This document shows, in pieces, positions 1 through 56,688 of a stretch of 56,688 bases of DNA. The translations under genes and the position numbers were made by a program. The first letter of the stretch is position 1; every line of letters begins with the position of its first letter. Source of the stretch: an uncultured Anaerolineae bacterium (GTDB lineage Bacteria > Chloroflexota > Anaerolineae > Aggregatilineales > J027); assembly GCA_964557285.1 (NCBI GenBank), contig CAZKZS010000002.1, positions 1 through 56,688 on the forward strand. The letters run 5' to 3'. The notes beneath the pieces are model-generated. The model saw nothing but the letters and a program-made list of their open reading frames with translations. It was not told the DNA's origin and ran no database searches.

Positions 1-100
1 GCACGGAGATAACGAACATCACAACGGAAAAGACAGCGCGGCGGGATTTCAGCAGCGCGTTGAGGGCCCCGAAGAAAGGGGTGCGGTCAGCTTTGTTCAT
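1..100 (-). CDS. Small membrane protein, N-terminal part (holin-like candidate). It runs off the left edge.
   Basis: ATG at 98-100 (minus). Translation MNKADRTPFFGALNALLKSRRAVFSVVMFVISV ends in a hydrophobic stretch. It overlaps the 3' end of 87..482 by 14 nt and lies directly after the tail-fibre genes, where lysis cassettes usually start. Confidence 0.45.
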   Translation of the reverse strand, partial: MNKADRTPFFGALNALLKSRRAVFSVVMFVISV

Positions 101-482
101 GAGTCGGCTCCCTTAGTATTGGACGCGGCCGGACGGGGAGTCCAGCGCGTGCCCGGAGAAACTTGAGGTGTTCTATGATCCATTTTAGCACATCTGTGCT
201 AGGGATGCTGCCGGGATTGTCGAGGAAATCTTCGAGCCGTTCCCAGTCGGCTTCAATTCGCAGGCTGTCCTGGTGATGGCGTTCAAATTCCTGAGCCATC
301 GACTCGGCCAGGATGTCGGCCTGCGGCCGGGCCGCTTCCAGCTGGGCCGCTGTTGGCGGCGCGATATCGGATCGATTCCAGCGGGTGATTCGTTCCCCGC
401 TGTGGTCATTCAAAATCTCGTAGTCGACGGCCGGTTGCAGATCGGGATACAACACAAGCAGTCGGTGAATCAGGCTACTCAT
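87..482 (-). CDS. XkdW-like phage tail/baseplate-associated protein
   Basis: ATG checked at 480-482. The N-terminus LYPDLQPAVDYEILNDHSGERITRWNRSDIAPPTAAQLEAA resembles the XkdW family signature. It is the last gene after the fibres. Confidence 0.5.
   Translation of the reverse strand: MSSLIHRLLVLYPDLQPAVDYEILNDHSGERITRWNRSDIAPPTAAQLEAARPQADILAESMAQEFERHHQDSLRIEADWERLEDFLDNPGSIPSTDVLKWIIEHLKFLRARAGLPVRPRPILREPTHEQS
186..201. promoter_or_regulatory. Palindrome TAGCAC-ATCT-GTGCTA (member of the second operator-like family)
   Basis: Perfect 6-4-6 inverted repeat. On the minus strand it is followed immediately by TAAAAT (-10-like), about 85 nt upstream of the holin-like ATG. Confidence 0.3.
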
Positions 483-1146
483 CGCGCAGAAGCACTCCTG
501 TTAAAAACGTGTAAGCAAGGGACGCATAGACCGACTGATCGCTGCCGGTGGCCTGGTAGACCACGATGGTGTATTTGTCACTCAGGCTGGTCACCCGGAA
601 TCGGAACTCGGTGTGCGCGGTGCGCCCGTCATTGAGCAGATTGTAACCGCTCAGGTAAAAGGCGCCGTTGATATACAGCTGGATGAACCAGCTGTAGCTG
701 CCCCCGAAGGCAAGTTGCCAGGTGATGGTGGTGTTCAGGCTCCAAACCCCGGTACGCGGCGGGGTAAATTCATAGGTACTCGTGTTGAAGCAGCCGCCGA
801 AGTCCCAGAGCAGGCTGTTAAAACGCACGACCGTAGGGGTGGCTGTTGGCACGGTCGTATGGTTGCTCTGATAAACGCTGAAGGCGGGCGGCCGCTGGAT
901 CAGTGGGCCGTAGGTGGCGCTGCTCGTTTTGACATACAGCCGCCCGGCGCTGGTAAACAGCAGGGACCTCCCCGCTGTTGGCGTAATGGCGGGAAGGTTG
1001 TCCAGGGTCAGCAGGCCGGGGTCGAACGGCGTCGTGCCCGCCAGCAGGCCGGTGATGGCGCTGTCCAGTTCAGACAGCGGGGTGTTGAGATTGGCAGTCG
1101 AGCGCAGGGCGCCAAAGCTGATAGGGGTGTGGTGGTTAATGGTCAT
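475..1146 (-). CDS. Tail fibre / receptor-binding protein paralog C (C1q/TNF-like C-terminal pattern)
   Basis: ATG at 1144-1146. The N-terminus HHTPISFGALRSTANLNTPLSELDSAI is shared with paralog A. The C-terminus has an FSVY..VVRFNS..F..STYEFTPPRTGVW jelly-roll-like pattern. Confidence 0.6.
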   Translation of the reverse strand: MTINHHTPISFGALRSTANLNTPLSELDSAITGLLAGTTPFDPGLLTLDNLPAITPTAGRSLLFTSAGRLYVKTSSATYGPLIQRPPAFSVYQSNHTTVPTATPTVVRFNSLLWDFGGCFNTSTYEFTPPRTGVWSLNTTITWQLAFGGSYSWFIQLYINGAFYLSGYNLLNDGRTAHTEFRFRVTSLSDKYTIVVYQATGSDQSVYASLAYTFLTGVLLRDE

Positions 1147-1154
1147 GATCGCCT

Positions 1155-1820
1155 CTATGGAATAAAGGTGCCGATGAAATAGCTGCCCGCCTTCAGGGTG
1201 AAGCTGTTGGCGCCGGCGCCTGCCTGGATGAGGAGCAGGTCGGCGTTGGGCGTGGAGACCTCAGCCTGCCCCCTGACTATTAAGGTCGTGAGTACATTGG
1301 GAGTCAGCGGCCCGCGATGGCTGTTTCCCACGATGGTGGCAAGGGTATTGCGGATGGCATACCCTTGCGGCTGGACCGACGAAACAGTGGTGATCATATT
1401 CAGCACAGCCAGCACCTCGTAGAACCCTGCCTTCTTCGGTTTCCAGGCGAAGGTGGCGGCGTCCCACTCGCCGAGGGTGTCCACCACCGGGTCGTTGAAC
1501 TGGACAGTCGTGATGCTGGAAATGGTCTGGTCAGCGGCCGTCCGCACCTTGAGCTTGCCCCCGGTGACCTCGTTGAGGCTGTGCTGGACGCCGTCGCTGT
1601 CCTTGCTGACCATCTGCCCGCTCAGGGCGTACAGGCGCAGATGGGCAGCCGCCGGGGTGCCAGGGGCGGCGCCGTTGTTGACGAACAGCGCGGCACTGAA
1701 CTGTTCCTCCCCAGCCAGGCAGCGGGCGATGGCGCTGTCCAGCTGGGACAGCCGGGTGTTGATCTGAGGGCTGTTCAGCGGGGCGCCGTAGCGGATCGGG
1801 TGGTGCAGTGTCTTCGTCAT
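1155..1820 (-). CDS. Tail fibre / receptor-binding protein paralog B
   Basis: Internal ATG at 1818-1820 (MTKTLHHPIRYGAPLNSPQINTRLSQLDSAI) forms an ATGA overlap with the upstream paralog. The track ORF extends further upstream artificially. Confidence 0.6.
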   Translation of the reverse strand: MTKTLHHPIRYGAPLNSPQINTRLSQLDSAIARCLAGEEQFSAALFVNNGAAPGTPAAAHLRLYALSGQMVSKDSDGVQHSLNEVTGGKLKVRTAADQTISSITTVQFNDPVVDTLGEWDAATFAWKPKKAGFYEVLAVLNMITTVSSVQPQGYAIRNTLATIVGNSHRGPLTPNVLTTLIVRGQAEVSTPNADLLLIQAGAGANSFTLKAGSYFIGTFIP

Positions 1821-2485
1821 GGCACCAGGTGGCAGTACAGATAGGTCGGCGCTTTGAGCGTCAGGGCGTTCGCATAGAGGACCGTCACGGTGATGAGATC
1901 GCTGGACGGGGTAGTGACCTGTACGAGGTCTTCGACGAAGGCGGTCGTGATCACACTCGCCTGGGTGACCGGGTTCTGGGTGCCGCTGCTGGAATGGCTG
2001 CCGTTGAGGTTGATGTACGCCGCGACGGTGCCCGGTGTGGTCACAAAGCAGCCGATCTGGGCACGCACCCAGTAGTAGCCGGCCCGCTTGGGTTTGACGG
2101 CGTAGCTGACCGCGTCCCATTCGCTGTCCTTGTCTTCGTCGACAGTCGCAAACTGGACGACCGTCTCGGCGGTCGGGGTAATAACCTGGTCGGTCGTGCG
2201 GCGCACGCGCACTTTGCCGCCCGACACTTCGTCCACCTGTCGCACCGTGCCGCCGTCGTCAATCGTGTACAGCACCTTGTTGAGTGCGAACAGCAGCACC
2301 CGGCCGGCAGCCGCCGGCGGGTCGGGAATCTGGGTCACTTCCTTGATGAGCAGCCCCGGATCGAAGGCTGCCACGCCGCTCAGCAGGTTGCGGATCGCCT
2401 GGTCGAGCGAACCGAGCGGGGTGTTGACAGCGGCGGTCGAGCGCAGGGCGCCAAAGCTGATAGGGGTGTGGTAGAAGGTGCTCAT
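1817..2485 (-). CDS. Tail fibre / receptor-binding protein paralog A
   Basis: ATG at 2483-2485. MSTFYHTPISFGALRSTAAVNTPLGSLDQAI; 222 aa, the same length class as paralogs B and C. Confidence 0.6.
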   Translation of the reverse strand: MSTFYHTPISFGALRSTAAVNTPLGSLDQAIRNLLSGVAAFDPGLLIKEVTQIPDPPAAAGRVLLFALNKVLYTIDDGGTVRQVDEVSGGKVRVRRTTDQVITPTAETVVQFATVDEDKDSEWDAVSYAVKPKRAGYYWVRAQIGCFVTTPGTVAAYINLNGSHSSSGTQNPVTQASVITTAFVEDLVQVTTPSSDLITVTVLYANALTLKAPTYLYCHLVP

Positions 2486-2500
2486 GATCTCTCCTTAAGA

Positions 2501-4471
2501 TTAAGACGGCCGGACGGCCACACTCTGGGCGGTCATCAGGGCGTCGACAATCGATTCGATGGTGCCCTGCCCGGCGGCGCAGGACACCCCGATCTGGTGG
2601 TTGCGCCGCACCCCGTCGGCGATCAGTTTTTCGGTCAGGTCGAAGCGCAGTTCAACGGGTGCGTTGGCCGCCTGCCAGGGGCCGTAGGTGTTGGAGTTCA
2701 GGTCCTTGAGGCTGCTGGTCATGTCGCTGCCATTGACCGAGAGCGAGATCATGCGCGGGTGGTCGGTGTCATCGAAAATGCCGTAAGTGATGCCGTGTGT
2801 ATGGTTGGGCAGGGTGATGCTGTGCTGGTGGCCGCTGTCGGCGGCGGACGTATACCAGTAGGTCGGGTAGGGATTCCACATGGCGCCGCCGCCGTCCCCC
2901 ACAAACACCGTGCCTTCGTCGTTGTTGCCGAGAATGCCATACACCTCGTAGCGGTAAAAGTTGATGCTGGCCCCGTTGACCGGGCCGGGAAAGTCCGGCG
3001 AGACCACCCCGACCAGGTGGCGGTGCGCCCCGTCCTCGTTGGAGGAGATGACCTGTCCGCCGCCGGACGCGGCTGCCAGGGCGGTGGCCCGCAGCGGCCG
3101 CGTTTGCAGCGTCAGGATGCAGCGGTGCAGGTACAGCACCGCGTTGCTGATTTGAATAGGAATGATGACGCTGTGGCTGGGCGCAATTTCCCGTTCCTTC
3201 GTGTCGGTGTATTTGGTGGGCACCGGCTGGGGCACCGCCCGCGCCACCTCCAGCCGTTTGAGACGGCCCACGATCAGGTCGGTGTCGTCCGCCAGTTCCG
3301 CGTCAACGCTGGCGACGGTCAGGGTGTATTCCCGCCTGGCGTCGGCGGTGTAGGTCACAGTGACCGCCAGCACCCAGAATTTGGCGTCGACGGTGGCGAA
3401 ATGGACCGGCTGGGTGCCGTCCATGACCAGCCCTTTGTAACGCAGCCAGATGAGGCTGCCGGGCCGCACACTGTCCGGCAGGGTTTTGCAGCGCACCCTA
3501 TACGCGACCTGTGGGTCTTTGCGCCGGAGCAGCCACTGGACGGTTTTGTCGTACAGCGCGTTGGCGGCCAGCGTCAGGTCGGTGTCGGAGTTGCTGATGG
3601 GGTTGATCGTGTCATCCTGCGGCGCTTCCTCATGCGGGCCGTAGGCCAGGATCGAGGTTTCATCCTCGATGTAGTATTCGAGGCCGGACCCGTCGAGTCG
3701 GGGACGGCTTTTGATGGGGTACGGGCTGGTGCGGTCGCTGTGCTCCAGCGTGAGCTGGCTCAGGCCGCGTCCCCCACCGAGCGGCAGCGCCCGGTTGACC
3801 AGCTGGGTGGAAGTCCGCACATATTGAAGCTCGCCCACGATGCCGAGGATGGTGCTGCTGACCGCATCGGGCGGCAGCCGGCGCAGGTTGGTGGCGACGA
3901 CACCTGCATACTGCCCGAAAGGGCCGATTTCAACCGTGCGCGGCTGGGTGATGTCGCGGCGGAGGTGGTAGCCGAACTGCTTGACGGTTTCGAGCATGAT
4001 CGCCAGCGGCGAGACGCCGGCGTACCGCCCATACACCAGGTCCGGGCTGGACACGACCACCGCGCTCCAGGCTGGGGTTGCCAGTGCCGCCAGGTCTTTC
4101 ATCGCTTTTTCCAGCCCAACGTTTTCATGCACCAGGCTCTGTCCGACGGTGCGGCTGGTGCGGAGTTCGTCCATGAGGTCGCTGCCCTGGATGAGGAAGG
4201 TGCCGCTGCCCTTGCCGGGCTGATAGCTGCGGGTCAGCACGATTCCCTCGAAGATGACCGTATTGCGGCGCTTGAGTTGGATCCGCCGCTGCTCGGTGAG
4301 CAGGTCGACGACTCGAACATCCGCCGCCGGGCATTCGAGTTCAAACGATCCGGTTTTGTCGAGCGAATCGGTCAGGCTGGCGCGGAGAATGCTGTACACC
4401 GGGCCTTTGCCCAGCGGGTTCCCCTGGGCGTCATAGACCCGCGCCTGAAGCAGGGATTGTTTGTTGCTCAT
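2501..4471 (-). CDS. Tail-associated (Tal-like) minor structural protein
   Basis: 656 aa, directly downstream of the Dit-like gene with a 4-nt overlap. Its position and size are typical of siphovirus tail-tip proteins. Confidence 0.6.
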   Translation of the reverse strand: MSNKQSLLQARVYDAQGNPLGKGPVYSILRASLTDSLDKTGSFELECPAADVRVVDLLTEQRRIQLKRRNTVIFEGIVLTRSYQPGKGSGTFLIQGSDLMDELRTSRTVGQSLVHENVGLEKAMKDLAALATPAWSAVVVSSPDLVYGRYAGVSPLAIMLETVKQFGYHLRRDITQPRTVEIGPFGQYAGVVATNLRRLPPDAVSSTILGIVGELQYVRTSTQLVNRALPLGGGRGLSQLTLEHSDRTSPYPIKSRPRLDGSGLEYYIEDETSILAYGPHEEAPQDDTINPISNSDTDLTLAANALYDKTVQWLLRRKDPQVAYRVRCKTLPDSVRPGSLIWLRYKGLVMDGTQPVHFATVDAKFWVLAVTVTYTADARREYTLTVASVDAELADDTDLIVGRLKRLEVARAVPQPVPTKYTDTKEREIAPSHSVIIPIQISNAVLYLHRCILTLQTRPLRATALAAASGGGQVISSNEDGAHRHLVGVVSPDFPGPVNGASINFYRYEVYGILGNNDEGTVFVGDGGGAMWNPYPTYWYTSAADSGHQHSITLPNHTHGITYGIFDDTDHPRMISLSVNGSDMTSSLKDLNSNTYGPWQAANAPVELRFDLTEKLIADGVRRNHQIGVSCAAGQGTIESIVDALMTAQSVAVRPS

Positions 4472-5331
4472 AGGCGGTACGCATCCTCGTAATACAGGGA
4501 CATGACGGCAATGGTGGCGCCGGTGTGATAAAACTCGAAGATGTTTTCGCCGGGTTCGAGCCGCATCCAGTACCGCTGGTCTTCCGGGATGACGAGCCGG
4601 TCCAGCGCCAGCGATTCATCGGTGTCGCCGGTGTAGTAGACCAGCAGGTCGCCGCAGTCGAGGGTCAGGGTCTGGTTGTTGGCGATGGTGCCGTTGTAGG
4701 TCAGGATTTCGGCGTAGCCGCCGCGCTGCCCCTGGCGTTTGATGGTGAAGCCGGTCACCCCGGCAGAGGTGCCCCGGATGTCGAAGCGCGGGAAGGTGTC
4801 CGCGTTGCCCTTGTTGATATAACTCAGGACAATGCCGTTCAGCAGGTTGCGGTTGATGACGCCGCTGTCGAAGCTGCCGCCGTCATCGAACTTGCCGCCG
4901 TCATCGAAGTAGCCCGCCAGGTCGTTGCTGTACCAGGTCGGGTCATCGGCCTGGAAGTGGAGGGTGAGGGGGTGCAGGCGGTCGGTGCCATTGTCGGCAT
5001 TCTGGGGCAGCGGGTTGTTCTGGATGCGTGCCCAGGTCCAGAGCGGGTAGGCCAGGTCAGCGGGTTTCCACCAGAAGCGGCGCTTGCCGAGGGTGGTCAG
5101 CTGCCCGACGGCCCGGCGCTGGGCCGCCATCTGCGCCGGGGTGTCGGCAGTCAGGTTGAACCGGATCACAATCTGCCCGGTTTCGATGGGCGCCCGGTCG
5201 AACCCCCATAAATCCAGCGCTCCGTCGGCGCCAATGAGCTTCTCAGCCGCCGGCAGGGTGTTGCCGAAGTTGTTGAAAAACGACGACACGTTGGGAAAAT
5301 CGTAGTCGGCGAACCGGAACCATTGAGTCAT
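4468..5331 (-). CDS. Distal tail protein (Dit-like)
   Basis: 287 aa, immediately after the tape measure gene. ATG at 5329-5331. Confidence 0.55.
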   Translation of the reverse strand: MTQWFRFADYDFPNVSSFFNNFGNTLPAAEKLIGADGALDLWGFDRAPIETGQIVIRFNLTADTPAQMAAQRRAVGQLTTLGKRRFWWKPADLAYPLWTWARIQNNPLPQNADNGTDRLHPLTLHFQADDPTWYSNDLAGYFDDGGKFDDGGSFDSGVINRNLLNGIVLSYINKGNADTFPRFDIRGTSAGVTGFTIKRQGQRGGYAEILTYNGTIANNQTLTLDCGDLLVYYTGDTDESLALDRLVIPEDQRYWMRLEPGENIFEFYHTGATIAVMSLYYEDAYRL

Positions 5332-5334
5332 GCC

Positions 5335-8300
5335 TTAAAAGTCTCCTTCTCCATAACCGAGCCGCTGGAGTTCAGCCACGATGCCGCGTCCGACCTGGCG
5401 GCCCGCTTCCTCGGTCGCGTCCTTGCCCGCCACCTGCACCGTGATTTCAATCACGGTGCGGCGGCGGTCGCGGCGGTCATCCTGCGCGGCCTGGGGGGCG
5501 AGCGGCAGCGGTGCGTTCAGCGGCAGGGCGGGCGCGGGTTGCAGGGCCAGGGGGGAAAACGCACTCCCGGCGGCCGCGTTCAGGCCGTTCATGGCGTTGG
5601 TGATGCCGCGCAGCCCCAGTTCAAACGGCGTCGGCGAGCCGGGGATGAGCCAGTCCGGCACGTCGATCCCGCCGAGCTTGCTGGTCAGGCTGTCGAGCGG
5701 CCCCAGCACCGTGTCGATGGCGCTTTTGATGCCGTCGATGCCTCGTTTTACGCCGTCGAACACCAGCGCAAGCGCATCGGCGGGAGTCCGAACCATTCGG
5801 AGTCGGCTGGTCAGGCTGTCCAGCACCGGGACGACCGCCGCCTGAATGAAGGCCCAGGCCGCTTGCAGCGCCGGGTACAGGATGGTGTTCCAGGTGTCGC
5901 TGACCAGGGTAATCGCGTCGTTGAGACGCCCCTCCAGGAAGTCAGCGGCGTCGCTCAGGATGGGCAGGATTTTGTCCTGGAACCACGCCCAGACGACTTG
6001 CAGGGCAGGCTGCAAGATGAACGTCCACAGGGCCGCCGCCGCCAGCACCGCGACGCGCATCGCTTCCATGAGGAAGCTCGCCACCGACTCCAGCACGGGC
6101 AGCAGCTGAAGGCTGATGAAGTCCCAGACCTCGCTCAGGGCGGGTTGCAGGGTGTGGCGCCAGAAGTCAGCCGCAGTCTGGAGCGCCAGTGGGACGTTGA
6201 CGGCCAGCCAGTCCACGACCTCGCTCAGCACGGGCAGCAGCTGAAGGCTGATGAAGTCCCAGACGGTGCTCAGGGCGGGCTGGAGCGTGCTGCGCCAGAA
6301 GTCAGCCGCCGCTTGCACGGCCAGCGGGAGGTGGGTTTGCAGCCACAGCACCACGTCCTGGAGGGTCGGGAGGACGCTGGTCTGGATAAAGTCCCAGACG
6401 GTGCTCAGGGCGGGTTGGAGCGTGCTGCGCCAGAAGTCAGCCGCCGCTTGTACCGCCACCGGGAGGTGATCGGCGAGCCAGGCGGCGACCTCCCGCAGGG
6501 CCGGGACGACGCTGGTCTGGATGAAGGCCCAGACCGCTTGCAGGGCCGGGAGCAGCGTGGTGTCCCAGAACTCGGCGGCGGCCTGAATCGCCGTCGGCAG
6601 GTGGTCGGCCAGCCAGCCGGCAAAGGTGATCAGCGCAGGGATCAGCTGGTCGGTCAGCAGGCCCCAGCCGGCCACCAGCGCCGGGAGCAGGGTCGTCTCC
6701 CAGAATCCGGCCAGCAGGGTTACCCCGTTAATGAGCTGGACGCCGAGCCAGACGGCCAGCGCGGCCACGGCCGGAATGACCTCGTTGAGGATGAACTGCC
6801 CGGCAATCTGCAAGTCCGGGAGCAGGGTTGTGCGGATAACCTCGGCGGTCGCGCTAAACGCGCTGGAGAGGGCGTCGAGCATGGCACTGATCGCCGGGCC
6901 GACAACGTTCATGAACCGTTCAGCCTGGTCGCGGGCCAGCCCGAAATTGACCAGCAGCCCTTCGATCCACGACTGCCCCAGCGACTCCGCGTCCCCACCC
7001 AGCCCGAAGGCGGCCTTGATGGCTTCCAGCAGGCCGAACGACTCCACGTCGTCGAGGAACCAGCCGAGGGCAAGGCGCAGGAAGTCCAGCCCGGTGCGAA
7101 GCTGGCGGACCGCGCCGTCGAGGAAGGTGCGGATGCCGCCGAAGTTCTCGGTGTAGGCCAGATACAGCCCGCCAAGGGCGGCCACGATCAGCCCGACAGG
7201 CGACACAAGGACACCCAGCGCGGCGCTGATACCAAGAAAGACCCCGCCGAGGGTGACCAGCCCGGTCGCCAGCGCCCCCGCCGCCAGGACGGCCCGCCCC
7301 AGCCCGTCGACGAGCGGTTGGTTTTCGCCGATCCATTCCCGGATTTCGCCGATCAGGGGCCGGATCGCCTGGGTCGCGGTGAGGACCATCGGCAGAAACA
7401 GGCTGCCGAGTTCAATGGTGGTGGCGCTGATGGAGGATTTGAGCAGGTCGAACTGGGCCGCCGGGCTTGCCATCTGGATGTCCTGGGCGGCAGCGGTCGC
7501 GCCGTCAACGCCGCTCAGGAAGTTCGCAAAAAACGCCTCAGCCCCTTCATTGGTGAGGGCAATCGCGCCGCGCAGGGCTTCGGAATCGGTGATGATGCCG
7601 TCGAAGCTGCTGCCGCCCGCTTCCTTGATGGCCTCGTAGGCGCCGGCCAGTCCCAGCGCGTCGACCATCGCCTGCCCGCTCTCGTAGCCCAGCCCGGCGA
7701 TGATTTCCTTGAGTTCCGTGCCGGGGTTCTGGAGTCGAAGCATCATCTGGTTAAGAAAGGACGAGGCTTGCCCGGCGCTGTACCCCTGCGTGGTCAGGTA
7801 CGCGAACATGGCGCCGAGTTCGTCGAACGCGATGCCCATCGCGTTGGCGGTGCCCGTGACGTTTCCAATCGTCCCGGCGAGTTCGTCCATGGTCAGGACG
7901 CCGGCCCCGACGGTCTGGGTCATGACATCGCTGGCGAACGCCGCTTCGTCGGCGGAGAATCCGTAGGCGTTCATAACCGCGATGAGGCCCGACGTGGTGC
8001 CGCGCAGGTCGGCGGCGCCGGCCTCGGAAGTGGCGATGGACTGTTCCAGGATCGCCATGTGGGTCGAGGCGTCCGAAACGCCGGAGACGATTTCGTAGAA
8101 GGCTTCGGCGGTAGCCTGCGGCCCGGCCCGGCTGTTGGCGCCCAGGTTGAGGATGTCTTCGGAGAGTGTCTTGATGTCGGCGTCGCTGGCTTTGAGGATG
8201 GCCTGGACGTTCGTCATCGATTCGTCGAAGGACATGGCCTGCCGGGTGGCCAGGCTCAGCCCGGCCACCAGCGGTGCGGTCAGGCCGCCCAGCGAGAGGC

Positions 8301-8427
8301 CCGCATCCAGCAGCGACTCGCCGAGGCTGCGGAACCCACTGGTCAGCCCGTCGAGGGCGCCGTCGAGGACCGGCGAAGCGTCGTCCGTCGCCCGGAGGAT
8401 GATTTCAATCACGTTGGAGGCGGCCAT
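5335..8427 (-). CDS. Tail tape measure protein
   Basis: 1030 aa. It has a TP901-type N-terminal TMP motif region (ILNLGANSRAGPQATAEAFYEIVSGV), Gly/Ala-rich hydrophobic segments and internal 45-aa repeats. It follows the G/GT chaperone. Confidence 0.9.
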   Translation of the reverse strand: MAASNVIEIILRATDDASPVLDGALDGLTSGFRSLGESLLDAGLSLGGLTAPLVAGLSLATRQAMSFDESMTNVQAILKASDADIKTLSEDILNLGANSRAGPQATAEAFYEIVSGVSDASTHMAILEQSIATSEAGAADLRGTTSGLIAVMNAYGFSADEAAFASDVMTQTVGAGVLTMDELAGTIGNVTGTANAMGIAFDELGAMFAYLTTQGYSAGQASSFLNQMMLRLQNPGTELKEIIAGLGYESGQAMVDALGLAGAYEAIKEAGGSSFDGIITDSEALRGAIALTNEGAEAFFANFLSGVDGATAAAQDIQMASPAAQFDLLKSSISATTIELGSLFLPMVLTATQAIRPLIGEIREWIGENQPLVDGLGRAVLAAGALATGLVTLGGVFLGISAALGVLVSPVGLIVAALGGLYLAYTENFGGIRTFLDGAVRQLRTGLDFLRLALGWFLDDVESFGLLEAIKAAFGLGGDAESLGQSWIEGLLVNFGLARDQAERFMNVVGPAISAMLDALSSAFSATAEVIRTTLLPDLQIAGQFILNEVIPAVAALAVWLGVQLINGVTLLAGFWETTLLPALVAGWGLLTDQLIPALITFAGWLADHLPTAIQAAAEFWDTTLLPALQAVWAFIQTSVVPALREVAAWLADHLPVAVQAAADFWRSTLQPALSTVWDFIQTSVLPTLQDVVLWLQTHLPLAVQAAADFWRSTLQPALSTVWDFISLQLLPVLSEVVDWLAVNVPLALQTAADFWRHTLQPALSEVWDFISLQLLPVLESVASFLMEAMRVAVLAAAALWTFILQPALQVVWAWFQDKILPILSDAADFLEGRLNDAITLVSDTWNTILYPALQAAWAFIQAAVVPVLDSLTSRLRMVRTPADALALVFDGVKRGIDGIKSAIDTVLGPLDSLTSKLGGIDVPDWLIPGSPTPFELGLRGITNAMNGLNAAAGSAFSPLALQPAPALPLNAPLPLAPQAAQDDRRDRRRTVIEITVQVAGKDATEEAGRQVGRGIVAELQRLGYGEGDF
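5853..6700 (-). repeat. Tandem 135-nt (45-aa) repeats inside the tape measure gene, at least 7 units
   Basis: The CCCAGAC/CCCAGGC landmark recurs at 5853, 5988, 6123, 6258, 6393, 6528 and 6663, an exact 135-nt period. Protein units look like AADFWRSTLQPALSTVWDFIQTSVLPTL..L...LP.AVQ. Confidence 0.85.
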
Positions 8428-8495
8428 GCCCCAGCGGCGCTCCCTGAGCTAGTGTGTACGAGGTGTGCTGGCGGCGTGAGAAGGAATCGGCGGGG

Positions 8496-9043
8496 CTAGT
8501 CCGAGTCAGCTGCGCCGCCGCTGTGTGTCTTTTTGAGGTTCATGCGCTCGACCTTCTTTTCGACCTTGAGGAGTTCGATATACGTCAGGCCGCGCCAGTA
8601 ATCCTGTTCGTCGAGGACATCCGGCGGACAGTGGTAGATGTCGCGCATGAGGACGAGTTCAAGGTATTCGTCCGGTGTGTCCGCGCCCCCCGTCCAGAGC
8701 GCTTTGAGCAGCTGACGCCCTATTTTTTTTGGGTGTCGCGCTGCCCCTTGCCACCAATCAGTTCGCCCAGCAGGCGCTGTTCCTGGCTGGTGAGTTCGTC
8801 CAGGACGGTCAAGTCGTCGCTGGGGAGGGGGAGCTGGTTGCCCTCGTCGTCAACCCAGTTCCATTCCACGACGTGTTTTCGGATGAGTTCGGTCTGGGCC
8901 TCTAACTGCTCCTCAACGGACTGGCTGAGCACTTTGCGGAGCGCCTTGATGTCGCGCACTTTTGGCGCCCGGATTTTGACGTAGGAATCCTCTCCCTGAA
9001 CTTCCGGGGTCGGATAGCGATAAATCAGCTGACGCTGTGGCAT
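8496..9043 (-). CDS. Tail assembly chaperone, -1 frameshift fusion product (GT-like)
   Basis: After the slippery site A_AAA_AAA (8729-8723) the -1 frame stays open for 75 codons (IGRQLLKALWTGGADTPDEYLELVLMRDIYHCPPDVLDEQDYWRGLTYIELLKVEKKVERMNLKKTHSGGAADSD). It stops at TAG 8498-8496, just upstream of the TMP start. Confidence 0.65.
8720..9043 (-). CDS. Tail assembly chaperone (G-like, zero-frame product)
   Basis: ATG at 9041-9043, preceded by AGAGGAGG. 107 aa, acidic, between the major tail and tape measure genes. It ends ...ACC CAA AAA AAA TAG. Confidence 0.75.
   Translation of the reverse strand: MPQRQLIYRYPTPEVQGEDSYVKIRAPKVRDIKALRKVLSQSVEEQLEAQTELIRKHVVEWNWVDDEGNQLPLPSDDLTVLDELTSQEQRLLGELIGGKGQRDTQKK
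8723..8729 (-). other. Programmed -1 ribosomal frameshift slippery heptamer A_AAA_AAA
   Basis: Run of 8 A (8723-8730, minus strand) immediately before the zero-frame stop. The -1 frame is open downstream. Confidence 0.65.
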
Positions 9044-9080
9044 TGAAAGAACCTCCTCTAAGAATGATGTGCGATAACTT

Positions 9081-9109
9081 GGGGGGCAGCGTCGGCTTTG
9101 CCGCCCCCC
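9081..9109 (-). other. GC-rich stem-loop between the major tail and chaperone genes (possible attenuator or RNA stabiliser)
   Basis: GGGGGGCAGC ... GCCGCCCCCC arms with one mismatch and a 9-nt loop. No T-run follows on the minus strand, so this is not a classical terminator. Confidence 0.35.
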
Positions 9110-9111
9110 TG

Positions 9112-9555
9112 TTAAACGACGACGCTGTACAGCACTTCGCCGGTCGGTTTCAGCGAGGCGCTGGTCATGACCGGCTCGTCGGCCTCGGCGTCGGTGTCCC
9201 ATTCGAGTTTTTCGAGGACGACTTCCGCCGTGTACTTGTCGGAGCCGGGCTGGTTGTTGGGGATGTAGATGGACAGGGTGCGCGGGTTGTCGTTGCCCCC
9301 GAAGTGCCAGTCCCGCAGGATGTCGAAGCCGTCATCGGCGCCAAGCGTGTACAGCGTGTCGATGTCGAAGGCGGCGTCTTTGGAAATGACCAGTCGGCAC
9401 GGCCATTTATTCCCGAACGTTCTAAATTCCCCGATTTTGTTTTCAATCGTCGTTTTGACCTTGTTGGTTTCACTCGATATGTCGGTCGGCGTTCCGGCGG
9501 CATTATCGAGTTCAATAACGCAGTTGGTGGCCGCGATGGCGGTTGGGCAGGGCAT
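9112..9555 (-). CDS. Major tail protein
   Basis: 147 aa. GGAGGA RBS, ATG at 9553-9555. It occupies the canonical position upstream of the chaperone/TMP genes. Confidence 0.7.
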   Translation of the reverse strand: MPCPTAIAATNCVIELDNAAGTPTDISSETNKVKTTIENKIGEFRTFGNKWPCRLVISKDAAFDIDTLYTLGADDGFDILRDWHFGGNDNPRTLSIYIPNNQPGSDKYTAEVVLEKLEWDTDAEADEPVMTSASLKPTGEVLYSVVV

Positions 9556-9566
9556 GGTTCATCCTC

Positions 9567-10028
9567 CTACTGATACACCTGCACGGTGAGTACAAACTGA
9601 ATGCCCGCGTAACGCAGCTGCGGGTCCCCGTATTCAAACGTGACCCGCTGCCAGCGCCAGCGGAACGACCTGATGTGCTCGTGGCCGAAAAACGGCGGGG
9701 TCAGCTGCTGGTGCAGCACGCCGCGCACCGCGTCGGCCAGCCGGGTTGAGGCCGCCATGTCTTCGCCGATGTGCGAGCGCTGGCGGGCGTAGACATCCAC
9801 GTTGATGATGAGGTCTTCGACTTGCAGGCGGTTCGCGCCGAAGGTTTTGCGGTCGGTCGCGCCGCCCGCGCTGGCGCTGCCGGAGTCCGGGTAGACCTGG
9901 AGCATGGGCGCGTAGACGGATTCGGCCAGGGTGTCGTTGGCCTGGGCCTCCTGAACGCCCGGCGCGAATTGCAGGGTATTGCGGATGGCGTCCACCAAGT
10001 CGTAGACGGAAACAACGGGTTCGCTCAT
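9567..10028 (-). CDS. Tail terminator / head-tail joining protein (DUF3168-like position)
   Basis: 153 aa, between the gp10-like and major tail genes. 4-nt overlap with the upstream gene. Confidence 0.4.
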   Translation of the reverse strand: MSEPVVSVYDLVDAIRNTLQFAPGVQEAQANDTLAESVYAPMLQVYPDSGSASAGGATDRKTFGANRLQVEDLIINVDVYARQRSHIGEDMAASTRLADAVRGVLHQQLTPPFFGHEHIRSFRWRWQRVTFEYGDPQLRYAGIQFVLTVQVYQ

Positions 10029-10510
10029 TTTTTGACAATCCTCGTCACCGCATCGCCGATCAGGCTGCGGATTTCGTCACGGTGCTGGTCGGCACTGCCT
10101 TGCAGGTAGCGCCGGGGTCGCGTGCCGCCGCGCCGGTAAATTGCCAGCGCCACGAGGGCGCCGGATTCCATACCGTGCCGGCTGGCCCACAGGTCGAGGG
10201 CGGACGGCGGCGGGAAGTAGCGGGCGTTGCCCGCGAAAATCCCGGTGCCGAACTCCATGTGGGGGGCGTAGGTGACGTTGCTTCCGACGACCCCTTCAAC
10301 GGTACGGTTGGGCGTCATCCGCACCTGCGGGACAATCGAGCCGCGCAGGATGCCCCGGTCGACGGGCGCGAGCCGCTTGGCGGTGCTGACCAGCAGCAGG
10401 GTGGCCCGCCGGAAAGCAGCCAGCACCGGCTCGCCGTGCAGGTCGGCGATGACCTGCTCCAGCTTGTCCTGGGTGTCGACCAGGCCGCGTACCTCGGCGT
10501 CGACGACCAT
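10025..10510 (-). CDS. HK97 gp10-family head-tail adaptor/tail completion protein
   Basis: Motifs RLAPVDRGILRGSI and YAPHMEFGTG are typical of the HK97 gp10 family. Confidence 0.7.
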   Translation of the reverse strand: MVVDAEVRGLVDTQDKLEQVIADLHGEPVLAAFRRATLLLVSTAKRLAPVDRGILRGSIVPQVRMTPNRTVEGVVGSNVTYAPHMEFGTGIFAGNARYFPPPSALDLWASRHGMESGALVALAIYRRGGTRPRRYLQGSADQHRDEIRSLIGDAVTRIVKK

Positions 10511-11208
10511 CAGGGGTGCAGGCGGCGCATCCGGCGCAGCATCATCGCCAGATCCGGGTCCAACTGCTGCCGGAACAGCACCGTCCCAAACTCGGCATTG
10601 GCGAGGGCGTCGGCCCAGGTGCCTTCGCCGCGTTTGTACCAGCGGCTGGCCTGGGTGATGGTGGCCTGCCGGATTTCCGGCGGCACGGTGTCGGCGTACC
10701 CCCAGCGGGCGGTGATCCGCACGGTCGGTACGGCGATCCCCAGGTCGCCGGCATGGCGGAGGTCTGACGGCAGGCTCAGGCTCGGATGGGCGGACACCGT
10801 GCCGGACGTGAACCGGCGTCCGGCGTCCAGCCCCTGCACGGTCAGCAGCACCCCCATATACGGGGTGCGGTTGAATCGCGGATAGCGGGGATCGCCCGTG
10901 AAAGCGGTCCAGTCCCCAGCGTCCCAGGCCATAAAGGTGGTGCTGTCAAGCGACTCCTTCACGGCCACGCTGGTGATGGCGATACACTCGTCCGTCCATT
11001 GATAGGCGCGTCCGCTGCCGGGAAAGTCGCGCGGCGTCGCGGTGAGGGCGGCCACGAAGCCGTCCTGAGCGCGGTTGCAGGTGTTGTCGATGGCCGCTTC
11101 CGCCGCTTCGATGAGGGCGGTCATGACCTGCTGCTGGGCGGCACCGCGCTGGGTGGCCGGCAGGTTCATGCCGTTAAACACCTCGTCAATGGAGGACACG
11201 TAGCGCAC
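10510..11208 (-). CDS. gp6-like head-tail connector protein
   Basis: GTG at 11206-11208 gives VRYVSSIDEVFNGMNLP..., 6 nt after the upstream stop. An alternative ATG lies at 11169. The track ORF start at 11373 overlaps the previous gene. Confidence 0.55.
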   Translation of the reverse strand: MRYVSSIDEVFNGMNLPATQRGAAQQQVMTALIEAAEAAIDNTCNRAQDGFVAALTATPRDFPGSGRAYQWTDECIAITSVAVKESLDSTTFMAWDAGDWTAFTGDPRYPRFNRTPYMGVLLTVQGLDAGRRFTSGTVSAHPSLSLPSDLRHAGDLGIAVPTVRITARWGYADTVPPEIRQATITQASRWYKRGEGTWADALANAEFGTVLFRQQLDPDLAMMLRRMRRLHP

Positions 11209-11213
11209 GGCGC

Positions 11214-11645
11214 CTAGCCCACCTTCTGGGTGTACAGGGTGCCAGGCACCGGGTTGTAGTCGGCGGGAAGGCCGATCAGTACGGCGCCAACGAGCGTGGC
11301 GGCGGTCGCCGGAGTCAGCGTCAGGCGCACATAGCGAAAGCCGTTGTTTTTGTCGAGTTCGGCGGCTTTGCACTCAATCGCCAGCAGCTTGTTGTCGTCA
11401 GCGTCGGTCAGCGGGGTGATCGCCTTGCCGGTGATGTCTTTGGCGCCCGCGCCGGCAGCGCTGGTGGCCTGTTCGAGTTTGGCGTTGAAGGTGCCGGTCG
11501 CGGCGATGGCGCCCACCAAAATGAGGGCGGCGATGCGCTCGTACAGGGCGCAGTCGACCCAGCCGGTCGACTGCGCGGTGGCGTAGCTGGCCGGGTCGAT
11601 TTTCGCCAGCGGTTCGTGGGTTTCGACGAACTTGTTGCTAAACAT
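11214..11645 (-). CDS. Hypothetical head-associated protein
   Basis: Internal ATG at 11643-11645 with an AAGGAG RBS, 15 nt after the capsid stop. 143 aa. Confidence 0.55.
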   Translation of the reverse strand: MFSNKFVETHEPLAKIDPASYATAQSTGWVDCALYERIAALILVGAIAATGTFNAKLEQATSAAGAGAKDITGKAITPLTDADDNKLLAIECKAAELDKNNGFRYVRLTLTPATAATLVGAVLIGLPADYNPVPGTLYTQKVG

Positions 11646-11659
11646 GGAACGCTCCTTGA

Positions 11660-12952
11660 CTACGCGGCCAGCGCCACAAAGGGCGACACCTGCGTGGTGC
11701 CGTCCTGGTAGGTCAGCGGCGCAGACAGCCAGGGTTTGCCGTCGATGCGTTCGACCACGCGCCAGGAGGTTTTGTCGTAGCGGAACAGTTCGTGCATCGA
11801 ACTGTCCACGGTCACGGCCTGGCGGTCGCCGATCAGGTAGTACGACCAGTCTGCGAGGCAGATATCCCCTTTGCTGCCCAGCACCGGCATTTTTTCGGTG
11901 AAAACGATGGGCAGCCCCAGCAGGCTGTTCGGGCGGCCGTTGGTGGCGTCGCCCCACAGGAACGACGGGTTCCCCGACGGGCCTTCCATGAGCATCAGCT
12001 TGGGCATGGCGCTCTGCGAGGCCAGCCAGATACCCTGGCCGCTGGAGGGCAGGAACTTGGCGAGCATGTCCACCAGGTCGGCGTAGGCGATGGTGCCCCC
12101 GCTGGCGCGGGTTTGTGTCAGGGTGGCCGGGGCATTCAGGATGCCCAGCGGTTTGCCGATCCCATCGCCCTGGACGAAGACAAAATCTTCCATCCAGGCG
12201 GCAGCGCCGGCGAAGCCGAGCGGGCCAGACAGAAAGGCTTCCAGGCCAATCGCGGCGTCGTCGAGCAGTTCGTCGGTCGCAACGGTGTAGCCCACCAGCT
12301 TGTGGGCGTCGAGGCGGATAAAACGGAACTTCGGCTGAGACTGCCCCTTCTGCTCGGCCTCGTCGGCCCAGTACATCTGGATGCCGCCAAACCAGTGGGG
12401 CTGCCCGGCGGTAATGCCGGTCTGGTCCAGCACCGGGATGGTGACGGTGCGGCGGCGCATCGGGATGACGGTCGCACGCGGGCGAACCACAGCCCGTTCA
12501 TTCTGGGCGGCTTGCAGCTGCGCCAGGAATTCGTCGGGGATAAGGAACCCGCCATCGGTCCCCGTCGCGCCGGTCAGGTCTTTCAGGTCGAGTTCGCGTT
12601 TGTGGGTTTCCTTCGACTCTTTGTCGTCGAAGTAGACCAGGCGCGGGTCGACCTGGTGCAGATGACAGGCGGCGTGGACTTTTTTCAGGAAGGCGCCCCA
12701 GTATTTGAACTGGCTGCGCTCCATGTGTCCGCCGGACGTGCCGGCGGCGGCGTCCGCAGCGCTTTCCTGAAGGGCGGTGAGATTCTTGGTGATGTCGTCG
12801 AAGCGATTGGCCCGTTCCTGTTTGGCCTTGCCTTCGGCAATCAGCTTTTCGGCTTTGTCCAGCGCTTCAGGATCATCGCTGTCCAGCAGTTCCTGGGCGC
12901 GGCGGAAGTCGGCAGTCGCTTCATCAAGCAGGGCACGATAGTTGCTGCTCAT
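11660..12952 (-). CDS. Major capsid protein, HK97 fold, with N-terminal coiled-coil delta/scaffold-like domain
   Basis: 430 aa. Helical N-terminus (about 100 aa), then the GGFLIPDEF...LVGYTVATDELLDDA...GLPIVFTE pattern typical of HK97-family capsids. It follows the protease. Confidence 0.9.
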   Translation of the reverse strand: MSSNYRALLDEATADFRRAQELLDSDDPEALDKAEKLIAEGKAKQERANRFDDITKNLTALQESAADAAAGTSGGHMERSQFKYWGAFLKKVHAACHLHQVDPRLVYFDDKESKETHKRELDLKDLTGATGTDGGFLIPDEFLAQLQAAQNERAVVRPRATVIPMRRRTVTIPVLDQTGITAGQPHWFGGIQMYWADEAEQKGQSQPKFRFIRLDAHKLVGYTVATDELLDDAAIGLEAFLSGPLGFAGAAAWMEDFVFVQGDGIGKPLGILNAPATLTQTRASGGTIAYADLVDMLAKFLPSSGQGIWLASQSAMPKLMLMEGPSGNPSFLWGDATNGRPNSLLGLPIVFTEKMPVLGSKGDICLADWSYYLIGDRQAVTVDSSMHELFRYDKTSWRVVERIDGKPWLSAPLTYQDGTTQVSPFVALAA

Positions 12953-12992
12953 GAGGTATGGCTCCCTATGCGGTTTACAGGCCGTGCGTCTG

Positions 12993-13973
12993 TCATTTTA
13001 GCTGTTGCAGCGCGGCGGCAAGGTCTTGACGGAGTTTGTCGGTGCGTGCAGGGTTCGCCTGCGGCGCGGCCGGGGTAGACGTTTCAGGGGTGCTGGCGGG
13101 GGCGTTCTGCAAAGAACGGACGGTAAGGCGCTTGGCTTCAGGAGCGCCTTCGTCCGCGAAAAAGAGGAGGTCGAAAAAGGAGTGGTTTTCGACCGGTCGG
13201 TGGCGGATGTCCTCTGGCAGCGACGCGACAAGCGTGGAGAGGGCGCTGGAGATCGCGGTTGTGAGATGCAGGTGTTCGTTGAAATCCAGCATACCGTTGG
13301 AGAGGAGGCTGCCGATGTAACCGCTGAGGGCAGAATACATTTTGGCGGCCAGGACATCGCCGAGGCGCGGTTGGGGCGTGCCGTCGGGCAGCCATTCCTT
13401 GTGGTCGGGCTGCTGCTTGGCGTCGAGGGTGGCGGTGGCCGGGTTCATGCCCCAGATGACCGGGCTGTACTCCCAGAGTCTGACAGCGCGAATATTCCGA
13501 ACCGTTCGGGGTTTGCCCTCGCGGTCGGTGATTTTGGACACATCGGCCTGCATGATTTCAAAGCCGATGGAATACTCTCGTACAAAGCCGCCCGCAATCA
13601 GGGCGAAGGTTTCCCGTCCGGCGACGGTGTCCAGGGCGAACTGAGTGTGCGTGTACAGCCCGCCGGCGGCGTCCGGGTACTCGGCCCGGATGTCCTCAGG
13701 CAGGTCGTCACGGCCAATTTCCCGGATGTCGAGCGGGCGCCCGACGACGTTCCGCACGGAGGATGTGTTGTGCTGGTCCAGCACGGTCACTCGCGCCCGC
13801 TGCCCGCGTTCGGACAGGGTTTTGGTGTACGCGCCGGGATGGATGATGTCGTCGCCGTCATCCACGATACCGAGGACGCTGACGACGGCCTCGACGGTTC
13901 CCTCGGCGTCGTTCACACGGAGGACTTTGACCGGGAAGGACTTGTAGATTTTTTCGTGGGTTTTGGTGGGCAT
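12993..13973 (-). CDS. Prohead protease, HK97 (S78) family, with C-terminal extension
   Basis: GTVEAVVSVLGIVDDGDDIIHPGAYTKTL, LDQHN..VGRP and YSIGF motifs. 326 aa. Confidence 0.85.
   Translation of the reverse strand: MPTKTHEKIYKSFPVKVLRVNDAEGTVEAVVSVLGIVDDGDDIIHPGAYTKTLSERGQRARVTVLDQHNTSSVRNVVGRPLDIREIGRDDLPEDIRAEYPDAAGGLYTHTQFALDTVAGRETFALIAGGFVREYSIGFEIMQADVSKITDREGKPRTVRNIRAVRLWEYSPVIWGMNPATATLDAKQQPDHKEWLPDGTPQPRLGDVLAAKMYSALSGYIGSLLSNGMLDFNEHLHLTTAISSALSTLVASLPEDIRHRPVENHSFFDLLFFADEGAPEAKRLTVRSLQNAPASTPETSTPAAPQANPARTDKLRQDLAAALQQLK
13497..13509. repeat. Palindrome copy CCGAACCGTTCGG (context TCCGAACCGTTCGGG)
   Basis: Exact 13-nt core, inside the protease gene. Confidence 0.9.
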
Positions 13974-13978
13974 GGCGG

Positions 13979-14386
13979 TTACACCTGAAGCTCGGAACGG
14001 ATGATTTTGACGTAGAACTCGGTCGTCGAGATGGCGTAGCCAAGCAGGGTCGACCAGTCGCCGGTGCCGAGATCCACGGGACGCATGGCGGCGCCCGCGA
14101 GGTCATCGGAGACGCAGTACCACTGCCCCTTCACCAGGCCGGAGCAGCCGGTGATCTTGCCTTCCGTGACTATCAGGCCCACCTGGTCGGCGCCGTTGCC
14201 GTTCATCAGAATCCCGACGGCCTGGGCAGCCGCCTGGCTGTTGCCCTGGGCAGCGGCCAGCTTGCCGTTGGTGTCGATGCGAACCCAGGCGCCGCAGGCG
14301 AGTGTGGCGGACAGGGTTTTGCGGTCGACTTTGGCGGCCGCATCGGGTTTGACGGTGGTGGGAAAGGTGAGGTTGCTGGCTCCCAT
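13979..14386 (-). CDS. DUF2190-like small head protein (possible decoration/cement protein)
   Basis: 135 aa, Gly/Ala-rich beta-type sequence upstream of the protease. RBS AGAGGTAATCC. Confidence 0.45.
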   Translation of the reverse strand: MGASNLTFPTTVKPDAAAKVDRKTLSATLACGAWVRIDTNGKLAAAQGNSQAAAQAVGILMNGNGADQVGLIVTEGKITGCSGLVKGQWYCVSDDLAGAAMRPVDLGTGDWSTLLGYAISTTEFYVKIIRSELQV

Positions 14387-14392
14387 GATGGA

Positions 14393-14830
14393 TTACCTCT
14401 TTCGGCGGCTGCGGCGCGGCGGATCATCGTCCCCACGCTCGTCTTCGGCGGGTTTGACAAACACCGTGTCCTCAGGAGGCGGCGCGTCGGCTTCGGTGTC
14501 CGGCTCGCCGTCTCCAACGAATACTTCGTCTGGCGCGTCGGTTGGCGGTTCCGGCTCCGGCGGCGGTGCGGGCCGCTCCCAGGACGGCGCCGCATCCGGC
14601 CCGCCGGTCAGGACGGCCAGCAGATGGAGGGTCGCATCGACAGGTGTGTACTGGGCAACGCGCCCTTCCTCGACAAAGACAAACGTCGAGGGCAGGCAGC
14701 CGTCCTTGACGATGGCATAGATGCCGTCCGTGAATGGCACGCTGGCAAGCGCGTCGCAGTAGGTGTCGTGCAGTGGGTCGGTGGCGGCAAACCCCGTTTG
14801 GCTCCCGTAAGCGAAAATGCTGTACCCCAT
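14393..14830 (-). CDS. Hypothetical protein with acidic Pro-rich C-terminal half and basic tail
   Basis: ATG at 14828-14830, RBS AAAGGGAG. It is the first gene of the head operon. Confidence 0.6.
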   Translation of the reverse strand: MGYSIFAYGSQTGFAATDPLHDTYCDALASVPFTDGIYAIVKDGCLPSTFVFVEEGRVAQYTPVDATLHLLAVLTGGPDAAPSWERPAPPPEPEPPTDAPDEVFVGDGEPDTEADAPPPEDTVFVKPAEDERGDDDPPRRSRRKR

Positions 14831-14929
14831 GTCGAACTCCCTTTCTGTGTAGATTGTATACCCATTCGTTTTTTTTGGCTATACATTTGTTCTAATCACG
14901 ACAATTTTTGGCGTATTCCCCCTTCGCTC

Positions 14930-14958
14930 TTTACACATACTACACTATAGTGTATTAT
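14930..14958 (+). promoter_or_regulatory. Promoter P1 with embedded operator TACAC-TATA-GTGTA
   Basis: -35 TTTACA (14930-35), 17-nt spacer, -10 TATTAT (14953-58). The palindrome at 14941-14954 overlaps the spacer and -10. Confidence 0.7.
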
Positions 14959-15019
14959 GATTATGACGTAGTAGGTGGCACCCCACTGCGCTTATTCAGC
15001 ACAGAAAGAAGGAGGAGAC

Positions 15020-15523
15020 ATGATGAACCACAAACCTGAACTGCCGCGCACACTCACCGGGCGACTGGCGGTTCCGAAGGGGTCGGCGGTGCTGTACTCC
15101 AGCCAGGCTGACGAGGAGTTTGGCCGTGTGGTCGGCCATGTGATCGGGCCATCGGGCCGGGTCAGCCACTATCAGGTAGTGACCAATGGCAAGATGGTAC
15201 GGGTTCCGACCTATCGGGTTCTCCGCGAGGCGCGGGACAGACAGCCGCTGCCGGGCGTGCCGGAACATATTCCAAGCCTGGTCGAGTTTGCCCGGTTGTG
15301 CCGGATGATCCGGGCCACCGTCCTCCGCAACGAGGACACACTGCTGGCAACAGTGGCGGGCCGCACCGCGATTTGTCATGTGTGCAGCAGCGAGCAGGTC
15401 GCCGTCCGCGCTCTGAAGACGGTGCAGGCGTCGCTCCGTCGTGTCGCTGCCCGCGATCCCCGTCCGCGTGTCTCTCGCGCCCCGTACCCGTCCTACCGAT
15501 GGGCCACCGGGGGCGGCCTATGA
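15020..15523 (+). CDS. Hypothetical protein
   Basis: ATG at 15020 after AGAAAGAAGGAGG. 167 aa. Confidence 0.6.
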   Translation: MMNHKPELPRTLTGRLAVPKGSAVLYSSQADEEFGRVVGHVIGPSGRVSHYQVVTNGKMVRVPTYRVLREARDRQPLPGVPEHIPSLVEFARLCRMIRATVLRNEDTLLATVAGRTAICHVCSSEQVAVRALKTVQASLRRVAARDPRPRVSRAPYPSYRWATGGGL

Positions 15524-15876
15524 AGGCCATTCCGAACCGTTCGGTACCGCCCATTCGTGACCTGTTCAACAAGATCGCAGACCCGGAGTGGATTCTCTGG
15601 TCACTGGTTGACGGCAAGGCGGCGGGCCGCTGCGGCAGCCTCCAGCGCCTGCTGGACGACCTCTGGCTGGTGCTGGTCTGGGTGGACCCTGATTTTGGCC
15701 TCCAGCACTGGCAGGCCGAGCGCTACCTGCGGGCCTGGCGCCGGCATTACCCAGACCAGGTGGAGGCGACACTGGAGTTGATCGAGGCGGTCATCCTGGA
15801 AACAAGCCGCCCGGATGAGATCAGCTGGTGCAGCACGATCCTTCAGCAGCGGGAAGGAGGGGCGGACGGATGGTGA
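15520..15876 (+). CDS. Hypothetical protein
   Basis: ATGA start/stop overlap at 15520. MKAIPNRSVPPIRDLF...; 118 aa. Confidence 0.55.
   Translation: MKAIPNRSVPPIRDLFNKIADPEWILWSLVDGKAAGRCGSLQRLLDDLWLVLVWVDPDFGLQHWQAERYLRAWRRHYPDQVEATLELIEAVILETSRPDEISWCSTILQQREGGADGW
15532..15544. repeat. Palindrome copy CCGAACCGTTCGG
   Basis: Exact 13-nt core at the 5' end of CDS 15520..15876. Confidence 0.9.
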
Positions 15877-16118
15877 CGCAGCTGATGTTGGTTCCAGTCA
15901 TGGTCGACGACTTGCGAGCGGAGGGCCTGCCTGCGTTCGCGCAGGATGCCGAGAGCGGTTTATGGGTGATGGAATTTGGGCAGGGCTGCCAGGCAGTGTT
16001 CACGGCGGACTATGACGAGTCGGTGCAGATCGCCCATCGGATGTGGGTTCGGCACGAACATCCGGCTTCTTTCCTTCCTGAGCCGGAACCCTGGTGGAGG
16101 CGGGAACATCCCTTCTGA
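15870..16118 (+). CDS. Hypothetical protein
   Basis: ATG at 15870 overlaps the upstream stop. 82 aa. Confidence 0.5.
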   Translation: MVTQLMLVPVMVDDLRAEGLPAFAQDAESGLWVMEFGQGCQAVFTADYDESVQIAHRMWVRHEHPASFLPEPEPWWRREHPF

Positions 16119-16142
16119 GATGATGGTTGTGGGAGTGTGCGG

Positions 16143-16171
16143 CCGCTGCTGTCCCTGGCAGCGGTTTTTTT
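16143..16171 (+). terminator. Rho-independent terminator
   Basis: CCGCTGC tgtccctg GCAGCGG followed by T7. Confidence 0.7.
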
Positions 16172-16188
16172 AGCGATGAGGAGGACCG

Positions 16189-16614
16189 ATGATCGCCATT
16201 ACTCTCCACCAGCCCTGGGCCACGCTGGTCGCTATCGGGGCAAAGGAATACGAGACACGAAGCTGGGCGACCCGGTATAGGGGACAGATCGCTATCCACG
16301 CGGGCAAGTACAAATGCCGGGACTACGGCAAGCTGCTGTGGCAGGATCCGTTTAAGTCGGTGCTGAAGAAAGCGGGCTTCGACTACTACGACGCGCTGCC
16401 GTTCGGGATGGTGATCGCGGTCGCGGACCTGACCGCCATCTACGATGGGGAGATGCTGGCACCGAAGCTGGCGGCGATGGGCCGCGATCAGGAACTGATT
16501 TTCGGTTCCTATGGGCCGGGCCGTTACGCCTGGCGGCTGGAAAACGTGAAACGAATCGCCCCGCGCCCGGCCAGAGGAGGGCATAAATTGTGGACTTGGC
16601 ACGCGGCGCTGTAG
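16189..16614 (+). CDS. ASCH domain protein
   Basis: MIAITLHQPWATLVAIGAKEYETRSW..YRGQIAIHAG matches the ASCH/PUA-like N-terminal signature. RBS GAGGAGGA. Confidence 0.65.
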   Translation: MIAITLHQPWATLVAIGAKEYETRSWATRYRGQIAIHAGKYKCRDYGKLLWQDPFKSVLKKAGFDYYDALPFGMVIAVADLTAIYDGEMLAPKLAAMGRDQELIFGSYGPGRYAWRLENVKRIAPRPARGGHKLWTWHAAL

Positions 16615-16627
16615 CACGGATGTGCTA
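16612..16627. promoter_or_regulatory. Palindrome TAGCAC-GGAT-GTGCTA (second operator-like family)
   Basis: Perfect 6-4-6 inverted repeat spanning the ASCH stop codon, 46 nt upstream of the next ATG. Confidence 0.3.
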
Positions 16628-16672
16628 GAAAGTTAAGCAAGGTAATCCAATTTACCTGGGAGCCGAGAGGTT

Positions 16673-17083
16673 ATGTATATCATAAAGGGAGTGATAACCG
16701 CCCCCCAGCGCTGGTGGCGCGAAACAAAGGTCGGGCTGTATGAGCGGCGGATCGTCTGGCTGGTCGATGTACTCGGAACGAGAGAATCCGAGCTTTCATT
16801 CGTGAAGGTGCGCTACAAGTGGCGCCATGACAAAGCCGGGTTTCGCGCGGACGTGATGTTGGATTGGGAGGGAAACCATATCGCTTACGGTGTGCTGGAA
16901 TTTCGGGGCGACGTGGTTCTGGAATGGAAGGATGGCGAGGTATACCGCTACCATCCGGGCTGGTGGGAGCGCGTTTTTGTCAACCTAGTTGAGCAAATAC
17001 AAGAGTCTTATGAACAGGCGCGGTTCGCCGAGTATGAGACGCGGTTCGCGCCGCACAAGTCGAAAGAAGAAGACGAGTATTAG
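16673..17083 (+). CDS. Hypothetical protein
   Basis: ATG at 16673, GAGAGG RBS. 136 aa. Confidence 0.6.
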
Positions 17084-17094
17084 AGGAGTTTTTG

Positions 17095-17532
17095 ATGAAG
17101 GTGGTACACATCTTTACCGATGGGGCGTGCAGGGGCAATCCGGGGCCGGGCGGCTGGGCTGTGCTGTTCCGCAGCCCGGACAGTGAGACACCGCGAGAAC
17201 TGTCCGGTGGCGACTCGAACACCACCAATAACCGGATGGAGCTAATGGCGATCATCATGGCGCTGGAGGCGCTGGAGGTTCCTCATATCATCATCCTGAC
17301 GACGGATTCGGAGTATGTCCGCAAGGGCATTACCGAATGGATCGTCCGATGGAAAGGCAACGGCTGGCGCACCTCGAATGGAAACGCCGTGAAAAATCGG
17401 GACTTGTGGGAACGACTGGATAACGCGGCCCAGCATCATACGATTGACTGGCGCTGGGTCCGTGGGCACGCGGGCAACCCAGACAATGAGCGCGTGGATG
17501 CGCTCGCAGTGGCGGCCATCCCAGATGATTAG
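17095..17532 (+). CDS. rnhA: Ribonuclease HI
   Basis: [29 protein letters not shown] and [16 protein letters not shown] cover the full DEDD(H) RNase H type 1 motif set. The ATG at 17095 is preceded by an in-frame TTG. Confidence 0.9.
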
Positions 17533-17722
17533 GGCCACCCTGTTCGGTCACGAGTGCCACTGGGACGGCGAATTGAGCGAGATGCTGGCACAGCCGGCGT
17601 CGGATTATACCCGGATCACCGAGGAACCATTCGCAGAAGACGAGGTATCCGCGCGAGCCAATGCGCTGTACGCCCGGATACAGGCCGTTTGGAAGAAACG
17701 AGCGGAGGCCAGGGATGAGTGA
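17525..17722 (+). CDS. Small hypothetical protein
   Basis: ATG at 17525 overlaps the rnhA 3' end. High third-position G+C. 65 aa. Confidence 0.5.
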
Positions 17723-18029
17723 CATCGGTCGTCGATACCGATTCGCCCGCGAGCAGGCCGGGCTGAGCATCGCGCAGACGGCGCGGTTATCTGGCCTTGA
17801 CGCGGAGGATGTCCGCGCTATCGAGGAAGGGATCATCATATACGATCCGGCGGGGCGGCTGCCGTCGATTTACGGGATTGACCCGGCCTGGCTGATTCAG
17901 GGCGCGGATTTTGAGGGCTTCGTGCTGAAAAACTTCACCCCCCTGGTGGATGCGCTGATTGCCGCCGGTCGGAAAGACCTGGCGCTTGAACTGATGGGGA
18001 TGAGCGGCACGCAGCGTCAGGAGCGGTGA
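17715..18029 (+). CDS. XRE-family helix-turn-helix protein
   Basis: RFAREQAGLSIAQTARLSGLDAEDVRAIEEG is a classic HTH_XRE pattern. 104 aa. Confidence 0.7.
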   Translation: MSDIGRRYRFAREQAGLSIAQTARLSGLDAEDVRAIEEGIIIYDPAGRLPSIYGIDPAWLIQGADFEGFVLKNFTPLVDALIAAGRKDLALELMGMSGTQRQER

Positions 18030-18030
18030 C

Positions 18031-18237
18031 GTGTTGAAATATGTGTACGACGCGGACAGTGACACGCTGCTCCGCACGGAAGAAGCCGAGCCAGTGTGCG
18101 GGGACTACTGCGAGAACTGCGGGGACTGCCTGCATTGTCACGCAGATACCCCATGCCGGAACGGCGGCAGCCACTGGTGGGTAGTGTATGAAGAAGGGAG
18201 CAAGGAGCCATGTCCAAAAAACGACGAAGTGTGGTAG
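18031..18237 (+). CDS. Cys-rich small protein
   Basis: GTG start. CGDYCENCGDCLHCHADTPC cluster. 68 aa. Confidence 0.45.
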   Translation: MLKYVYDADSDTLLRTEEAEPVCGDYCENCGDCLHCHADTPCRNGGSHWWVVYEEGSKEPCPKNDEVW

Positions 18238-18497
18238 GGAAAGGGACGCCACGCCCGGATTTGTTCCAGGGCGAGGTCATGGAGTGTAAGGTCTGCGGCA
18301 AGCGCGAGCAGTCGGACCCGGAGAAGGAATCCGGCTGGACAGTCTTACAAATCGATGACCAGGTGACCTACTTCTGCCCGGCCTGCTGGCACGGTGCCGG
18401 CGCCAAGGTCGGCTATGCGGAGGTGATGAAGCTGGCGGTGCTGATGCAGACCGACGGCCGCGCCCTGCGGATTTTCCGGTCGCTGCTGAGGGGCTGA
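18210..18497 (+). CDS. Zn-ribbon small protein, paralog 1
   Basis: AAGGAG RBS. Basic N-terminus, then FQGEVMECKVCGKREQS...WTVLQ...YFCPAC. Paralogous to 19481..19735. Confidence 0.6.
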   Translation: MSKKRRSVVGKGTPRPDLFQGEVMECKVCGKREQSDPEKESGWTVLQIDDQVTYFCPACWHGAGAKVGYAEVMKLAVLMQTDGRALRIFRSLLRG

Positions 18498-19456
18498 TGA
18501 GCAGCCACCAGCTGGCACAGGTCGGCGACCTGTATACCTGTGTGGTGTGCGGCTGGAACTGGAAGCGGATGCCGTCGGACGAGTGTCCCGGCGTCCGCCG
18601 CTACCGCTGGGACCCCTGGCCGGAGCAGCTGATGACCAAAAACCAGCTGGCGAAGGCAGGCTACCAGACGGGGCGCCGCCTGCCGCCAGTGGCCGGGGTG
18701 ATTGCCCGCGAAGACTCACCGGGCGGCTGGCTGCGGCTGTACGACCCCACTCAGGCCGTGCCAAAGCAGCCAGTGACGCCGCGCCAACAGGTCGCGCTCG
18801 CCAAAGCCCAGGCGGCGCGGAAGTGCCGGGAATGCGGCCGCACCCTGAGCCGTCGGGAGCGCCGGCTGTGCTGGACGTGTGATGCGCGGTTGGAAGCCCG
18901 CTACTGGGCGGCCTCGGTCTTGCAGCGGGGAGCCGTCATTCTGGACACGGAAACGACCGGGCTGGACAACGCCGAGATCATCGAACTGGCGGTCATTGAC
19001 GCCTACGAGCGCGTGCTGCTGAACACCCGGATTAAACCCCTCTGCCCGGAGCGGATGTATGAAGTGGGCAGCCGGGGTCTGAGCGCCTTCGACATTCACG
19101 GAATCAGCGCGGAGATGCTGGTGGATGCACCGACGTTCGCGGAGGTCTACCCGCGCCTGCGTCGCGTTGTGGAAGGCCGCCCGGTGCTGGTCTATAACCT
19201 GCGCTTCGACCGCGACCGCCTGCGGGAGGACTGCGAGCGCTGGCAGCTGCCGGCACTGGATTTTTCGGCCTGGGACTGCGCGATGGAGTGGTACGCACAG
19301 TGGATCGGTGAATGGTCGTATCGGCGTGGCTCGTTTCGCTGGCAGCCGCTGAACGGCGGGCACGATGCGCTGGGAGACTGCCTGGCATGTCTGGATCGGA
19401 TGAGGCGCATGGCGAACGCAACAATGCCGCGCACGCGAACGGGTGTGCTACAATAG
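18497..19456 (+). CDS. DEDDh 3'-5' exonuclease (DnaQ/epsilon-like) with N-terminal double Zn-ribbon region
   Basis: ILDTETTGL (ExoI), VYNLRFDRDRL (ExoII) and GGHDALGDCLA (ExoIII, H-type). N-terminal CVVCG...C and CRECG...CWTC. Confidence 0.8.
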   Translation: MSSHQLAQVGDLYTCVVCGWNWKRMPSDECPGVRRYRWDPWPEQLMTKNQLAKAGYQTGRRLPPVAGVIAREDSPGGWLRLYDPTQAVPKQPVTPRQQVALAKAQAARKCRECGRTLSRRERRLCWTCDARLEARYWAASVLQRGAVILDTETTGLDNAEIIELAVIDAYERVLLNTRIKPLCPERMYEVGSRGLSAFDIHGISAEMLVDAPTFAEVYPRLRRVVEGRPVLVYNLRFDRDRLREDCERWQLPALDFSAWDCAMEWYAQWIGEWSYRRGSFRWQPLNGGHDALGDCLACLDRMRRMANATMPRTRTGVLQ

Positions 19457-19480
19457 GAGGCAAAAACAGGAAGCCTCCCC

Positions 19481-19735
19481 GTGAAACACAAACGCAAGCG
19501 GCGGTCCGCGTCGCCCCTGTCGGCCCCGTTTACAGGTGAATGGATGGAGTGCCTGCTGTGCGGCAAGCGCGAGCGCAGCAGCCGTCACACTGGAAGCCGC
19601 TGGACAGTGATCCAGCGCCAGCGGCGGCATTACATCTGCCCGGACCACATCCCCGCGGACCCGGCGCAGTTTTTGACTGCTTACCTCACCTTCCAGGCTG
19701 CCGCCGTCCAAAAGGAAGCCCAGCATGGCCGCTGA
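19481..19735 (+). CDS. Zn-ribbon small protein, paralog 2
   Basis: GTG start. MKHKRKRRS... FTGEWMECLLCGKRERS...WTVIQ...YICP. Confidence 0.5.
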   Translation: MKHKRKRRSASPLSAPFTGEWMECLLCGKRERSSRHTGSRWTVIQRQRRHYICPDHIPADPAQFLTAYLTFQAAAVQKEAQHGR

Positions 19736-20480
19736 AACCTACATCACCAAAACGGGCCTCCACAAGCTGTCGATTAGCTGTGTCCGCGTGGGTGTCGGCA
19801 CTGGCGAGGTACAGGTGATGGTGAACGGAGAGACAAAACACCGGCTGCCCGTCGAGGCGGCGCGGATGGTGCTGGCGGTGTCCGTTCCCTACCACCTGAA
19901 GCGGGGCGACCACGTGGCGGTATCGGCCAACGCCAGCCTCCAGCCGCACGTCGAGGCCGTTTATCAGGATCGGGAGGTCATCCCGCTGGTGCTGTCAGGC
20001 AGCGAAGCCGAGTTCAAGGAATGGTGTCTGGAGCATCAGCTGGACCCGGACAACGCCTACCAGGTGATGCAGGTGCTGTATCCGATGGATCTGGCGGCGC
20101 TGGAAGCGGTCGAAAGCACCTGGCTGGTGCTGGCGGGCAGCTGGCGGCGCCGGCTGGCACACGACGCAGGACTGCGAAAGGCGGTTGAATACTGGCTGGG
20201 GCGTCCGGTTGTGGAAACGGTTCACGACTGGCGACGCTGTGTGACCCGCTGGCTGGTGGACCCCTGCCAGGCGGCGGAACTGGTCGTCGGCCCGGATGGC
20301 CGGGTACGGCGCACCAACAAGGCGGGGATCATCAAATTCCGGCACAGGGACATCCTCGACCACATTCTGGGCAACCGGCTTCAGGTCGGAGGATACACGT
20401 TAAGCTATCTCACCCGCGACCGAGAGTATCAGTATTGGACAATCATTGCCCCGCCACAAGGGGCGCTGCGGGATTTATAG
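19725..20480 (+). CDS. Hypothetical protein
   Basis: ATG at 19725. 251 aa. It is the last gene of the plus-strand island. Confidence 0.6.
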   Translation: MAAETYITKTGLHKLSISCVRVGVGTGEVQVMVNGETKHRLPVEAARMVLAVSVPYHLKRGDHVAVSANASLQPHVEAVYQDREVIPLVLSGSEAEFKEWCLEHQLDPDNAYQVMQVLYPMDLAALEAVESTWLVLAGSWRRRLAHDAGLRKAVEYWLGRPVVETVHDWRRCVTRWLVDPCQAAELVVGPDGRVRRTNKAGIIKFRHRDILDHILGNRLQVGGYTLSYLTRDREYQYWTIIAPPQGALRDL

Positions 20481-20544
20481 CGTCCACCTGGCCCATCTTA
20501 TTAACTTAGGCAGCACGGAGGGTGGCGGCTCCCTCCCAGGTGAT

Positions 20545-20557
20545 CCGAACGGTTCGG
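20545..20557. repeat. Palindrome copy CCGAACGGTTCGG with flank (CCCAGGTGATCCGAACGGTTCGGA)
   Basis: Exact core in the convergent intergenic gap between 20480 and the portal stop at 20560. The GGAGGG/CCCTCC hairpin lies just upstream at 20517-20537. Confidence 0.9.
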
Positions 20558-20559
20558 AC

Positions 20560-22764
20560 TCAGTCCATCACCAGCCCAACGGCACAGCGGCAGTCCATGA
20601 CCTCGCTCAGCGGTGCCCCCTGGCTCAGGTCGAGCGGGTACATCATGGTGTAGCCGCCCACGATGAAGGGTTCATCCAGGGGGATCGGGCCAGGGCTGCC
20701 GCCCGCCACGTAGCGCCGCCCGGCGTCTTCATGGGTGTCGCGCACCCGGTCGTCAAAGGTCGCCAGCCACTCTTTGCGGTTGGCACCCCACTGCTTGCCC
20801 AGATTGAATGTCCCCACATTGAGCATCCGCATGGATTCGACGCGGGCGATCAGTTCGCGCCGGTAGGCCGGCAGCCGGTCTTCAAACCACCGGAAGTCTT
20901 CCGCCGTCAGCCCGCCGTCCATGTACTGTTTGAACAGGAGGTCGAGCCGGTCGGTCATCTGGTCGATACTCCAGCCTTCTTTGCGGGCGAGCAGCAGCAT
21001 GGCCTGAATATCGTCACTGGTGGTCTGGGTGATCGGCTGGGCGAAGGTCAGGGTGTAGTCGGCGAACCAGGCTTCGCCATCCAGGCTCCGCAGGTTGAAG
21101 GCGAGGCCGAGCTTGGCCGCCCATTCCTGTCCACCTTCAAGGGCGATCCCTTCCAGCAGTGGGATGAACGTCTCGCGCCACTGGTCGCCCGCCTGCTGTT
21201 TGAGGTAGGTCAGCGCGTCGATTTCGACCTCGTTCCAGTTGAGGGTCGCTTTGCGCTGGAGTGCTTTTTGCCGGGCGGCAGGAAGCAGCGCCAGGAGTTC
21301 GCGCCGGTCCGCTTCAAACGCCTCGCGGGCCGCGTTTTCAAAATCGGTCTGCCAGCGGTCGGCGATGCCGGTCATTTTGACCCACATCGGCGGGTGGAGG
21401 ATTTTGGGCGGCTCGCTGCCGTTGTTCGGCGGTTCGGCGTCGGTGGGTTTCGACCCGTCCTCTGCCGGCTGAGGCTTGTTGGGGGACGGCAGGACGAGGC
21501 GCGACTGGTCATCGCCGGGGTAGCGCGGCACCCGCAGCCCGACCACCTGGTAGGCGAGATACGGCGGCGTCCCCATCGTCCACAGGTTCCTGGCAGCGGT
21601 GGTCTGCTCAACGACCGATTTTCGCAGCGCCGGCACGTCGGACAGATCATGCATGGCAAACGCGCCGTCGGCGGTCGTCAGGTAGCGCAGAAAGGCTGAA
21701 TCAAACAGACCCAGTTCCGGGATGAGCGAGTCTTCCCAGAAAGCCCGCCGGGCCGTTTCGTAGTTGGAGTAGGTGCTGTGTTTGAGGCCGATGAGTGCCC
21801 CCACCAGGATCGGCGGCACGCCCAGCGCCATCAGAATCCGGGCTTCGTTGCGGGCGTCGATGCCCTCGAAGCCCATTTCGTTGAAGGTCGGCGAGATGCG
21901 CTGGTAGTCGGCGTCTTCATCCAGCACGCCGATGGAGTCGAACCAGTTTTCCGCCCCCCCATAGAGTTCGCGCCAGCGAGCACGGGCCGCGTCCTTCTGG
22001 TCATCGTCGAGCGCCACCTTGTACTTGAGGAGTCCGGCCAGCATCATGCCGTGCTGGAAGAAGCGCTTGAGGGTGTCGGTCACCTCGTTATCAATGTCCC
22101 CAGCGCGGCCAGCGGGCAGCAGCGGCGACATGCCTTTGCCCAGCCCGGCCAGCGGGTCGGACAGGTTGGGCAGCTTCACATGAATCATGTCGTCGGGAAC
22201 AATCGGCCAGCCGTCCCGGTTGTTTTTGCCAGGCGGGGTGTAGTAATACCCCTTCACGGTGTTGTCCGACCCCGGCACGACCTTGATACGGTCCGGGCGC
22301 AGCACATACATCGCGCTGGGCAGCACGTCCGAGCGGGTGCGCTGCAACCAGATGAAGGCGTTGCCGGTGATGCCGAGGAAACAGACGGCCAGCGCCTGGA
22401 AGTTCCAGCGCAGCATCTGGGGCGCCGGGCGCTCCAACAGCTGGCTGAGCGGATGATCCGGCGGGGCGGGTTCGGGGTTATCGCGGTCGCCCAGGTAGGC
22501 GCGGAGCGGGGCTGCCGCGACTGCGTTGGCCTTGTACAGGACGGCGCGGTAAATGAGGGTGTTGCGCTCATAGCCTTCGCTGATGTAGGCGTCCTCGTTG
22601 CCCAGCAGCCAGAGGGGCTGCTGGTGGTACCAGTCTCCCCACAGGCGCAGGCCGGCCTTGACGGATCGGTGCGGCAGGGCGGCACCGAAAACCAGAGCGG
22701 CCGCCAGACTGAAACGCTGCCCCAGGGACAGACGCGGCGAGTAGGGTGCAGAGGATTGGCTCAT
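20560..22764 (-). CDS. Portal protein fused to an SPP1 gp7 / Mu F-like minor head domain
   Basis: 734 aa. The N-terminal ~450 aa are portal-like and follow TerL. The C-terminus WLATFDDRVRDTHEDAGRRY...PLDEPF...YPLDLSQGAPLSEVMDCRCAV matches the MuF/gp7 signature. Confidence 0.8.
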   Translation of the reverse strand: MSQSSAPYSPRLSLGQRFSLAAALVFGAALPHRSVKAGLRLWGDWYHQQPLWLLGNEDAYISEGYERNTLIYRAVLYKANAVAAAPLRAYLGDRDNPEPAPPDHPLSQLLERPAPQMLRWNFQALAVCFLGITGNAFIWLQRTRSDVLPSAMYVLRPDRIKVVPGSDNTVKGYYYTPPGKNNRDGWPIVPDDMIHVKLPNLSDPLAGLGKGMSPLLPAGRAGDIDNEVTDTLKRFFQHGMMLAGLLKYKVALDDDQKDAARARWRELYGGAENWFDSIGVLDEDADYQRISPTFNEMGFEGIDARNEARILMALGVPPILVGALIGLKHSTYSNYETARRAFWEDSLIPELGLFDSAFLRYLTTADGAFAMHDLSDVPALRKSVVEQTTAARNLWTMGTPPYLAYQVVGLRVPRYPGDDQSRLVLPSPNKPQPAEDGSKPTDAEPPNNGSEPPKILHPPMWVKMTGIADRWQTDFENAAREAFEADRRELLALLPAARQKALQRKATLNWNEVEIDALTYLKQQAGDQWRETFIPLLEGIALEGGQEWAAKLGLAFNLRSLDGEAWFADYTLTFAQPITQTTSDDIQAMLLLARKEGWSIDQMTDRLDLLFKQYMDGGLTAEDFRWFEDRLPAYRRELIARVESMRMLNVGTFNLGKQWGANRKEWLATFDDRVRDTHEDAGRRYVAGGSPGPIPLDEPFIVGGYTMMYPLDLSQGAPLSEVMDCRCAVGLVMD

Positions 22765-22775
22765 ACTAGGCTCCC

Positions 22776-24101
22776 TTAGAGTGGGCTGGACCGCTTGCGC
22801 TCCATGATCGGGACGATATAGCGCAGCGCGTCGAGGTGGTGATACGCGGCTTTGTTTTTGATTTTGTCCGTCGTGTTCCCGTCGGCGTCGAGTTCACGAC
22901 TGTAGGTGGCGATTTCGTCCAGTATACCATGACAGTCATCGAAGACATACAAGCGGAACTGACGGAGCAGCTGGGTCACCCGGTCGATGCCCGCCTCAAC
23001 ATCGGTGATGAGGGGTTCCCTGATGCGGGTCATGCCGGCGGCGAGCCAGTCGGCCCGCTGCTGGATTTCGGACTGGTTGCCGATGGCCCAGCCCTGGACC
23101 CGCTCGCTACCCTGCGCGGCGAGCTTGCGGTGATGGGCCACCAGTTCGGGTGTGGATTTGCGGCCGTCGAGTTCGGTGCGGTAGACGTAGTAGATCGGCG
23201 CCGCTTTGGTCGGGTCTTCCGCGATCCAGACCGAGGCCGTGTGCACGCCGCCAGGATCGATTCCGACCCAGCGCGGCCAGTGGGGCGGGATGTTGAAAGG
23301 CCGGATTTTATGACCGCCGTTTTCCTCATACTCGTCGATGAAGTCCTCGTAGATGAGGCCGGCGGGCCGCTCAAACAGGCCCATGTACATCATGCGGAAC
23401 AGCCAGGCGACGGTGTCGGCACGGCGTTCGTTGAACTCCGCAAACGAAAAGGCCGGGTTCACGACGCTGGCAAACTGGATAACATCAATGTCGGCCGCAC
23501 CTTTGCGCCAAGGGTCGTAAATGTGCTGTTTGAGCCAGCCGAGGTTGTAGGGCGTGGTCGTGCCCAGCACCCGCCCGCGAAAGAGGGAGAGCCGGCGCTT
23601 GACGGCCTGCCAGGCGCCCAGCCCAAATTCGTCCTGACCGCATTCGTCGAGCCAGGCGGCGCGGGCCGTCGCGGACTCCAGCCCGCCAGGGGAAGAAGCC
23701 GAGCGCAGGATAATGCGCCCCCACATCGGGTCGCGGCTGCGTTTGGCAAGATAGCGCCCCGTCTGTGGGTCGCGCAGTTCAATCACCTGGTCGCCCGCCC
23801 AGTAGCGCCCGATGTGGAGCAGCTCCTCGAAGACGGTCAGCATCTCCGGGAGCATCTTCAACTTGAACAGGTCATAAGTGGCGGTGACGGCCAGGTAGTC
23901 GCCGCCGTTCATGCGCTGGATTTCGCGGTGCAGCCACCAGGGGCCGAAGCTGGTCTTGCCGGACTGTGTGCCGGCGATGACAAACACAAAGCGCCTGGTG
24001 CTGTCCCAGGCGCGGGTCTGACCCGGATGCAGGTGCAGACGCAGCACCTTGCCGTCGCGCTCGTAGATCGTGCTAAGCGGGTTCGTCGGCAGGGCCACCA
24101 T
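22776..24101 (-). CDS. terL: Terminase large subunit
   Basis: Walker A AGTQSGKTS, Walker B AAWLDECGQDEF and an RNase-H-like nuclease motif VGIDPGGVHTAS. 441 aa. Confidence 0.9.
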   Translation of the reverse strand: MVALPTNPLSTIYERDGKVLRLHLHPGQTRAWDSTRRFVFVIAGTQSGKTSFGPWWLHREIQRMNGGDYLAVTATYDLFKLKMLPEMLTVFEELLHIGRYWAGDQVIELRDPQTGRYLAKRSRDPMWGRIILRSASSPGGLESATARAAWLDECGQDEFGLGAWQAVKRRLSLFRGRVLGTTTPYNLGWLKQHIYDPWRKGAADIDVIQFASVVNPAFSFAEFNERRADTVAWLFRMMYMGLFERPAGLIYEDFIDEYEENGGHKIRPFNIPPHWPRWVGIDPGGVHTASVWIAEDPTKAAPIYYVYRTELDGRKSTPELVAHHRKLAAQGSERVQGWAIGNQSEIQQRADWLAAGMTRIREPLITDVEAGIDRVTQLLRQFRLYVFDDCHGILDEIATYSRELDADGNTTDKIKNKAAYHHLDALRYIVPIMERKRSSPL

Positions 24102-24513
24102 AATCTTTAATCACTTCGATGGTTTTGATGTGGGTCACGGTGGCGCTGTCCACATGCACCTCCGGCACGTTGGACAGGCCCATGACGCGAATCTGGCGGT
24201 CCATGATCTTCAGCGCGGCGTCAATGGCCTCCAGGTCACCCGCCGCCGCTTTGTCCCAGACCCCGACCAGCAGCTTGTCGAGCCGGGCCAGCACGAGCAT
24301 GATCCGGTCGTTCGCTTTCTGGGCGTACTGCTGGCGCCATTCCTTCAGGATGGCCTTGTAGTCGCTGGCGATGGTGCCCACCGACACGCCCAGCTTGTCG
24401 GCGATGACGCGGTAAGACACCCCGCCGCGCACCTGGGCCGCGACGAACACCCGGCGCTCCTCAATCGAGAGGCGGTCGGCAGCTTGCGCCTGACGGCGGT
24501 CGTTGAGGGTCAT
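24073..24513 (-). CDS. terS: Terminase small subunit (HTH type)
   Basis: 146 aa. HTH GVSYRVIADKLGVSVGTIASDY. It overlaps the terL start by 29 nt. Confidence 0.65.
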   Translation of the reverse strand: MTLNDRRQAQAADRLSIEERRVFVAAQVRGGVSYRVIADKLGVSVGTIASDYKAILKEWRQQYAQKANDRIMLVLARLDKLLVGVWDKAAAGDLEAIDAALKIMDRQIRVMGLSNVPEVHVDSATVTHIKTIEVIKDYGGPADEPA

Positions 24514-25454
24514 CGTTCAGCCGCTTTTGTGTTCAGGTAATGCTGGGCCAGTTTGACCAGCGCGTCGACGGGGCGATCCGGGTCGATGTCGGCGCGGGCG
24601 ATCAGGGTCTTGATCGCTTTTTGCAGCACGGCCGCGTCTTTGGCCTTGAGGTCGCTGGCACGCAGCAGCACAGGCAGCGACACCAGCGGCAGGCCGTCCT
24701 TGAGGTCGCCGTCCGCGTTGAAGACGTGTTCGGCCAGGTCGCCGGCACGGGCGAGGAAAAATTGCAGGATGAGGTGCAGGGCAACCGCTACATTTTTGAC
24801 ATCGAAGGTGGCGCGGCTGATGTCCAGCGCGTCCAGATAGCGGCCGTAGTCGGTCCATCGCGCCAGCCAGGCTTCGTTCCCCGCCACCAGCTGGGCGGCC
24901 AGGGCAAACGCTTCACGGGCGGCGTCACGTTCGTCCGGCAGAAAGACCAGGCTGACCGTCTGGAAGCCAAAGGCGGCCTCGGACAGCGGCTGGATTTTCG
25001 TCGGCTCCAGCAGAGCAATCGTTTTGTCGTCCACGCCGGAGTACACCCGGTCTTCGACCGTCGGGATGGACTCATAGAGGATTTTGAGGATGGCCGGGTC
25101 ATCCTGCCCGAAGATGCTGTTGTGGGACAGCTGGACGGCGATGCGGCGGGCCGGGTCGTGGTAGCCGAGAATGACCTGAACCTCAATGGTGGCGAGGCCG
25201 GCGTCGATGGCGGCCTGAACGCGGTGGTTGCCGCTGAGGACTTCGAGGAAGGGCTGACCGTCGTCATCCACCTGCGGGGTGCGGGTGGTGTCGTCGTGCA
25301 GTTCCCAGCAGAGTGGGGTCGAGGTCAGCACACCGTCGCGTTTGATGTTTTCAACCAGACGGCGGTACATCTCGGCCGGCATGTAGTGGGCGTTCAGGTC
25401 GAGCAGCTTGAGGGTTCGTGGGTCGACCGTGCGGGTGTGCAGTTGCAGAGTCAT
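24510..25454 (-). CDS. ParB-like nuclease domain protein
   Basis: Internal ATG at 25452-25454 with a GGAG RBS. LDLNAHYMP, DGVLTSTPL and LSGNHRVQAAIDAG form a ParB N-terminal (sulfiredoxin-fold) pattern. 314 aa. Confidence 0.65.
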   Translation of the reverse strand: MTLQLHTRTVDPRTLKLLDLNAHYMPAEMYRRLVENIKRDGVLTSTPLCWELHDDTTRTPQVDDDGQPFLEVLSGNHRVQAAIDAGLATIEVQVILGYHDPARRIAVQLSHNSIFGQDDPAILKILYESIPTVEDRVYSGVDDKTIALLEPTKIQPLSEAAFGFQTVSLVFLPDERDAAREAFALAAQLVAGNEAWLARWTDYGRYLDALDISRATFDVKNVAVALHLILQFFLARAGDLAEHVFNADGDLKDGLPLVSLPVLLRASDLKAKDAAVLQKAIKTLIARADIDPDRPVDALVKLAQHYLNTKAAER

Positions 25455-26809
25455 CGGGAGGGCTCCTGGTGTCCGTGTCTGGCTTTCCAGCGGGGCAGCG
25501 CCTCGGCGAGCGGCCACTGTCCGGCGGCGGCCTGGTAGTTGACCATCCATGCCGTGTCTGCGTCCGGCGTGCGCTTGCGTGAGTACAGCGTAAACAGCCC
25601 TCGGTATTTCATGCTGTTGGGGTTGTCCGTGAAGGCGGTCGTGAAGACGTGGCGAACCCGGTGTTTGTTCATTCGTTCCGCCAGCACCTGGGCCTCGCGG
25701 CTGAGCGCGGCGTACAGCACCAGCTTGGACAGGCGCGGGTAGTCGGTCGGCGCGACGGCGAAGTCGGACAGCAGGTAGATCGTGTCCGGGGCGCTGAAGG
25801 GGTGGGACGGGCTGCTGAAAGCGAAACATCCGACCAGCCGGCCGTCGACCAGGACGGCATAGGCTGGTCCGGCAGCACCCGGCGCGATGTGCCGGTTCAG
25901 GTACTGGGAGCGCAGTGCGTTGAACTGCGCGGGGGTGAGCGGGGCCAGGGACAGGGTATCGCCAATCGGCTGCCCTGGGGACAGGCGCGGCAGCGGCACG
26001 GCGGCCAGCGGCTGGCGGGGCTGCACCACGCCGATTTTGTGGGTCGAGGAGTACATATACACCTCCGGGGCGCGGGGTGTAGTTTTGACGACCCCCCGGA
26101 GCGCCAGGTCGGGTATCTGGAAGTTGAGCCAGAGAATCCAGTGGGCGCGGGTGGCGGCGATGTGCTGGGCCATCCGGGTGATGTCGGCCTGGTTGAGGAG
26201 AGTGTACGCGGGCTGCGGCCAGTCAAACAGGGTGTTGATTTTGGCGAACAGCCGCTCGTAGCCGCCGGCGAAAAACGGCGGAAAGGACAGGAAAGCCGCC
26301 CCGTCGGGCAGCTGGTCGATCCGATCCAGCACGTCCCCGTTGAAGTAGGAGGCCAGCGGCAGGCGCACCGTACCCAGCCGGGCGCGGGTGGTGTCGAGCA
26401 GGCCCTCCCACTGCTGGCGATAGGCGGCCAGCATCCGGCGGTGATACGGGTTGTCGCGCCCCTGTCCGGTTTGGTCCAGGTGGTCGACCATCCGCGTGAG
26501 CAGCATGACGGTGGCGACTTTGCCGTCGTCGGTGGCGAGGCCGGGCTGCATCCACGCCAGGGCGTCGGCAGCGGACGGCTTCAACTGAAAGTGGATCGGC
26601 TGCCCGGCGAAGAACTGCCCCAGGACGTAGGAGTAGACCGAGACATCGTTGCTGTGCAGGCGCATCCCTGGCGCGTACTCGTAGAGCAGCCGCTCCAGGG
26701 TGAAGTGGCCGGAACAGCCAACGTACACGTCGCTGACCTGCCCGACCCATTCGCGGACGGCGGCAGCGATCATCGATCTCACATCGGGCATAGTGGTTCC
26801 CAGAAACAT
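25451..26809 (-). CDS. Two-domain protein: Dam-like (D12-class-like) methyltransferase-fold N-terminal half with atypical FPPF motif, plus uncharacterised C-terminal domain
   Basis: ATG at 26807-26809 with an AAGGA RBS. VYVGCSGHF (motif-I-like) lies about 155 aa before LSFPPFFAGGYERLF (motif-IV-like). The C-terminal VLVDGRLVGCFAFS...IYLLSDFAV is GNAT-like. The assignment is tentative. Confidence 0.3.
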   Translation of the reverse strand: MFLGTTMPDVRSMIAAAVREWVGQVSDVYVGCSGHFTLERLLYEYAPGMRLHSNDVSVYSYVLGQFFAGQPIHFQLKPSAADALAWMQPGLATDDGKVATVMLLTRMVDHLDQTGQGRDNPYHRRMLAAYRQQWEGLLDTTRARLGTVRLPLASYFNGDVLDRIDQLPDGAAFLSFPPFFAGGYERLFAKINTLFDWPQPAYTLLNQADITRMAQHIAATRAHWILWLNFQIPDLALRGVVKTTPRAPEVYMYSSTHKIGVVQPRQPLAAVPLPRLSPGQPIGDTLSLAPLTPAQFNALRSQYLNRHIAPGAAGPAYAVLVDGRLVGCFAFSSPSHPFSAPDTIYLLSDFAVAPTDYPRLSKLVLYAALSREAQVLAERMNKHRVRHVFTTAFTDNPNSMKYRGLFTLYSRKRTPDADTAWMVNYQAAAGQWPLAEALPRWKARHGHQEPSR

Positions 26810-26834
26810 ACGGGGAGTCCTTTGGAAAGAAAAA

Positions 26835-26876
26835 GGCCCGGTCGCAGAGGTACTGAGGGGAAGGTGCGGACCGGGC
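26835..26876 (-). terminator. Hairpin terminator/attenuator after the tRNA-like gene
   Basis: Minus strand: GCCCGGTC ... GACCGGGC (8-bp stem) followed by CTTTTTCTTTCC. An A-run on the other side makes it potentially bidirectional. Confidence 0.5.
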
Positions 26877-26895
26877 AAAAAGTGAAAAATGGTTA

Positions 26896-26966
26896 AGCGG
26901 ACCCCCGGACTCGAACCGGGCAATCCGGCGCGGTACGCCGGCACAGCACCTGGCTGTCCAATCCGC
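26896..26966 (-). tRNA. tRNA-like gene, Gly-type identity with anticodon ACC (atypical)
   Basis: Hand-folded cloverleaf: acceptor GCGGATT/GGTCCGC, D arm ACAG-CCAGGTG-CTGT, anticodon arm CCGGC-GTACCGC-GCCGG, variable loop ATTG, T arm CCCGG-TTCGAGT-CCGGG, discriminator T. Atypical features are G8, G32 and A34. No encoded CCA. Confidence 0.5.
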
Positions 26967-26977
26967 GTGCTGCCTTC

Positions 26978-27007
26978 ATGGTAAATCAGAACAGGTGTTC
27001 AAGTCAA
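26978..27007 (-). promoter_or_regulatory. Promoter of the tRNA-like gene / packaging operon
   Basis: Minus strand: TTGACT (27007-27002), 18-nt spacer, TACCAT (26983-26978). The tRNA 5' end lies 12 nt downstream. Confidence 0.5.
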
Positions 27008-27016
27008 GCACGGCTT

Positions 27017-27029
27017 CCGAACCGTTCGG
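27017..27029. repeat. Palindrome copy CCGAACCGTTCGG (TTCCGAACCGTTCGGAT)
   Basis: Exact core in the divergent control region, 10 nt upstream of the minus-strand -35. Confidence 0.9.
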
Positions 27030-27073
27030 ATAACTGCGGGCGTCTTTTTCGCAAACTTTTAACATTTCCCCTC

Positions 27074-27102
27074 TTGACACAAACTACACAATAGTGTAGG
27101 AT
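27074..27102 (+). promoter_or_regulatory. Promoter P2 with operator CTACAC-AATA-GTGTAG
   Basis: -35 TTGACA (27074-79), 17-nt spacer, -10 TAGGAT (27097-102). Palindrome at 27084-27099. Followed by a TTAACAATC box and a leader hairpin at 27132-27153. Confidence 0.75.
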
Positions 27103-27180
27103 GATAATAACTTTAACAATCTTATCCACCTGCGGCGGCCAGCACACCGCCGCGTTAGCAAAGAAAGAAGGGACTTACCA

Positions 27181-27369
27181 ATGGTAGACAAAGACCTCCT
27201 CAAACTGTACGAAACGCTGAAGTCACAGGCTGACGACGACAGCACGGTCGGCTGTGAAATCTACAGCCTGTTTATCGACCTGCTCACCATCGCCGTCGCG
27301 GACGGCCAACTGGCTCCAGAGCAGCTGGCGATGGTCGAAAACACCGGAATCGACGAGATGATGAGTTAG
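27181..27369 (+). CDS. Small acidic protein
   Basis: 62 aa, rich in D/E. SD AGAAAGAAGG. It is the first gene after P2. Confidence 0.6.
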   Translation: MVDKDLLKLYETLKSQADDDSTVGCEIYSLFIDLLTIAVADGQLAPEQLAMVENTGIDEMMS

Positions 27370-27431
27370 TTCGCAGGGGGGTTTTTCCCCCCTCCCTCCC
27401 TTATCCACCTCAAGAAAGAAGGGGCTTACCA

Positions 27432-27677
27432 ATGGTGATCAAACATGACGCAGTAGAAGCACTAGAACTCCTCCGCGAGGAAATCGAGGAACGGCTGGAG
27501 CAGATCGAGAATATTCTCCGCGATTTTCCTGAAGCCGAGACCAGGGCCAGAGCCTACTGGCTGGCGCATATCCGCACCGCTCTCCGGGACGACTCCGATT
27601 ACCTCGGCGGGTCAGCCATCACCATGGACGACACCATCCGCGAGATCGACGGCGAGCTAAACGCCGACGCAGAATAA
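27432..27677 (+). CDS. Small acidic helical protein
   Basis: 81 aa. SD AGAAAGAAGG. Flanked by G/C hairpins. Confidence 0.6.
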   Translation: MVIKHDAVEALELLREEIEERLEQIENILRDFPEAETRARAYWLAHIRTALRDDSDYLGGSAITMDDTIREIDGELNADAE

Positions 27678-27732
27678 CGGTTAGAAAGGGGGGAGGCCAG
27701 CACCCTCCCCTTATTCAAGAAAGAAGGACGCG

Positions 27733-27981
27733 ATGTTAAATGTAAGCAGGGCAGCCTGGAATTTTCTTCTCGACGTGGAAGCCGAACTCGTTTACTGGCA
27801 AGAGAACGAGCGGATTCCGTATAACAAGGTGCTGGGTGAGCCGTATCCGCAGCTGGTCGTCGTCGAAACGCTGGGGATGTGGGGCGCCACCAAGCGCGTT
27901 GAACCTACCCTGGACGGCGGCGACGCGGGCGTATGGGAGTGCCAGCTGAGCACAGCCGGCCGCGCGGCGTTGCACGGGTAG
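27733..27981 (+). CDS. Hypothetical protein
   Basis: 82 aa. SD AGAAAGAAGG. Confidence 0.55.
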   Translation: MLNVSRAAWNFLLDVEAELVYWQENERIPYNKVLGEPYPQLVVVETLGMWGATKRVEPTLDGGDAGVWECQLSTAGRAALHG

Positions 27982-27991
27982 GAGAGATCGC

Positions 27992-28019
27992 AGCCTGCGC
28001 GAGGGCGCGGGCTTTTTTT
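27992..28019 (+). terminator. Rho-independent terminator
   Basis: AGCCTGCGC gagg GCGCGGGCT followed by T7. Confidence 0.7.
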
Positions 28020-28116
28020 GCCTGGGGTCATCAGAACGCCAGGTCCCCCAGCGGGCGGTGCCCCGCTTTTTGAGGGGCGCTGTCCCGCTTTTCCCCGTTT
28101 TTCTAACCTAAAACCC

Positions 28117-28145
28117 TTTACTCATTATACACAACAGTGTATAAT
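28117..28145 (+). promoter_or_regulatory. Promoter P3 with operator TATACAC-AACA-GTGTATA
   Basis: -35 TTTACT, 17-nt spacer, -10 TATAAT (28140-45). 7-4-7 palindrome at 28126-28143. TTAACAATC box and leader hairpin at 28173-28198. Confidence 0.75.
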
Positions 28146-28217
28146 GATAATACCTTAACAATCAATTTCAGCGGCGCAGACCAGCACACCCCTGCGCCCA
28201 AAAGAAAGAAGGATCCT

Positions 28218-28730
28218 ATGGGTTTCACAAGCTGTATTTCGACAAAAGTGAATACGGTCGATTTTCGCGGCACCTGCGGGCTGACCGACGCGGAGATCGA
28301 GGCCGCCGCTGCCCACATTCGCCGTCTGCTGCTCGCCGCCGGGCGGGTGACGGAGCGCGATATCGTGTGGGTGTTCTACCCTGGCAACCTGGTCTTCCTG
28401 CTGGAACGCGGCGGGCGGACGCTGAAAGACCTTCAGATTGAGCGCACCGGGCGGACAACGGTCACCGTGCGTGCGCCCCAGCCGGCAGCGCCCCAGCCGG
28501 GCGAGGTGCTGTTCATCACCGACGGCACCTGCGACTACCTCACCACCGTCATCCCTCCGCAGTTGGGTCGTTCCCTGGCCCTCTGTGCGACGCACCCGGT
28601 CAGCGGTTTCCCGCTGGTCTGGACCTTCTGCTGGACGGGGACACACTACGCGCTGTTTACCTATCGGCAGGAGATGAGCAGAGAAGGCAAGTTTCTGTTG
28701 GAGCGCAGCGTCAACCAGGCGCTGGCGTAA
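28218..28730 (+). CDS. Hypothetical protein
   Basis: ATG at 28218 after AGAAAGAAGG. 170 aa. Confidence 0.6.
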   Translation: MGFTSCISTKVNTVDFRGTCGLTDAEIEAAAAHIRRLLLAAGRVTERDIVWVFYPGNLVFLLERGGRTLKDLQIERTGRTTVTVRAPQPAAPQPGEVLFITDGTCDYLTTVIPPQLGRSLALCATHPVSGFPLVWTFCWTGTHYALFTYRQEMSREGKFLLERSVNQALA

Positions 28731-28793
28731 CCGGATGGGGCGGGCCGCCGCCCCCATTCTCTCGTCAATCAGCACACAAGAAAGAAGGACACG

Positions 28794-29150
28794 ATGTGGC
28801 TTACTGAAGATCTGCGGCAGCAGGCACCGAGCGTCATCAAGAACCTGGTGCACACGCTCAAAGACTGCGGCTACGACGATGAAGCCGCCTGGCGGGCCGC
28901 CGCCACTCACGCGATGAACGCGGCCACGCTGAGCTTCCGCCAGCGGCTGTGCCTGGCCCGCATTGAACGGACGGGCGCGGACAACGGGGATACAGCAGCG
29001 TTCAATTTTTTGAGGTTGAACGGGTACGTGTACCGTCATCCGGTCAGCAAGCGCTGGTGCCTCACCAGCGGACGCGGCGAGATCGCGCTGTACGCGCATC
29101 GGCTCAAAATGGTGCAGCCGCTCATGGCTGAGGAGAAAACGCATGGCTAA
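28794..29150 (+). CDS. Hypothetical protein
   Basis: SD AGAAAGAAGG preceded by CAGCACAC. 118 aa. Confidence 0.6.
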   Translation: MWLTEDLRQQAPSVIKNLVHTLKDCGYDDEAAWRAAATHAMNAATLSFRQRLCLARIERTGADNGDTAAFNFLRLNGYVYRHPVSKRWCLTSGRGEIALYAHRLKMVQPLMAEEKTHG

Positions 29151-29898
29151 GCAGCTGGGTTTTTTCGGAGACAAAACGGTGCGGGAAGCAGCGCAGGAGG
29201 TCCCCCGGCAGGCGGGGCTATTCCCGGTGCAGCAGACACTGGGCGGTCGGCAGGCGCCGCTGACGACCGCTTCCGGGCCGCTGGTGCTGGACATCCAGTA
29301 CACTGAGACGCCGGAGGAGCGGGCAGCGCGCGAGGCGAAAGAACGCACCGCCCCCCTTCCAGAACTGTGGGTGTGCAAGGCCAGCGGGCAGCCGCTCCCG
29401 GCCGCGCCCAGCCGGGACTCCTGGCTGACGTTTTTCGTGGAAAAGGAACAGAGTCGGATCGTGCGGCAGAACGACCGCATCAACGCCTGGCTGGCCAGGA
29501 ACGGGTACGAGGCGCTGCCGTTCGTGCCCTGCTGGCGCGAGCAGAACCGGCAGGTGCCGGGCGGGCCGGGAATCAATCCGGGCGAGGCGCCGAGTGTGGT
29601 GCGGCTGTGGCAGCGTTACGCGCAGTTGTGGACGGCTTTTGTCGAGCGGGTGTCCCTCGTGGAGATCGGGACCCTGCTGGACCGGCTGCGTGGACTGCCG
29701 AACCTGTATATGCGGAACTACCACGCGGTCGCCCATGCGATTGAATGGCTCGACGACACGCCGTCCGCACGGATCGGCTGGGAGGGGCTGCGCGAGCGCT
29801 ACCTCCTGGGCAGCGGCACCTACTACGTTTATACACGGCAGGATGGGCGGGTGCGGGTGAACTTCGTGCCCGTCCTGGTGCTGGGAAAGGAGGCGTGA
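29143..29898 (+). CDS. Hypothetical protein
   Basis: ATG at 29143, RBS AGGAG. 251 aa. Confidence 0.6.
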   Translation: MAKQLGFFGDKTVREAAQEVPRQAGLFPVQQTLGGRQAPLTTASGPLVLDIQYTETPEERAAREAKERTAPLPELWVCKASGQPLPAAPSRDSWLTFFVEKEQSRIVRQNDRINAWLARNGYEALPFVPCWREQNRQVPGGPGINPGEAPSVVRLWQRYAQLWTAFVERVSLVEIGTLLDRLRGLPNLYMRNYHAVAHAIEWLDDTPSARIGWEGLRERYLLGSGTYYVYTRQDGRVRVNFVPVLVLGKEA

Positions 29899-29899
29899 G

Positions 29900-30271
29900 A
29901 TGCCGCTCAAGAAACGTGATCTGGTGCGCTACCTTCCCTCCCAGCGCTTCCTGCTGCTGGAAGGCCAGCTGGGGATCGTGACCGAGGTCGCGGAAGGATT
30001 TGTCCGCGTGGCGCCCTGGAATTTCCCCCAGGGAAGCGAACTGATTGTAGAAGCGGACTGGCCTGTGTATCTGGAACGGGTCGCGGCCAGGCCAGAGCTG
30101 GAACGGCTGCTGGTCATCCTAGAGGCCATGCTGAAGCAGGCGCTGTGGATCGCCAGCGTGATGCAGCCCGCGCCGGAGTCTTTTCCGGCCTGCCAGGAGA
30201 CGCTGCTCAACGGGCTGCGGCTGCTCCAGCACCTGGCGGGTGAGATTCCGAACCCTTCGGAGGAACCCTAG
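29900..30271 (+). CDS. Hypothetical protein with SH3/KOW-like N-terminal segment and helical tail
   Basis: 123 aa. Its architecture resembles the next gene. Confidence 0.5.
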   Translation: MPLKKRDLVRYLPSQRFLLLEGQLGIVTEVAEGFVRVAPWNFPQGSELIVEADWPVYLERVAARPELERLLVILEAMLKQALWIASVMQPAPESFPACQETLLNGLRLLQHLAGEIPNPSEEP

Positions 30272-31093
30272 ATGAGCGCTAAAAAACTCTCGCTCCGGCG
30301 AAAAGGAGAAAATATGGAGAAGCGGTTCAAGGTCGGTGACACGGTGTTCGTGGCCGCCCCGACGTTTCATCAAGGCGAAGGCGGTGTGGTGATTGAGATG
30401 GAGCCGGCGTGGAAAACGATTTACGTCGTGCGGTTCAGCGACGGGTCGGAAGATGCGTTCTTTGAGGATCAGCTGACGGACACGCCCACCCGCTTCGCCG
30501 TCGGAGACCTGGTGCGTTATAATCCGAGCCTGCGCTATCAACAGACGGCTGGCGAGACGGGAGTCATCACCAAGATCGAGGACGACAAGCTCATCATCGA
30601 ACTGTGGGACAAACGCCCGCTGACGGGAATCGTCGCAGTGAAGGAGGCGCCGAACCTGCTGGACAAGGTTGCGGTGACGCGCTGGCTAAAGAAACAGACC
30701 GTCGTGCGCTTCAAACACTGGGCCGATTTGCCGCACTTCGCGGAGGAGGTGTACGATCCGCCGTCGAGGGAATCGGTGCCGGTCGACACCTACGGCGTCA
30801 TCGTCGCGGTCGAGGCGGCCCGCTACGGGGTGCGGCTGGCGGAGAACGGGCAGGTCGTGGCCCTGCCCGCCGTCGACTGGATGAAGGTTGTCGCGGAAGT
30901 GGATCAGGTGGACTGGGATCGCGTCGCGGCCCTGCTCGGTGAACTGCAAGTCGCGCTGGAAGATGCGATGTGGCTGGTCAGAGTCCACTTCCTGGCGCAG
31001 GGGCAGGAGCCGGAGAAATATGTCGTGGCGCGTGGGATGCTCTGGAAAGGGCTGCGAATCTACCAGCAGCTGGCCGAGGAACAGCGCCGCTAA
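30272..31093 (+). CDS. Hypothetical protein with three SH3/Tudor-like GD.V repeats and helical tail
   Basis: RFKVGDTVFV.., RFAVGDLVRY.. repeats. An alternative ATG lies at 30314 with an AAGGAG RBS. Confidence 0.55.
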   Translation: MSAKKLSLRRKGENMEKRFKVGDTVFVAAPTFHQGEGGVVIEMEPAWKTIYVVRFSDGSEDAFFEDQLTDTPTRFAVGDLVRYNPSLRYQQTAGETGVITKIEDDKLIIELWDKRPLTGIVAVKEAPNLLDKVAVTRWLKKQTVVRFKHWADLPHFAEEVYDPPSRESVPVDTYGVIVAVEAARYGVRLAENGQVVALPAVDWMKVVAEVDQVDWDRVAALLGELQVALEDAMWLVRVHFLAQGQEPEKYVVARGMLWKGLRIYQQLAEEQRR

Positions 31094-31114
31094 ACGGTGA
31101 AAAAGGAGAAAAGG

Positions 31115-31141
31115 AAGGGGAGCGCATCCCCTCCCTTTTTT
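31115..31141 (+). terminator. Rho-independent terminator
   Basis: AAGGGGA gcgca TCCCCT followed by CCC and T6. Confidence 0.65.
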
Positions 31142-31145
31142 ACCC

Positions 31146-31174
31146 TTAACACACACTACACAGTCGTGTATAAT
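31146..31174 (+). promoter_or_regulatory. Promoter P4 with operator TACAC-AGTC-GTGTA
   Basis: -35 TTAACA, 17-nt spacer, -10 TATAAT (31169-74). Palindrome at 31157-31170. Confidence 0.7.
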
Positions 31175-31204
31175 CATTAAAGCACATAAGAAGGAGGATC
31201 ATCC

Positions 31205-31756
31205 ATGCAAATCAGGGTTCTGTTCTCGTATACCGAGAAGAACGTCATCCCGAAGGGCTGCCGGAAGCCGCGTAATGTCCGTCATGACGACGGCGAGCGG
31301 CTGCTGGAAGTCCGGGAAGTCGCAAGCACGGACGCCCCCATCGCGCTGCGGGTGACCCCGGCGAACACGTTTCACCGCTACGATCATCCGCTGGAGTACC
31401 GCTGGCTGGATGGCAAGCTGTGGCTGCCCTTCCAGGCATGGTATCCCAGCGGCACCGTGCCGGCGCTTAAACCGGAGTACAACTTTGTCGGCCGGTGGGG
31501 ATCGGAGTTCCAGGCCGCGCCGCCGTACCGCACCTTCGCCAGCCGAGAAGATGTTGAGCGACTGTTGGACTCATGGGCGGCGGGCACGGTGCTGATTGAT
31601 GGGGTGCAGTACATCCCCATTGACCACGAGCCGTACTGGCGGGTTTTTTGCGGCCGCGAAGACTACAGCGATGGCGGTTCAACCCGTTTCACAGCGCCCG
31701 ACAGCTGGAAAAAGTGTACGCCGCCGGCGACCTGGCAGGGGCGGTCGCGCATTTGA
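31205..31756 (+). CDS. Hypothetical protein
   Basis: RBS AAGGAGGA. 183 aa. Confidence 0.6.
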   Translation: MQIRVLFSYTEKNVIPKGCRKPRNVRHDDGERLLEVREVASTDAPIALRVTPANTFHRYDHPLEYRWLDGKLWLPFQAWYPSGTVPALKPEYNFVGRWGSEFQAAPPYRTFASREDVERLLDSWAAGTVLIDGVQYIPIDHEPYWRVFCGREDYSDGGSTRFTAPDSWKKCTPPATWQGRSRI

Positions 31757-32358
31757 AGGCGTGGCGCCTGTCCAACCAGGTCGAGGTGCCGTTCAACAGC
31801 GCTGAAGATGTGTCCGGCAGTGTCGAGATTCTGATGGCGGAAGCGCTGCAATTCGATCCACGCGCCCTGGAACGCGACCTGCTGCGGAAGGAACACGCGG
31901 CCGCTGTTGAGGCGCTGATGAGAGAACGGAGCGACGCGCAGAAGTGGCTGAAGGAGGTCGAGCGCCGGCTGAAGGAACACGGCGTCGATCTGGTCGCCTG
32001 TCCGGTCGTGGAGGTGAGCCGCGATGACCTGCGGGCCATCGGGTACGACCCGACCCGGATCACCGATGACGACCTGCGCCGGCTGGCGGACGACTGCGCG
32101 GGTGAATACCTCGCTGAAGTCTTCGCCGAGCAGCTGGTGGAAAAGGCGGCGCTGCGGTTCCTGCCGCGCCTGAACCCGGACGAGCGCACCTGGCTGGTCT
32201 GTGACGCCGCCGGCAGCATCCTGCGTGTGGAAGTGTACACGCTGGCGCGGGCGCAGCGAGAAGCGGCTGCCTTCCCCCACTTCATCCTCCAGACCGAGGT
32301 CGACGGTGTGCCGGTCACGCTGGACGCCTTTCTCAAGGAGCAGGGCCATGTCGGATAA
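31753..32358 (+). CDS. Hypothetical coiled-coil protein
   Basis: TTG at 31753 overlaps the upstream TGA (TTGA). The first ATG is at 31834. The start is uncertain. Confidence 0.5.
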   Translation: MKAWRLSNQVEVPFNSAEDVSGSVEILMAEALQFDPRALERDLLRKEHAAAVEALMRERSDAQKWLKEVERRLKEHGVDLVACPVVEVSRDDLRAIGYDPTRITDDDLRRLADDCAGEYLAEVFAEQLVEKAALRFLPRLNPDERTWLVCDAAGSILRVEVYTLARAQREAAAFPHFILQTEVDGVPVTLDAFLKEQGHVG

Positions 32359-33295
32359 ACCCCACTGCGCGATTACCGGACAGCCCATCGATGGGCTGGG
32401 TGTGTGGTACGGTGACCAGCTGGTCAGCCGGGAGACGTGGGCGCGGATTGAAGCCTACGCGGATCAGGTGAACGCCCGCGCTGCCCGCCTGGCGGAGCGG
32501 GCCGCCCGGACCCAGCAGGAAGCCGCCAGCGACCTGAACCGCGCCCGCCAGATGGCATCGCACATTCCCTTCGGGCAGCCGATCCTGGTCGGCCATCACA
32601 GCGAGGGGCGGGACCGGCGCTACCGGGCGCGGATTGATCGCACGTACCGTCGCGGTTTCGAGAAGCTGGAAAAAGCCAGACGGCTTGCCGAACGGGCAGA
32701 CGCGGCGGCGGCCACTACCGCCATCCAGACCGAAGACCCGGCGGCGCTGCTGAAGCTGCGGGAAAAACTGGCGGCACGGGAAGCCGCTCAGCAGACCATG
32801 AAGCAGGAAAACGACGCCGTGCGAAAGGCAGTGAAGGCGGCGCCCGACGACAAAACCGCCCAGGTGAACGCGCTGGTGGGTCTGCTGCCCGGCCTGACCG
32901 AGGCGCGGGCCTTCCAGCTGCTGACCCCGGATTTTCTGGGCCGTCGCGGCCACCCGGACTACAGGCTGAAAAACAACGGCGCGGAAATCCGGCGCCTGAA
33001 GCACCGCATCCAGAGTCAGGAAGCGCGGGAAAAGCAGCTGGCGGCGCAGGACAGCGCGGCGCCGCTGGTCGAGCAGCGCGGCCAGGTGACGGTCGAACGG
33101 GACGTGGCGGCCAATCGGCTGCGCCTCCGCTTTCCGGGCAAGCCAAGCGCGGCGATTCGCACGGAACTCAAGGGGCGCGGCTTCCGTTGGGCGCCAAGCG
33201 AGGGCGCGTGGCAGGCGTATTTGACAGCCCGCGCCGAATGGGCTGCCGATTTCATCGTCAACGCCTATCACGAGGAGGTGGGCCATGAACGTTGA
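32348..33295 (+). CDS. DUF3560-like protein
   Basis: Internal ATG at 32348. FGQPILVGHHSEGRDRRYR motif and long helical repeats. 315 aa. Confidence 0.55.
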   Translation: MSDKPHCAITGQPIDGLGVWYGDQLVSRETWARIEAYADQVNARAARLAERAARTQQEAASDLNRARQMASHIPFGQPILVGHHSEGRDRRYRARIDRTYRRGFEKLEKARRLAERADAAAATTAIQTEDPAALLKLREKLAAREAAQQTMKQENDAVRKAVKAAPDDKTAQVNALVGLLPGLTEARAFQLLTPDFLGRRGHPDYRLKNNGAEIRRLKHRIQSQEAREKQLAAQDSAAPLVEQRGQVTVERDVAANRLRLRFPGKPSAAIRTELKGRGFRWAPSEGAWQAYLTARAEWAADFIVNAYHEEVGHER

Positions 33296-33944
33296 AGGGC
33301 AAACCCCACGCCGCATCCGGGCGCTGAACCGCCGGCGGGAAAAGCTGCTGGCGGAACTGGAACAGGTCGAGGCCATGCTGTGTGAACTCGGCGCACCGGC
33401 TGAAGATAAGGAGTTTGTAGTCGTCAGCATCGACCGGAATATGACTCAGGAGCTGGGCTATGACGGGTACGCCGTTAGCGACGAGGTGATGGCCCTGGTC
33501 GCCGGTGCCTGCGCCAGCGAGGGCGTGAACGCGCAGGTGTGGGACCACCTGGAGGAGGCGTGCCGCCAATACCGCCTGCCGCTGTGCGGGGGCGCTGATA
33601 GGGTGCTGCGGGGCGAGGAGTTCATCTGGTACCGCTTCACCCCGGACGGCCAGCGCAGCGCCCTATCCTACATCCTGACCCTGGAGGAGGCAGCACGCGA
33701 TCTGTCGAACGCCCTCTTAAAAACCGAGTACACCGAGGGCGCCTGGCTGACCCCGCAGGAAGTCATCGAGATGGAAGGCGGCCTGTATGACTGGGTGCAG
33801 GTTTATGATGGCGACCCGCCGCGACGGGGCGGGGAACACCGGATGACCCGCTCGCAGGCCCGTGCCGCTTGTGAGGCCGGCTGGCGCTACGAAACGCGAA
33901 TCGATGGGGTGTGGCTGACTCCGGATCAGGTGCCGGACCGCTAG
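33285..33944 (+). CDS. Hypothetical protein
   Basis: GAGGAGG RBS. 219 aa. Confidence 0.6.
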   Translation: MNVEGQTPRRIRALNRRREKLLAELEQVEAMLCELGAPAEDKEFVVVSIDRNMTQELGYDGYAVSDEVMALVAGACASEGVNAQVWDHLEEACRQYRLPLCGGADRVLRGEEFIWYRFTPDGQRSALSYILTLEEAARDLSNALLKTEYTEGAWLTPQEVIEMEGGLYDWVQVYDGDPPRRGGEHRMTRSQARAACEAGWRYETRIDGVWLTPDQVPDR

Positions 33945-33952
33945 TTTTGCAC

Positions 33953-33988
33953 TTTACTCATTCTACCCATTGTAGTAGAATGAGTAAA
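33953..33988 (+). promoter_or_regulatory. Promoter overlapped by a 14-bp perfect inverted repeat, upstream of the ParB-like gene
   Basis: TTTACTCATTCTAC (33953-66) and GTAGAATGAGTAAA (33975-88), with an 8-nt spacer. The arms contain -35 TTTACT and -10 TAGAAT, 17 nt apart. Confidence 0.65.
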
Positions 33989-34013
33989 ACGACACACCAG
34001 AAAGAGGAACCGT

Positions 34014-34976
34014 ATGGCGTACACATCAACCGTTGAACTGGTACCTGTCGAACACATCGTGCGCGGCGACAACGACCGGGAGGACTTTAACCCGACCGGC
34101 CTGCTGGAACTGGCAGACAGCATCCGGGCGAACGGCCTGGCGCAGAAGCCGGTCTACCGCAAACGGGCGGACGGCATGTATGAAATCGTCGCCGGCGAGC
34201 GGCGGACGCGGGCCATGCGGGACCTCCTGGGCTGGCGTCATATCCCGGCGGAAGTGTCTGAGGACATGGATGACCGCACCGCCAGCGCGATTATGCTGTC
34301 CGAAAACCGGGGCCGTCGCAACCTGAACCCCATTGAGGAGGCACGCGGCTACGCGAAGCGCCTTGACAGTGGGATGTGGGACCTGAAAACGCTGAGCGTT
34401 GACGCGGCGTGCAGCGAGGAGTTGATTAAACGCCGTCTGAAACTGCTGAAGCTGCGAGCGGAGTTGCAGCACCTGGTCAAAAGCGGCAGCCTGCCGCTCG
34501 GCCATGCCGAGGCGCTGGCGGACCTGGACCTCAATCGCCAGCTCCTGGCGTTCCAGGTCTACCGCGACCGGGGGCTGCCCCTGAACGCTTTCCAGGAGGT
34601 GGTGAACCGCTACCTGGCGGATCAGCAGCAGGACAGCCTGTTTGATCTGACCCGGCTGACGCTGGCGGTGCAGGACTACCCGGAGGGGGTGGAGGCCCGC
34701 AGCGGCAAACGTGCGCGGCTGTCGGCTCCCACCAGCCGCACCACCGGGGTGCAGCTGCCGCCCGTTGAAATCCAGGGAGCCAACGAAAACACGGGCGAGA
34801 TTGTGGAACGGTATCTCGCCGCTCTGCTGAGAGAAGGACACCAGGAGGCGGCCGTCGCGGTGGGCAATCTGTACGCCGCGCTGGTCGCCCACAATTATAT
34901 GAGCGCCAGTCCCCGCGCTTACCTCTCACGAGAGGACAGCCAGCGGGCGGGGGAAATCGCTCACGTTACACGATGA
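34014..34976 (+). CDS. ParB/Spo0J-like N-terminal domain protein
   Basis: ELADSIRANGLAQKPVYR, EIVAGERRTRA (GERR box) and ENRGRRNLNPIEEARGY. 320 aa. Confidence 0.8.
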   Translation: MAYTSTVELVPVEHIVRGDNDREDFNPTGLLELADSIRANGLAQKPVYRKRADGMYEIVAGERRTRAMRDLLGWRHIPAEVSEDMDDRTASAIMLSENRGRRNLNPIEEARGYAKRLDSGMWDLKTLSVDAACSEELIKRRLKLLKLRAELQHLVKSGSLPLGHAEALADLDLNRQLLAFQVYRDRGLPLNAFQEVVNRYLADQQQDSLFDLTRLTLAVQDYPEGVEARSGKRARLSAPTSRTTGVQLPPVEIQGANENTGEIVERYLAALLREGHQEAAVAVGNLYAALVAHNYMSASPRAYLSREDSQRAGEIAHVTR

Positions 34977-34986
34977 CTGAGTGCAA

Positions 34987-35038
34987 CTTAGCACATATTC
35001 ATCTTCCAATTAGGCAATTTGTGCTAAAGTGTTAGCAC
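34987..35038 (+). promoter_or_regulatory. TTAGCAC / GTGCTAA repeat cluster upstream of the DUF488 gene
   Basis: TTAGCAC at 34987-93. GTGCTAA-AGTG-TTAGCAC at 35021-38, containing TAAAGT (-10-like). Confidence 0.35.
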
Positions 35039-35057
35039 CGCTTGGAGAGCGTAAGGT

Positions 35058-35492
35058 ATGTGTCAGACAATTGTCAGCCTGGGATACACCGGGCTAAAAA
35101 TCGGTTCGCTCACCCGGCTCGCGCTGAGCCGGGACCTGCTGGTGGTGGATGTCCGGCTCAGTCCGCGTAGCCGCGTGCCGGTCTGGTCTCAAAACAACCT
35201 GGCCGGGGTGCTGGGCAAGCGTTACGTCCATCTCCCGGAATTAGGCAACCTGAATTTCAAGGGCGGGCCGATTCAGATCAAGGACCTGAAAGCAGGGGTA
35301 CGGAAGCTGCGAGCCGCCCTGGAGGGGCACCGAGGCGCCATCCTGCTGTGTGTCTGCGAGCAGCACGCCACCTGTCACCGCCGGGTCGTTTTTGAGACTC
35401 TGGAAACAACAGGCGAGTTCGAGATGCAAATACTCACTGGGTCCGATTTAGCTGCCGAGGAGAACGGAAATGTTCAGCTATCACTTCTTTGA
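35058..35492 (+). CDS. DUF488 family protein
   Basis: VVDVRLSPRSR...YVHLPELGN...ILLCVCEQHATCHRRVV is the typical DUF488 pattern. 144 aa. Confidence 0.65.
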   Translation: MCQTIVSLGYTGLKIGSLTRLALSRDLLVVDVRLSPRSRVPVWSQNNLAGVLGKRYVHLPELGNLNFKGGPIQIKDLKAGVRKLRAALEGHRGAILLCVCEQHATCHRRVVFETLETTGEFEMQILTGSDLAAEENGNVQLSLL

Positions 35493-35502
35493 GGAGCAGC
35501 TA

Positions 35503-36075
35503 ATGGCCGATGAGGGGGTCTACTATGATAAGGTGGCCGCCGCTGAATTTCTGGGCTACAAAAGCCCGGAAACGATCCGGCACCACCTGTACAAAAGCTC
35601 AGAATTTCCACCGGGCCGCATGATTAACGGGAAACGGGTCTGGACCCGCGAGGAACTGGAGGCATTTAAGGCGAAAAATATCACCCCTGGCGGCTATAAT
35701 CCGCCAGCGCCTCCAATTTCACCGCGCGTCTTCGTTGCAGAAGGGTATGTCCATAGAATACAACGCGGGGAGGTCATCGTCCAGCATCGCCGGAAGGTGG
35801 TCACGGACGTGGTGCCCCATCCCGACCCGAAAGGCAGGGCCGCCTTTTTGCTGACCTACGAGGATGGGGACACCAAGGTGATCCAGCCGAATGTGCGCCT
35901 GTATGTGTTTCGGCCCAGCGAGGTGGATCGAATGGCGGATGCGCTGAAGGCAGCCGGGTATCCGCTGCGACGACGACCAGAAGGGGAGTGGTTTATCAAC
36001 CGGGACGGCGAGATGGTGGTCTACGGCAGCGACTATGAAGAGGCGGTTCGCACCGCCTACAAGGAGACATTCTGA
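35503..36075 (+). CDS. HTH (excisionase/MerR-like) DNA-binding protein with C-terminal domain
   Basis: ATG at 35503 after GAGGAG. YYDKVAAAEFLGYKSPETIRHHLYK...RVWTREELEAF. 190 aa. Confidence 0.5.
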   Translation: MADEGVYYDKVAAAEFLGYKSPETIRHHLYKSSEFPPGRMINGKRVWTREELEAFKAKNITPGGYNPPAPPISPRVFVAEGYVHRIQRGEVIVQHRRKVVTDVVPHPDPKGRAAFLLTYEDGDTKVIQPNVRLYVFRPSEVDRMADALKAAGYPLRRRPEGEWFINRDGEMVVYGSDYEEAVRTAYKETF

Positions 36076-36110
36076 CCGGCTCTCCAGGCGGTGTTCTTCT
36101 CGGCAGTCCT

Positions 36111-36147
36111 GAGGAGAGGAGCTGTAAACCCCTCTCCTCTTTTTTTC
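36111..36147 (+). terminator. Rho-independent terminator
   Basis: GAGGAGAGG ... CCTCTCCTC (9-bp stem) followed by T8. Confidence 0.75.
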
Positions 36148-36150
36148 ACC

Positions 36151-36179
36151 TTTACACAGACTACACAGTAGGGTAACAT
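36151..36179 (+). promoter_or_regulatory. Promoter P7 with degenerate operator TACAC-AGTA-GGGTA
   Basis: -35 TTTACA, 17-nt spacer, -10 TAACAT. One mismatch in the right arm. Confidence 0.55.
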
Positions 36180-36214
36180 GAAAATTACGGGGGCGTGCGG
36201 CCCCCTCAGGTGAT

Positions 36215-36227
36215 CCGAACCATTCGG
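36215..36227. repeat. Palindrome copy with one mismatch, CCGAACCATTCGG, plus flank (CAGGTGATCCGAACCATTCGGA)
   Basis: Located in the ~200-nt leader downstream of P7. Confidence 0.75.
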
Positions 36228-36385
36228 AAGCCCGCATCAGCACAAGGCAGGTTATCCGGGTGGGGAGTGTGAGTCAGGATTCGCTCTAAAATGACGCTGC
36301 TGCCCGAAAGAGGCGGCGAGAACGGCGTTTTGACAGCCTGGCTGATCAAAATCACCTTGGGTTCGACAAAGGAGAAAATAACGCC

Positions 36386-36892
36386 ATGTCGATTAAAGTG
36401 TTTCCTTTCGTGCTGGTCGCGGCAGCGATGGGGGTGCTGGCGGCGCTGGTCGCAGCCCGCAGCGGAGCGGCGGTCATCGCTCAGGCGGGCGAGACGCCGG
36501 AATACCGGACGGCCTGTGAAGCCTACTGGGCGGCGCAGGGCGAACCGGAGGTGATTTGCGGGCGGGACTGGAATCAGTGGTATGTCACCACACCGGTACA
36601 GCACCCGGTACAGCAGGTTACCGCTGCGCCAACGGCGGTGCTGCCCGTCGGGATTACCACGATGGTCGTTGACCTGCGAGACGAATGCCGGGACGACGCG
36701 CCAATCAAGCGCACCGTCCGGGCACGAACGACCTTCACCCTGGTCGGCGTGCGGCTGAATGGGCAGTGGTTGATGGTGATCGACCAGGACGGCCAGATCG
36801 CGTGCCTGAAGGAGTGGATGTGGCTTGCAAACGGCGCCCGCTTTACGAACTTCACGATTTTAAGCGGGTTTGTGACTGACCTGGATGAATAA
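36386..36892 (+). CDS. Membrane-anchored/secreted protein with SH3-like C-terminal region
   Basis: N-terminal hydrophobic segment FPFVLVAAAMGVLAALVAA. RBS AAGGAG. 168 aa. Confidence 0.55.
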   Translation: MSIKVFPFVLVAAAMGVLAALVAARSGAAVIAQAGETPEYRTACEAYWAAQGEPEVICGRDWNQWYVTTPVQHPVQQVTAAPTAVLPVGITTMVVDLRDECRDDAPIKRTVRARTTFTLVGVRLNGQWLMVIDQDGQIACLKEWMWLANGARFTNFTILSGFVTDLDE

Positions 36893-36918
36893 TTCACAAA
36901 ACATTCAGGTGTTTCTAG

Positions 36919-36947
36919 CGATCTTCATACTACACTATCGTGTAGGA
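36919..36947 (+). promoter_or_regulatory. Promoter P8 with operator CTACAC-TATC-GTGTAG (weak -35)
   Basis: Perfect 6-4-6 palindrome at 36929-36944, overlapping -10 TAGGAT (36942-47). Confidence 0.55.
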
Positions 36948-37029
36948 TGAGATTGTACTCCTATAACTGAGGAGCCGGCAAAGCTGCCTCCCCAGGTTAA
37001 CGGACTGAGGTCTAGGGGGCGCCTCACTA

Positions 37030-37086
37030 TTGCATTTTCGTTACCATGTGTTACAATCACCTCACTGTATTTTTTGATATGGTAAC
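37030..37086 (+). promoter_or_regulatory. Promoter plus inverted/direct repeats upstream of the RHH-like gene
   Basis: -35 TTGCAT, 16-nt spacer, -10 TACAAT (37052-57). IR GTTACCAT (37040-47) / ATGGTAAC (37079-86). Direct repeat CCTCACT x2. Confidence 0.55.
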
Positions 37087-37097
37087 GGAGATAGACG

Positions 37098-37316
37098 ATG
37101 CCGAACGTTGCTCAGAGCAAAGTGGTGAGGATAGAGGAGGAATGGCATGAAACGATCAACCGGCTCGCCGAGGCCAGCGGGTTGAGCGTCCAGCTGGTCC
37201 ACTCGCTCCTGCTTGAAAACCTGCTCGGAAAAGACAAGGACGCCCGAATCTCGAAAGGGATCGAGGTGATCCGCCAGCAGTTTCCAGTCCATTTAGACCC
37301 TCATATAGGAGGATAG
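37098..37316 (+). CDS. Ribbon-helix-helix-like small regulator (tentative)
   Basis: 72 aa. KVVRIEEEWHETINRLAEASGLSVQLVHSLL has a beta-strand + helix-helix pattern. Confidence 0.4.
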   Translation: MPNVAQSKVVRIEEEWHETINRLAEASGLSVQLVHSLLLENLLGKDKDARISKGIEVIRQQFPVHLDPHIGG

Positions 37317-37317
37317 G

Positions 37318-38016
37318 ATGTACAAAGCACGCCCGCTAGCACACAACGGGAAAGTGGCGGTTGAATTGGAATCCGGTGTTTTGCTGCCGGATGGCACGCT
37401 CGCAGACGCCCTGCCGGACGCGGAGGAAGCCGCCCCGGAGGCCCTGACCCCGGAAAACTTCACCTTCCCCGAAGCCCGCGACAAAACCCGCTTTGAATCC
37501 CTCGTGGATCGCGCCAGCCAGATTTACCACACGCACAGCACCCTTCAGAAAGACATCGCTGCTATTGAAGCCCGTATCGCGGAGGAGCAGAAAAGCCTCG
37601 CCGAGCGGATTCGGGCGGAACACGCGCAGGTCTACCGCGCCGCGCAGATTTATGCGGCCATATGGCAGGCTTACGACCAGCATCTCCGCACCGAAGGGCT
37701 GGCGTGGTATCTGACCGGCAATGCCCCGGTCAAGAACAAGACGCTTGGCCCGGTGCAGATCGCCAGCCGCCAGGTGTGCGCGGTGTATGACGAAGGCGCA
37801 GCGCTGGAATGGTGTCTGACCCCCCTGGAGGACGGCACCCTGCAAGGCCGCGCATTCTTGATGGTCAATGCCCGTGTGTTCCAGAGCGCGGTTAAGGACG
37901 GCCAGATCGAAGTCCCGGAACTCATCTGCCAATGGATGAATATCCTCAGCACGCGCATCCTTCCGAACGCCCTTGAGGCGGCGGGAGGGTTCAGCGAAGC
38001 GTCCGGCCCAGCTTAG
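37318..38016 (+). CDS. Hypothetical coiled-coil protein (possibly Gam/Gp157-like)
   Basis: 232 aa, upstream of the replication initiator. Weak resemblance only. Confidence 0.3.
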   Translation: MYKARPLAHNGKVAVELESGVLLPDGTLADALPDAEEAAPEALTPENFTFPEARDKTRFESLVDRASQIYHTHSTLQKDIAAIEARIAEEQKSLAERIRAEHAQVYRAAQIYAAIWQAYDQHLRTEGLAWYLTGNAPVKNKTLGPVQIASRQVCAVYDEGAALEWCLTPLEDGTLQGRAFLMVNARVFQSAVKDGQIEVPELICQWMNILSTRILPNALEAAGGFSEASGPA

Positions 38017-38090
38017 TCTTTTACGCGCCGCTCATCCTACCCCATCGGCGAGGTTGACTGGTGGGGTCGGCTGCGGCATTGGAGGAACTC

Positions 38091-39005
38091 ATGTCCCATG
38101 CACTTCACTGGCGATTCCGTGCCAAAGCGCTCCGGGAAATGCGGTTTGAAGGCCGCCTGGCGATGCTGGTCGCTCTGCTGTCGCACAGCAACCTCCGGCT
38201 GCGCTGTTGGCCGTCAATGCAAACCCTGAGCGAGGAAACAGGGTACAGAAGCGAGGCGCTGAACAAAGCCAAGAAATGGCTGCTCAGCGTCGGCGCGATG
38301 TATGTGGTCCCCTACCGATACCGGGTCGGCAAAGAGCGGGAACTGCCCCGCACACAGCACGTCTACCAGCTGACCGGCGTGATGAAAATCGGTGACCAAT
38401 GGCAGCCCTATCTCTACGTATCCCCGGAGACGGTTCGGGGGATCATTGACGAAATAAAGCAGTTTGTTGTTTTTTCGGAGATCGAAATTTCGACTATCGA
38501 AAATTCGATCAGCGAAATTTCGACCAGCGAAACAGAAGATTCTTTAAAAGAGAAAAAAGGTAGTACCAAGAAAAAAGGTAGTACCAAGAAAAAGACTTCT
38601 CCGTCTCCAGCGCCGGAGGCAGAGCGCAAGCGCAACCTGATTTTCGACGAGGTAGCCCGCCTGCTGTTCCGACTTCAGGAGACAGCCCAACTGGACAAAA
38701 GTATTGCCGGGCGGATCGGCAAAATCACCGCCGCGCTGCGGGCCGAGTACGGCGTGACCGCCCCCCACGACGCTCAACAGGCCGCGCCGGCCGTGGACGC
38801 GCTGCGGAAGTTCGCGGCCTGGTACGACCGGGAGGCGAAAGGCGCCGCCCGCCCGCGTGACCTGACCAAGTTCAAAGAATGGTGGGCCAGTTGGAAGCAG
38901 GCGAACGCGCCGGGTGCACAGGAAGAAACCCCCATCCAATCGGTGGACGGCGACGCCATTCTGCGGCGGCTGGGCATTCGCCCGGCAGGAGGAAGCACGG
39001 CATGA
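38091..39005 (+). CDS. Replication initiator-like winged-helix protein (DnaD/O-like) containing the putative origin
   Basis: ATG at 38091 after GGAGGA. CWPSMQTLSEETGYRSEALNKAKKWL HTH. Followed by the DnaC-like loader with an ATGA overlap. Confidence 0.55.
   Translation: MSHALHWRFRAKALREMRFEGRLAMLVALLSHSNLRLRCWPSMQTLSEETGYRSEALNKAKKWLLSVGAMYVVPYRYRVGKERELPRTQHVYQLTGVMKIGDQWQPYLYVSPETVRGIIDEIKQFVVFSEIEISTIENSISEISTSETEDSLKEKKGSTKKKGSTKKKTSPSPAPEAERKRNLIFDEVARLLFRLQETAQLDKSIAGRIGKITAALRAEYGVTAPHDAQQAAPAVDALRKFAAWYDREAKGAARPRDLTKFKEWWASWKQANAPGAQEETPIQSVDGDAILRRLGIRPAGGSTA
38482..38588. repeat. Iteron cluster plus A-rich direct repeats (candidate origin of replication)
   Basis: TCGAAATTTCGA (38482), TCGAAAATTCGA (38497), GCGAAATTTCGA (38512) and GCGAAAC (38528), with a 15-nt period. 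Then AAAAAAGGTAGTACCAAG x2 (38553-38588). The stretch is locally AT-rich. Confidence 0.6.
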
Positions 39006-39859
39006 CGGAGAGTGTCACCAAGACCAAAGTGCCGCCGACTCATCGCTGGGATTACCCGGAAAAGCCGGCGTGGGCGGTCTGCGACGCCTGTTATGACGCC
39101 GGGTACATTCTGGTGTCGCCCAATGTCCAGCTGGGTCATCCCCTCTACGGTTATGAGGAGCGGCGGGTGTGTCCCGCGCTCTGCCCGAAAGGGCTGTCTT
39201 ACGCCGAGGAGCGCTGGAAGCTGCTGATTCCCCCCGGCTACCAGGGGTTCAGCTTTGAAACCTGGAGCGATCAGCTGGCTGCTGAGGAGAAAAACGGCAA
39301 ATGGCTGGGGTTTGTCGCCTGTGTCCGCTGGTCGCAGGCCGCCGATTTTTACACCTGGTCGCACGACCTGTTGAAGGAGGCCGCGCTGCCTTACAAGAAC
39401 CGGGCGAACTTCTACAAAAACAGCCTGGTGTTGACCGGGCGAGTGGGGACGGGGAAAACCGGGTTGATGGTCGCGGCGGCTCGCCGCCTGCTCGTGCGCG
39501 GGACGCATTTTGTGTATATCCGGCTGGACGACCTGATTGAATCGGTGCAGGCGACCTACCGCAAGGACTCCGGGCAGCCTACCGACGCGGCGCTGGCCCC
39601 TTATAAAGGGGTGCGGGTGCTGCTGCTGGATGAGGTCACTGAGAACACCAGCCGCGACAGGATTGAGATTCTGGAAGGGATCATCCGCTGGCGCTACATG
39701 AGCCGGCGGCCCTTCGTGATCACGACCAATCTCTCTCAAAGTCTGTTCCGCGAGGCATGGGGCGAGCGCATCGCCGATGTGGTCGATGCTCAGGCCCATT
39801 GGGTGGAGGTGCTGGGGAAAAACCTGCGGCCGATTGATCGCCCGCTGGGAGGGGCGTAA
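39002..39859 (+). CDS. DnaC/IstB-like AAA+ helicase loader
   Basis: Walker A GRVGTGKTG, Walker B VLLLDEV and an N-terminal Cys cluster. 285 aa. Confidence 0.8.
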   Translation: MTESVTKTKVPPTHRWDYPEKPAWAVCDACYDAGYILVSPNVQLGHPLYGYEERRVCPALCPKGLSYAEERWKLLIPPGYQGFSFETWSDQLAAEEKNGKWLGFVACVRWSQAADFYTWSHDLLKEAALPYKNRANFYKNSLVLTGRVGTGKTGLMVAAARRLLVRGTHFVYIRLDDLIESVQATYRKDSGQPTDAALAPYKGVRVLLLDEVTENTSRDRIEILEGIIRWRYMSRRPFVITTNLSQSLFREAWGERIADVVDAQAHWVEVLGKNLRPIDRPLGGA

Positions 39860-39862
39860 GCC

Positions 39863-40147
39863 ATGCCGGTGCTGGATTTGCTCTGGAATGAACGGGTGTC
39901 CTCGTACTTTGCAAGCAGCCTGGTCGATGACCTGCTGCTCCGCTGCGCGGTGGAACTCGGCCGGGAGCGGCGGATCAGGCTGCGGAAGCTGTCAGCGCGG
40001 CTGCGGCAGCGCCAGTGGAAGCGGGCGTATGAAGCGGCCATCGCCGCCTACGACGGCGGGCTGAATGATCCCTATATCGACACCCGGCTGGACCTGGTGG
40101 TTGAGTTGGCGCTCGCCCTACACGAGGCCCAGCAGCTGGACGAGTGA
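39863..40147 (+). CDS. Hypothetical protein
   Basis: 94 aa. ATG at 39863. Confidence 0.5.
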   Translation: MPVLDLLWNERVSSYFASSLVDDLLLRCAVELGRERRIRLRKLSARLRQRQWKRAYEAAIAAYDGGLNDPYIDTRLDLVVELALALHEAQQLDE

Positions 40148-40191
40148 TGGTATACTGGGCAGAACGTATGTTCAACAAAAAGGAGGCTCTT

Positions 40192-40635
40192 ATGCCAACG
40201 GAAGGGTACGTTTGGGTTCGCGGATTTGAAGGCGAGTACGAGATCAATGACCTCGGACTCATCCGGGATGTGCGGAGCGGCCAGTGGGTCGCGCCGGCGG
40301 AAAAGCCCGCCACCGCCACCACGCCCGCCCGCCCGTTCGTCCGGCTGTGGACCAGCGACGGCGAGCCGCAGGAAGTGTTTGTGGACGAGATCGTCCCAAA
40401 AGGCGCCCCGGTCCGGCGGCGGCCTGGACCGACCGAGTTCAAAGTTGGCTCCGACGGCGTGGTGACGGTCGAGGAGGAGACGGAACATGACCCGGACCTT
40501 CCTCAGAACTACGAGTCGCTGACCGTTGAGCTGCTGCGGCAGATCGCCGATGCCCGTCACATCACCCTGCCGGCGAAAATCAACAAGGCGGACCTGGTGC
40601 AGATGCTCCGCGACTACGACGCCGAAGCCCGCTGA
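40192..40635 (+). CDS. NUMOD4-motif protein with C-terminal SAP/Rho-N-like helix pair
   Basis: AGGAGG RBS. YVWVRGFEGEYEINDLGLIRDVRSG (NUMOD4-like). LTVELLRQIADARHITLPAKINKADLVQMLRDY. No HNH motif seen. Confidence 0.5.
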   Translation: MPTEGYVWVRGFEGEYEINDLGLIRDVRSGQWVAPAEKPATATTPARPFVRLWTSDGEPQEVFVDEIVPKGAPVRRRPGPTEFKVGSDGVVTVEEETEHDPDLPQNYESLTVELLRQIADARHITLPAKINKADLVQMLRDYDAEAR

Positions 40636-40637
40636 TT

Positions 40638-40650
40638 CCGAACGGTTCGG
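40638..40650. repeat. Palindrome copy CCGAACGGTTCGG with flank (TCCGAACGGTTCGGATTACCTGGGGG)
   Basis: Exact core in the convergent gap between 40635 and 40683, next to the GGGGGC/GCCCCC hairpin. Confidence 0.9.
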
Positions 40651-40682
40651 ATTACCTGGGGGGGCAGCTTTGCCGCCCCCTG

Positions 40683-41237
40683 TCACTCTTTGGGAAGTTG
40701 CTTTTGCAGCGCTTCGATGGTGGCCTCGGCCCGGCCCAGGTCTTTCATCAGGCGCTGTATTTGTTCCTGGAGGTTCTGTTCCTGCCCTTCGGCCCGTTCC
40801 AGCTGCTGGCGGATGACCGCCAGCGTGGCACGGGTTTCGATGAGATCGTGTTCAGCCTGGCGCAGCCGCGCATTTTCCTCGTTGAGGTCGGCCACCTTGC
40901 GGTTCAGCAGGTCGATCTGGGCGGTCAGCTGGCGTTCCACATCGGCAGCCAGCATGACGGTCATTTCTTCGGGGGTTTCGGCGGGCGCCTGGCCGCGCTG
41001 ACCGCGCTCCAGCGCTTGCGCGATTTCCTCATACGTCAGCCCGGCAGCTTTTGAGGTCGCCACCAGGTCAAACACCGTCATGTCGTCGACGGTGAAAAAG
41101 CGGGTGCGGCTGCGCCCCGGATTGGCGCTTGGCGAGAGGTAGCGTTCAAAGGTTTCGGCCCAGTTGATGATCGTCTGGCGGGCCACGCCGAAGCGCCCGG
41201 AAGCCTGTTCTGTGGTGTAGCGGAGTTCGGTCGTCAT
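40683..41237 (-). CDS. MerR-type HTH protein with long C-terminal coiled coil
   Basis: YTTEQASGRFGVARQTIINWAETFERYL...RFFTVDDMTVF, then heptad-rich ~90 aa. 184 aa. Confidence 0.65.
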   Translation of the reverse strand: MTTELRYTTEQASGRFGVARQTIINWAETFERYLSPSANPGRSRTRFFTVDDMTVFDLVATSKAAGLTYEEIAQALERGQRGQAPAETPEEMTVMLAADVERQLTAQIDLLNRKVADLNEENARLRQAEHDLIETRATLAVIRQQLERAEGQEQNLQEQIQRLMKDLGRAEATIEALQKQLPKE

Positions 41238-41297
41238 AGGCCAATCTTATCCACTTTTGTCCAAGTGGCGCTACTTTGCGGCAGATGGAGAAGTGTA

Positions 41298-41402
41298 GAT
41301 CAAGATGGAACTTCATCGTGTGACTTGGATCAAGATTTACAGAGTTGTAAGTTTTAGCAAAAGCGCCTATACTGAGGGCTAAATTTTGTAAGTTCTTGTA
41401 AG
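41298..41402 (+). promoter_or_regulatory. Promoter and short direct repeats upstream of the ParM-like gene (parC-like candidate)
   Basis: GATCAAGAT x2 (41298, 41328). TTGTAAG x3 (41345, 41386, 41396). TTGTAA-17 nt-TATACT (41345-41373). Confidence 0.55.
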
Positions 41403-41411
41403 AGGTTAGCG

Positions 41412-42530
41412 ATGAGCAGTTTACAGCAGGAACACAATGCCATTCTCAGCGAGATCGAGGGGCAGGTGGTGGGTTTGAATGTGGGCAACGGCTTCGTCAA
41501 GGGGACGAACGGCGCCGCCCGGCTGCCCGTGATTCCGTCGGTGGTGTCGGTCATGAATGAGATGGTCGAGTATGAGGAAAACTACTCGCCGGACGACATC
41601 CTGATCGAGTACCAGGGGGTGCGGTATGCGGTGGGATACACCACCCACCGGCTTGGCTCGGCGGCGGTGCCGGATATGTCCGGCGAGCGGATGATGTCCA
41701 GCGACTACCTGATTTTGTTTCTGGCGGCGCTCTCCCTCCTGGACCCCGGCGACAAACGCCGGAACGGGGATTTTGTGCCGGCGCGGGTGGTGCTGGTGGC
41801 ACCCCTCTCCAGCTACAACCGCAACCGGAAGCAGATCAAAAAGTACCTGGCCGGTTCCCACCAGGTCGGCGTCATCCAGAGCGGGCGCCTCCGGCGGACC
41901 GTGACGATCCACATCAGCGAGGACATGCTGAAAATTATCCCGGAAGGCCGGGGCACGCTGGCCTCGCTGACCCTGACCGACGAGGGGCTGCCGGTGGACC
42001 CGGACGGCTACAGCACCCGCACGGTCGGGATCGTGCAGGTTGGCACCCGCACCACCGAGGGCCTGTTTTACGAGCGCTCCCTGCCGAACGACTCGCGGTC
42101 GTGGGGGCTGTCCAAAGTCGGGCTGTCAACGGCCTGGAAGCACCTTCAGGACTATGCCCGCAACCGCCACAACTTCGAGTTGGATATGTACCAGGCCGAT
42201 GAAGCCCTGAAGGCGGGCGGGTTTTACATCGGCAAAAAATGGATCGACCTGGGTGAGGAGGAGCGGAAGGACTCCTTTATCGCCAATGTGGCCCGGCAGG
42301 TTGGCAATGAACTGGCGACCCGCTGGCAGAACGGCGAGGATACCTACCATTTGCTGCTGTCGGGCGGTGGGACGGAGGATGTCTATCCCTACCTGCGCCA
42401 GCGCTTCCCACATCTCACGCGGGTCAAAGACCCGGTGTATGCCGAGGCGGTTGGCGCCTGGAAATACGGCCTCTTCTCTGTGCTGAACGAGATGGGGATT
42501 ATCAAAAGGTACGTTGATGAACAGCAATAA
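41412..42530 (+). CDS. parM: ParM/StbA-like actin-fold segregation ATPase
   Basis: GLNVGNGFVKGTNG (phosphate-1) and HLLLSGGGTEDVYPYL (adenosine/GGG motif). 372 aa. Confidence 0.7.
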   Translation: MSSLQQEHNAILSEIEGQVVGLNVGNGFVKGTNGAARLPVIPSVVSVMNEMVEYEENYSPDDILIEYQGVRYAVGYTTHRLGSAAVPDMSGERMMSSDYLILFLAALSLLDPGDKRRNGDFVPARVVLVAPLSSYNRNRKQIKKYLAGSHQVGVIQSGRLRRTVTIHISEDMLKIIPEGRGTLASLTLTDEGLPVDPDGYSTRTVGIVQVGTRTTEGLFYERSLPNDSRSWGLSKVGLSTAWKHLQDYARNRHNFELDMYQADEALKAGGFYIGKKWIDLGEEERKDSFIANVARQVGNELATRWQNGEDTYHLLLSGGGTEDVYPYLRQRFPHLTRVKDPVYAEAVGAWKYGLFSVLNEMGIIKRYVDEQQ

Positions 42531-42885
42531 AAGAAACCACCGGGATCGGCGCCAGCGCTCCGTCTGGTTCGCGGAGACGGCGCAAGAAAATGCGCTGCAT
42601 GAACTGGTCTGCCAGATGGAAGACCAAAGAATTGAGTTTCGCTTCTGGGTCAAGCAGGTGCTGGCGCAGCTGCTGGATGGCAGCCTGACGTTCAACCGGA
42701 ACACCATGCGGTTTGAGGCAGGCGCCGAGTCGCCCAGCGAAGTGCTGGCGAAGCTGGACGAAATTCTCCTGCGGATGCGGAGCGGCCAGCTGGTCATGAC
42801 GACGGATGTGCCTACCGCGCCGAACCAGGTGCAGGTCAGCCGGACGATCTTCGAGGCGTTTGCGGAGATGGAAGCCGATGATTGA
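42517..42885 (+). CDS. ParR-like adaptor candidate
   Basis: Basic N-terminus, RSVWFAETAQENALHEL (possible RHH) and an acidic tail. It overlaps the parM 3' end. 122 aa. Confidence 0.35.
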   Translation: MNSNKRNHRDRRQRSVWFAETAQENALHELVCQMEDQRIEFRFWVKQVLAQLLDGSLTFNRNTMRFEAGAESPSEVLAKLDEILLRMRSGQLVMTTDVPTAPNQVQVSRTIFEAFAEMEADD

Positions 42886-43051
42886 CGATCCTGGAGCCGT
42901 CGAGGAACGGCTGCGCCGCCGCAAGCTGGTCTTTAAGCCCCGCCAGGTGCGCGTGTTCCGGCAGGTGCGCCGGCGGTCGTTCAAAAGAAAAGGGATGGGA
43001 GATGGACGGAAGCAACGGATCCGCGAAAAGTACGGTGAGACTGCTCCCTGA
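42878..43051 (+). CDS. Small highly basic protein
   Basis: ATG at 42878 overlaps the upstream stop. High third-position G+C. 57 aa, rich in R/K. Confidence 0.45.
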   Translation: MIDDPGAVEERLRRRKLVFKPRQVRVFRQVRRRSFKRKGMGDGRKQRIREKYGETAP

Positions 43052-43169
43052 TGCCCAGGCGCCTGCCCAGGTGGTGAGTGTGGCCGGGGTGTGGGGCTGC
43101 ATCCTGACACTGGCGGCATGGCTTGGCGCCGCCGGGCTGCTGCTGCTGGTCAAGCTGCTGTGGGGGTGA
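43035..43169 (+). CDS. Possible small single-pass membrane protein
   Basis: GTG start. The frame shows high GC3. VVSVAGVWGCILTLAAWLGAAGLLLLVKLLWG. The start is uncertain. Confidence 0.3.
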   Translation: MRLLPDAQAPAQVVSVAGVWGCILTLAAWLGAAGLLLLVKLLWG

Positions 43170-44020
43170 GTGTGGAGAAACAAAAATACCCGCACGCGGA
43201 GATGCTGGATACGGCGGCGCTGCTGGCGCATTGGCTGGCCTCAACATGCCGCCGTTTTGCGTTCGCGGGGTCGCTGCGGCGCGGGGCCGCCTGGGTCGGC
43301 GATATCGAGGTGGTGGCGGTGCCCGGCCCCGATACCCGGCCTGTGCTGGATGACCTGCTGGCGCAAGGCGTCCTCCGCAAGCGCCTGAACGTGAAGGGGA
43401 AACCCATCGGCTGGGGCGAGGAAAACCGCCACGCCGAGTTCTGGGATGGGGGGTATCAGCGCTGGGTGGCGGTTGATTTTTTTCTCACGACATATGAGCA
43501 GTGGGGCATCTATTTTGCGATCCGCACAGGGGACGCGGACGTGTCGCGGCTGCTGGTGACCAACCGGAGCGGCGGTGGACTGCTGCCGGAACCCATGATG
43601 GTCAAAGACTGGCGGCTGTGGAAGCTGCCCTACCCGCGTGTCCCTGGCGAGAATATGGTCCCGGAAGGAAGTGTCTGTCTGCTGACGCGGGAGGAGGTGG
43701 ATGTGTTCCGCTTTCTAAACCTGCCCTACATCGCCCCGTTCAAGCGATATGTGTCAGAGGTGCAGGCCATCCAGCGCTACAACTGGGGGGCACTCGTGGC
43801 GGCGTTGGACGGGCATAAAGACTGGCGGGTAAAGGAGGAGGAATATTTTTTCCGGGGTCAGCGACAGGCCCTGGCTGTGTACGTCAAAGACGCACTGCGG
43901 GGTTACGCGGCGTCCGGTGCCTGGCCGGCGGTCGGGGCGCGGCCAGGGGATACGGTGTACAGCCCGGACGGGCTGCCGTACCCGCTGCGGGCGATTCTGA
44001 ATCGACGGGAGGATGTATGA
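43166..44020 (+). CDS. Pol-beta-superfamily nucleotidyltransferase (Pol X-like palm) protein
   Basis: FAGSLRRGAAWVGDIEVV matches the GS..RRG...GD[IV][DE] NTase motif. The GTG at 43166 overlaps the upstream TGA. The first ATG is at 43202. Confidence 0.55.
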   Translation: MSVEKQKYPHAEMLDTAALLAHWLASTCRRFAFAGSLRRGAAWVGDIEVVAVPGPDTRPVLDDLLAQGVLRKRLNVKGKPIGWGEENRHAEFWDGGYQRWVAVDFFLTTYEQWGIYFAIRTGDADVSRLLVTNRSGGGLLPEPMMVKDWRLWKLPYPRVPGENMVPEGSVCLLTREEVDVFRFLNLPYIAPFKRYVSEVQAIQRYNWGALVAALDGHKDWRVKEEEYFFRGQRQALAVYVKDALRGYAASGAWPAVGARPGDTVYSPDGLPYPLRAILNRREDV

Positions 44021-44940
44021 CGGGAAAATCAGTGATGCTGGCGCCGGTCTTCGACTATACCGTGCTGACGGCAGACGAAGCGGCGTTTTTGGAAGAAGCC
44101 CGCGATTTCATCCGGGCGCGGTATGCACTCACTTATCAGCTGGTGGTCGAGATCGGCGCCCGGCTGATTGCCGTGCGAAACCGGATTCAGGACGGCACCT
44201 GGCTGGCCTGGGTGCGGGCTGAACTGCCGTTCTCGGAAGACACAGCAGAAAATTATATCAATGTCGCCAGGTATCTGCCCCAGGTGCCGGAGCAGGCGGT
44301 GTCGCAGTTCCAGATCGCCGCGCTGTATCGGCTGGCCTCGCCCAACGTGCCGGAGGAGGCGCGGCAGGCCGCCGTGAATCGTGCCAGCCAGGGGTTCCGG
44401 GTCGATAAAGACGAAGCCTATATCCTCTCCCATGCAGACCCGGACACACGGCGGCGGTATTTCAACGGCGAACTTCCCAAGCAGCAGGCCAAAGCGCTGG
44501 TGGAGGCACTGAACCACAAAGGGCTGCCGCCAGTGGTCCGCCGCTTCTGTTTACAGCAGCGGGTCAGTGACGCCGCTGTGGTGCGGTATCTGGCGCAGGC
44601 ATGGTTTGACCGGGAGCGGACGCGGCACCACAAACAGCCGCGCACGACCTGGGACGACCTGGTGGAAGACGGGGCGCTGAACGGGGACGGCTGGGCCGTG
44701 CCCCTGTCGATGGCGAACGAGCGAGATTTGCAGGTCTTCGTGAAGGAGCGCCAGCGGCACCATATCATCGAGGCGATGGAGGAGAAGTGGGAACAGCGGA
44801 TGGGGCGAGGACGGTTGACCCGCGTCCATGGGCAGCTGGTGGTGGCTGACCTCAGCCCGGTGCTGCTGGAGGTCTTTGGGCGTTATGAAGGGGAAGAAGT
44901 CGAAATCCAGATCCGGGTGAGAAAAAAAGCGGGCGGCTGA
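44017..44940 (+). CDS. DUF3102-like protein
   Basis: IGARLIAVRNRIQDGTWLAWVRAELPFSEDTAENYINVARY pattern. 307 aa. Tentative. Confidence 0.35.
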   Translation: MTGKSVMLAPVFDYTVLTADEAAFLEEARDFIRARYALTYQLVVEIGARLIAVRNRIQDGTWLAWVRAELPFSEDTAENYINVARYLPQVPEQAVSQFQIAALYRLASPNVPEEARQAAVNRASQGFRVDKDEAYILSHADPDTRRRYFNGELPKQQAKALVEALNHKGLPPVVRRFCLQQRVSDAAVVRYLAQAWFDRERTRHHKQPRTTWDDLVEDGALNGDGWAVPLSMANERDLQVFVKERQRHHIIEAMEEKWEQRMGRGRLTRVHGQLVVADLSPVLLEVFGRYEGEEVEIQIRVRKKAGG

Positions 44941-44962
44941 GATTCCAAGCCGCCTGTTCCGC

Positions 44963-45253
44963 TCACTCGCCAGCGGGCTGCTGGCGCTCCTGGAGCAGGG
45001 TTTCCAGCTTCAGCAGTTTGGCCCGCAGGGCGTCGAGTTCCTGAGTCAGCGCCGCATCGGTTTCGGCCAGCCGGTGAATTTCCTCGGTGTGGGTATCCCC
45101 CGGTTTTCCCAGACGTTCAGCGAGTTCCTGAGCCAGTTTCAGCGCGGTCGGCACCCAGGAATCGGCCCGGTTGACCGCCTGCCAGGCGCCCAGGAAGGTG
45201 CCGGCGAAGACCCCCAGCGCGGCCAGCAGGGCTTCAAGGTTGGAGTTTTTCAT
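44963..45253 (-). CDS. Small membrane protein with C-terminal coiled coil
   Basis: Internal ATG at 45251-45253. LLAALGVFAGTFLGAW TM segment. 96 aa. Confidence 0.5.
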   Translation of the reverse strand: MKNSNLEALLAALGVFAGTFLGAWQAVNRADSWVPTALKLAQELAERLGKPGDTHTEEIHRLAETDAALTQELDALRAKLLKLETLLQERQQPAGE

Positions 45254-45719
45254 ACACCCCTTCCAATCGACGCCGCAGATCGGCCACTTCCGAGGTTCGC
45301 AGATCAAAGAGATACTGCGCCCGGAAAGAGGAGGCGAGCAGCCACAGCAGGCCGCCGGAGATGACAGCTGCCTGGTAGTCATTCAGCGCCGCCAGCAGCC
45401 AGTTGTTCCCTACAACGGCGAAGTTGGTCAGAATGTAGAGGGTCAGCGGCAGGTTAATGAGGACAAACTGAAGCGGGCGCGGCTGCGAAGTCAGGAACAT
45501 GGCGAAGGTCGCCAGCAGGAACATCAGGCCAACGCCCTGTTTGGTCACCAGGCCCAGCGTGAGGGTGTGGATCAGATCGGTGACCTCGGTCGCCGGGCCG
45601 GAATATAGGGCGATAGTCATCCCTAGATTCACGGAGAAGGCCGCTGTCCGAGGTAGCAAAAGTTTGTTGAGGAATGCGGACAGCGCGGACGGCGCCGTCG
45701 CGGGGGATTGGATGGTCAT
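45234..45719 (-). CDS. Multi-pass membrane protein
   Basis: ATG at 45717-45719 with a GGGAG RBS. 3-4 hydrophobic segments. 161 aa. Confidence 0.55.
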   Translation of the reverse strand: MTIQSPATAPSALSAFLNKLLLPRTAAFSVNLGMTIALYSGPATEVTDLIHTLTLGLVTKQGVGLMFLLATFAMFLTSQPRPLQFVLINLPLTLYILTNFAVVGNNWLLAALNDYQAAVISGGLLWLLASSFRAQYLFDLRTSEVADLRRRLEGVYEKLQP

Positions 45720-45897
45720 TGGTTTGGCTCCCATAAGCGAAAGCGGTGAGGATGAAAGAAGGAAGCCTCACCGCTGTATTTCGCACGCCCGACGGCGGTA
45801 AACCGCCAAGCGCCAGCACAATTTCATTTTAAAGCTAAACCGCATGGGCGTCAAACCTCAAGTGGACTAGAACACAGGTTCTACGGGAGACGAGAGT

Positions 45898-45910
45898 CCG
45901 AACCGTTCGG
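45898..45910. repeat. Palindrome copy CCGAACCGTTCGG (GTCCGAACCGTTCGGAA)
   Basis: Exact core in the divergent region between the membrane-protein operon and P9. Confidence 0.9.
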
Positions 45911-45948
45911 AAATGGGTCTTTTCATGCCAAATTCTAACGCTTAACCC

Positions 45949-45977
45949 TTTACACAAGCTACACAAAAGTGTAGGAT
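45949..45977 (+). promoter_or_regulatory. Promoter P9 with operator CTACAC-AAAA-GTGTAG
   Basis: -35 TTTACA, 17-nt spacer, -10 TAGGAT (45972-77). Palindrome at 45959-45974. Confidence 0.75.
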
Positions 45978-46016
45978 GATATTAGCACACACACCAAGAA
46001 AGAAGGGCACAAGCGT

Positions 46017-46559
46017 ATGGCCGAATATATCTCTGTTCAATGCCCTGACTGCCAGGAATGGCGAAACATCCGGGCGCGTGACCTGCATAAAGTGACGCGC
46101 TGCCAGCGCTGCCATATGCGGCGGATCGCCGCGAAAGGCTGGGCCAAAACCGCCCTCCTGTATGGCACGAAATTTGCGGTTGAAAAACGGCGTGCGTGGG
46201 CGCTCCGCAACCCCTCCAGCCTGGAGCAGCGGGTGATGCGGGCGCTGAATACGCTGGGCGTTTCTTACGAGCGGGAATACTGGTTAGAAGACCAGGATAC
46301 CGGGAAGGTGGTCCTGGTCGATTTTTTGGTGGGCGGCGCGGCCGCGATTGAAGTCGACGGCACCTGGGCACACCAGTTCCATGCCGAGCGGGATGCCTGG
46401 CGGCAGGCGTTGATCACGAGCGCGGGGTATCCACTGCTGGTGCTGGACGAATCGACGGTGAAAGACCCGGAGCAGCTGCGTCGGTACCTGGGAATGGGCG
46501 TGACCACGCCGCCGCGATCCCGCGTGCGGATGTCCGCCTTACAGCCAGTGCTGCTGTGA
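46017..46559 (+). CDS. DUF559/Vsr-like (restriction-endonuclease fold) protein with N-terminal Zn ribbon
   Basis: CPDCQ...CQRCH. SLEQRVMRALNTLGVSYEREYWL...VDFLV...AIEVDGTWAH...D..R...L...GYPLLVL. Confidence 0.6.
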   Translation: MAEYISVQCPDCQEWRNIRARDLHKVTRCQRCHMRRIAAKGWAKTALLYGTKFAVEKRRAWALRNPSSLEQRVMRALNTLGVSYEREYWLEDQDTGKVVLVDFLVGGAAAIEVDGTWAHQFHAERDAWRQALITSAGYPLLVLDESTVKDPEQLRRYLGMGVTTPPRSRVRMSALQPVLL

Positions 46560-46568
46560 GGGGCGGCT

Positions 46569-47480
46569 ATGAACAACATTCTACTCCCGGAAGCAGTCGC
46601 CGGCGCGTTGCAGCGCGGGGCACCGCTGCTGGTGCATTGTTCCGGCGGCAAAGACTCTGACGCGATGCTGCTGGCAGTGTCGGCGGCACGCGCTCGCTGC
46701 GGCTGGCCGGGCCGCTTTCTGGTGGTTCACTGCGACCTCGGTCGCATGGAATGGCCGCAGAGCCTTCCTCATACCGAGCAAATGGCGGCAGCCGTCGGCG
46801 CGGAAATGGTCGTCCTGCGGCGCGAGTTTGACCTGCTGGAAGGCATAGAGCGGCGGCGGGACAAGATGCGGGCCGATGGCAAAAGTGGCCCGTTCTGGCC
46901 GGATGCGCGGTCGCGCTACTGCACGAGCGATTGGAAGCGCGATGTGACGGACCGCTGGATACGCCAGCAGTGGCCTCGTGACGCCGAGGTCATCAACGCG
47001 ATTGGCCTGCGTGCCGAGGAGAGCGCGGCTCGGAAACGGCGGGCAGTGGTCGTGAGTCGGAACTCGTGTGCGCCGTCCTATGGTCGCCAGGTCAACGACT
47101 GGCTGCCGATCCACCATTGGACCGAGCCGGAGGTGTGGGCACAGCTGGGGGTGTCGATGGCATATCTGGCATGGGTGCGCCAGCAGGTGCGGGACGGGCA
47201 GACACCCGACGCGCTGGGCTGGACCTGGCACCCAGCCTATGCCTACGGCAACCAGCGGGTCAGCTGTATGCTGTGCGTCTTAGCGAACCGGAACGACCAC
47301 CGCAACGGGGCCGCGCACAATCCTGCGCTGTATCGCCACCTGGTCGATCTGGAGCTTGAAAGCGGCTACAGCTTCCAGAATGGGCGCTGGTTGGCCGATC
47401 TGTCCCCCGACCTGCTACGCCCGGATCAACGGACCAGACGGGACGTGATGAAAACAGAAGCCACGCCGGTACTGATTTAG
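46569..47480 (+). CDS. PAPS-reductase-family PP-loop protein (DndC/IbrA-like)
   Basis: PP-loop VHCSGGKDSDAM, RYCTSDWKRD and a C-terminal SCMLCVLAN Cys pair. 303 aa. Confidence 0.75.
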   Translation: MNNILLPEAVAGALQRGAPLLVHCSGGKDSDAMLLAVSAARARCGWPGRFLVVHCDLGRMEWPQSLPHTEQMAAAVGAEMVVLRREFDLLEGIERRRDKMRADGKSGPFWPDARSRYCTSDWKRDVTDRWIRQQWPRDAEVINAIGLRAEESAARKRRAVVVSRNSCAPSYGRQVNDWLPIHHWTEPEVWAQLGVSMAYLAWVRQQVRDGQTPDALGWTWHPAYAYGNQRVSCMLCVLANRNDHRNGAAHNPALYRHLVDLELESGYSFQNGRWLADLSPDLLRPDQRTRRDVMKTEATPVLI

Positions 47481-47489
47481 GAGGATGTC

Positions 47490-47807
47490 ATGAGTTGGAA
47501 GCAGACCGTTAAGAACATGGAAAAAGCGGCGGCGTATGTGCTGGAGCATCCCCAGGACTGGCATACCGCCAGCAGCCTCGCAGACGCGGTGAACGCGCCA
47601 CAGACGGATGTTGAGCATATCGCCCGCAGGCTGCATGGGATGTATCTGCGCGGGGAAATCAAACGCCGCCGCCGCGAGAAACGCACGATTGTGGAATATC
47701 AAGCGAAGGAGAGAAGTTCTGATGGAATCCCAGGTTCTGGTGCTGACACTGGCGCCCGTGCAGATGAGCGAGGGCGCAAGGAAAATCGAGATCGATTATC
47801 TGCGTGA
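47490..47807 (+). CDS. Winged-helix-like small protein
   Basis: AGGAGGA RBS. Its 3' 86 nt overlap the next gene. Confidence 0.5.
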   Translation: MSWKQTVKNMEKAAAYVLEHPQDWHTASSLADAVNAPQTDVEHIARRLHGMYLRGEIKRRRREKRTIVEYQAKERSSDGIPGSGADTGARADERGRKENRDRLSA

Positions 47808-48075
47808 CTTTTATGAGCAGGTCCACGCGAAGCATGTCGAGGCGGTGCTGGAACGCCTACCGGCGCCGAATGCCCTGATGGTTACTGAGGACGGCGAGCG
47901 GGTGGTCTTCATCCAGCGCAACCGGGGCGACCTGGTGGAGGTGTTTATCTTCACCGTTGAAGAATATGCGGCGGGCGGCGATTTTACGCTGGACGTGGAG
48001 TTCTCCCAGATGGGTGAGCCGGCGCTGCTGTCGGTCTACGCGGGCGGGCAGCAAAACCGTGAAAGGGGAGGCTGA
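47722..48075 (+). CDS. Hypothetical protein
   Basis: Internal ATG at 47722 with an AAGGAGAG RBS. 117 aa. Confidence 0.55.
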   Translation: MESQVLVLTLAPVQMSEGARKIEIDYLRDFYEQVHAKHVEAVLERLPAPNALMVTEDGERVVFIQRNRGDLVEVFIFTVEEYAAGGDFTLDVEFSQMGEPALLSVYAGGQQNRERGG

Positions 48076-48077
48076 AG

Positions 48078-48485
48078 ATGAATAAAGTGAAGCTGGTTTT
48101 TGCCGGCAGCCGTCGGGTCGAACAGTTCGTCTATCTGTACTATCCGGTCACCGTCAACGGCGTGCAGGAAGACGCGGCCCAGATGTATCCGGCACAACTG
48201 CTGGATATGCAAATCGGCGAAACCGCCCTGTTTGTCCCCGGCGAAAACGGGGTTGGTGTCCTGACCGGGGACGAAGCCGAGCCGGTGCGAACCGGGGTGC
48301 TGGATGATCCGGCCAGCATCGCCCTGTGGGAGGCGCAGAGTCAGCTGGAGGTGCAGGAGGCGGTCGCCCATGCGATTGAGGTGTTGCTGGCGCTGCTGGC
48401 GCTGCATGAGACGGACGCCAAACGCCGGGAAGCGCTCGGCGCGATTGTCGAGGTGCTGGCCCAGGTAAAATGCGGGCAAACTTGA
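48078..48485 (+). CDS. Hypothetical protein
   Basis: ATG at 48078, GGGGAGG RBS. 135 aa. Confidence 0.55.
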   Translation: MNKVKLVFAGSRRVEQFVYLYYPVTVNGVQEDAAQMYPAQLLDMQIGETALFVPGENGVGVLTGDEAEPVRTGVLDDPASIALWEAQSQLEVQEAVAHAIEVLLALLALHETDAKRREALGAIVEVLAQVKCGQT

Positions 48486-48505
48486 AAATTCCCCTATTTT
48501 ACTCC

Positions 48506-48534
48506 TTGACACACACTACACAACAGTGTAAGAT
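48506..48534 (+). promoter_or_regulatory. Promoter P10 with operator TACAC-AACA-GTGTA
   Basis: -35 TTGACA, 17-nt spacer, -10 TAAGAT. Palindrome at 48517-48530. TTAACAATC box and leader hairpin at 48561-48589. Confidence 0.75.
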
Positions 48535-48608
48535 GTATATACATTAACAATCGACCCCCACACGCGGCGACCAGCACACCGCCCGCGTGGAGAAGAAAGA
48601 AGGAACTC

Positions 48609-48917
48609 ATGACTGTTTTACGTGACATGTTTTTGAACCACATCGAAGGCGAGGTTCAGCCCTTTGAGGTGCTGGACACAAGCGACGACACGCGCTACGC
48701 ACTGGCGACGGAATACATCGACGACCTTGATGAGTGGGTGTGGCACATCTGCCAGGTCACCGCAGACGGCGAGTATGAGCCGGTCGAAACCCTGGTCAAC
48801 GAAGAGGCTGCCCTCGACCTCTGGACGTTGTATGCGGAGGGCGTGCAGGAAGACGAGGAAGCCGCGCAGCGCACCCTCTGGGAGGCGGTCGCGGATTTCG
48901 TGGGGTCGCTGCTGTGA
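48609..48917 (+). CDS. Highly acidic small protein
   Basis: 102 aa with many D/E. SD AGAAAGAAGG. It is the first gene after P10. Confidence 0.6.
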   Translation: MTVLRDMFLNHIEGEVQPFEVLDTSDDTRYALATEYIDDLDEWVWHICQVTADGEYEPVETLVNEEAALDLWTLYAEGVQEDEEAAQRTLWEAVADFVGSLL

Positions 48918-49105
48918 TTACCCACGAGGACTTTCCCCTCTTTTCGGTCGTGAGCCTGGTTGAGGGAGCGCAGGTCGTCGCCCAGGGCGATTACCTGGGC
49001 ACCCTCCAGGCATTTGAGGACGACGCGCCGGTGCAGCTGGCGCTGGTGCAGGTCGCGCCCGGCCGCGTCGTGGTTCATCCAGTCGAACAGGTGGTGCTGA
49101 CATGA
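48914..49105 (+). CDS. Small hypothetical protein
   Basis: The GTG start overlaps the upstream stop. 63 aa. Confidence 0.4.
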   Translation: MITHEDFPLFSVVSLVEGAQVVAQGDYLGTLQAFEDDAPVQLALVQVAPGRVVVHPVEQVVLT

Positions 49106-49479
49106 TTTTGCAGTTTACGAGTCTCAAGGAGTTCGCGGAATACACGCGCTGGTCGGGCGGATACGTCCATGTTGGCATGGACGGCTGGCTGGAAGTGCGG
49201 TCGTACCAGTCGACGCTGGCCTACATCCAGCTGAAGAACACAATACGGGCGCAGCGGGCACAGAAAGCCCTGACCCGCCAGCGATGGTACGGCAAGATGC
49301 GGAACGGCTGGGGAGAGGGCTTCCCCTGGGAGTTAAGGCGTGCCCGGTTTTTCGGGGTGCTGGCGCTGCGGCGCACCCTGCGCGACCCACGTCCCCACTT
49401 CCAGCACTGCCACGTGGACGAGCCGCTGACCCGCCTGCATGAGGGTATGGCCGCTTTCAGAAAGGAGCTTGAGGCATGA
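49102..49479 (+). CDS. Hypothetical protein, paralog pair member 1
   Basis: Shares LQLKN and ARFFGVLALRR..DPRP with the next gene. Confidence 0.55.
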   Translation: MILQFTSLKEFAEYTRWSGGYVHVGMDGWLEVRSYQSTLAYIQLKNTIRAQRAQKALTRQRWYGKMRNGWGEGFPWELRRARFFGVLALRRTLRDPRPHFQHCHVDEPLTRLHEGMAAFRKELEA

Positions 49480-49949
49480 ATAAGGAATTTGGGAGTATCA
49501 AGGCGCTGGTGGCGTATTTCGACTGGGGCTGCGGCCGCAAGGCGCGGATCACAACCAAAGATGGCCTGGTGACCGTCTTTGTCGACGGCGAGCCGAGGGC
49601 ACATCTCCAGCTGAAGAACCCGGCGCGTGGTTTTCGGCTGATGAAGGTGCTGGGCAAGCGTGCGCGGTATCTGGCGATGCGGGGTGCTGTAGAAGGCAGT
49701 GTCCCTTATTCTGCGCGTGAGTATGCGCGGGCACAGTTTTTCGGGGTGCTGGCGCTGAAACGTGACGTACCGGACCCGCGCCTGCCCTGGAGCGTCCGAC
49801 CCTCGGAAGTCCACGACAACTCGTATTCGATTTTCGACAACAGCGCCAAAAACGAGTGGGGCGAGCCGGTCTGCATTTTGGCCGGCGTGACCTACCACGA
49901 AGCGATGCAGTACCTCATGACCTACGGATGGAAAGGGTTGAAGGCATGA
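49476..49949 (+). CDS. Hypothetical protein, paralog pair member 2
   Basis: HLQLKN...AQFFGVLALKRDVPDPRLP. 157 aa. Confidence 0.55.
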   Translation: MNKEFGSIKALVAYFDWGCGRKARITTKDGLVTVFVDGEPRAHLQLKNPARGFRLMKVLGKRARYLAMRGAVEGSVPYSAREYARAQFFGVLALKRDVPDPRLPWSVRPSEVHDNSYSIFDNSAKNEWGEPVCILAGVTYHEAMQYLMTYGWKGLKA

Positions 49950-50386
49950 ACCGGGTAAATGAACCTGCGATTGACATCCTGCTGCTGGGCATTCAGCGCC
50001 GCCGCGCTGCCGGCGTAGAGCGGATTCCCGCCGGGGTGCTGGACTCGCGCCCGTTCTGCCCGCATGGCTGGGACGACCAATGCGATCAGGCGCGGAATCG
50101 CATGAACCGCGCCCGGCAGAAAATCCGCCATCACCTGGCGGCGTACCAGCGAACCCGGCTGGTGAGCGAGCGGGTGGCGGTCCGCACCTGGCGCCAGGAA
50201 CTGGCGGAAGCGGAAGCCCTGTACCACCAGTACATGGCCTTTGTGTACAACGGCTGGCACCGGCAGGACGGCGGGACGTACTTTGAGGTCGCCCGCCGCC
50301 GCTGGAAGCGCTACCTGCTCCACAGGGCCTACAAGCCGCGCAAACCGAACGGTTCGGATCACTTGGGGAGAAGGTCACCATGCTGA
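49946..50386 (+). CDS. Hypothetical protein
   Basis: ATGA overlap at 49946. 146 aa. Confidence 0.5.
   Translation: MNRVNEPAIDILLLGIQRRRAAGVERIPAGVLDSRPFCPHGWDDQCDQARNRMNRARQKIRHHLAAYQRTRLVSERVAVRTWRQELAEAEALYHQYMAFVYNGWHRQDGGTYFEVARRRWKRYLLHRAYKPRKPNGSDHLGRRSPC
50345..50357. repeat. Palindrome copy CCGAACGGTTCGG with flank (CCGAACGGTTCGGATCACTTGGGG)
   Basis: Exact core at the 3' end of 49946..50386, 23 nt upstream of the next ATG. Confidence 0.9.
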
Positions 50387-50820
50387 AAGCACACGACGCG
50401 CAGCTGCCCCCGCTGGGGGCAGTTGGACATATTGAAGACGGCGAAACGCGGGTCGAGGCACCGTGCATCGTCCTGTACTACCGGGGGCGCTATCACATCG
50501 GGGTGCGCTTCCTGGATGACGGGTCAATCCACGAGTACCGGGATGGGGTCTTTATCCCGCTGGCGTGCTGGCGGGACACCCGGCCGAGCGCCCTGACGCT
50601 GGACATGATCGCCCGCATCCGGGCCACGAACCTGCGGGCGGCAGGATGGCCCGCCCATACCCGGCTGTACCGCCGGAACGGGAAGGGCTGGTACCACCTC
50701 ACCTGGGAAGGCGAGTGGCTGTACCGCCAGTTTCGCCGGCCGATCAAAAAGCGAATGCGGCCATACCTGGAAGCGATGGCCGTCTGGGTCGAGCAGGCGG
50801 TTGATGAGGTGCTTCGATGA
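50380..50820 (+). CDS. Hypothetical protein
   Basis: GGGGAGAAGG RBS. 146 aa. Confidence 0.55.
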   Translation: MLKAHDAQLPPLGAVGHIEDGETRVEAPCIVLYYRGRYHIGVRFLDDGSIHEYRDGVFIPLACWRDTRPSALTLDMIARIRATNLRAAGWPAHTRLYRRNGKGWYHLTWEGEWLYRQFRRPIKKRMRPYLEAMAVWVEQAVDEVLR

Positions 50821-51359
50821 CAAAAACGCGACAAAAGGCCCGGCCGTGCGTCCTGTGCGGCGAGCCTACGACGGATTGGGATTACGTGTGCTGGGACTGC
50901 CGGAAGGCGCACAAGCGCGGCACGATGGAAATCCAGCAGGACGCCGAACGCGGCACCTTGCTGCGAAAGGTGTACGGCATACACCGCCACACCAAACTGC
51001 GCTACTCGCCGCTGCCCCCGCTGGATGAGCGGCAGGACTCGGTCACCCTTCTGGGGCTGGTGGCCCGGCTGGCGCAGACCGAATATGTGATGGCCGAAAA
51101 ATCGGCGTTGTGGCAGCGCAGCTACAAACTGGGGCACGTCATTAATCCGGGCCACGAGGACACAGGGAGCAACCGCTTGTTCCTGCTCCTGACCGAGGAT
51201 CAGGCCGCCGCGCTGGAGGAATTGGTGATTTTCCTGCGCCGCTTCTGGAAAGCGGCTTCCCAGGAGGGGGAGCGGCGCGGCACCCATTTCCTGATGCAGA
51301 TGGCGGAAAATCGACTCAGCATCGAGGACATCAACAAGAAAGTGGTAGGTGACCAATGA
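50817..51359 (+). CDS. Hypothetical protein with N-terminal Zn ribbon
   Basis: CVLCG...CWDC. 180 aa. Confidence 0.55.
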   Translation: MTKTRQKARPCVLCGEPTTDWDYVCWDCRKAHKRGTMEIQQDAERGTLLRKVYGIHRHTKLRYSPLPPLDERQDSVTLLGLVARLAQTEYVMAEKSALWQRSYKLGHVINPGHEDTGSNRLFLLLTEDQAAALEELVIFLRRFWKAASQEGERRGTHFLMQMAENRLSIEDINKKVVGDQ

Positions 51360-51928
51360 AACCACGATTTACCCCGGAGGAGTTCTGGCAGCGCTTTTTT
51401 GAGTCGCTGCCGGATGATTGGGAAACCCGCTTTTTGCCGGGCGATCAAGTCGCGCTGGTGCGCGAGGATATGTGGTGGGGAATCCCCATCGGGACGGTCG
51501 GCGAAGTGCGAACCGTCGCCCATCCTGAAGACGCAATGGCTCAGAAGGGACGGCCCTATCATGTGATGTTTGACGTGAGCGCCCATAAAATCCCCATCCC
51601 GGAGCGCGATCTGGCACGGATCCGCGAGGTCTGGCCGGATGCGCCGGCCTATCACCAGAACGTGGGATCGAATTTCGCGCCGCAGGATTTGGTGATGGTG
51701 GCGAAAAAACAGCCCGGCATGGTACCTCTGCCGCAGCTGAAGCAGGCGGTGCTGCGGGCCATCATGAGCCTGAACGTCTCTCCCTACGCGACGAGCTTCT
51801 GGGCGTCGTGGGAAGGGGAGTTCCTGGGCCGGCTGCTCGCCCCGCTGGGACAGGAGGCGCTGAAAGCCCTGGAGCAGCAGTTGGAGGCTGCCGCGCCGCA
51901 CACGGCAATGCTGGTGCTGCGGGTATAG
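51356..51928 (+). CDS. Hypothetical protein
   Basis: ATGA overlap. 190 aa. Confidence 0.55.
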   Translation: MKPRFTPEEFWQRFFESLPDDWETRFLPGDQVALVREDMWWGIPIGTVGEVRTVAHPEDAMAQKGRPYHVMFDVSAHKIPIPERDLARIREVWPDAPAYHQNVGSNFAPQDLVMVAKKQPGMVPLPQLKQAVLRAIMSLNVSPYATSFWASWEGEFLGRLLAPLGQEALKALEQQLEAAAPHTAMLVLRV

Positions 51929-51954
51929 AGAACTGAAAATCGGTGCAGCGAGGA

Positions 51955-51980
51955 CGCGGGTGACAAGCCCGCGTTTTTTT
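51955..51980 (+). terminator. Rho-independent terminator
   Basis: CGCGGG tgacaag CCCGCG followed by T7. Confidence 0.75.
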
Positions 51981-52034
51981 ATTTCGTTAAATTAAATATA
52001 TAATATTTGCATAAGATGTTATGGGAGTAATCTT

Positions 52035-53336
52035 ATGCCACCCGAACGTCGTGAATTTACAGTTCCCAAAGAGAAGGTGCAGGCAGTTATCGAGCAGGGG
52101 AAATCAAAGGGCTGGACACTCATCAGCCAGCAGCAGCAGGATGGCACAGTTTTGCTGACCTTTGAACATCAGGCGGATGCATCTTCACCTCCCACGAAAA
52201 AACCCTTTTGGAAGGGTCCAAACTGGCTTCTTATCGGCATTCTTGTTTTTTGCTGCGTTTTTTGCTGCGGTGGATTTTCTGTTTTCGCTTTGCTCGTAGC
52301 ACCCAGCGATGAAGAGATTGCCGAGATGCAGACCGTAGAAGCACAGGAACGGGCAATGCGAGATACACAGAGAGCGGAGGACAGCGCCACCGAAATCGCT
52401 GCCCAGAACGCCACCGCGACTATCATAGCCCTGACACCAACGGTCACGCTTACATGGACTCCCACCATGACCAATACCCCTTTACCGACTGAGACGCCAA
52501 CCCCCTTGCCACCAACAGCCACCGTGTTTTACGAACCCGCCGCTGATGCTCAAGGACGTGTTCCAGACGATTTTCAGGCCATGATGACGGCGATGGTCGC
52601 CAGAATCCGGGCGGTGGATGGCGTAATAAACGTGTCGCAGCACACTGTCATGTACGACGGGGACAGACCGGATGGATATTTTACAGGGTTCAAGATTGAG
52701 GCCGAAGACGGGGCCAATGAGGACGAACAATTGGTCACGGAAATCCGTCAGGCCATCCGCAATGTATTGTTTGAATTCTACGGCTCATATCCATACTTAG
52801 GGGTGGCGCTCACCGTTAACGACGGCGACGAACTGATATGGACCTGGGGCAGCGATGATGAAATCTGGTTTGCCCAGAACCCCTCCACCGGGGATACGGT
52901 TTTCCACATTGAGCCAACGGTTGTCCCTACTGCCAAGGCAACTCAGTCACTGGATGAAATTGCAAGTTCAATTATCCGCAACACGGTGGGCACAGAACTG
53001 CGCGATAGTGATGTGGAAATGGTAATCGCAAATGATAGAGTAGTCACCCTGCGTTACCACCTGAGAGAGACTGGTCTCCCATTCTTCTATAAACTCCAAG
53101 CAGATACCGATTTTGTCTTACTGGTCTGCAATCTGCGGAAGAACGGCTTCACCACGCAGACCTTTCAATTCTCAGCCGATGCACCGGTTACAGACAGCTT
53201 TGGAAATAAGGTCTATGTAGAAGCGGTAGAGATGATTCTTGCGCCGGAGACTGCCGCCCGTATCAACTGTGATAATCCTAAAGGAGTCGTACTTGAAGAT
53301 ATTGCAGAACGTTATACGGTGAATCTTCCTTACTAA
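52035..53336 (+). CDS. Membrane-anchored protein with Thr/Pro-rich linker (moron gene 1)
   Basis: TM segment WLLIGILVFCCVFCCGGFSVFALLV and linker TPTVTLTWTPTMTNTPLPTETPTPLPPT. Low-G+C codon usage. 433 aa. Confidence 0.65.
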   Translation: MPPERREFTVPKEKVQAVIEQGKSKGWTLISQQQQDGTVLLTFEHQADASSPPTKKPFWKGPNWLLIGILVFCCVFCCGGFSVFALLVAPSDEEIAEMQTVEAQERAMRDTQRAEDSATEIAAQNATATIIALTPTVTLTWTPTMTNTPLPTETPTPLPPTATVFYEPAADAQGRVPDDFQAMMTAMVARIRAVDGVINVSQHTVMYDGDRPDGYFTGFKIEAEDGANEDEQLVTEIRQAIRNVLFEFYGSYPYLGVALTVNDGDELIWTWGSDDEIWFAQNPSTGDTVFHIEPTVVPTAKATQSLDEIASSIIRNTVGTELRDSDVEMVIANDRVVTLRYHLRETGLPFFYKLQADTDFVLLVCNLRKNGFTTQTFQFSADAPVTDSFGNKVYVEAVEMILAPETAARINCDNPKGVVLEDIAERYTVNLPY

Positions 53337-53438
53337 TAAGCCAGCCGGAGCTACAAGACGTGGCCCGCAAACCCGCGTTTTTTTCGTTATGCTGTAAGAG
53401 TGATGTAAAATATAAGCCAGCGGTCAAAGGAGAAGATC

Positions 53439-54245
53439 ATGAAACGTATGCTTATCCTCTCGATCTTAGCAATGCTGCTTATTGCAGGATTTTCTGAAAT
53501 TGGGCAAGCGCAGGAAGGATTTGCCTGCCCACCTGATCGTGCCTGTCCCGAATTGGTGTTTCCTTCAGAGACCATGACAGGGGAGGTGTTCTGGAACGAA
53601 ATCCCGCTGGGCGCGTTCCAGAATCGCGCCTTTTTTGTGGTTGATCCCGGCCCGCAGACTTTGGTCATTCGGAATATTCAGGATGTCGCGGCCCCCGGAT
53701 TTAATCAGCTTTTTGTCTATCAGGAAGTTTCGGTGAGGGTGAACGTCAGAGTTGGACAGACACGCACATACAATCTCAGGCCGCGTCAGCAGTTCATTCG
53801 CGGCACGTTATCCTTGACATGCAACGTTCGTGAATTGGTAGCGGGTGAAAATATTGTCTGCCAGGCGTTTTCTGATGGAGCCTATTTGGGGGACATTGTA
53901 CCCGGCCAGCGTGCGGATTTTGTGATTGACCCTGGGCAACACACCGTTACCGTTCAGCTTGTCGGCGACGTGGCTTTTCGATGGCTGCCGCCTGATGCTC
54001 AGACTGTAAACATTAGTGCGGGCCGCACCGCACGCATCACTGCACGAATCAATAAGAAAGACTATGGTGGACGACGGGGAGCATCCGTCAACTGTGCCGA
54101 CTTTGAAACGGCGATCTGTGATAATTACTCCACTCCCCGCAGCTGCGACGAAGCTGTTGCAATGGGCATCCCAGCCCGTGATGCTGCCTGCTGTTTCCCT
54201 GCGCGTGATGCAGATAAAGACGGCGTAGCCTGTTATGGAGACTAA
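53439..54245 (+). CDS. Secreted protein with C-terminal Excalibur-like Ca-binding domain (moron gene 2)
   Basis: Signal peptide MKRMLILSILAMLLIAGFSEIGQAQ. C-terminus NCADF...CDEAVAMG...RDADKDGVACYG. RBS AAAGGAG. Confidence 0.6.
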   Translation: MKRMLILSILAMLLIAGFSEIGQAQEGFACPPDRACPELVFPSETMTGEVFWNEIPLGAFQNRAFFVVDPGPQTLVIRNIQDVAAPGFNQLFVYQEVSVRVNVRVGQTRTYNLRPRQQFIRGTLSLTCNVRELVAGENIVCQAFSDGAYLGDIVPGQRADFVIDPGQHTVTVQLVGDVAFRWLPPDAQTVNISAGRTARITARINKKDYGGRRGASVNCADFETAICDNYSTPRSCDEAVAMGIPARDAACCFPARDADKDGVACYGD

Positions 54246-54253
54246 AATAAAAA

Positions 54254-54271
54254 TGCTGCCGAGAGGCAGCA
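54254..54271. terminator. Bidirectional hairpin terminator
   Basis: TGCTGCC gaga GGCAGCA. An A-rich run upstream on plus gives a T-run for the converging minus-strand lysis gene. Confidence 0.55.
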
Positions 54272-54336
54272 ACAGCGCAGTGCGGGCATGGCAGCCCATT
54301 TCAATGAAGCCAGGGACAGTAGACTTGAACCGCGTC

Positions 54337-55926
54337 CTAAAGGCTAGGGTTGTTAATCCAGAACTCGCTGCCGAGCACGCTCAGCGCCTCCGCCTGGATT
54401 TTGGTCAGCGCGTTTTCCAGCCGGTTGATCTGGTTGCTCTGTTGGGTCAGCATCGTGTCTTTTTGGGCGATGAGGTCATTGGCCGCTTTAATCCCCGCCT
54501 TCAGCTGGGCGATCTGCGCCTTCAGCACCTCAATGTCCTCCGGGTCCGGGGAGACGGTCGGCAGGGCGGCGCAGCGGCCGGTCACCAGGACGGCCGCTTT
54601 TGCGGAAATCCAGCGGTTTTCCCCGACTTTGTACCACACGGTCGCGGTATCGGGCAGGGTGTATTGGCCGATAGGCTTCACCGACTCGCCGGGCTTCAGG
54701 TGTCCGACGACGGTATCCGGCTGGAACACGCTGACCGGGCGCACCCGGATGTTGATGTCAAAGGTCTGAAGGTTGGTGAGGGTGCATTCGGTGTCCACTG
54801 TTAACGGGCCTTCCAGCTTCAATCGGGTGTCAACGGGTTCACCCTCGGTCGCAAAGTCCATCCAGCCGAGCGGCGGGTTGTCCGCCGTGACGAACTCGGT
54901 CATGTACTGGAGGCAGGGATGGGCCTGCGCGAGCAGTTCCATCTGGACGGATTCCCAGCGGAGCAGGTGCCCCATGAACTCCCCATCGCTCATGCCCGGC
55001 TGCTTAAGGCGCTCCCACACGCCGGATCGGGCGTAGGCTTTGAAGCCGCGCTCCGACGCCTCGTTGCCGAAGCGGTCGCGGAAGCCGTTCGGCCCGGCCA
55101 TGTCCAGGTTGATCTCCGACCAGGCGAAGCGCAGCGTGGACAGGTCATACCCGAAGACATGCTGAAGGAAATACAGCCCGCGCAGCAGCCCGCACAGCGT
55201 CCAGGTTTCAGGCAGATGCTCGCCGTCCCAGATGGCGTAGGTGTTCCAGGGGAGGTCGTCCCAGGTGAGGTTCGGCCAGCGGGCCGCCACATCGACCGCC
55301 TGCCAGCCGGGCAGGTGGCCCGACCAGGGCACGACGGCGGCGTACCCATGCACCAGGAAAATGACGTTTTCCTGGTGGAGCAGCCCGGACTCATGGATGC
55401 GGCGCCAGTACGCCTCGTCATTGTAGGTGCCGATGGACTGGTTGGGGCAGCCCAGCAGCACATCGGGGAAGTCGGTTTTTAACTTCTGCGCGATGGCGAC
55501 CAGCGCGGCGAGTTCGTCCCGTTCGGCGCCCAGTTCGCACCAAGCTTCGATGACGGGGATGCAGTGGCCGTGCCGGGTTTGCAGCAGCGTCAGCTGCGCG
55601 TGCAGGGCCTTGATGAAGGTGTCGGCGATGTACGCGGGCGTGTGGCCCGTTGGGAAGTGGTCGCTGTCAAACAGCGCTCCCTGAGAATCGTCGCGGTAGA
55701 CGCGCATGTGAATATAGGTGCCGGGCTGCATCCGGGGCACCTGCTCCAGGAGCCAGGCGGGAGACAGCTGGGTGCCGGTCATCCCTTTGAGAGCGCGGGG
55801 GCGCCACTCCGCAAGCAGTCGTTCCATATAATCGGCGGGACGCTCGGCATGGAAGGTCGGCGACAGCACGCGCACCTGGCGGGGCGGCAGGACGGGGTTT
55901 TCGATGACGATCAGGCCGTTGGGCAT
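54337..55926 (-). CDS. Lysis-module protein: uncharacterised large N-terminal domain + SH3b-like domain + C-terminal coiled coil (endolysin candidate)
   Basis: ATG at 55924-55926. SH3-like VRPVSVFQPDTVVGHLKPGESVKPIG...VWYKVGENRWISAKAA. Positioned after the holin-like and SH3 genes. No catalytic motif recognised. Confidence 0.4.
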   Translation of the reverse strand: MPNGLIVIENPVLPPRQVRVLSPTFHAERPADYMERLLAEWRPRALKGMTGTQLSPAWLLEQVPRMQPGTYIHMRVYRDDSQGALFDSDHFPTGHTPAYIADTFIKALHAQLTLLQTRHGHCIPVIEAWCELGAERDELAALVAIAQKLKTDFPDVLLGCPNQSIGTYNDEAYWRRIHESGLLHQENVIFLVHGYAAVVPWSGHLPGWQAVDVAARWPNLTWDDLPWNTYAIWDGEHLPETWTLCGLLRGLYFLQHVFGYDLSTLRFAWSEINLDMAGPNGFRDRFGNEASERGFKAYARSGVWERLKQPGMSDGEFMGHLLRWESVQMELLAQAHPCLQYMTEFVTADNPPLGWMDFATEGEPVDTRLKLEGPLTVDTECTLTNLQTFDINIRVRPVSVFQPDTVVGHLKPGESVKPIGQYTLPDTATVWYKVGENRWISAKAAVLVTGRCAALPTVSPDPEDIEVLKAQIAQLKAGIKAANDLIAQKDTMLTQQSNQINRLENALTKIQAEALSVLGSEFWINNPSL

Positions 55927-56393
55927 GGCTGTGATGGCTCCAGATGAATCAGATAGTCGATAGCAACCCACTGGTCAGGCTGGCCGGGGAGTCCGGTGGT
56001 ATCCAGCTTCACATACCGCCAGCCGCGAGCTTCTTTCGCGCTTTGAGGAAGGTAGCGCACGTAGGTCCCGCCGGGCAGCTGGTCAATGACCGCCCCGCCC
56101 GGTGAGGAACGCACGTTGAGGTTGATCCCCGGCCGGACGCAGGCCCGCTGGTAGGGGTCAGGCGTCGCCGTCGGTGCGAGGGTCGCGGTGGCGGTCGGGT
56201 GGGGCGGCAGCCCCTCCGGTGTGGGGGTGTAGGCGAGAACGCCCAGTGCGGCAAGCTGGGTCGACTGCCAGGCGTCGCTGGTTTCGAGATGGCTGAGCCG
56301 ATCCTCGACGCTGGGGGCCGGGCTGGCGCCAAACAGCAGGCGGGCCAGCAGCAGCCCCAGGCTGAGGAGCGCCCAGGCGGCAGGGCGGCGCAT
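55911..56393 (-). CDS. Signal-anchored SH3-domain protein
   Basis: Internal ATG at 56391-56393. MRRPAAWALLSLGLLLARLLFG, a Pro/Thr linker, and an SH3-like VRPGINLNVRSSPGGAVIDQLPGGTYVRY..WRYVKL. Confidence 0.55.
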   Translation of the reverse strand: MRRPAAWALLSLGLLLARLLFGASPAPSVEDRLSHLETSDAWQSTQLAALGVLAYTPTPEGLPPHPTATATLAPTATPDPYQRACVRPGINLNVRSSPGGAVIDQLPGGTYVRYLPQSAKEARGWRYVKLDTTGLPGQPDQWVAIDYLIHLEPSQPCPTA

Positions 56394-56394
56394 G

Positions 56395-56688
56395 TTATTT
56401 CGGTGGACGGTGCTGCGCGGCCCGGCGCAAAGCGTCAATGGCTTCCGGGGAGAGGGTGGCGAGTTCCGGCGGCGAGGCGATGACTTTAGCGCGGTCGTCG
56501 ACGGCGTGGTTCACGGTGTCGCGGAAATAGTCGGCGGGCGTTTTCGGCGGCTCTTTGGCGAGCGCCGAGGCCGCCGCTGCCGCGTCCTCCCAGGACAGCC
56601 CCAGCACGACGACACCGATCACGGCGCCGGCCAGAAAGACGATTTCCTGGCGGAAGGCCGCGAGATCGGGCACCTGAAGCAGCAGCAC
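56395..56688 (-). CDS. Small membrane protein, C-terminal part (continues beyond the right edge; probably the same gene as 1..100)
   Basis: Open to the window end. TM segment IVFLAGAVIGVVVLGL. TAA at 56395-56397. Confidence 0.45.
   Translation of the reverse strand: MLLLQVPDLAAFRQEIVFLAGAVIGVVVLGLSWEDAAAAASALAKEPPKTPADYFRDTVNHAVDDRAKVIASPPELATLSPEAIDALRRAAQHRPPK

Follow-up and report, generated by a model that had tools for sequence, protein, structure and literature searches.

A dispersed 15-bp palindrome in a circular phage genome: candidate docking sites for a phage-encoded ParB/Noc-type protein

The window, i.e., the whole stretch of DNA analysed (56,688 nt), represents an entire circular phage genome, 56,684 bp in length. 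About 60 metagenome contigs match it at 100% identity, while its nearest relatives reach ~48% protein identity at best. The genome contains only two repeated compact palindromes. One of them, TACAC-N4-GTGTA, lies within promoter spacers, as a classical operator would, and is carried by the nine conserved early promoters. The other is the 15-mer TCCGAAC-N-GTTCGGA, whose copies are listed in Table 1 together with the adjoining hairpins and the candidate binding proteins. A genome scan allowing up to two mismatches yields 10 sites against 0.23 expected, each with at most one mismatch and none with two. Widening the scan to three mismatches adds only two sites (2.55 expected), and this chance-level gain means that the family is sharply bounded at ten members. 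The motif copies are identical across independent metagenome contigs.

The exact core CCGAACSGTTCGG has been re-found at all seven positions given by an earlier sequence-only reading (13497, 15532, 20545, 27017, 40638, 45898, and 50345), compared with none in 100 shuffles. That reading was right in ruling out chance and in recognizing the copy at 36215 (15-mer start 36214) and a relative at 30247, which differ by one mismatch each. Its site list was incomplete, as the tenth copy, at 5787, was missed.

Five of the ten sites are fully intergenic, as against 5.7% of positions (P = 1.2e-4). They comprise two convergent junctions, two gaps between promoters of divergent regions, and one leader, all of which had been noticed before; the intragenic sites number five and not three as previously counted. 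For three of these (15531, 30247, 50344), the end of a gene is 15–29 nt away, and the other two (5787, 13496) are deep in late genes. The mean density is ~1 copy per 5.7 kb around the circular genome, and the gaps (coefficient of variation 0.46) are more even than random in a post hoc test with circular treatment (P = 0.011).

Table 1. Copies of the 15-mer, adjoining hairpins, and candidate binding proteins
Feature	Position	Strand	Match to 15-mer	Context
Copy 1, TCCGAACCATTCGGA	5787..5801		1 mismatch, position 9	Deep in tape-measure gene (5335-8427, minus)
Copy 2, TCCGAACCGTTCGGG	13496..13510			Within prohead protease S78 gene (12993-13973, minus)
Copy 3, TCCGAACCGTTCGGT	15531..15545			11 nt into 118-aa gene; ATGA stop/start overlap of two plus-strand genes
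Hairpin GGAGGG-N8-CCCTCC with linker CAGGTGA	20517..20543			Abuts copy 4; no T-run after it on either strand
Copy 4	20544..20558		Perfect	Convergent junction; portal gene stop codon 1 nt away
Copy 5	27016..27030		Perfect	Between back-to-back promoters; 8 nt upstream of leftward -35 (27007), 43 nt upstream of rightward -35 (27074)
Copy 6, TCCGAACCCTTCGGA	30247..30261		1 mismatch, position 9	Overlaps last nine codons of 123-aa gene; ends 10 nt before ATG at 30272
Hairpin GGGGGC-N5-GCCCCC with linker TCAGGTGA	36189..36213			Abuts copy 7; terminator-like score on minus strand
Copy 7, TCCGAACCATTCGGA	36214..36228		1 mismatch, position 9	Leader from promoter P36141 to gene at 36386
Copy 8	40637..40651		Perfect	Convergent junction; 1 nt past stop codon of 147-aa gene
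Linker TTACCTG with 9-bp GC hairpin	40652..40680			With copy 8 fills 47-bp gap up to stop codon of MerR-like gene
Copy 9	45897..45911		Perfect	Between back-to-back promoters; 42 nt from leftward -35 (45854), 37 nt from rightward -35 (45949)
Copy 10, ACCGAACGGTTCGGA	50344..50358			Last 43 nt of 146-aa gene; 21 nt before next ATG (50380); followed by TCACTTGGGG
ParB/Noc-type protein, 320 aa	34014..34976	+		Sole protein of this type; ParB_N CTPase domain (GERRTRA, ENRGRRNLNPIEEA), HTH_ParB domain, helical C-terminal domain; candidate binder
XRE protein	17715..18029			Candidate regulator
HTH_17 protein	35470..36075			Candidate regulator
MerR-like HTH/coiled-coil protein	40683..41237			Candidate regulator

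The motif is conserved as a sequence and not as a structure. Its arms are invariant in all ten copies, and the three copies with an imperfect core (5787, 30247, 36214) are all altered at position 9, beside the centre. The complementary pair C7/G9 is retained in 7/10 copies, although these bases cannot pair in a hairpin, and neither compensatory changes nor G-U pairs occur in any of the ten. In contrast, the adjoining GC hairpins keep their structure while their sequences differ entirely between sites. Because the arms are fixed, the central changes are confined to one position, and the neighbouring hairpins preserve structure only, the motif appears to be recognised through its base sequence, by a protein with two-fold symmetry, and not through RNA folding. 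Binding by a dimeric protein that recognises DNA, already proposed in the sequence-only reading, is the best-supported core interpretation, as judged from the pattern of conservation and from the two-fold symmetry axis passing through the centre.

The earlier dismissal of an RNA hairpin as sterically implausible was nevertheless too strong, since a 6-bp stem with a 3-nt loop (~-5.8 kcal/mol) is feasible in both orientations. Such a hairpin, together with the GC hairpin, might mark transcript 3′ ends or leaders and act in termination, processing, stability, or antitermination. A GC hairpin partner is indeed joined through the conserved linker CAGGTRA at three places, and two copies begin 1 nt past a stop codon, an order of stop codon, palindrome, and hairpin that recurs in other phage contigs (L282 and L263). 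However, the stem is weak, true hairpins of this genome vary freely, two copies are situated mid-gene, no Rfam family matches the motif, and no U-tract follows it, whereas canonical U-tract terminators are present elsewhere in the genome. A function at the RNA level is therefore regarded as unlikely.

The asymmetric flank that had been described for four copies is real, but its consensus is T[CT]AC[CT]TG[GA]GG, with TCACCTGA at the 36214 copy. Three of these four copies also carry the hairpin, and the occurrence of the common flank and hairpin in both orientations suggests a cassette duplication. The copies might accordingly be relics or agents of recombination, either as short boundary sequences or as a miniature mobile cassette of dyad, linker, and GC hairpin that spread from module to module; in Cluster O mycobacteriophages, some indels arose by recombination between repeats (PMC4351075). 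Alternatively, they might be targets of phage DNA modification, given that Dam-like/GNAT, DUF488, DUF3560, and PAPS-reductase-like proteins are encoded. Against this, six copies have no common flank at all, the sole structural variant seen, in which a restriction-modification (R-M) cassette occupies position 19434, has no motif copy at its borders, the proteins scanned include no recognisable transposase or site-specific recombinase, and ten 15-bp targets would leave nearly all of the DNA unmodified. Recombination or modification is the least probable of the explanations considered.

Among the matches listed for one genome each of 185,579 species, no stretch contains a second copy of the 15-mer, and the same is true of the IMG/VR matches listed, with one copy per stretch. 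The species-genome matches are taxonomically scattered. The multi-copy 15-mer is thus peculiar to this phage among the matches listed, and the 13-mer core was not found in the literature searched. These observations also bear on whether the dyad belongs to the host, as a site of a regulator or nucleoid protein exploited by the phage or as a REP-type element. A REP-type element, which would have counted against the sequence-only reading, was not seen among the listed species-genome and IMG/VR matches. The sole hint of a host comes from the binning of a 1.5-kb contig as Chloroflexota, and the GAAC-N4-GTTC boxes found beside copies 5 and 9 suggest input from a host regulator in those regions, but with only single copies among the matches listed, a host origin of the array is very doubtful.

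A phage-encoded binder is then to be considered. Only one ParB-like gene has been found, where two had been reported. Its product matches Myxococcus ParB, Noc, and Spo0J (E ~1e-23) and retains intact GERR, ENxxR...NPIEEA, and HTH motifs; its AlphaFold model has a pLDDT of 90, and a Foldseek search retrieves ParB, Noc, and KorB. No ParA partner with a deviant-Walker KGGxGK[S/T] motif occurs in the six-frame translation of the genome, the only P-loop among the called genes being in a DnaC-like protein, and no canonical parS is present in the genome even at three mismatches. In an alignment, the four ParB/Noc specificity positions read E-R-K-G, which is neither the R-T-A-G of parS binders nor the Q-K-K-R of NBS binders (PMC7383237). 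Variation in the otherwise conserved ParB family falls in the recognition helix. The gene's own promoter has no motif copy, the nearest copies being 3.8 kb upstream and 1.2 kb downstream. ParB is conserved beside DUF488, DUF3560, and Dam-like/GNAT genes, and may therefore serve DNA modification without dispersed sites. A ParM/ParR centromere role, also raised earlier, is unlikely; iteron-like direct repeats lie just upstream of parM.

The phage encodes several further HTH proteins, and another HTH regulator is a serious rival to ParB as the binder. The dyad would then be an operator for a global repressor, an activator, or a roadblock at operon boundaries, bound by one of the candidate regulators in Table 1 or by an unrecognised small protein. 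Three sites are associated with promoters (copies 5 and 9, and copy 7 in a leader at ~+30), two mark convergent junctions without canonical terminators, the stop codon of the MerR-like gene is 31 nt from copy 8, and copy 7 comes after the terminator of the HTH_17 operon. However, 7/10 sites are away from predicted promoters, including two deep in late structural genes, the distances from motif to -35 are unequal (8 vs 42 nt leftward, 43 vs 37 nt rightward), and the early promoters already own the TACAC-N4-GTGTA dyad. An uninterrupted 13–15-bp palindrome is closer to the ParB/KorB type than to CI/Cro or MerR sites. Stoperators have an asymmetric sequence and follow the direction of transcription, whereas the present dyad is symmetric. 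An analogue is offered by Cluster A mycobacteriophages, whose repressors occupy many sites scattered over the genome (PMC9283540). Such a regulator remains a real, if rather less probable, candidate.

Other phage contigs with ParB genes bear dispersed TATTTCC-YR-GGAAATA palindromes that match the Noc NBS at 12/14 bases, spaced by 6–7 kb in contig L340 and by 1.3–5.6 kb in L282, often 1–8 nt past stop codons and with GC hairpins after them. Three lineages have a copy 19–50 nt upstream of a ParB gene, and the L305 ParB, the only sequence inspected, has Noc-like specificity residues. By analogy, dispersed Noc-like palindromes beside Noc-like ParB genes are a precedent for the 15-mer array, although there a site always precedes the ParB gene. 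The idea of ParB-bound parS-like sites, put forward in the first reading, is plausible in view of these pairs, the CTPase and HTH domains, and the absence of ParA and canonical parS. It is less well served by the relatives: contigs with A1-type ParB relatives generally lack such arrays, and the best precedent, L305, has a second ParB of a different subfamily as its likely binder. Among 80 IMG/VR loci with ParB relatives (30–50% identity to the present ParB), a repeated palindrome of at least 14 bp occurs in 6/80, and the enrichment is weak because control loci give 2/112 and 1/120. Moreover, L273 has an HTH nearly the same as that of L282, yet the L282 motif is absent from L273.

The closest described analogues are the 17-bp repeats of Cluster O mycobacteriophages, KorB-OB of plasmid RK2, and Noc-NBS. 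OB is an odd palindrome of 13 bp with a central G/C (PMC11790492), but the half-site of the 15-mer is unlike parS, NBS, or OB. Dispersed docking sites of a known kind are the most likely arrangement, while their role in this phage is conjectural. Tentatively, and at somewhat less than even chance, the ten dyads may be private sequence-specific docking sites for a phage-encoded two-fold symmetric protein, the likeliest candidate being the partner-less ParB/Noc-type CTPase, which we would favour over another regulator. By analogy with KorB-OB and Noc-NBS, a ParB dimer would nucleate on each dyad, close as a CTP clamp, and slide across the flanking kilobases. If ParB does spread from the dyads, one site per ~5.7 kb could allow it to cover the entire 56.7-kb chromosome. 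As half of the sites fall in scarce intergenic gaps at operon boundaries, a protein bound or stalled there could also affect transcription.

The repeat TCCGAAC-N-GTTCGGA (as a duplex, TCCGAACCGTTCGGA) forms a real, phage-owned and non-random array. A scan of the window for the 15-mer TCCGAACNGTTCGGA that tolerates two mismatches finds ten sites versus 0.23 expected, and admitting three mismatches adds just two sites, which is the chance level; the family thus stops at exactly ten members, without a degenerate tail. The sequence-only reading had placed the 13-mer CCGAACSGTTCGG at seven positions, all of which are exact, with none in 100 shuffled sequences; its longer list of copies was right for every site named but incomplete, the first copy having been overlooked. 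The dyad is 15 bp long, its 13-bp core is perfect in seven copies, and the symmetry reaches positions 7 and 9. Wherever the core is imperfect (5787, 30247, and 36214), the change falls on position 9, beside the centre, and the remaining deviations (13496, 15531, and 50344) affect the outermost bases.

The sites were placed using gene calls from contigs identical to the window. Five of the ten copies are fully intergenic, versus 5.7% of all positions (P = 1.2e-4), and of the eight regions where the coding strand switches, just four bear a copy. Three of the ten are associated with promoters, at distances that are not conserved. Neighbouring copies are 2.0–7.7 kb apart, with one gap of 12.1 kb, and their spacing on the circle is more even than random (CV 0.46, P = 0.011 in a post hoc test).

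Coordinates of the dyad copies (numbered by position) and of other features in the window
Feature	Position	Strand	Remarks
Dyad copies 4 and 8, at convergent junctions	20544, 40637		a stop codon 1 nt away in both cases
Dyad copies 5 and 9, in gaps between back-to-back promoters	27016, 45897		
Dyad copy 7, in a leader	36214		about 30 nt downstream of the predicted start
Dyad copies 3, 6, and 10, near gene ends	15531, 30247, 50344		15–29 nt from the gene ends
Dyad copies 1 and 2, deep inside late genes	5787, 13496		
Nine sigma-70-type promoters	14920, 27064, 28107, 31136, 33943, 36141, 36920, 45939, 48496	+	each about 55 nt
Leader common to three promoters	27110-27154, 28152-28196, 48542-48586		about 45 nt, GC hairpin GCGGCGG...CCGCCGC
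RBS stretch AAGAAAGAAGG	27161, 27412, 27717, 28202, 28778, 45996, 48593		common to seven early genes
GAAC-N4-GTTC box AGAACAGGTGTTCA	26989-27000		adjoins dyad copy 5; in the spacer of a leftward promoter
GAAC-N4-GTTC box AGAACACAGGTTCT	45870-45881		adjoins dyad copy 9
Direct repeats, TTGTAAG(TT) x3 and GATCAAGAT x2	41297-41403		just upstream of the ParM-like gene
ParM-like gene	41412-42530		
O-like initiator gene	38091-39005		
Tandem repeats in the initiator gene, 15-bp (3.3 copies) and 18-bp (2.4 copies)	38483-38532, 38551-38593		DnaC/IstB-like loader gene follows
Tandem repeats in the tape-measure gene	6115-6616		3.7 copies of a 135-bp (45-codon) unit; degenerate copies 5821-6703
tRNA-Gly call by ARAGORN, probably spurious	26896-26966	-	anticodon ACC (unusual); intergenic, just downstream of the leftward promoter, before the Dam-like gene
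433-aa ORF	52035-53336	+	in the only low-GC stretch (52001-54000)
5.9-kb insertion in some copies	19424-19434		inserted at 19434
Window ParB	34014-34976	+	320 aa
Pol X-like protein (weak match)	43166-44020	+	284 aa; flanked by the ParM module and a DUF3102 protein
Genes of the ParB/DUF3560/DUF488/Dam-like/GNAT module	25451-26809, 32348-33295, 34014-34976, 35058-35492		

The dyad is very likely a protein-binding DNA site. Earlier, an RNA hairpin had been called sterically implausible; this was overstated, because the sequence can fold into a 6-bp stem with a 3-nt loop (about -5.8 kcal/mol), and a protein site is still the favoured reading. Real RNA and terminator stems retain structure while their sequence changes. 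The dyad arms are invariant in the ten copies, with no compensatory or wobble changes, and positions 7 and 9 are complementary in seven copies even though a hairpin would leave them unpaired; beside copies 4, 7, and 8, the GC hairpins for their part keep the structure with entirely different sequences. All three observations favour a duplex read by a two-fold symmetric protein. No U-tract follows the dyad, canonical terminators being present elsewhere in the genome, and Rfam returns no match at the gathering threshold and none at E up to 1 in 26800–27200, so neither a covarying stem nor a U-tract or covariance model marks the dyad as an intrinsic terminator or structured RNA. That it acts at the RNA level is, the feasible stem notwithstanding, distinctly improbable. 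As for the tRNA call in the same region, Rfam gave nothing even at E up to 1.

Four copies have a common flank, T[CT]AC[CT]TG[GA]GG, and three of these four also have the GC hairpin; we read flank and hairpin as a duplicated intergenic cassette. The flank GGATCACCT is like the 16S rRNA 3′ end/Shine-Dalgarno complement, and a tie to translation starts was considered and dropped, since a start codon is missing after three of the four sites. The flank is asymmetric and occurs in both orientations, in only four of the ten copies. That the dyad itself is a relic of recombination, or a modification target in a genome that does encode a Dam-like protein, is barely probable.

A metagenome contig joins the end of the window to its start with a 4-nt overlap, so the window is a complete genome of 56,684 bp, circular or circularly permuted. 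The recognised proteins comprise structural ones (portal, capsid, S78 protease, and tape measure), those of replication and nucleic acid cleavage (O-like initiator, DnaC-like loader, RNase H, and exonuclease), and Dam-like/GNAT, DUF488, DUF3560, and PAPS-reductase-like proteins, a ParM-like actin, and one ParB. This genome is present at 100% identity in about 60 assemblies. All its near copies are 100% identical, the best other protein identity in the collections searched being about 48%; homologues of the portal, Dam-like, and ParB proteins do not exceed 48% identity, and megablast of the window against phages gives no match. Some otherwise identical metagenomic copies (comparison loci L123, L126, and L128) carry a 5.9-kb insertion that alters the exonuclease C-terminus. 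Its genes are for a ResIII/RE_endonuc protein and an N6_N4 methyltransferase, with two small ORFs besides, and it looks like a type III-like restriction-modification (R-M) cassette. The 433-aa ORF, which is preceded by a strong terminator, looks like a recently acquired gene: its surroundings have 51% G+C versus 59–67% elsewhere, its GC3 is 0.54 versus about 0.8, and it has no Pfam or PHROG match.

Outside this genome, the TCCGAAC dyad is absent from the comparison loci L001–L007 and L120–L122 and from 80 ParB loci, and a scan of metagenome contigs for the composite motif yielded only two matches, both unrelated and low-GC. An exact scan finds the motif in 112 stretches of IMG/VR, with one copy each among the matches listed, in scattered taxa, and in at least 120 stretches of a set with one genome per species (185,579 species), again as single copies among the matches listed; single copies in scattered taxa are what chance predicts. 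A host REP-type repeat, named beforehand as the finding that would overturn the phage-specific reading, was not seen among the matches listed from the 185,579 species genomes, each stretch there having a single copy. The only hint of the host is a 1.5-kb contig binned as Chloroflexota. A literature search with the 13-mer gave no match, and the 7-mers matched an siRNA control only. A host factor that binds or uses the dyad is very improbable.

The genome holds only two repeated compact palindromes, the dyad and TACAC-N4-GTGTA. The latter lies in the spacers of nine near-identical sigma-70-type promoters (TTKACA, 17 nt, TAnnAT) and is probably the operator of the main repressor of the phage. Boxes of the type GAAC-N4-GTTC, four in the genome versus 0.84 expected, resemble the LexA box of Gram-positive bacteria/Chloroflexi and hint at SOS control and at the host. 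The dyad had also been proposed as a ParM/ParR centromere; no copy lies in the region just upstream of parM, which is occupied by other direct repeats. The latter probably make up the parC centromere of a ParMR-type system, and in that case the 122-aa ORF downstream of the ParM-like gene would be ParR. The tandem repeats within the O-like gene are a lambda-style origin inside the initiator gene.

The candidate binder of the dyad is the window ParB. Its similarity to Myxococcus ParB, Noc, and Spo0J is at the level of E about 1e-23 (Noc about 5e-23), and it has ParB_N and HTH_ParB domains with the GERR (GERRTRA), ENxxR, and ENRGRRNLNPIEEA motifs, that is, it is a ParB-CTPase with an HTH on the same replicon as the sites. 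Its structure model (pLDDT 90) retrieves ParB, Noc, and KorB in Foldseek, KorB ranking below chromosomal ParB/Noc. The dyad, in turn, is an uninterrupted compact palindrome within the size range of ParB sites, about 13–16 bp. A classical ParABS system is not encoded: the six-frame translation of the window contains no deviant-Walker ParA motif KGGxGK[S/T], among the called genes just the one for the DnaC-like protein has a P-loop, and the ParA-stimulating N-terminal peptide is missing from the ParB, whose ParB_N domain begins at about residue 7, leaving no N-terminal extension. KorA- or TrbA-like partners were not recognised in the window either. Canonical parS is absent from the window at up to three mismatches, the half-site TCCGAAC resembles none of the known parS, NBS, and OB consensus sequences (TGTTTCAC, TATTTCCC, and TTTAGC), and the residues E-R-K-G at the four positions that switch specificity between parS and NBS are of neither type (PMC7383237). 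An alignment of 26 family members shows invariant CTPase motifs and a variable recognition helix. A ParB of the window type must have a site at which to nucleate, and every candidate in the genome except the dyad is already assigned. That this protein binds or uses the dyad is a tentative proposal, somewhat short of an even chance.

Another HTH regulator is a less likely but serious candidate for the binder. The 168-aa protein encoded downstream of copy 7 was considered as an autoregulated binder and set aside in view of an N-terminal hydrophobic segment (signal/membrane anchor, by eye); its single-sequence model is unusable (pLDDT 45). Where two ParB-like proteins had been counted, there is only one, as the 284-aa protein is not a ParB; it weakly matches DNA polymerase beta/lambda in the palm and thumb (E about 0.01–0.1) and may be a Pol X-like nucleotidyltransferase.

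The genes for ParB, DUF3560, DUF488, and Dam-like/GNAT proteins co-occur in distant relatives of about 47% identity (L120, L121, and L122), with ParB in most cases divergent from Dam-like/GNAT. Together the four have the appearance of a conserved functional module, perhaps one for DNA modification or anti-restriction. A 2026 paper describes phage ParB proteins that activate DNA-modifying dioxygenases, the ParB there having no obvious DNA-binding domain (PMC13229309); it is relevant here because of the synteny of the window ParB with DUF488, DUF3560, and Dam-like/GNAT in those relatives.

Eighty IMG/VR loci with relatives of the window ParB were examined for palindromes of their own. Such a palindrome, at least 14 bp long and repeated more than 500 nt apart, was found in six of the 80 loci versus 2 of 112 and 1 of 120 in control sets, so the enrichment is weak. 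The clearest case is TATTTCC-(TG/CA)-GGAAATA in loci L282, L283, and L305, identical to the NBS of Noc in 12 of 14 bases; there are four copies within 20.8 kb of L282, 1.3–5.6 kb apart, and three in L340, 7.0 and 6.1 kb apart. All loci with TATTTCC-YR-GGAAATA (L282, L283, L305/L340/L431, L437, L444, L355, and L414) are on contigs with 53–65% G+C and, where the length is reported, of 35–57 kb; most have at least two copies a few kb apart, and the short L437 stretch showed a single one. The copies often lie 1–8 nt after a stop codon and are followed by a GC hairpin or terminator, which is the syntax of window copies 4 and 8 (stop codon, palindrome, GC hairpin), and a private palindrome every few kb is also what the window has. 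The palindrome itself differs, being even-length and almost identical to the NBS.

L282, L283, and L305 each encode a ParB of the A1 type, that is, of the window ParB's subfamily. Besides it, L305 has a second, 495-aa ParB whose residues Q..R..R are Noc-like and which has a site 19–50 nt upstream of its start, and homologues of this second ParB with 38–48% identity (L437 and L444) have the site upstream as well, so that three lineages bear a copy at this distance from a ParB gene; the window, in contrast, has no such second, Noc-like gene. In L273, the A1-type HTH is nearly the same as in L282, yet the L282 motif is absent. Phage ParB proteins with dispersed private palindromes thus exist, and their link to the subfamily of the window ParB is inferential. 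We know of no description in phages of Noc-like palindromes beside Noc-like ParB genes.

Dispersed dyad sites on mobile replicons are already known, and the window array is a further case. Cluster O mycobacteriophages (Corndog) bear 34 copies of TGTTCGG-NNN-CCGAACA, for which a dimeric binding protein has been proposed, the ParB-like gp90 being among the candidates (PMC4351075). Corndog and the window share dispersed dyads with invariant arms and a variable centre, located in intergenic and coding DNA mostly away from promoters, a ParB-like protein encoded without ParA and without an integrase, and even the arm hexamers, GTTCGG and CCGAAC; the Corndog repeat is absent from the host genomes checked. 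The hexamers are everted around a 3-bp A/T spacer in Corndog and inverted around a single base pair in the window, and the density differs as well (34 copies in 69.8 kb versus 10 in 56.7 kb). Each arrangement is confined to its own genome: the window has zero everted copies at spacer lengths of 0–7, and CCGAAC-N-GTTCGG is missing from Corndog 25000–69777, where the Corndog repeat itself occurs 29 times. Alignment of the two ParB-like proteins is limited to the N-terminal domain (E = 2e-5), and the idea of a homologous binder common to both phages was dropped; tblastn of GC3-called window proteins against the same Corndog region gave no other credible match. The phages are otherwise unrelated, and the common hexamers may be a coincidence.

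Plasmid RK2 has about a dozen OB sites of KorB, at varying distances from promoters. OB is an odd-length uninterrupted palindrome, TTTAGC-G/C-GCTAAA, and the KorB clamp slides from distal sites (PMC11790492). The resemblance lies in a ParB-family CTPase with an HTH and in an odd-length palindrome with a central G/C, whereas the half-sites are unrelated in sequence and KorB relies on IncC as its ParA partner and on KorA and TrbA as clamp-lockers, proteins that were not recognised in the window. Noc, an orphan ParB paralogue, also lacks a ParA partner, as the window ParB does; it nucleates on dispersed NBS palindromes and spreads in a CTP-dependent manner (PMC7383237, PMC8429893). The NBS (ATTTCCCGGGAAAT), however, is an even-length palindrome, the window ParB has neither the Q-K-K-R specificity residues nor an N-terminal extension of the type that forms the membrane helix of Noc, and Noc is a cellular protein with a role in cell division.

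The sites IR1–IR4 of the plasmid-prophage N15 are dispersed over its genome. They are centromere sites bound by SopB (PMC7205306) and, like the dyad, palindromic ParB-family sites at separate places instead of one array; N15, however, has four sites versus ten, a ParA-type partner, SopA, that the window lacks, and a proven partition role, while the window has a separate ParM-like system with iteron-like repeats of its own. Finally, the stoperators of Cluster A mycobacteriophages are likewise many copies of one short site across a phage genome, largely intergenic, bound by one phage protein and affecting transcription elongation (PMC9283540, PMC6550527). They are asymmetric, oriented with transcription, and bound by a monomeric repressor, whereas the window site is a symmetric dyad.

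A reading that goes further, and one we consider quite unlikely, is that an orphan ParB-CTPase loading from about ten private sites provides genome-wide addressing for DNA modification or anti-defence. ParB would load over the whole phage chromosome from evenly spaced sites and so label the DNA as phage. Rather than serving segregation, the label would address or activate the genes that accompany this ParB in distant relatives (the Dam-like/GNAT adenine modifier, DUF488, and DUF3560), or else would shield and insulate the genome during infection.

Dispersed dyad repeats of phages have been noted before, those of Cluster O having remained without explanation since 2015. The window genome offers a small, clean case, with ten sharp sites, one ParB, no ParA, and a separate second operator family, and phage contigs with Noc-like palindromes every few kb beside Noc-like ParB genes suggest a wider pattern that merits a systematic survey. 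If the window ParB binds the sites, virulent-looking phages would come within the principle of KorB and Noc, a CTP clamp that loads from private sites scattered about. The puzzling orphan ParB genes found in many phages would then acquire a role open to testing, and this role might tie to the DNA-modification genes that accompany them.

Follow-up and report, generated by a model that had tools for sequence, protein, structure and literature searches.

Eight promoters of an uncultured siphovirus-like phage share a dyad operator that may serve a single repressor

Layout of the phage genome and its transcription units

The window analysed here, the whole stretch of 56,688 nucleotides, is nearly the complete genome (about 57 kb) of an uncultured siphovirus-like tailed phage. 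Its structural genes run on the minus strand and its non-structural genes nearly all on the plus strand, where eight transcription units start at near-identical promoters (Table 1). These promoters are of the sigma70 type, served by the host primary sigma factor. Public assemblies contain copies of the phage at 99.7-100% identity, and population data are therefore uninformative on constraint.

Table 1. Promoters, leaders and candidate regulator genes in the window
Feature	Position	Strand	Description
P1	14930-14959	+	-35 TTTACA, 17-nt spacer, -10 TATTAT; operator CATAC-TACAC-TATA-GTGTA-TTATG
P2	27074-27103	+	-35 TTGACA, 17 nt, -10 TAGGAT; core CTACAC-AATA-GTGTAG
P3	28117-28146	+	-35 TTTACT, 17 nt, -10 TATAAT; then boxA/boxB-like leader
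P4	31146-31175	+	-35 TTAACA, 17 nt, -10 TATAAT; operator TACAC-AGTC-GTGTA
P7	36151-36180	+	-35 TTTACA, 17 nt, -10 TAACAT; one arm mismatch, TACAC-AGTA-GGGTA
P8	36920-36949	+	No -35 (GATCTT in its place), -10 TAGGAT; perfect operator CTACAC-TATC-GTGTAG
P9	45949-45978	+	-35 TTTACA, 17 nt, -10 TAGGAT; operator CTACAC-AAAA-GTGTAG
P10	48506-48535	+	-35 TTGACA, 17 nt, -10 TAAGAT; operator TACAC-AACA-GTGTA
Degenerate ninth copy	33953-33988		TTTACTCATTCTAC-CCATTGTA-GTAGAATGAGTAAA, perfect 14-nt arms
Leader after P2	27113-27154	+	TTAACAATC, then hairpin with loop CCAGCACACC
Leader after P3	28155-28198	+	Linear box and loop as in P2 leader; stem different
Leader after P10	48544-48590	+	Linear box and loop as in P2 leader; stem different
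XRE-type HTH protein	17715-18029	+	104 aa, within P1 operon; third-ranked candidate
72-aa protein	37098-37316	+	'cro' position, first gene before replication module; second-ranked candidate
MerR-family protein	40683-41237	-	184 aa, N-terminal winged HTH and long coiled coil

P1, which is divergent to the head operon, serves the 14975-20480 block, which includes RNase H, XRE and a DnaQ-like exonuclease. The lone minus-strand CTACAC that the earlier note had placed beside the head-operon -10 is present, next to TACAAT, as GTGTAG at 14847-14852. P2 is followed by three small acidic genes, P10 by the 48609-51928 operon, and P7 by a leader of about 200 nt and a gene (36386-36892) whose product has a hydrophobic N-terminus, taken on visual inspection for a signal peptide. 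Downstream of P8 lie the 72-aa gene, an O-like initiator gene and a DnaC-like gene, and P9 is divergent to a minus-strand promoter (45854-45826) serving two membrane-protein genes. The operator promoters are followed by ribosome-binding sites and genes. A scan placed terminator-like hairpins upstream of P2, P3 and P4, the last (31116-31132) immediately preceding its promoter, and a hairpin-plus-T-run sequence lies upstream of P7.

Two further repeated elements were observed. BoxA/boxB-like leaders stand behind P2, P3 and P10, which have about 70 nt of leader in common. There are also ten copies of a second dispersed palindrome, CCGAAC-N-GTTCGG. The ParB-like protein carries a GERRxRA motif; no link was found between it and either this palindrome or the operator dyad, and the CCGAAC site is absent from relatives with ParB homologues.

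The MerR-like gene, ParM, the ParB-like gene and two membrane proteins are served by promoters that lack a good operator. An operator is likewise missing from the low-GC insert, which is possibly served by an operator-free promoter, none being mapped there. Upstream of the ParB-like gene (34014-34976) lies the degenerate ninth copy (33964), a promoter readable on both strands whose inner arm bases are altered (TACCC..TAGTA) and which probably escapes the regulator. Operator-free promoters serving maintenance-type genes would fit a plasmid-type prophage; lysogeny of this phage is inferred. Those window proteins that were scanned yielded no integrase, no S24-peptidase (CI/LexA-type) domain and no protelomerase. 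ParM-like and ParB-like genes are known from lytic phages too.

The operator and its fixed register

The earlier note had proposed that these promoters embed one shared operator, and the counts bear this out. TACACNNNNGTGTA (TACAC-N4-GTGTA) has seven exact matches, all on the plus strand (14941, 27085, 28128, 31157, 36931, 45960 and 48517), with none in 100 dinucleotide-preserving shuffles and none expected by chance. When one mismatch is permitted, two further sites appear: 36162 (GGGTA arm), in promoter context, and 20639, internal to the portal gene and lacking such context, which is probably a chance match. When gaps of 0-12 between the arms were tested, only 4 was found. A consensus scan matched TT(G/T/A)AC(A/T)-17 nt-TAnnAT around seven of the eight sites. 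The perfect operator described at P8 is present, one base away from its first placing, CTACAC starting at 36930.

As previously described, the palindrome occupies the 3' half of the spacer and the first two bases of the -10, and it does so in the same register at every site, starting 5 nt past the -35 hexamer and ending on -10 bases 1-2. The full dyad of 24-26 bp, (a/t)CA-N3-TACAC-N4-GTGTA-N3-TG, spans the entire spacer and the -10, with a symmetric outer CA/TG pair extending conservation beyond the TACAC/GTGTA arms; at P3 it forms a perfect 26-bp palindrome with perfect 11-nt arms (TCATTATACAC-AACA-GTGTATAATGA, 28122-28147). The left CA lies outside any polymerase element, yet it is retained even at P8. 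The dyad arms are better conserved than the -35 hexamer (1 of 80 arm cells deviating, against 6 of 42 -35 cells deviating from TTGACA), while the four central bases vary freely. The full symmetric site is found at promoters only, and isolated half-sites outside promoters are not enriched (13 vs about 11 expected).

The earlier note had also suggested a search of related phages for conservation of the motif. Relatives were retrieved with the ParB-like protein (44-48% identity) or with the capsid protein (55%); in these the promoter design is kept and the palindrome has a different sequence. The L036 prophage, which carries an integrase, has four promoters of the form cccTTGACA-17-TATAGT, each holding ACTATACTGT-ACAGTATAGT. 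In the same promoter position L035 has ACAGT-N4-ACTGT and L032 has TACAC-N6-GTGTA, and in L016 TTGTAC-N6-GTACAA overlies a TACAAT -10. Since two L032 promoters retain the right half alone (TTATCGTGTATAATG) and a G/T-G directly before the -10 recurs across several relatives, the right arm may in part be a lineage-typical extended -10 element, and not purely operator.

Candidate regulators and alternative explanations

Taken as a whole, the proposal that one phage repressor silences all eight promoters jointly through the shared dyad, likely in a plasmid-type prophage, is one that we hold to be reasonably probable. A phage-encoded DNA-binding protein, as a dimer or dimer of dimers, would occupy the dyad and bar sigma and RNA polymerase from the -10 and the spacer, so that the eight units would be silenced jointly and released jointly. 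Occlusion by a single protein is suggested indirectly, by arms that hardly deviate around a variable centre, by the constant register and by the differing palindromes of relatives. The single occluding regulator of the earlier note would, judging from sequence, reach almost all plus-strand non-structural operons.

The list of candidate regulators given earlier is reasonable. The RHH assignment of the 72-aa protein was not confirmed. We rank the MerR-family protein first, as the best candidate for the repressor. It is encoded by the only early-region DNA-binding gene running against the operator promoters, its HTH, wing and coiled coil are typical, and it alone among the candidates exceeds the Pfam curated cut-off (MerR_1, 31.5 bits vs 21.6). 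Its sole homologue (36% identity) adjoins an integrase in a 10-kb element. The recognition helix of the XRE protein is acidic, and the HTH_17 protein is part of a conserved ParB-DUF488-HTH_17 module. No homologues of the candidates were present in the available +-10 kb stretches of relatives. The timing could also be different, with early shut-off exerted by the product of a controlled operon, either the 72-aa or the XRE protein.

A MerR-family protein could also figure in positive control, in which the dyad binds an activator or promoter-remodelling protein, such as a MerR-type protein acting from the spacer or a phage factor associated with sigma, that makes the promoters phage-specific or timed and does not silence them. 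Proteins of this family typically bind a dyad within the -35/-10 spacer; merO is a 7-4-7 dyad with a 4-bp centre between -35 and -10, and the dyad here has a 4-bp centre as well. P8, which lacks a -35 but has a perfect dyad and a -10, looks like a factor-dependent promoter. However, seven of the eight promoters need no activator, their -35 and -10 hexamers being good and optimally spaced. MerR-type activation depends on over-long spacers of 19-20 nt, unlike the 17 nt found here, and the dyad overlaps the -10 itself. We consider positive control unlikely. Compared with the MerR-family arrangement, the dyad is moved about 5 nt toward the -10, and no effector-binding domain is recognisable in the candidate protein.

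It is quite unlikely that the palindrome is a borrowed box for a LexA-type global regulator of the host, tying early transcription to host state. Host LexA is used in this way by some phages and phage-plasmids, and no phage regulator is tied to the site; but relatives of similar G+C carry other palindromes at the same promoter position, and an exact-pattern scan of public metagenome contigs returned five unrelated single matches and no host regulon. Least credible, and to our mind very improbable, is that the promoters are eight recent copies of one sequence with the palindrome a functionless passenger, perhaps a piece of an extended -10 or a two-way promoter relic like 33953-33988: the likeness does continue outside the dyad (ccc before the -35, ATGAtaaT after the -10), three copies have a common leader and two L032 promoters keep the right half alone, but both arms have stayed intact through the divergence of the flanks, the four central bases and the -35 itself, the symmetry covers bases not contacted by polymerase (left arm, left CA), P8 keeps its dyad despite the lost -35, and different full palindromes have evolved in relatives.

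Comparison with known regulatory systems

Joint silencing by one repressor through many dispersed sites is known from the C1 operators of phage P1, a plasmid prophage, and from the conserved inverted repeats of Streptomyces phage phiC31. As in these phages, a single short conserved site recurs throughout the genome, at many promoters or between genes, and many separate lytic transcription units would stand under one repressor. The P1 operators are asymmetric 17-mers and the phiC31 early promoters are not sigma70-like, whereas the site here is a strict dyad set in a constant register within canonical -35/-10 promoters. Neither C1 nor the phiC31 repressor was seen to have a homologue here.

As at the lambdoid PL and PR, dyad operators overlap early promoters. 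Replication genes of the O-like and DnaC-like (P-like) kinds follow a small gene that sits in the 'cro' position, repeats lie within the O-like gene, and the linear box with its conserved-loop hairpin behind three promoters resembles nut (boxA plus boxB). In contrast to the three cooperating operators of lambdoids, each promoter here has one, and all eight promoters point in the same direction. No divergent cI-like gene was found, and no homologues of CI, Cro or N were detected. In the kor regulon of RK2, several strong promoters carry a short palindromic KorA operator at the -10, and the ParB-family KorB has another palindrome, 13 bp long with C/G at its centre, dispersed around the element. 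The CCGAAC palindrome and the GERRxRA protein resemble the KorB arrangement, but there is no sequence homology to KorA.

Cluster A mycobacteriophages carry many copies of one repressor site across the genome, with sequences differing between heteroimmune relatives, and some are extrachromosomal with par genes (PMC6550527, PMC9283540). Here too the site is multi-copy and differs in relatives. Their stoperators are asymmetric 13-bp sites, mostly outside promoters, which are oriented with transcription and stop elongation (PMC6550527, PMC9283540). The stoperator-like logic of the earlier note is thus not supported, the sites here being symmetric and confined to promoters, with half-sites at chance level.

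The keeping of one promoter design with different palindromes points to a phage-specific repressor/operator pair blocking RNA polymerase. At least one of the relatives, the integrase-bearing L036, is probably temperate, and differing palindromes at one position fit phage-specific immunity groups. The operator shared by eight promoters is a new example of an already familiar phage design.

The putative operator and the promoters that carry it

The motif TACACNNNNGTGTA occurs seven times in the window in exact form, always on the plus strand, and an additional copy at 36162 differs by a single mismatch and has the same flanks as the exact ones. In 100 dinucleotide-preserving shuffles of the window there was not one exact match, and when arm gaps of 0 to 12 were scanned, 4 was the only gap found for this dyad. 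Another one-mismatch match, at 20639, falls within the portal gene, has no promoter context and was treated as chance. Our recount reproduced the operator table of the earlier note, save for a one-base slip at P8.

All eight operator copies sit in promoters. A consensus scan found a -35 element (TTGACA, TTTACA, TTAACA or TTTACT), a 17-nt spacer and a TAnnAT -10 at seven of the eight sites, which have sigma70-type hexamers with 9-11 of 12 consensus matches; the remaining site, 36931, has GATCTT at the -35 position, i.e. no -35. In every copy the palindrome begins 5 nt past the -35 position and ends with the first two bases of the -10, its core spanning spacer positions 6-17 plus -10 positions 1-2. 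Terminator-like hairpins were found by scanning upstream of P2, P3 and P4, and a hairpin followed by a T-run is visible upstream of P7. At a distance of 24-200 nt downstream of the promoters there are AAGGAGG or AAGAAAGAAGG boxes, followed by ORFs with high third-position G+C. Such positions, past a terminator and ahead of a ribosome-binding site and a gene, are as expected of transcription units, and almost every plus-strand unit is headed by one of the eight.

Alignment of the eight copies gives ccTTtACA-CA.Ac-TACAC-nnnn-GTGTA-nnAT-G-Ataat. The CA right behind the -35 position is invariant, even in the copy at 36931 that has no -35, and is mirrored by the TG behind the -10, so that the dyad can be written (a/t)CA-N3-TACAC-N4-GTGTA-N3-TG(a), with a length of 24-26 bp. 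The site is therefore larger than the TACAC-N4-GTGTA palindrome of the earlier note, and in its extended form spans the entire spacer plus the -10; at P3 (28122-28147) the arms are perfect over 11 nt. The ten core arm positions show 1 deviation in 80 cells, compared with 6 in 42 for the -35 hexamer against TTGACA, indicating that constraint is tighter on the arms than on the elements contacted by polymerase. The four central bases are free to vary (TATA, AATA, AACA, AGTC, AGTA, TATC, AAAA and AACA). The constraint on the arms is symmetric and takes in bases that polymerase does not read. Conserved arms around a variable centre, and overlap with polymerase contact elements, are both features of a repressor operator, and both were found.

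A position-weight scan detected a ninth, degenerate relative of the operator, TTTACTCATTCTAC-CCATTGTA-GTAGAATGAGTAAA, upstream of the ParB-like gene. It is a perfect palindrome with 14-nt arms, legible as a -35/-10 promoter on either strand, in which the inner arm bases are altered to TACCC..TAGTA. Several other promoters also lack a good operator, and the low-G+C insert (52035-53336) contains none, a promoter not having been mapped there. Just ahead of the gene for a 72-aa protein there is a possible second promoter (37029-37092, TTGCAT-16-TGtTACAAT), of the extended -10 type and operator-free. The two arms of an inverted repeat, ATTTTCGTTACCAT / ATGGTAACGGAGAT, flank it, and the 3' one overlies the ribosome-binding site.

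Promoters, operators, leaders and genes of the phage genome (window coordinates)
Feature	Position	Strand	Remarks
P1	14930-14959	+	exact operator at 14941
P2	27074-27103	+	exact operator at 27085
P3	28117-28146	+	exact operator at 28128
P4	31146-31175	+	exact operator at 31157
P7	36151-36180	+	one-mismatch operator at 36162
P8	36920-36949	+	exact operator at 36931
P9	45949-45978	+	exact operator at 45960
P10	48506-48535	+	exact operator at 48517
Ninth operator relative	33953-33988	both	position-weight scan
MerR-like gene promoter		-	no good operator
ParM promoter	41345-41373		no good operator
ParB promoter			the ninth relative above, degenerate; no good operator
Membrane-protein promoter	45854-45826	-	serves two membrane proteins; no good operator
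Leader past P2	27113-27154
Leader past P3	28155-28198
Leader past P10	48544-48590
CCGAAC-N-GTTCGG	5788, 13497, 15532, 20545, 27017, 30248, 36215, 40638, 45898, 50345		ten exact copies
Structural genes		-	tape measure, major capsid, protease, portal, large terminase
Non-structural genes		+	RNase H, XRE-type protein, DnaQ-like exonuclease; ParB-like protein with ParB_N and HTH_ParB domains, DUF488, HTH_17 protein; O-like initiator, DnaC-like loader, actin-like ParM, DUF3102, PAPS-reductase-like protein
MerR-family protein	40683-41237	-	first-ranked candidate regulator
72-aa protein	37098-37316		second-ranked candidate
XRE protein	17715-18029	+	third-ranked candidate
HTH_17 protein	35470-36075	+	fourth-ranked candidate

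Leaders and a second palindrome

The leaders past P2, P3 and P10 have a common layout, in which TTAACAATC is followed, after a spacing of about 10 nt, by a hairpin and then by AAGAAAGAAGG. There are exactly three exact copies of TTAACAATC in the window, every one of them within these leaders, and it resembles the rrn boxA of E. coli (..CUUUAACAA..). The three hairpins have different stems and an invariant loop, (A/G)CCAGCACACC, the evidence for covariation being thin at n=3. A linear boxA-like element, then a hairpin of conserved loop and variable stem, is also how lambda-type nut sites are laid out; the leaders thus have a boxA/boxB shape and may function in antitermination. They gave no Rfam match at gathering score, and no N homologue was detected. 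The leaders begin just past the -10, which lends indirect support to a real transcription start at P2, P3 and P10.

A second palindrome, in full form (t)CCGAAC-N-GTTCGG(a), is 13 bp long. With one mismatch there are 12 copies compared with 2.5 expected. Most copies lie at gene ends or convergent junctions, two are within late genes, and three are at most 70 bp from the operator promoters P2, P7 and P9. Two copies also occur in L016, a distant relative. A classic terminator is not a fitting description, as no T-run follows the palindrome; by analogy with KorB the ParB-like protein might bind it, or else it might be an RNA hairpin.

The phage lineage and the divergence of its promoter palindromes

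The window is a tailed-phage genome, in which no integrase was found. The same phage is present in dozens of public assemblies at 99.7-100% identity, the contigs reaching 57,348 bp and none exceeding 200 kb; being so nearly identical, these copies are uninformative on constraint. There were no DNA-level relatives in the phage and plasmid collections searched. The capsid protein has at most 37% identity to any phage record; its metagenomic relatives number over 1000, at about 50% identity. A search of species-representative genomes returned nothing for the portal protein. The phage belongs to a large, wholly uncultured lineage, and the only hints to its host are the source names of distant ParB homologues (Chloroflexota, Anaerolineae).

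We reached relatives of similar gene order from capsid homologues of 55% identity and ParB-like homologues of 44-48% identity. L036, a contig from an NCBI metagenome-assembled genome, with 63% G+C and an integrase, has four promoters built as cccTTGACAcagACTATACTGT|ACAGTATAGTtatggcat. In each, 17 nt separate a -35 from a -10 (TATAGT), a 20-bp palindrome occupies the same position as in the window, and a leader hairpin follows downstream, with a CACCAC loop and stems that differ, analogous to the leaders of the window. The contig L035 carries TTGACAttgcACAGTttatACTGTATAAT, a 5-4-5 palindrome in the same register; L032 has one TACAC-N6-GTGTA promoter and two others that retain only TTATCGTGTATAATG; and in L016, TTGTAC-N6-GTACAA lies across the TACAAT -10 boxes of two divergent promoter regions. 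The stretches available for four other contigs (L034, L037, L038 and L039) contained no repeated promoter palindrome. The operator-in-promoter design is kept in part of the lineage while its sequence changes. The arms CTACAC/GTGTAG of the window and CTATAC/GTATAG of L036 differ by one symmetric change together with a change in spacing, which is as expected for repressor-operator pairs splitting into immunity groups. The right arm may partly double as a lineage-typical extended -10 element, since half-only sites occur in L032 and a G/T-G recurs before the -10 in several relatives.

Beyond the lineage, a motif scan of IMG/VR returned only single chance matches on unrelated low-G+C contigs, and a scan of public metagenome contigs returned five matches, all unrelated. 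Two unrelated contigs, L023 (about 756) and L024 (about 632), have 36-bp perfect palindromes, TTGACACAT.TACAC-N4-GTGTA.ATGTGTCAA, ahead of small genes that look antitoxin-like (by eye of the ribbon-helix-helix type) and are followed by larger ORFs that read by eye as PIN toxins; the palindromes would be the antitoxin operators of probable vapBC modules. They share the core of the window's operator by coincidence and have no homology to the window.

Several other features of the genome deserve mention. Inside the O-like initiator gene (38061-39005), clustered TTTCGA/TCGAAA-type inverted and direct repeats (38472-38532) are probably the origin of replication, placed as in lambdoid phages. A region with two direct repeats of GATCAAGAT and three of TTGTAAG (41290-41410), which separates the MerR-like gene from ParM, looks like a parC-type centromere and promoter region, and a 123-aa gene past ParM (42514-42885) is in the position of ParR. 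The segment 52035-54245, which follows a strong terminator (51950-51978), has a G+C of 0.51 compared with 0.63 for the window; its proteins of 433 and 268 aa had no Pfam, PHROGs, NCBIfam or PADLOC match, and it may be an insert that was acquired recently. In a variant of this phage (L013 1-3518), identity is 100% as far as window position 19434; from there on a ResIII/restriction-endonuclease gene replaces the window genes, marking a mosaic junction. A tRNA-Gly gene (26896-26966, minus strand) is directly upstream of the gene 25451-26944, which has a phrog_7858 match and a weak amidoligase family match. Homologues of this gene in L032 and L034 (31-46% identity by tblastn), annotated with DAM-like-phage1 and GNAT-phage-like domains, are also preceded by a tRNA-Gly (9008-9078 and 8966-9037), the anticodon being ACC in the window and TCC in these two. 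The pairing may reflect tRNA-dependent transfer of glycine, e.g. in DNA or protein modification.

The putative regulator and its mode of action

Control of early promoters by operators is classic phage biology, and the arrangement follows the same logic as the multi-promoter repressor regulons of P1 C1, the phiC31 inverted repeats, the lambdoid operators and RK2 KorA. The earlier note had also called it stoperator-like. The stoperator of cluster A mycobacteriophages is an asymmetric 13-bp site, found mostly in transcribed regions away from promoters and oriented along transcription (PMC6550527). Neither of these two defining features is present in the window, where the site is a perfect dyad, all eight copies are in promoters and lone half-sites are at chance frequency (13 outside promoters compared with about 11 expected, i.e. 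not enriched); this is not a stoperator system.

The best-supported reading is that a phage-encoded dimer, or a pair of dimers, binds the dyad; the bound protein would cover the spacer and the -10, excluding polymerase from eight units simultaneously. As to timing, we favour a maintenance repressor of a plasmid-type prophage, on two grounds. Partition, membrane proteins, the MerR-like gene and possibly the low-G+C insert depend on promoters that lack the operator, and at least one relative has an integrase. Alternatively, a product of the regulon itself might bring about early shut-off.

Activation through the same site carries lower weight. MerR-type promoters resemble those of the window in having a dyad within the -35/-10 spacer, and a MerR-family protein is encoded here; however, their spacer is over-long (19-20 nt), whereas the seven window promoters with a -35 all have 17 nt, and the window dyad runs on into the -10. 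Binding by a conserved host factor, also of lower weight, is disfavoured by the differing palindromes that relatives have at a like position, and a functionless cassette or passive promoter relic by the design being kept in relatives while the sequence changes. Further readings were rejected: a Fur-box-like reading of ATGATAAT matches by eye at just 10-12 of 19 positions, the NrdR box and the known LexA boxes have different spacings, and an RNA hairpin is unlikely, the palindrome being upstream of the predicted start and able to form only 5 base pairs.

For the phage-encoded repressor that we favour, we infer a ranking of four candidates, none of which has homologues in the stretches available from relatives; the relatives thus tie none of them to the operator. 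First comes the MerR-family protein, the only candidate with a Pfam match above the curated cut-off (PF13411 MerR_1, 31.5 bits compared with 21.6, residues 7-77), with a typical MerR HTH, wing and long coiled coil. Proteins of this family bind spacer dyads with a 4-bp centre. Its gene adjoins ParM, is transcribed against the controlled operons and starts in an operator-free region. One homologue was found in a large protein database (36% identity, beside an integrase), with no motif related to the operator at its locus, and IMG/VR contained no relatives of either this or the XRE protein.

Second we would place the 72-aa protein, in the 'cro' position ahead of the replication genes. Its predicted structure has two helices (mean pLDDT 76), and a fold search gave only insignificant CopG, VapB and AvtR matches, leaving an RHH fold unconfirmed. 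The protein resembles, weakly and below significance, a helix-loop-helix stretch of Thermus SigA around residues 118-157 (E-values of 0.025 for the whole sequence and above 1 for the domain); the same SigA chains top the fold search, with E-values above 2. Our putative third is the XRE protein, which has weak family matches and an acidic recognition helix (LDAEDVRAIEEG). The HTH_17 protein, a member of the conserved ParB-DUF488-HTH_17 module, ranks fourth. One L036 protein (10955-11605), encoded beside the ParB-like gene, is a fusion of DUF488 and HTH_17, which are separate neighbours in the window and L034; the fusion suggests that the module is a functional one. For the ParB-like protein itself, binding to the operator is unlikely: relatives with differing palindromes keep its HTH region fairly well conserved.

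One may speculate that the MerR-family protein is the master immunity switch of a plasmid-type prophage, acting on the spacer dyads of eight promoters that are optimal in other respects. Polymerase might be kept poised by it, with one allosteric signal flipping all early units from off to on, and it might also act together with a ParB clamp of the KorB kind that is loaded at the ten CCGAAC-N-GTTCGG sites, in a plasmid-style, RK2-like two-tier global circuit for the lysis-lysogeny decision. We consider this model improbable.

The finding overturns no concept: the logic of the operator system is known, and what is new is its presence in a lineage without any studied representative. The operator offers a way in to the regulation of this phage. 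It defines an early regulon of eight units, predicts which genes stay on once that regulon is silenced, and supplies a 24-bp probe for fishing out the repressor, and its compact promoter-operator cassettes could find use as orthogonal parts for switches. The differing palindromes at one promoter position in the relatives suggest a set of heteroimmune groups, which would be useful for studying how repressor and operator specificity evolves.

Follow-up and report, generated by a model that had tools for sequence, protein, structure and literature searches.

The window analysed here, the whole stretch of 56,688 nucleotides from an uncultured Anaerolineae bacterium (GCA_964557285.1 CAZKZS010000002.1:1-56688), carries a phage genome in which the portal gene is separated from the protease and capsid genes by a block of genes on the opposite strand. 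The phage probably infects Chloroflexota. The question raised by this locus is whether the block is an inserted element, a coordinated system for nucleic acid processing, or an operon of the phage itself.

Layout of the block

A first-pass annotation had placed an opposite-strand block with its own promoter bordered by the portal stop (20560) on one side and the head operon start (14830) on the other, and this was confirmed by coding signal and gene calls. Thirteen tightly packed genes occupied 15020-20480 (+), with a high third-position GC (0.68-0.82) and a good coding signal. Independent gene calling on identical contigs gave 13 genes in place of the 14 ORFs given earlier. The products assigned were RNase HI, a DEDDh exonuclease, an ASCH protein, two Zn-ribbon paralogues, a Cys-rich peptide and, from a weak match, an XRE-type helix-turn-helix protein; the other six were without family match. 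The capsid gene belonged to the minus-strand head operon starting at 14830, together with the genes of a 145-aa protein, a 135-aa protein and the S78 protease. Both the earlier enzyme identifications and the unusual placement proved correct. The features were as follows.

12993-14830, -, head operon start: 145-aa protein, 135-aa protein, S78 protease
14881-14853, -, promoter-like site on the head operon side
14930-14958, +, block promoter TTTACA-17-TATTAT
14959-15019, +, 5' leader with CAGCACA motif and ribosome-binding site GAAAGAAGGAGG
15020-15523, +, g1, 167 aa, orphan, without Pfam, PHROG, NCBIfam or PADLOC match
15520-15876, +, g2, 118 aa, no family match; ATGA start/stop overlap with g1; holds the palindrome at 15532
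15870-16118, +, g3, 82 aa, no family match
16141-16173, +, intrinsic-terminator-like hairpin between g3 and g4, stem of ~10 bp and T7 run
16189-16614, +, g4, 141 aa, ASCH (PUA-like), Pfam PF04266 22.3 bits against a cut-off of 21.2 (marginal pass)
16673-17083, +, g5, 136 aa, no significant match
17095-17532, +, g6, 145 aa, RNase HI, Pfam PF00075 E 2.9e-45
17498-17722, +, g7, 74 aa, no family match
17715-18029, +, g8, 104 aa, XRE-type helix-turn-helix, weak match (HTH_19 E 8e-6, below the Pfam cut-off)
18031-18237, +, g9, 68 aa, Cys-rich peptide, from sequence
18210-18497, +, g10, 95 aa, Zn-ribbon protein, paralogue of g12
18497-19456, +, g11, 319 aa, predicted N-terminal zinc-binding module followed by DEDDh 3'-5' exonuclease, RNase_T (PF00929) E 2e-10
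19481-19735, +, g12, 84 aa, Zn-ribbon protein, paralogue of g10
19725-20480, +, g13, 251 aa, orphan
20481-20559, convergent spacer from g13 to the portal stop
20560-22764, -, portal-MuF fusion, last gene of the packaging operon, Phage_portal E 1.6e-50

Promoter cassette, composition and junction

The spacer and -10 of the block promoter were overlapped by a palindrome, TACACTATAGTGTA (14941-14954), which is predicted to act as operator. The pattern TTKAC-N6-TACAC-N4-GTGTA was matched 9 times in the genome (0.04 expected by chance), with 7-8 copies on the plus strand. Cassette sites at 14930, 27074, 28117, 31146, 36151, 36920, 45949 and 48506 were all in plus orientation and 5' of plus-strand genes, and the CAGCACA motif and ribosome-binding site recurred after other promoter copies. 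Sister plus-strand operons encoded ParB, a ParM-like actin and a DnaC/IstB-like loader. Judged by the shared promoters and the content of these operons, the block would belong to the early expression class.

The genome paper of phage P1 reportedly describes C1-controlled operons that carry accessory DNA-metabolism genes (ban, ssb, ref and dmt) and alternate with late operons. The 22 C1 operators of P1 are scattered over its genome (PMC8546580), and many copies of one operator were likewise dispersed in the present genome, where the same operator headed several separate operons. The lifestyle may also be similar, as both ParB and a ParM-like actin are encoded in the window; an integrase was not found among the window proteins scanned. 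In contrast to the asymmetric, 17 bp operator of P1, the operator found here is a symmetric TACAC-N4-GTGTA in the promoter spacer. The phage is moreover unrelated to P1 (HK97-type head, about 57 kb) and differs in its other gene content, and a common repressor is putative.

The tetranucleotide profile of the block correlated with that of the rest of the genome at r = 0.958, as for any other 5.5-kb window, whereas a foreign-looking segment at 52-54 kb gave a correlation of 0.47. Because the block has both the promoter-operator cassette found at the head of each plus-strand operon of the phage and the genome's own composition, it is regarded as an integral early operon and not as a separate island.

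Recent acquisition as a foreign island or mobile element, with the palindromes as its borders, would account for the opposite orientation inside an otherwise co-linear late region, for the absence of the block from distant relatives and for the palindrome copies near 15532 and 20545. These copies, reported in the first-pass annotation as lying near the block ends, do exist, but they do not mark its ends. The palindrome CCGAACNGTTCGG was present in seven exact copies spread over the genome, including those two, and 10 copies were found with one mismatch allowed (0.38 expected by chance). Since one copy lies inside the protease gene and the 15532 copy inside g2, 500 bp within the block and in coding sequence, the palindromes are not block boundaries. 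Promoter, leader and ribosome-binding site belong to the phage's own repeated cassette, and in composition the block does not stand out from the remaining genome. Assignment to an integrative or transposable element was likewise rejected: neither a recombinase or transposase nor flanking direct or other element-specific repeats were found for the block, and its composition was not deviant. Recent acquisition is thus largely refuted and very improbable.

The convergent spacer contained a GC hairpin (about 20517-20536) CAGGTGAT and the palindrome CCGAACGGTTCGG (20545-20557); a T-run terminator at the 3' end of the block was not found in 20481-20559. The composite hairpin-palindrome element recurred at about 36189-36227 and, inverted, at 40638-40680.

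That HK97-type head genes are normally contiguous, as stated previously, was verified by a synteny check of relatives. Terminase, portal, protease and capsid genes were adjacent in L001-L003, L103 and L105 (portal, protease and capsid in shorter contigs), all of them distant relatives, the next portal being at most 49% identical. At the same junction, L104 had a different reverse-strand gene (DUF559/MTES_1575 endonuclease), after which came a homologue of the 135-aa protein encoded in the window. Because of this adjacency in relatives and the different reverse-strand gene in L104, the portal-protease junction is probably a permissive site between two late transcription units, with no functional link to head assembly.

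Morons are reportedly self-contained gene cassettes found inserted between neighbouring late genes of lambdoid and HK97-like phages. Like them, the block separates genes that are neighbours in relatives, has its own promoter and is dispensable for the flanking function. It nevertheless departs from a typical moron: it comprises 13 genes instead of one or two, its composition is native instead of deviant, its promoter is that of the phage's own regulon, and it ends without a canonical terminator of its own. The reading preferred here, with a probability of roughly 0.55, is a regulon-controlled early operon for DNA and RNA metabolism at a permissive junction, one of about eight operons with the repeated promoter.

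Predicted products

The RNase HI (g6) scored 209.2 bits with the NCBIfam equivalog NF001236 (cut-off 160) and 154 bits with Pfam (cut-off 25.8). Compared with the E. coli-type enzyme (rnhA), using an E. coli sequence entered by hand, g6 was 57% identical and kept the four catalytic carboxylates (D9, E49, D71 and D135, corresponding to E. coli D10, E48, D70 and D134); it differs in being phage-encoded and in having Asn in place of His124 (E. coli numbering). By family criteria g6 is classified as a canonical RNase HI, with predicted cleavage of RNA:DNA hybrids.

The ASCH protein (g4) also matched phrog_3193 (E 3e-30) and the TRIP4 ASCH domain in PDB (E 3e-6). Its octapeptide GAKEYETR (residues 17-24; G17, K19, E22, R24) fits GxKxxExR and aligns to GIKRVEGR of TRIP4. 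Together with the Pfam gathering score this places g4 in the GKER class, for members of which deacetylation of ac4C in tRNA has been reported (preprint 10.64898/2026.02.27.708502). The PUA-like ASCH fold match and the octapeptide are shared with TRIP4, EOLA1 and TthASCH, whereas g4 is a stand-alone phage protein whose activity is only predicted. ASCH proteins are generally common in phages (phrog_3193).

The exonuclease (g11) scored 41.9 bits with PF00929 (cut-off 24). Its catalytic residues D150, E152, D238, H289 and D294 (motifs DxE, NxxxD and HxxxxD) were invariant in 36 homologues. The AlphaFold2 model (pLDDT 93) matched Pol III epsilon, ExoX and the Cas2-DnaQ domain at a Foldseek probability of 1.00, and phage DnaQ-like proteins including Dnq of phage N15; g11 is accordingly modelled with a DnaQ fold. 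It was rejected as bona fide DNA polymerase III epsilon (NF004316 / TIGR01406; 48.9 bits, cut-off 196), the match being limited to residues 146-247. The predicted zinc module consists of H4/C15/C18/C30, a TKxQL region and C110/C113/C125/C128. Residues 35-128 scored 50.5 bits (cut-off 65) with the RRQRL-motif CxxC/CxxC zinc-binding proteins (NF041638), to which the module, with its TKxQL motif, appears to be related without being a member.

A search of 50,697 phage records gave no match spanning 80% of the length of g11. Cultured-phage matches, including VP882, were annotated as DNA polymerase exonuclease subunit, in agreement with PHROG 192. The DEDDh fold and motifs are shared with the phage DnaQ-like exonucleases (PHROG 192; N15 Dnq, VP882, S-CBWM1 epsilon-like), which likewise belong to the early regions of temperate or plasmid-type phages; the difference is the 140-residue N-terminal zinc module of g11, which was covered by no cultured-phage match.

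Among the smaller proteins, g10 and g12 were paralogous (45% identity, E 2e-12), and g8 also gave matches to PHROG families of transcriptional repressors (E 1.7e-4 at best). Exhaustive homologue searches covered g1 and g13 of the six proteins without family match, and both were orphans: among 5.8 billion proteins g1 retrieved itself alone, and for g13 nothing beyond weak partial matches was found among 1.84 billion representative proteins. The single-sequence structure model of g13 was uninformative (pLDDT 43). These six proteins could do anything.

Exonuclease neighbourhoods and probable function of the operon

In five metagenomic phages or elements, g11 homologues were located in early regions with integrase, and in 4/5 of these loci they were adjoined by ParA, ParB-like, DnaA_N or SSB genes. 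Among the scanned plus-strand proteins of the window, the sole replication or partition matches were the DnaC/IstB-like loader, ParB and the ParM-like actin; polymerase, primase and helicase gave no match.

The ASCH protein, RNase H and exonuclease had been proposed earlier to form one coordinated system. This was not borne out: within 10 kb of g11 homologues, RNase H was found in none of 85 other loci and ASCH in 6/85 (directly adjacent in 2), and the block has the shared promoter cassette and native composition. A narrower version would have exonuclease, ASCH and small Zn or Cys proteins as a conserved module, one machine acting on modified or hybrid nucleic acid, with RNase HI as a lineage-specific addition. 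It draws on two unrelated phages, L018 with ASCH (44% identity to g4) directly upstream of the exonuclease and L019 with ASCH fused into a 529-aa neighbour, as well as on Zn-ribbon proteins flanking the exonuclease in L019 and L021 and Cys-rich peptide homologues near it in L018 and L050. Such a module is nonetheless doubtful in view of these low frequencies (2/85 loci for the Cys-rich peptide), the general abundance of ASCH in phages and the six genes that separate g4 from g11 in the window. The adjacency in L018 and L019 does suggest a functional link of some kind, beyond what housekeeping alone would call for.

Alternatively, some or all products may neutralise host immunity. RNase HI and the DEDDh exonuclease would then degrade RNA:DNA hybrids, msDNA or signalling nucleotides, ASCH would erase or read base modifications, and the orphan and small Zn proteins would inhibit defence proteins. 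The position of g1-g3, directly after a strong promoter of early type and ahead of a terminator-like hairpin, is typical of host-takeover genes; there are many small, fast-evolving Zn or Cys proteins, and the zinc-module form of g11 is absent from cultured phages and common in metagenomes (629 homologues). On the other hand, PADLOC-DB matches were confined to generic DEDDh domain and PDC-S48 models and to the exonuclease domain, with none for nine other proteins tested. Exonuclease homologues occupied early regions, in 4/5 loci beside partition or replication genes, and not variable accessory regions, and strain-level variability was not seen, all other contigs with the block being at least 99.99% identical to the window. 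Counter-defence is considered unlikely; replication or nucleic acid housekeeping appears to fit the homologue context (ParA, ParB-like, DnaA_N, SSB, integrase) better.

The block looks like an ordinary early operon in an unusual place rather than a new coordinated system. As such an operon, it would be one of about eight driven by the repeated sigma-70-type promoter with a palindromic operator in its spacer, and would be switched on in early or mid-infection with the ParB, ParM-like and DnaC-like loader operons under a common regulator. The three genes without family match (g1-g3) would be expressed first, and the terminator-like hairpin may attenuate read-through into the ten downstream genes; the space between hairpin and g4 is too small for a new promoter. 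The identifiable products would most likely assist the host replisome in replicating or recombining phage DNA. RNase HI would clear away RNA primers and R-loops, the zinc-module DnaQ-like exonuclease may trim or proofread 3' ends, and the ASCH protein may bind, or deacylate, modified RNA or DNA, with the small Zn-ribbon, Cys-rich and helix-turn-helix proteins as putative accessory or regulatory partners.

Layout of the phage genome and content of the block

The window (about 56.7 kb, 63% G+C) looks like an almost complete phage contig, and the phage host is probably a member of the Chloroflexota. The layout was derived from third-position GC analysis and Pfam scans.

Layout of the window, with the basis of assignment or gene content in brackets
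1-14830, minus strand: tail and head genes (third-position GC, Pfam)
11660-12952, minus strand: capsid (within the tail and head region)
12993-13973, minus strand: S78 protease (head region, alongside proteins of 135 and 145 aa)
15020-20480, plus strand: the block (third-position GC, gene calls)
20560-26966, minus strand: packaging operon (portal-MuF fusion, large terminase, small-terminase-like HTH, ParB-like, DAM-like/GNAT, tRNA call)
27181-51928, plus strand: long region (ParB, DnaC/IstB-like loader, ParM-like actin, DUF3560, DUF488, PAPS-reductase-like, others)

In the long plus-strand region, ParB, the DnaC/IstB-like loader and the ParM-like actin were located at 34014-34976, 38879-39859 and 41412-42530. 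No integrase was detected among the window proteins scanned, and the phage may be kept as a plasmid prophage. The products encoded directly upstream of the terminase genes (24510-26809, minus strand) are ParB-like (phrog_7405) and a DAM-like methyltransferase/GNAT-phage-like fusion (phrog_7858). The first position of the packaging operon is occupied by an ARAGORN call for tRNA-Gly with the unusual anticodon ACC (26896-26966, minus strand). The call shares sequence with the upstream portion of a long ORF and may be either a genuine phage tRNA or spurious. Rfam families were not matched anywhere in the window. The segment 52035-54245 has low GC (0.52, vs 0.63 genome-wide) and correlates at 0.47 with the genome in tetranucleotide profile; it codes for a 433-aa membrane-like and a 268-aa secreted-like Cys-rich protein, both without Pfam match, and looks like recently acquired cargo or a moron.

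The first-pass annotation had described an oppositely oriented block of 14 ORFs splitting the portal gene from the protease and capsid genes. Orientation and position were confirmed, and the number of genes was corrected to 13 (g1-g13), as an independent pipeline made the same 13 calls on identical metagenomic contigs. The genes fill 15020-20480 closely packed or overlapping, with third-position GC of 0.68-0.82 and recognisable ribosome-binding sites in most.

The analysis bore out the contents assigned before (ASCH protein, RNase HI, XRE-type HTH protein, Cys-rich peptide, DEDDh exonuclease, Zn-ribbon paralogues and six unknowns). g6 is an RNase HI (Pfam E 2.9e-45; NCBIfam equivalog score 209 vs cut-off 160) with 57% identity to the E. 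coli enzyme; it conserves the complete set of four catalytic carboxylates and has Asn in place of His124. The ASCH protein g4 passed the Pfam threshold marginally, matched phrog_3193 (E 3e-30) and the TRIP4 ASCH domain (E 3e-6), and contains the GxKxxExR octapeptide. g8 gave a weak XRE-type HTH match, g9 is a Cys-rich peptide of 68 aa, and the two Zn-ribbon proteins g10 and g12 are paralogous (E 2e-12). For the DEDDh exonuclease g11 (RNase_T E 2e-10), residues D150, E152, D238, H289 and D294 were invariant in 36 homologues, and the AlphaFold2 model (pLDDT 93) matched Pol III epsilon and ExoX; NCBIfam comparison ruled out a true Pol III epsilon subunit. Its N-terminal zinc module resembles NF041638 distantly (50.5 bits, below the cut-off of 65), and Foldseek searches with g11 matched the exonuclease domain only. 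Each identifiable enzyme of the block is an ordinary member of its family.

Six block proteins matched no family. Homologue searches showed g1 (167 aa) and g13 (251 aa) to be orphans; single-sequence structure prediction of g13 was unusable (pLDDT 43). Proteins of 247-248 aa encoded 3' of the exonuclease in two metagenomic elements (L018 and L019) were not homologous to g13.

A repeated promoter-operator cassette

As the first-pass annotation had proposed, the block has its own promoter-operator: TTTACA-17-TATTAT at 14930-14958 (score 10/12), with the perfect palindrome TACACTATAGTGTA spanning the spacer and -10. The cassette TTKAC-N6-TACAC-N4-GTGTA, in which the TACAC-N4-GTGTA part overlaps the -10, recurs at 14930, 27074, 28117, 31146, 36151, 45949 and 48506; a weaker copy lies at 36920. 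Each copy is found on the plus strand just ahead of plus-strand genes (0.04 expected by chance), and the likeness among copies reaches into an upstream T-rich/CCC stretch. Several continue into a leader that has a CAGCACA hairpin and AAGAAAGAAGG as its ribosome-binding site, and hairpin-plus-T-run terminators of the preceding unit lie directly 5' of at least two (31146, 36151). The eight cassettes heading plus-strand operons look like a compact regulon with a putative common regulator. HTH proteins that may be candidates for this role are g8 and those encoded at 35470-36075 and 40683-41237. Apart from the plus-strand cassette, no motif that could act as a late promoter was shared by the starts of the two minus-strand operons.

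Within the block, a hairpin followed by T7 (16141-16173) lies between the three leading and the ten downstream genes, with no space for a new promoter behind it; read-through would likely be attenuated there. The convergent spacer 3' of the block was not convincing as an intrinsic terminator, having no T-run and folding z-scores of -0.1 and -1.2.

The block had been termed an island. Its reading as a foreign insert is unsupported because it carries the phage's own repeated cassette, its tetranucleotide profile correlates with the rest of the genome at 0.958, as for any other 5.5-kb window, and neither a recombinase nor a transposase nor flanking repeats peculiar to the block could be found. 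The block is one of about eight operons in the putative common regulon.

Copies of the 13-nt palindrome CCGAACNGTTCGG do lie near both block ends (15532 and 20545), as noted before. They do not serve as boundaries, since the palindrome is a genome-wide motif and copy 15532 is inside gene 2. Seven exact copies were located (13497, 15532, 20545, 27017, 40638, 45898, 50345), that at 13497 inside the protease gene; with one mismatch allowed, there were 10 matches (3 inexact) vs 0.38 expected by chance. Copy 20545 belongs to a composite element of GC hairpin, CAGGTGAT and palindrome, which occurs at three sites in all (again at about 36190-36227 and, inverted, at 40638-40680). Copies 27017 and 45898 each precede a cassette promoter by about 60 bp. 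The motif could be a protein-binding site (for a ParB-like protein or a regulator) or an RNA element.

The portal-protease junction in relatives

Identity to the window was 100% for nine of the ten other contigs with the block and at least 99.99% for all; samples in which the phage occurs include SRR17055917 and SRR32688043. No close relative of the phage was found, the nearest portals being at most 49% identical; neither a megablast search of 50,697 phage records with 11000-25000 nor a portal scan of GTDB genomes gave a match. Contiguity of portal, protease and capsid genes, earlier assumed as the norm, held in five portal-relative loci (L001-L003, L103 and L105), where they are directly adjacent. 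In a sixth, L104, one opposite-strand DUF559/MTES_1575 endonuclease gene (12141-12935, minus strand) lies between portal and protease; the gene after it encodes a homologue (E 9e-11) of the 135-aa protein of the window. In the synteny comparison suggested earlier, the block is absent from the junction of these distant relatives (at most 49%), one of which has a different gene there, and nearer comparison is limited to contigs of at least 99.99% identity.

Judged from the direct adjacency in five loci together with the L104 endonuclease gene, the junction is normally closed and yet a recurrent insertion point in this lineage. In the window, late transcription units lie on both sides of it, and each of the two faces one of the plus-strand cassette promoters. 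A DUF559-like gene is present elsewhere in the window (46017-46559, plus strand); together with that of L104 it suggests a homing-type or otherwise mobile gene using the junction.

The proteases of the relatives are 436-495 aa long, three of them (482-495 aa) with an N-terminal domain followed by an acidic Pro-rich linker. The window protease has 326 aa and is preceded by separate ORFs of 145 and 135 aa (12993-14830, minus strand), the former with a linker-like composition. This region may reflect a gene split or fusion.

Exonuclease homologues, proposed function and precedents

The zinc-module exonuclease has 629 metagenomic homologues. Cultured phages yielded matches to the exonuclease domain only and no full-length counterpart; the matches were annotated as DNA polymerase exonuclease subunit (VP882 included). 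An IMG/VR scan with the single protein gave no match. Structure searches also matched Dnq of phage N15 and S-CBWM1, with which PHROG 192 agrees. Five long metagenomic contigs are from elements with an integrase and have the exonuclease in their early region, where it adjoins ParA, a large ParB-like protein, DnaA_N or SSB in four of the five.

Among these five unrelated elements (L018-L022), the exonuclease is a few genes downstream of ParA in all except L021. Also nearby in L019, L020 and L022 is a protein of 668-755 aa that matches ParB_N weakly, and a separate 529-aa ASCH-containing protein is the adjacent upstream neighbour in L019. This context echoes reported ParA plus ParB-PUA (DUF3850) operons (PMC12704722). 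A DUF488 protein of the active N3 subclade is encoded both in the window (35058-35492, plus strand) and in L018 (20810-21092).

Co-occurrence was counted over 85 exonuclease loci with 10-kb flanks; iterative HMM searches gave valid results for the ASCH and Cys-peptide queries only. RNase H was found near the exonuclease in none of the 85 loci, ASCH in six (directly adjacent in L018, fused into the neighbouring gene in L019) and the Cys-rich peptide in two. A tight three-enzyme system is therefore unsupported. Of the earlier interpretation, the enzymes and their placement stood; the coordinated ASCH, RNase H and exonuclease system was not shown. A looser ASCH-exonuclease association is possible. 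We consider it improbable that the exonuclease is the core of an undescribed phage module with ASCH and small Cys/Zn-ribbon proteins as recurrent companions, recognising and degrading modified or hybrid nucleic acid (e.g. in counter-defence), and that in this phage the module gained RNase HI and was relocated among the head genes.

On the best-supported reading, the block is an accessory operon, expressed early, whose products would provide nucleic-acid housekeeping while the host machinery replicates the phage DNA. Among the plus-strand proteins scanned, none matched a polymerase, primase or helicase. RNase HI would remove primers and R-loops, and the DnaQ-like exonuclease would process 3' ends, with its zinc module probably in a targeting role. 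For g4, the report that GKER-class ASCH proteins deacetylate ac4C in tRNA (preprint 10.64898/2026.02.27.708502) provides a concrete candidate activity. Some block genes, especially the three orphans placed first, may act in counter-defence; PADLOC returned nothing specific for the block proteins tested.

The P1 genome paper reportedly describes operons for accessory DNA metabolism that are under C1 control and alternate with late operons. With its dispersed operators (22 for C1, PMC8546580), resembling the cassette regulon of the block, P1 is the closest organisational precedent. Like a moron, the block lies between genes adjacent in relatives and has its own promoter, but it departs from morons in size and composition, being neither small nor deviant. 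It is probably a dispersed early accessory operon or a large moron-like insertion, of a kind already known, and leaves current concepts of phage genome mosaicism unchanged. What it adds is an example of an entire operon, probably early and under regulon control, accommodated at the junction between portal and protease, which is conserved in HK97-type head modules. It also provides a clean eight-copy promoter-operator regulon in a lineage without an experimental system, and brings out the combination of zinc module and DEDDh domain as an uncharacterised exonuclease architecture that is widespread.
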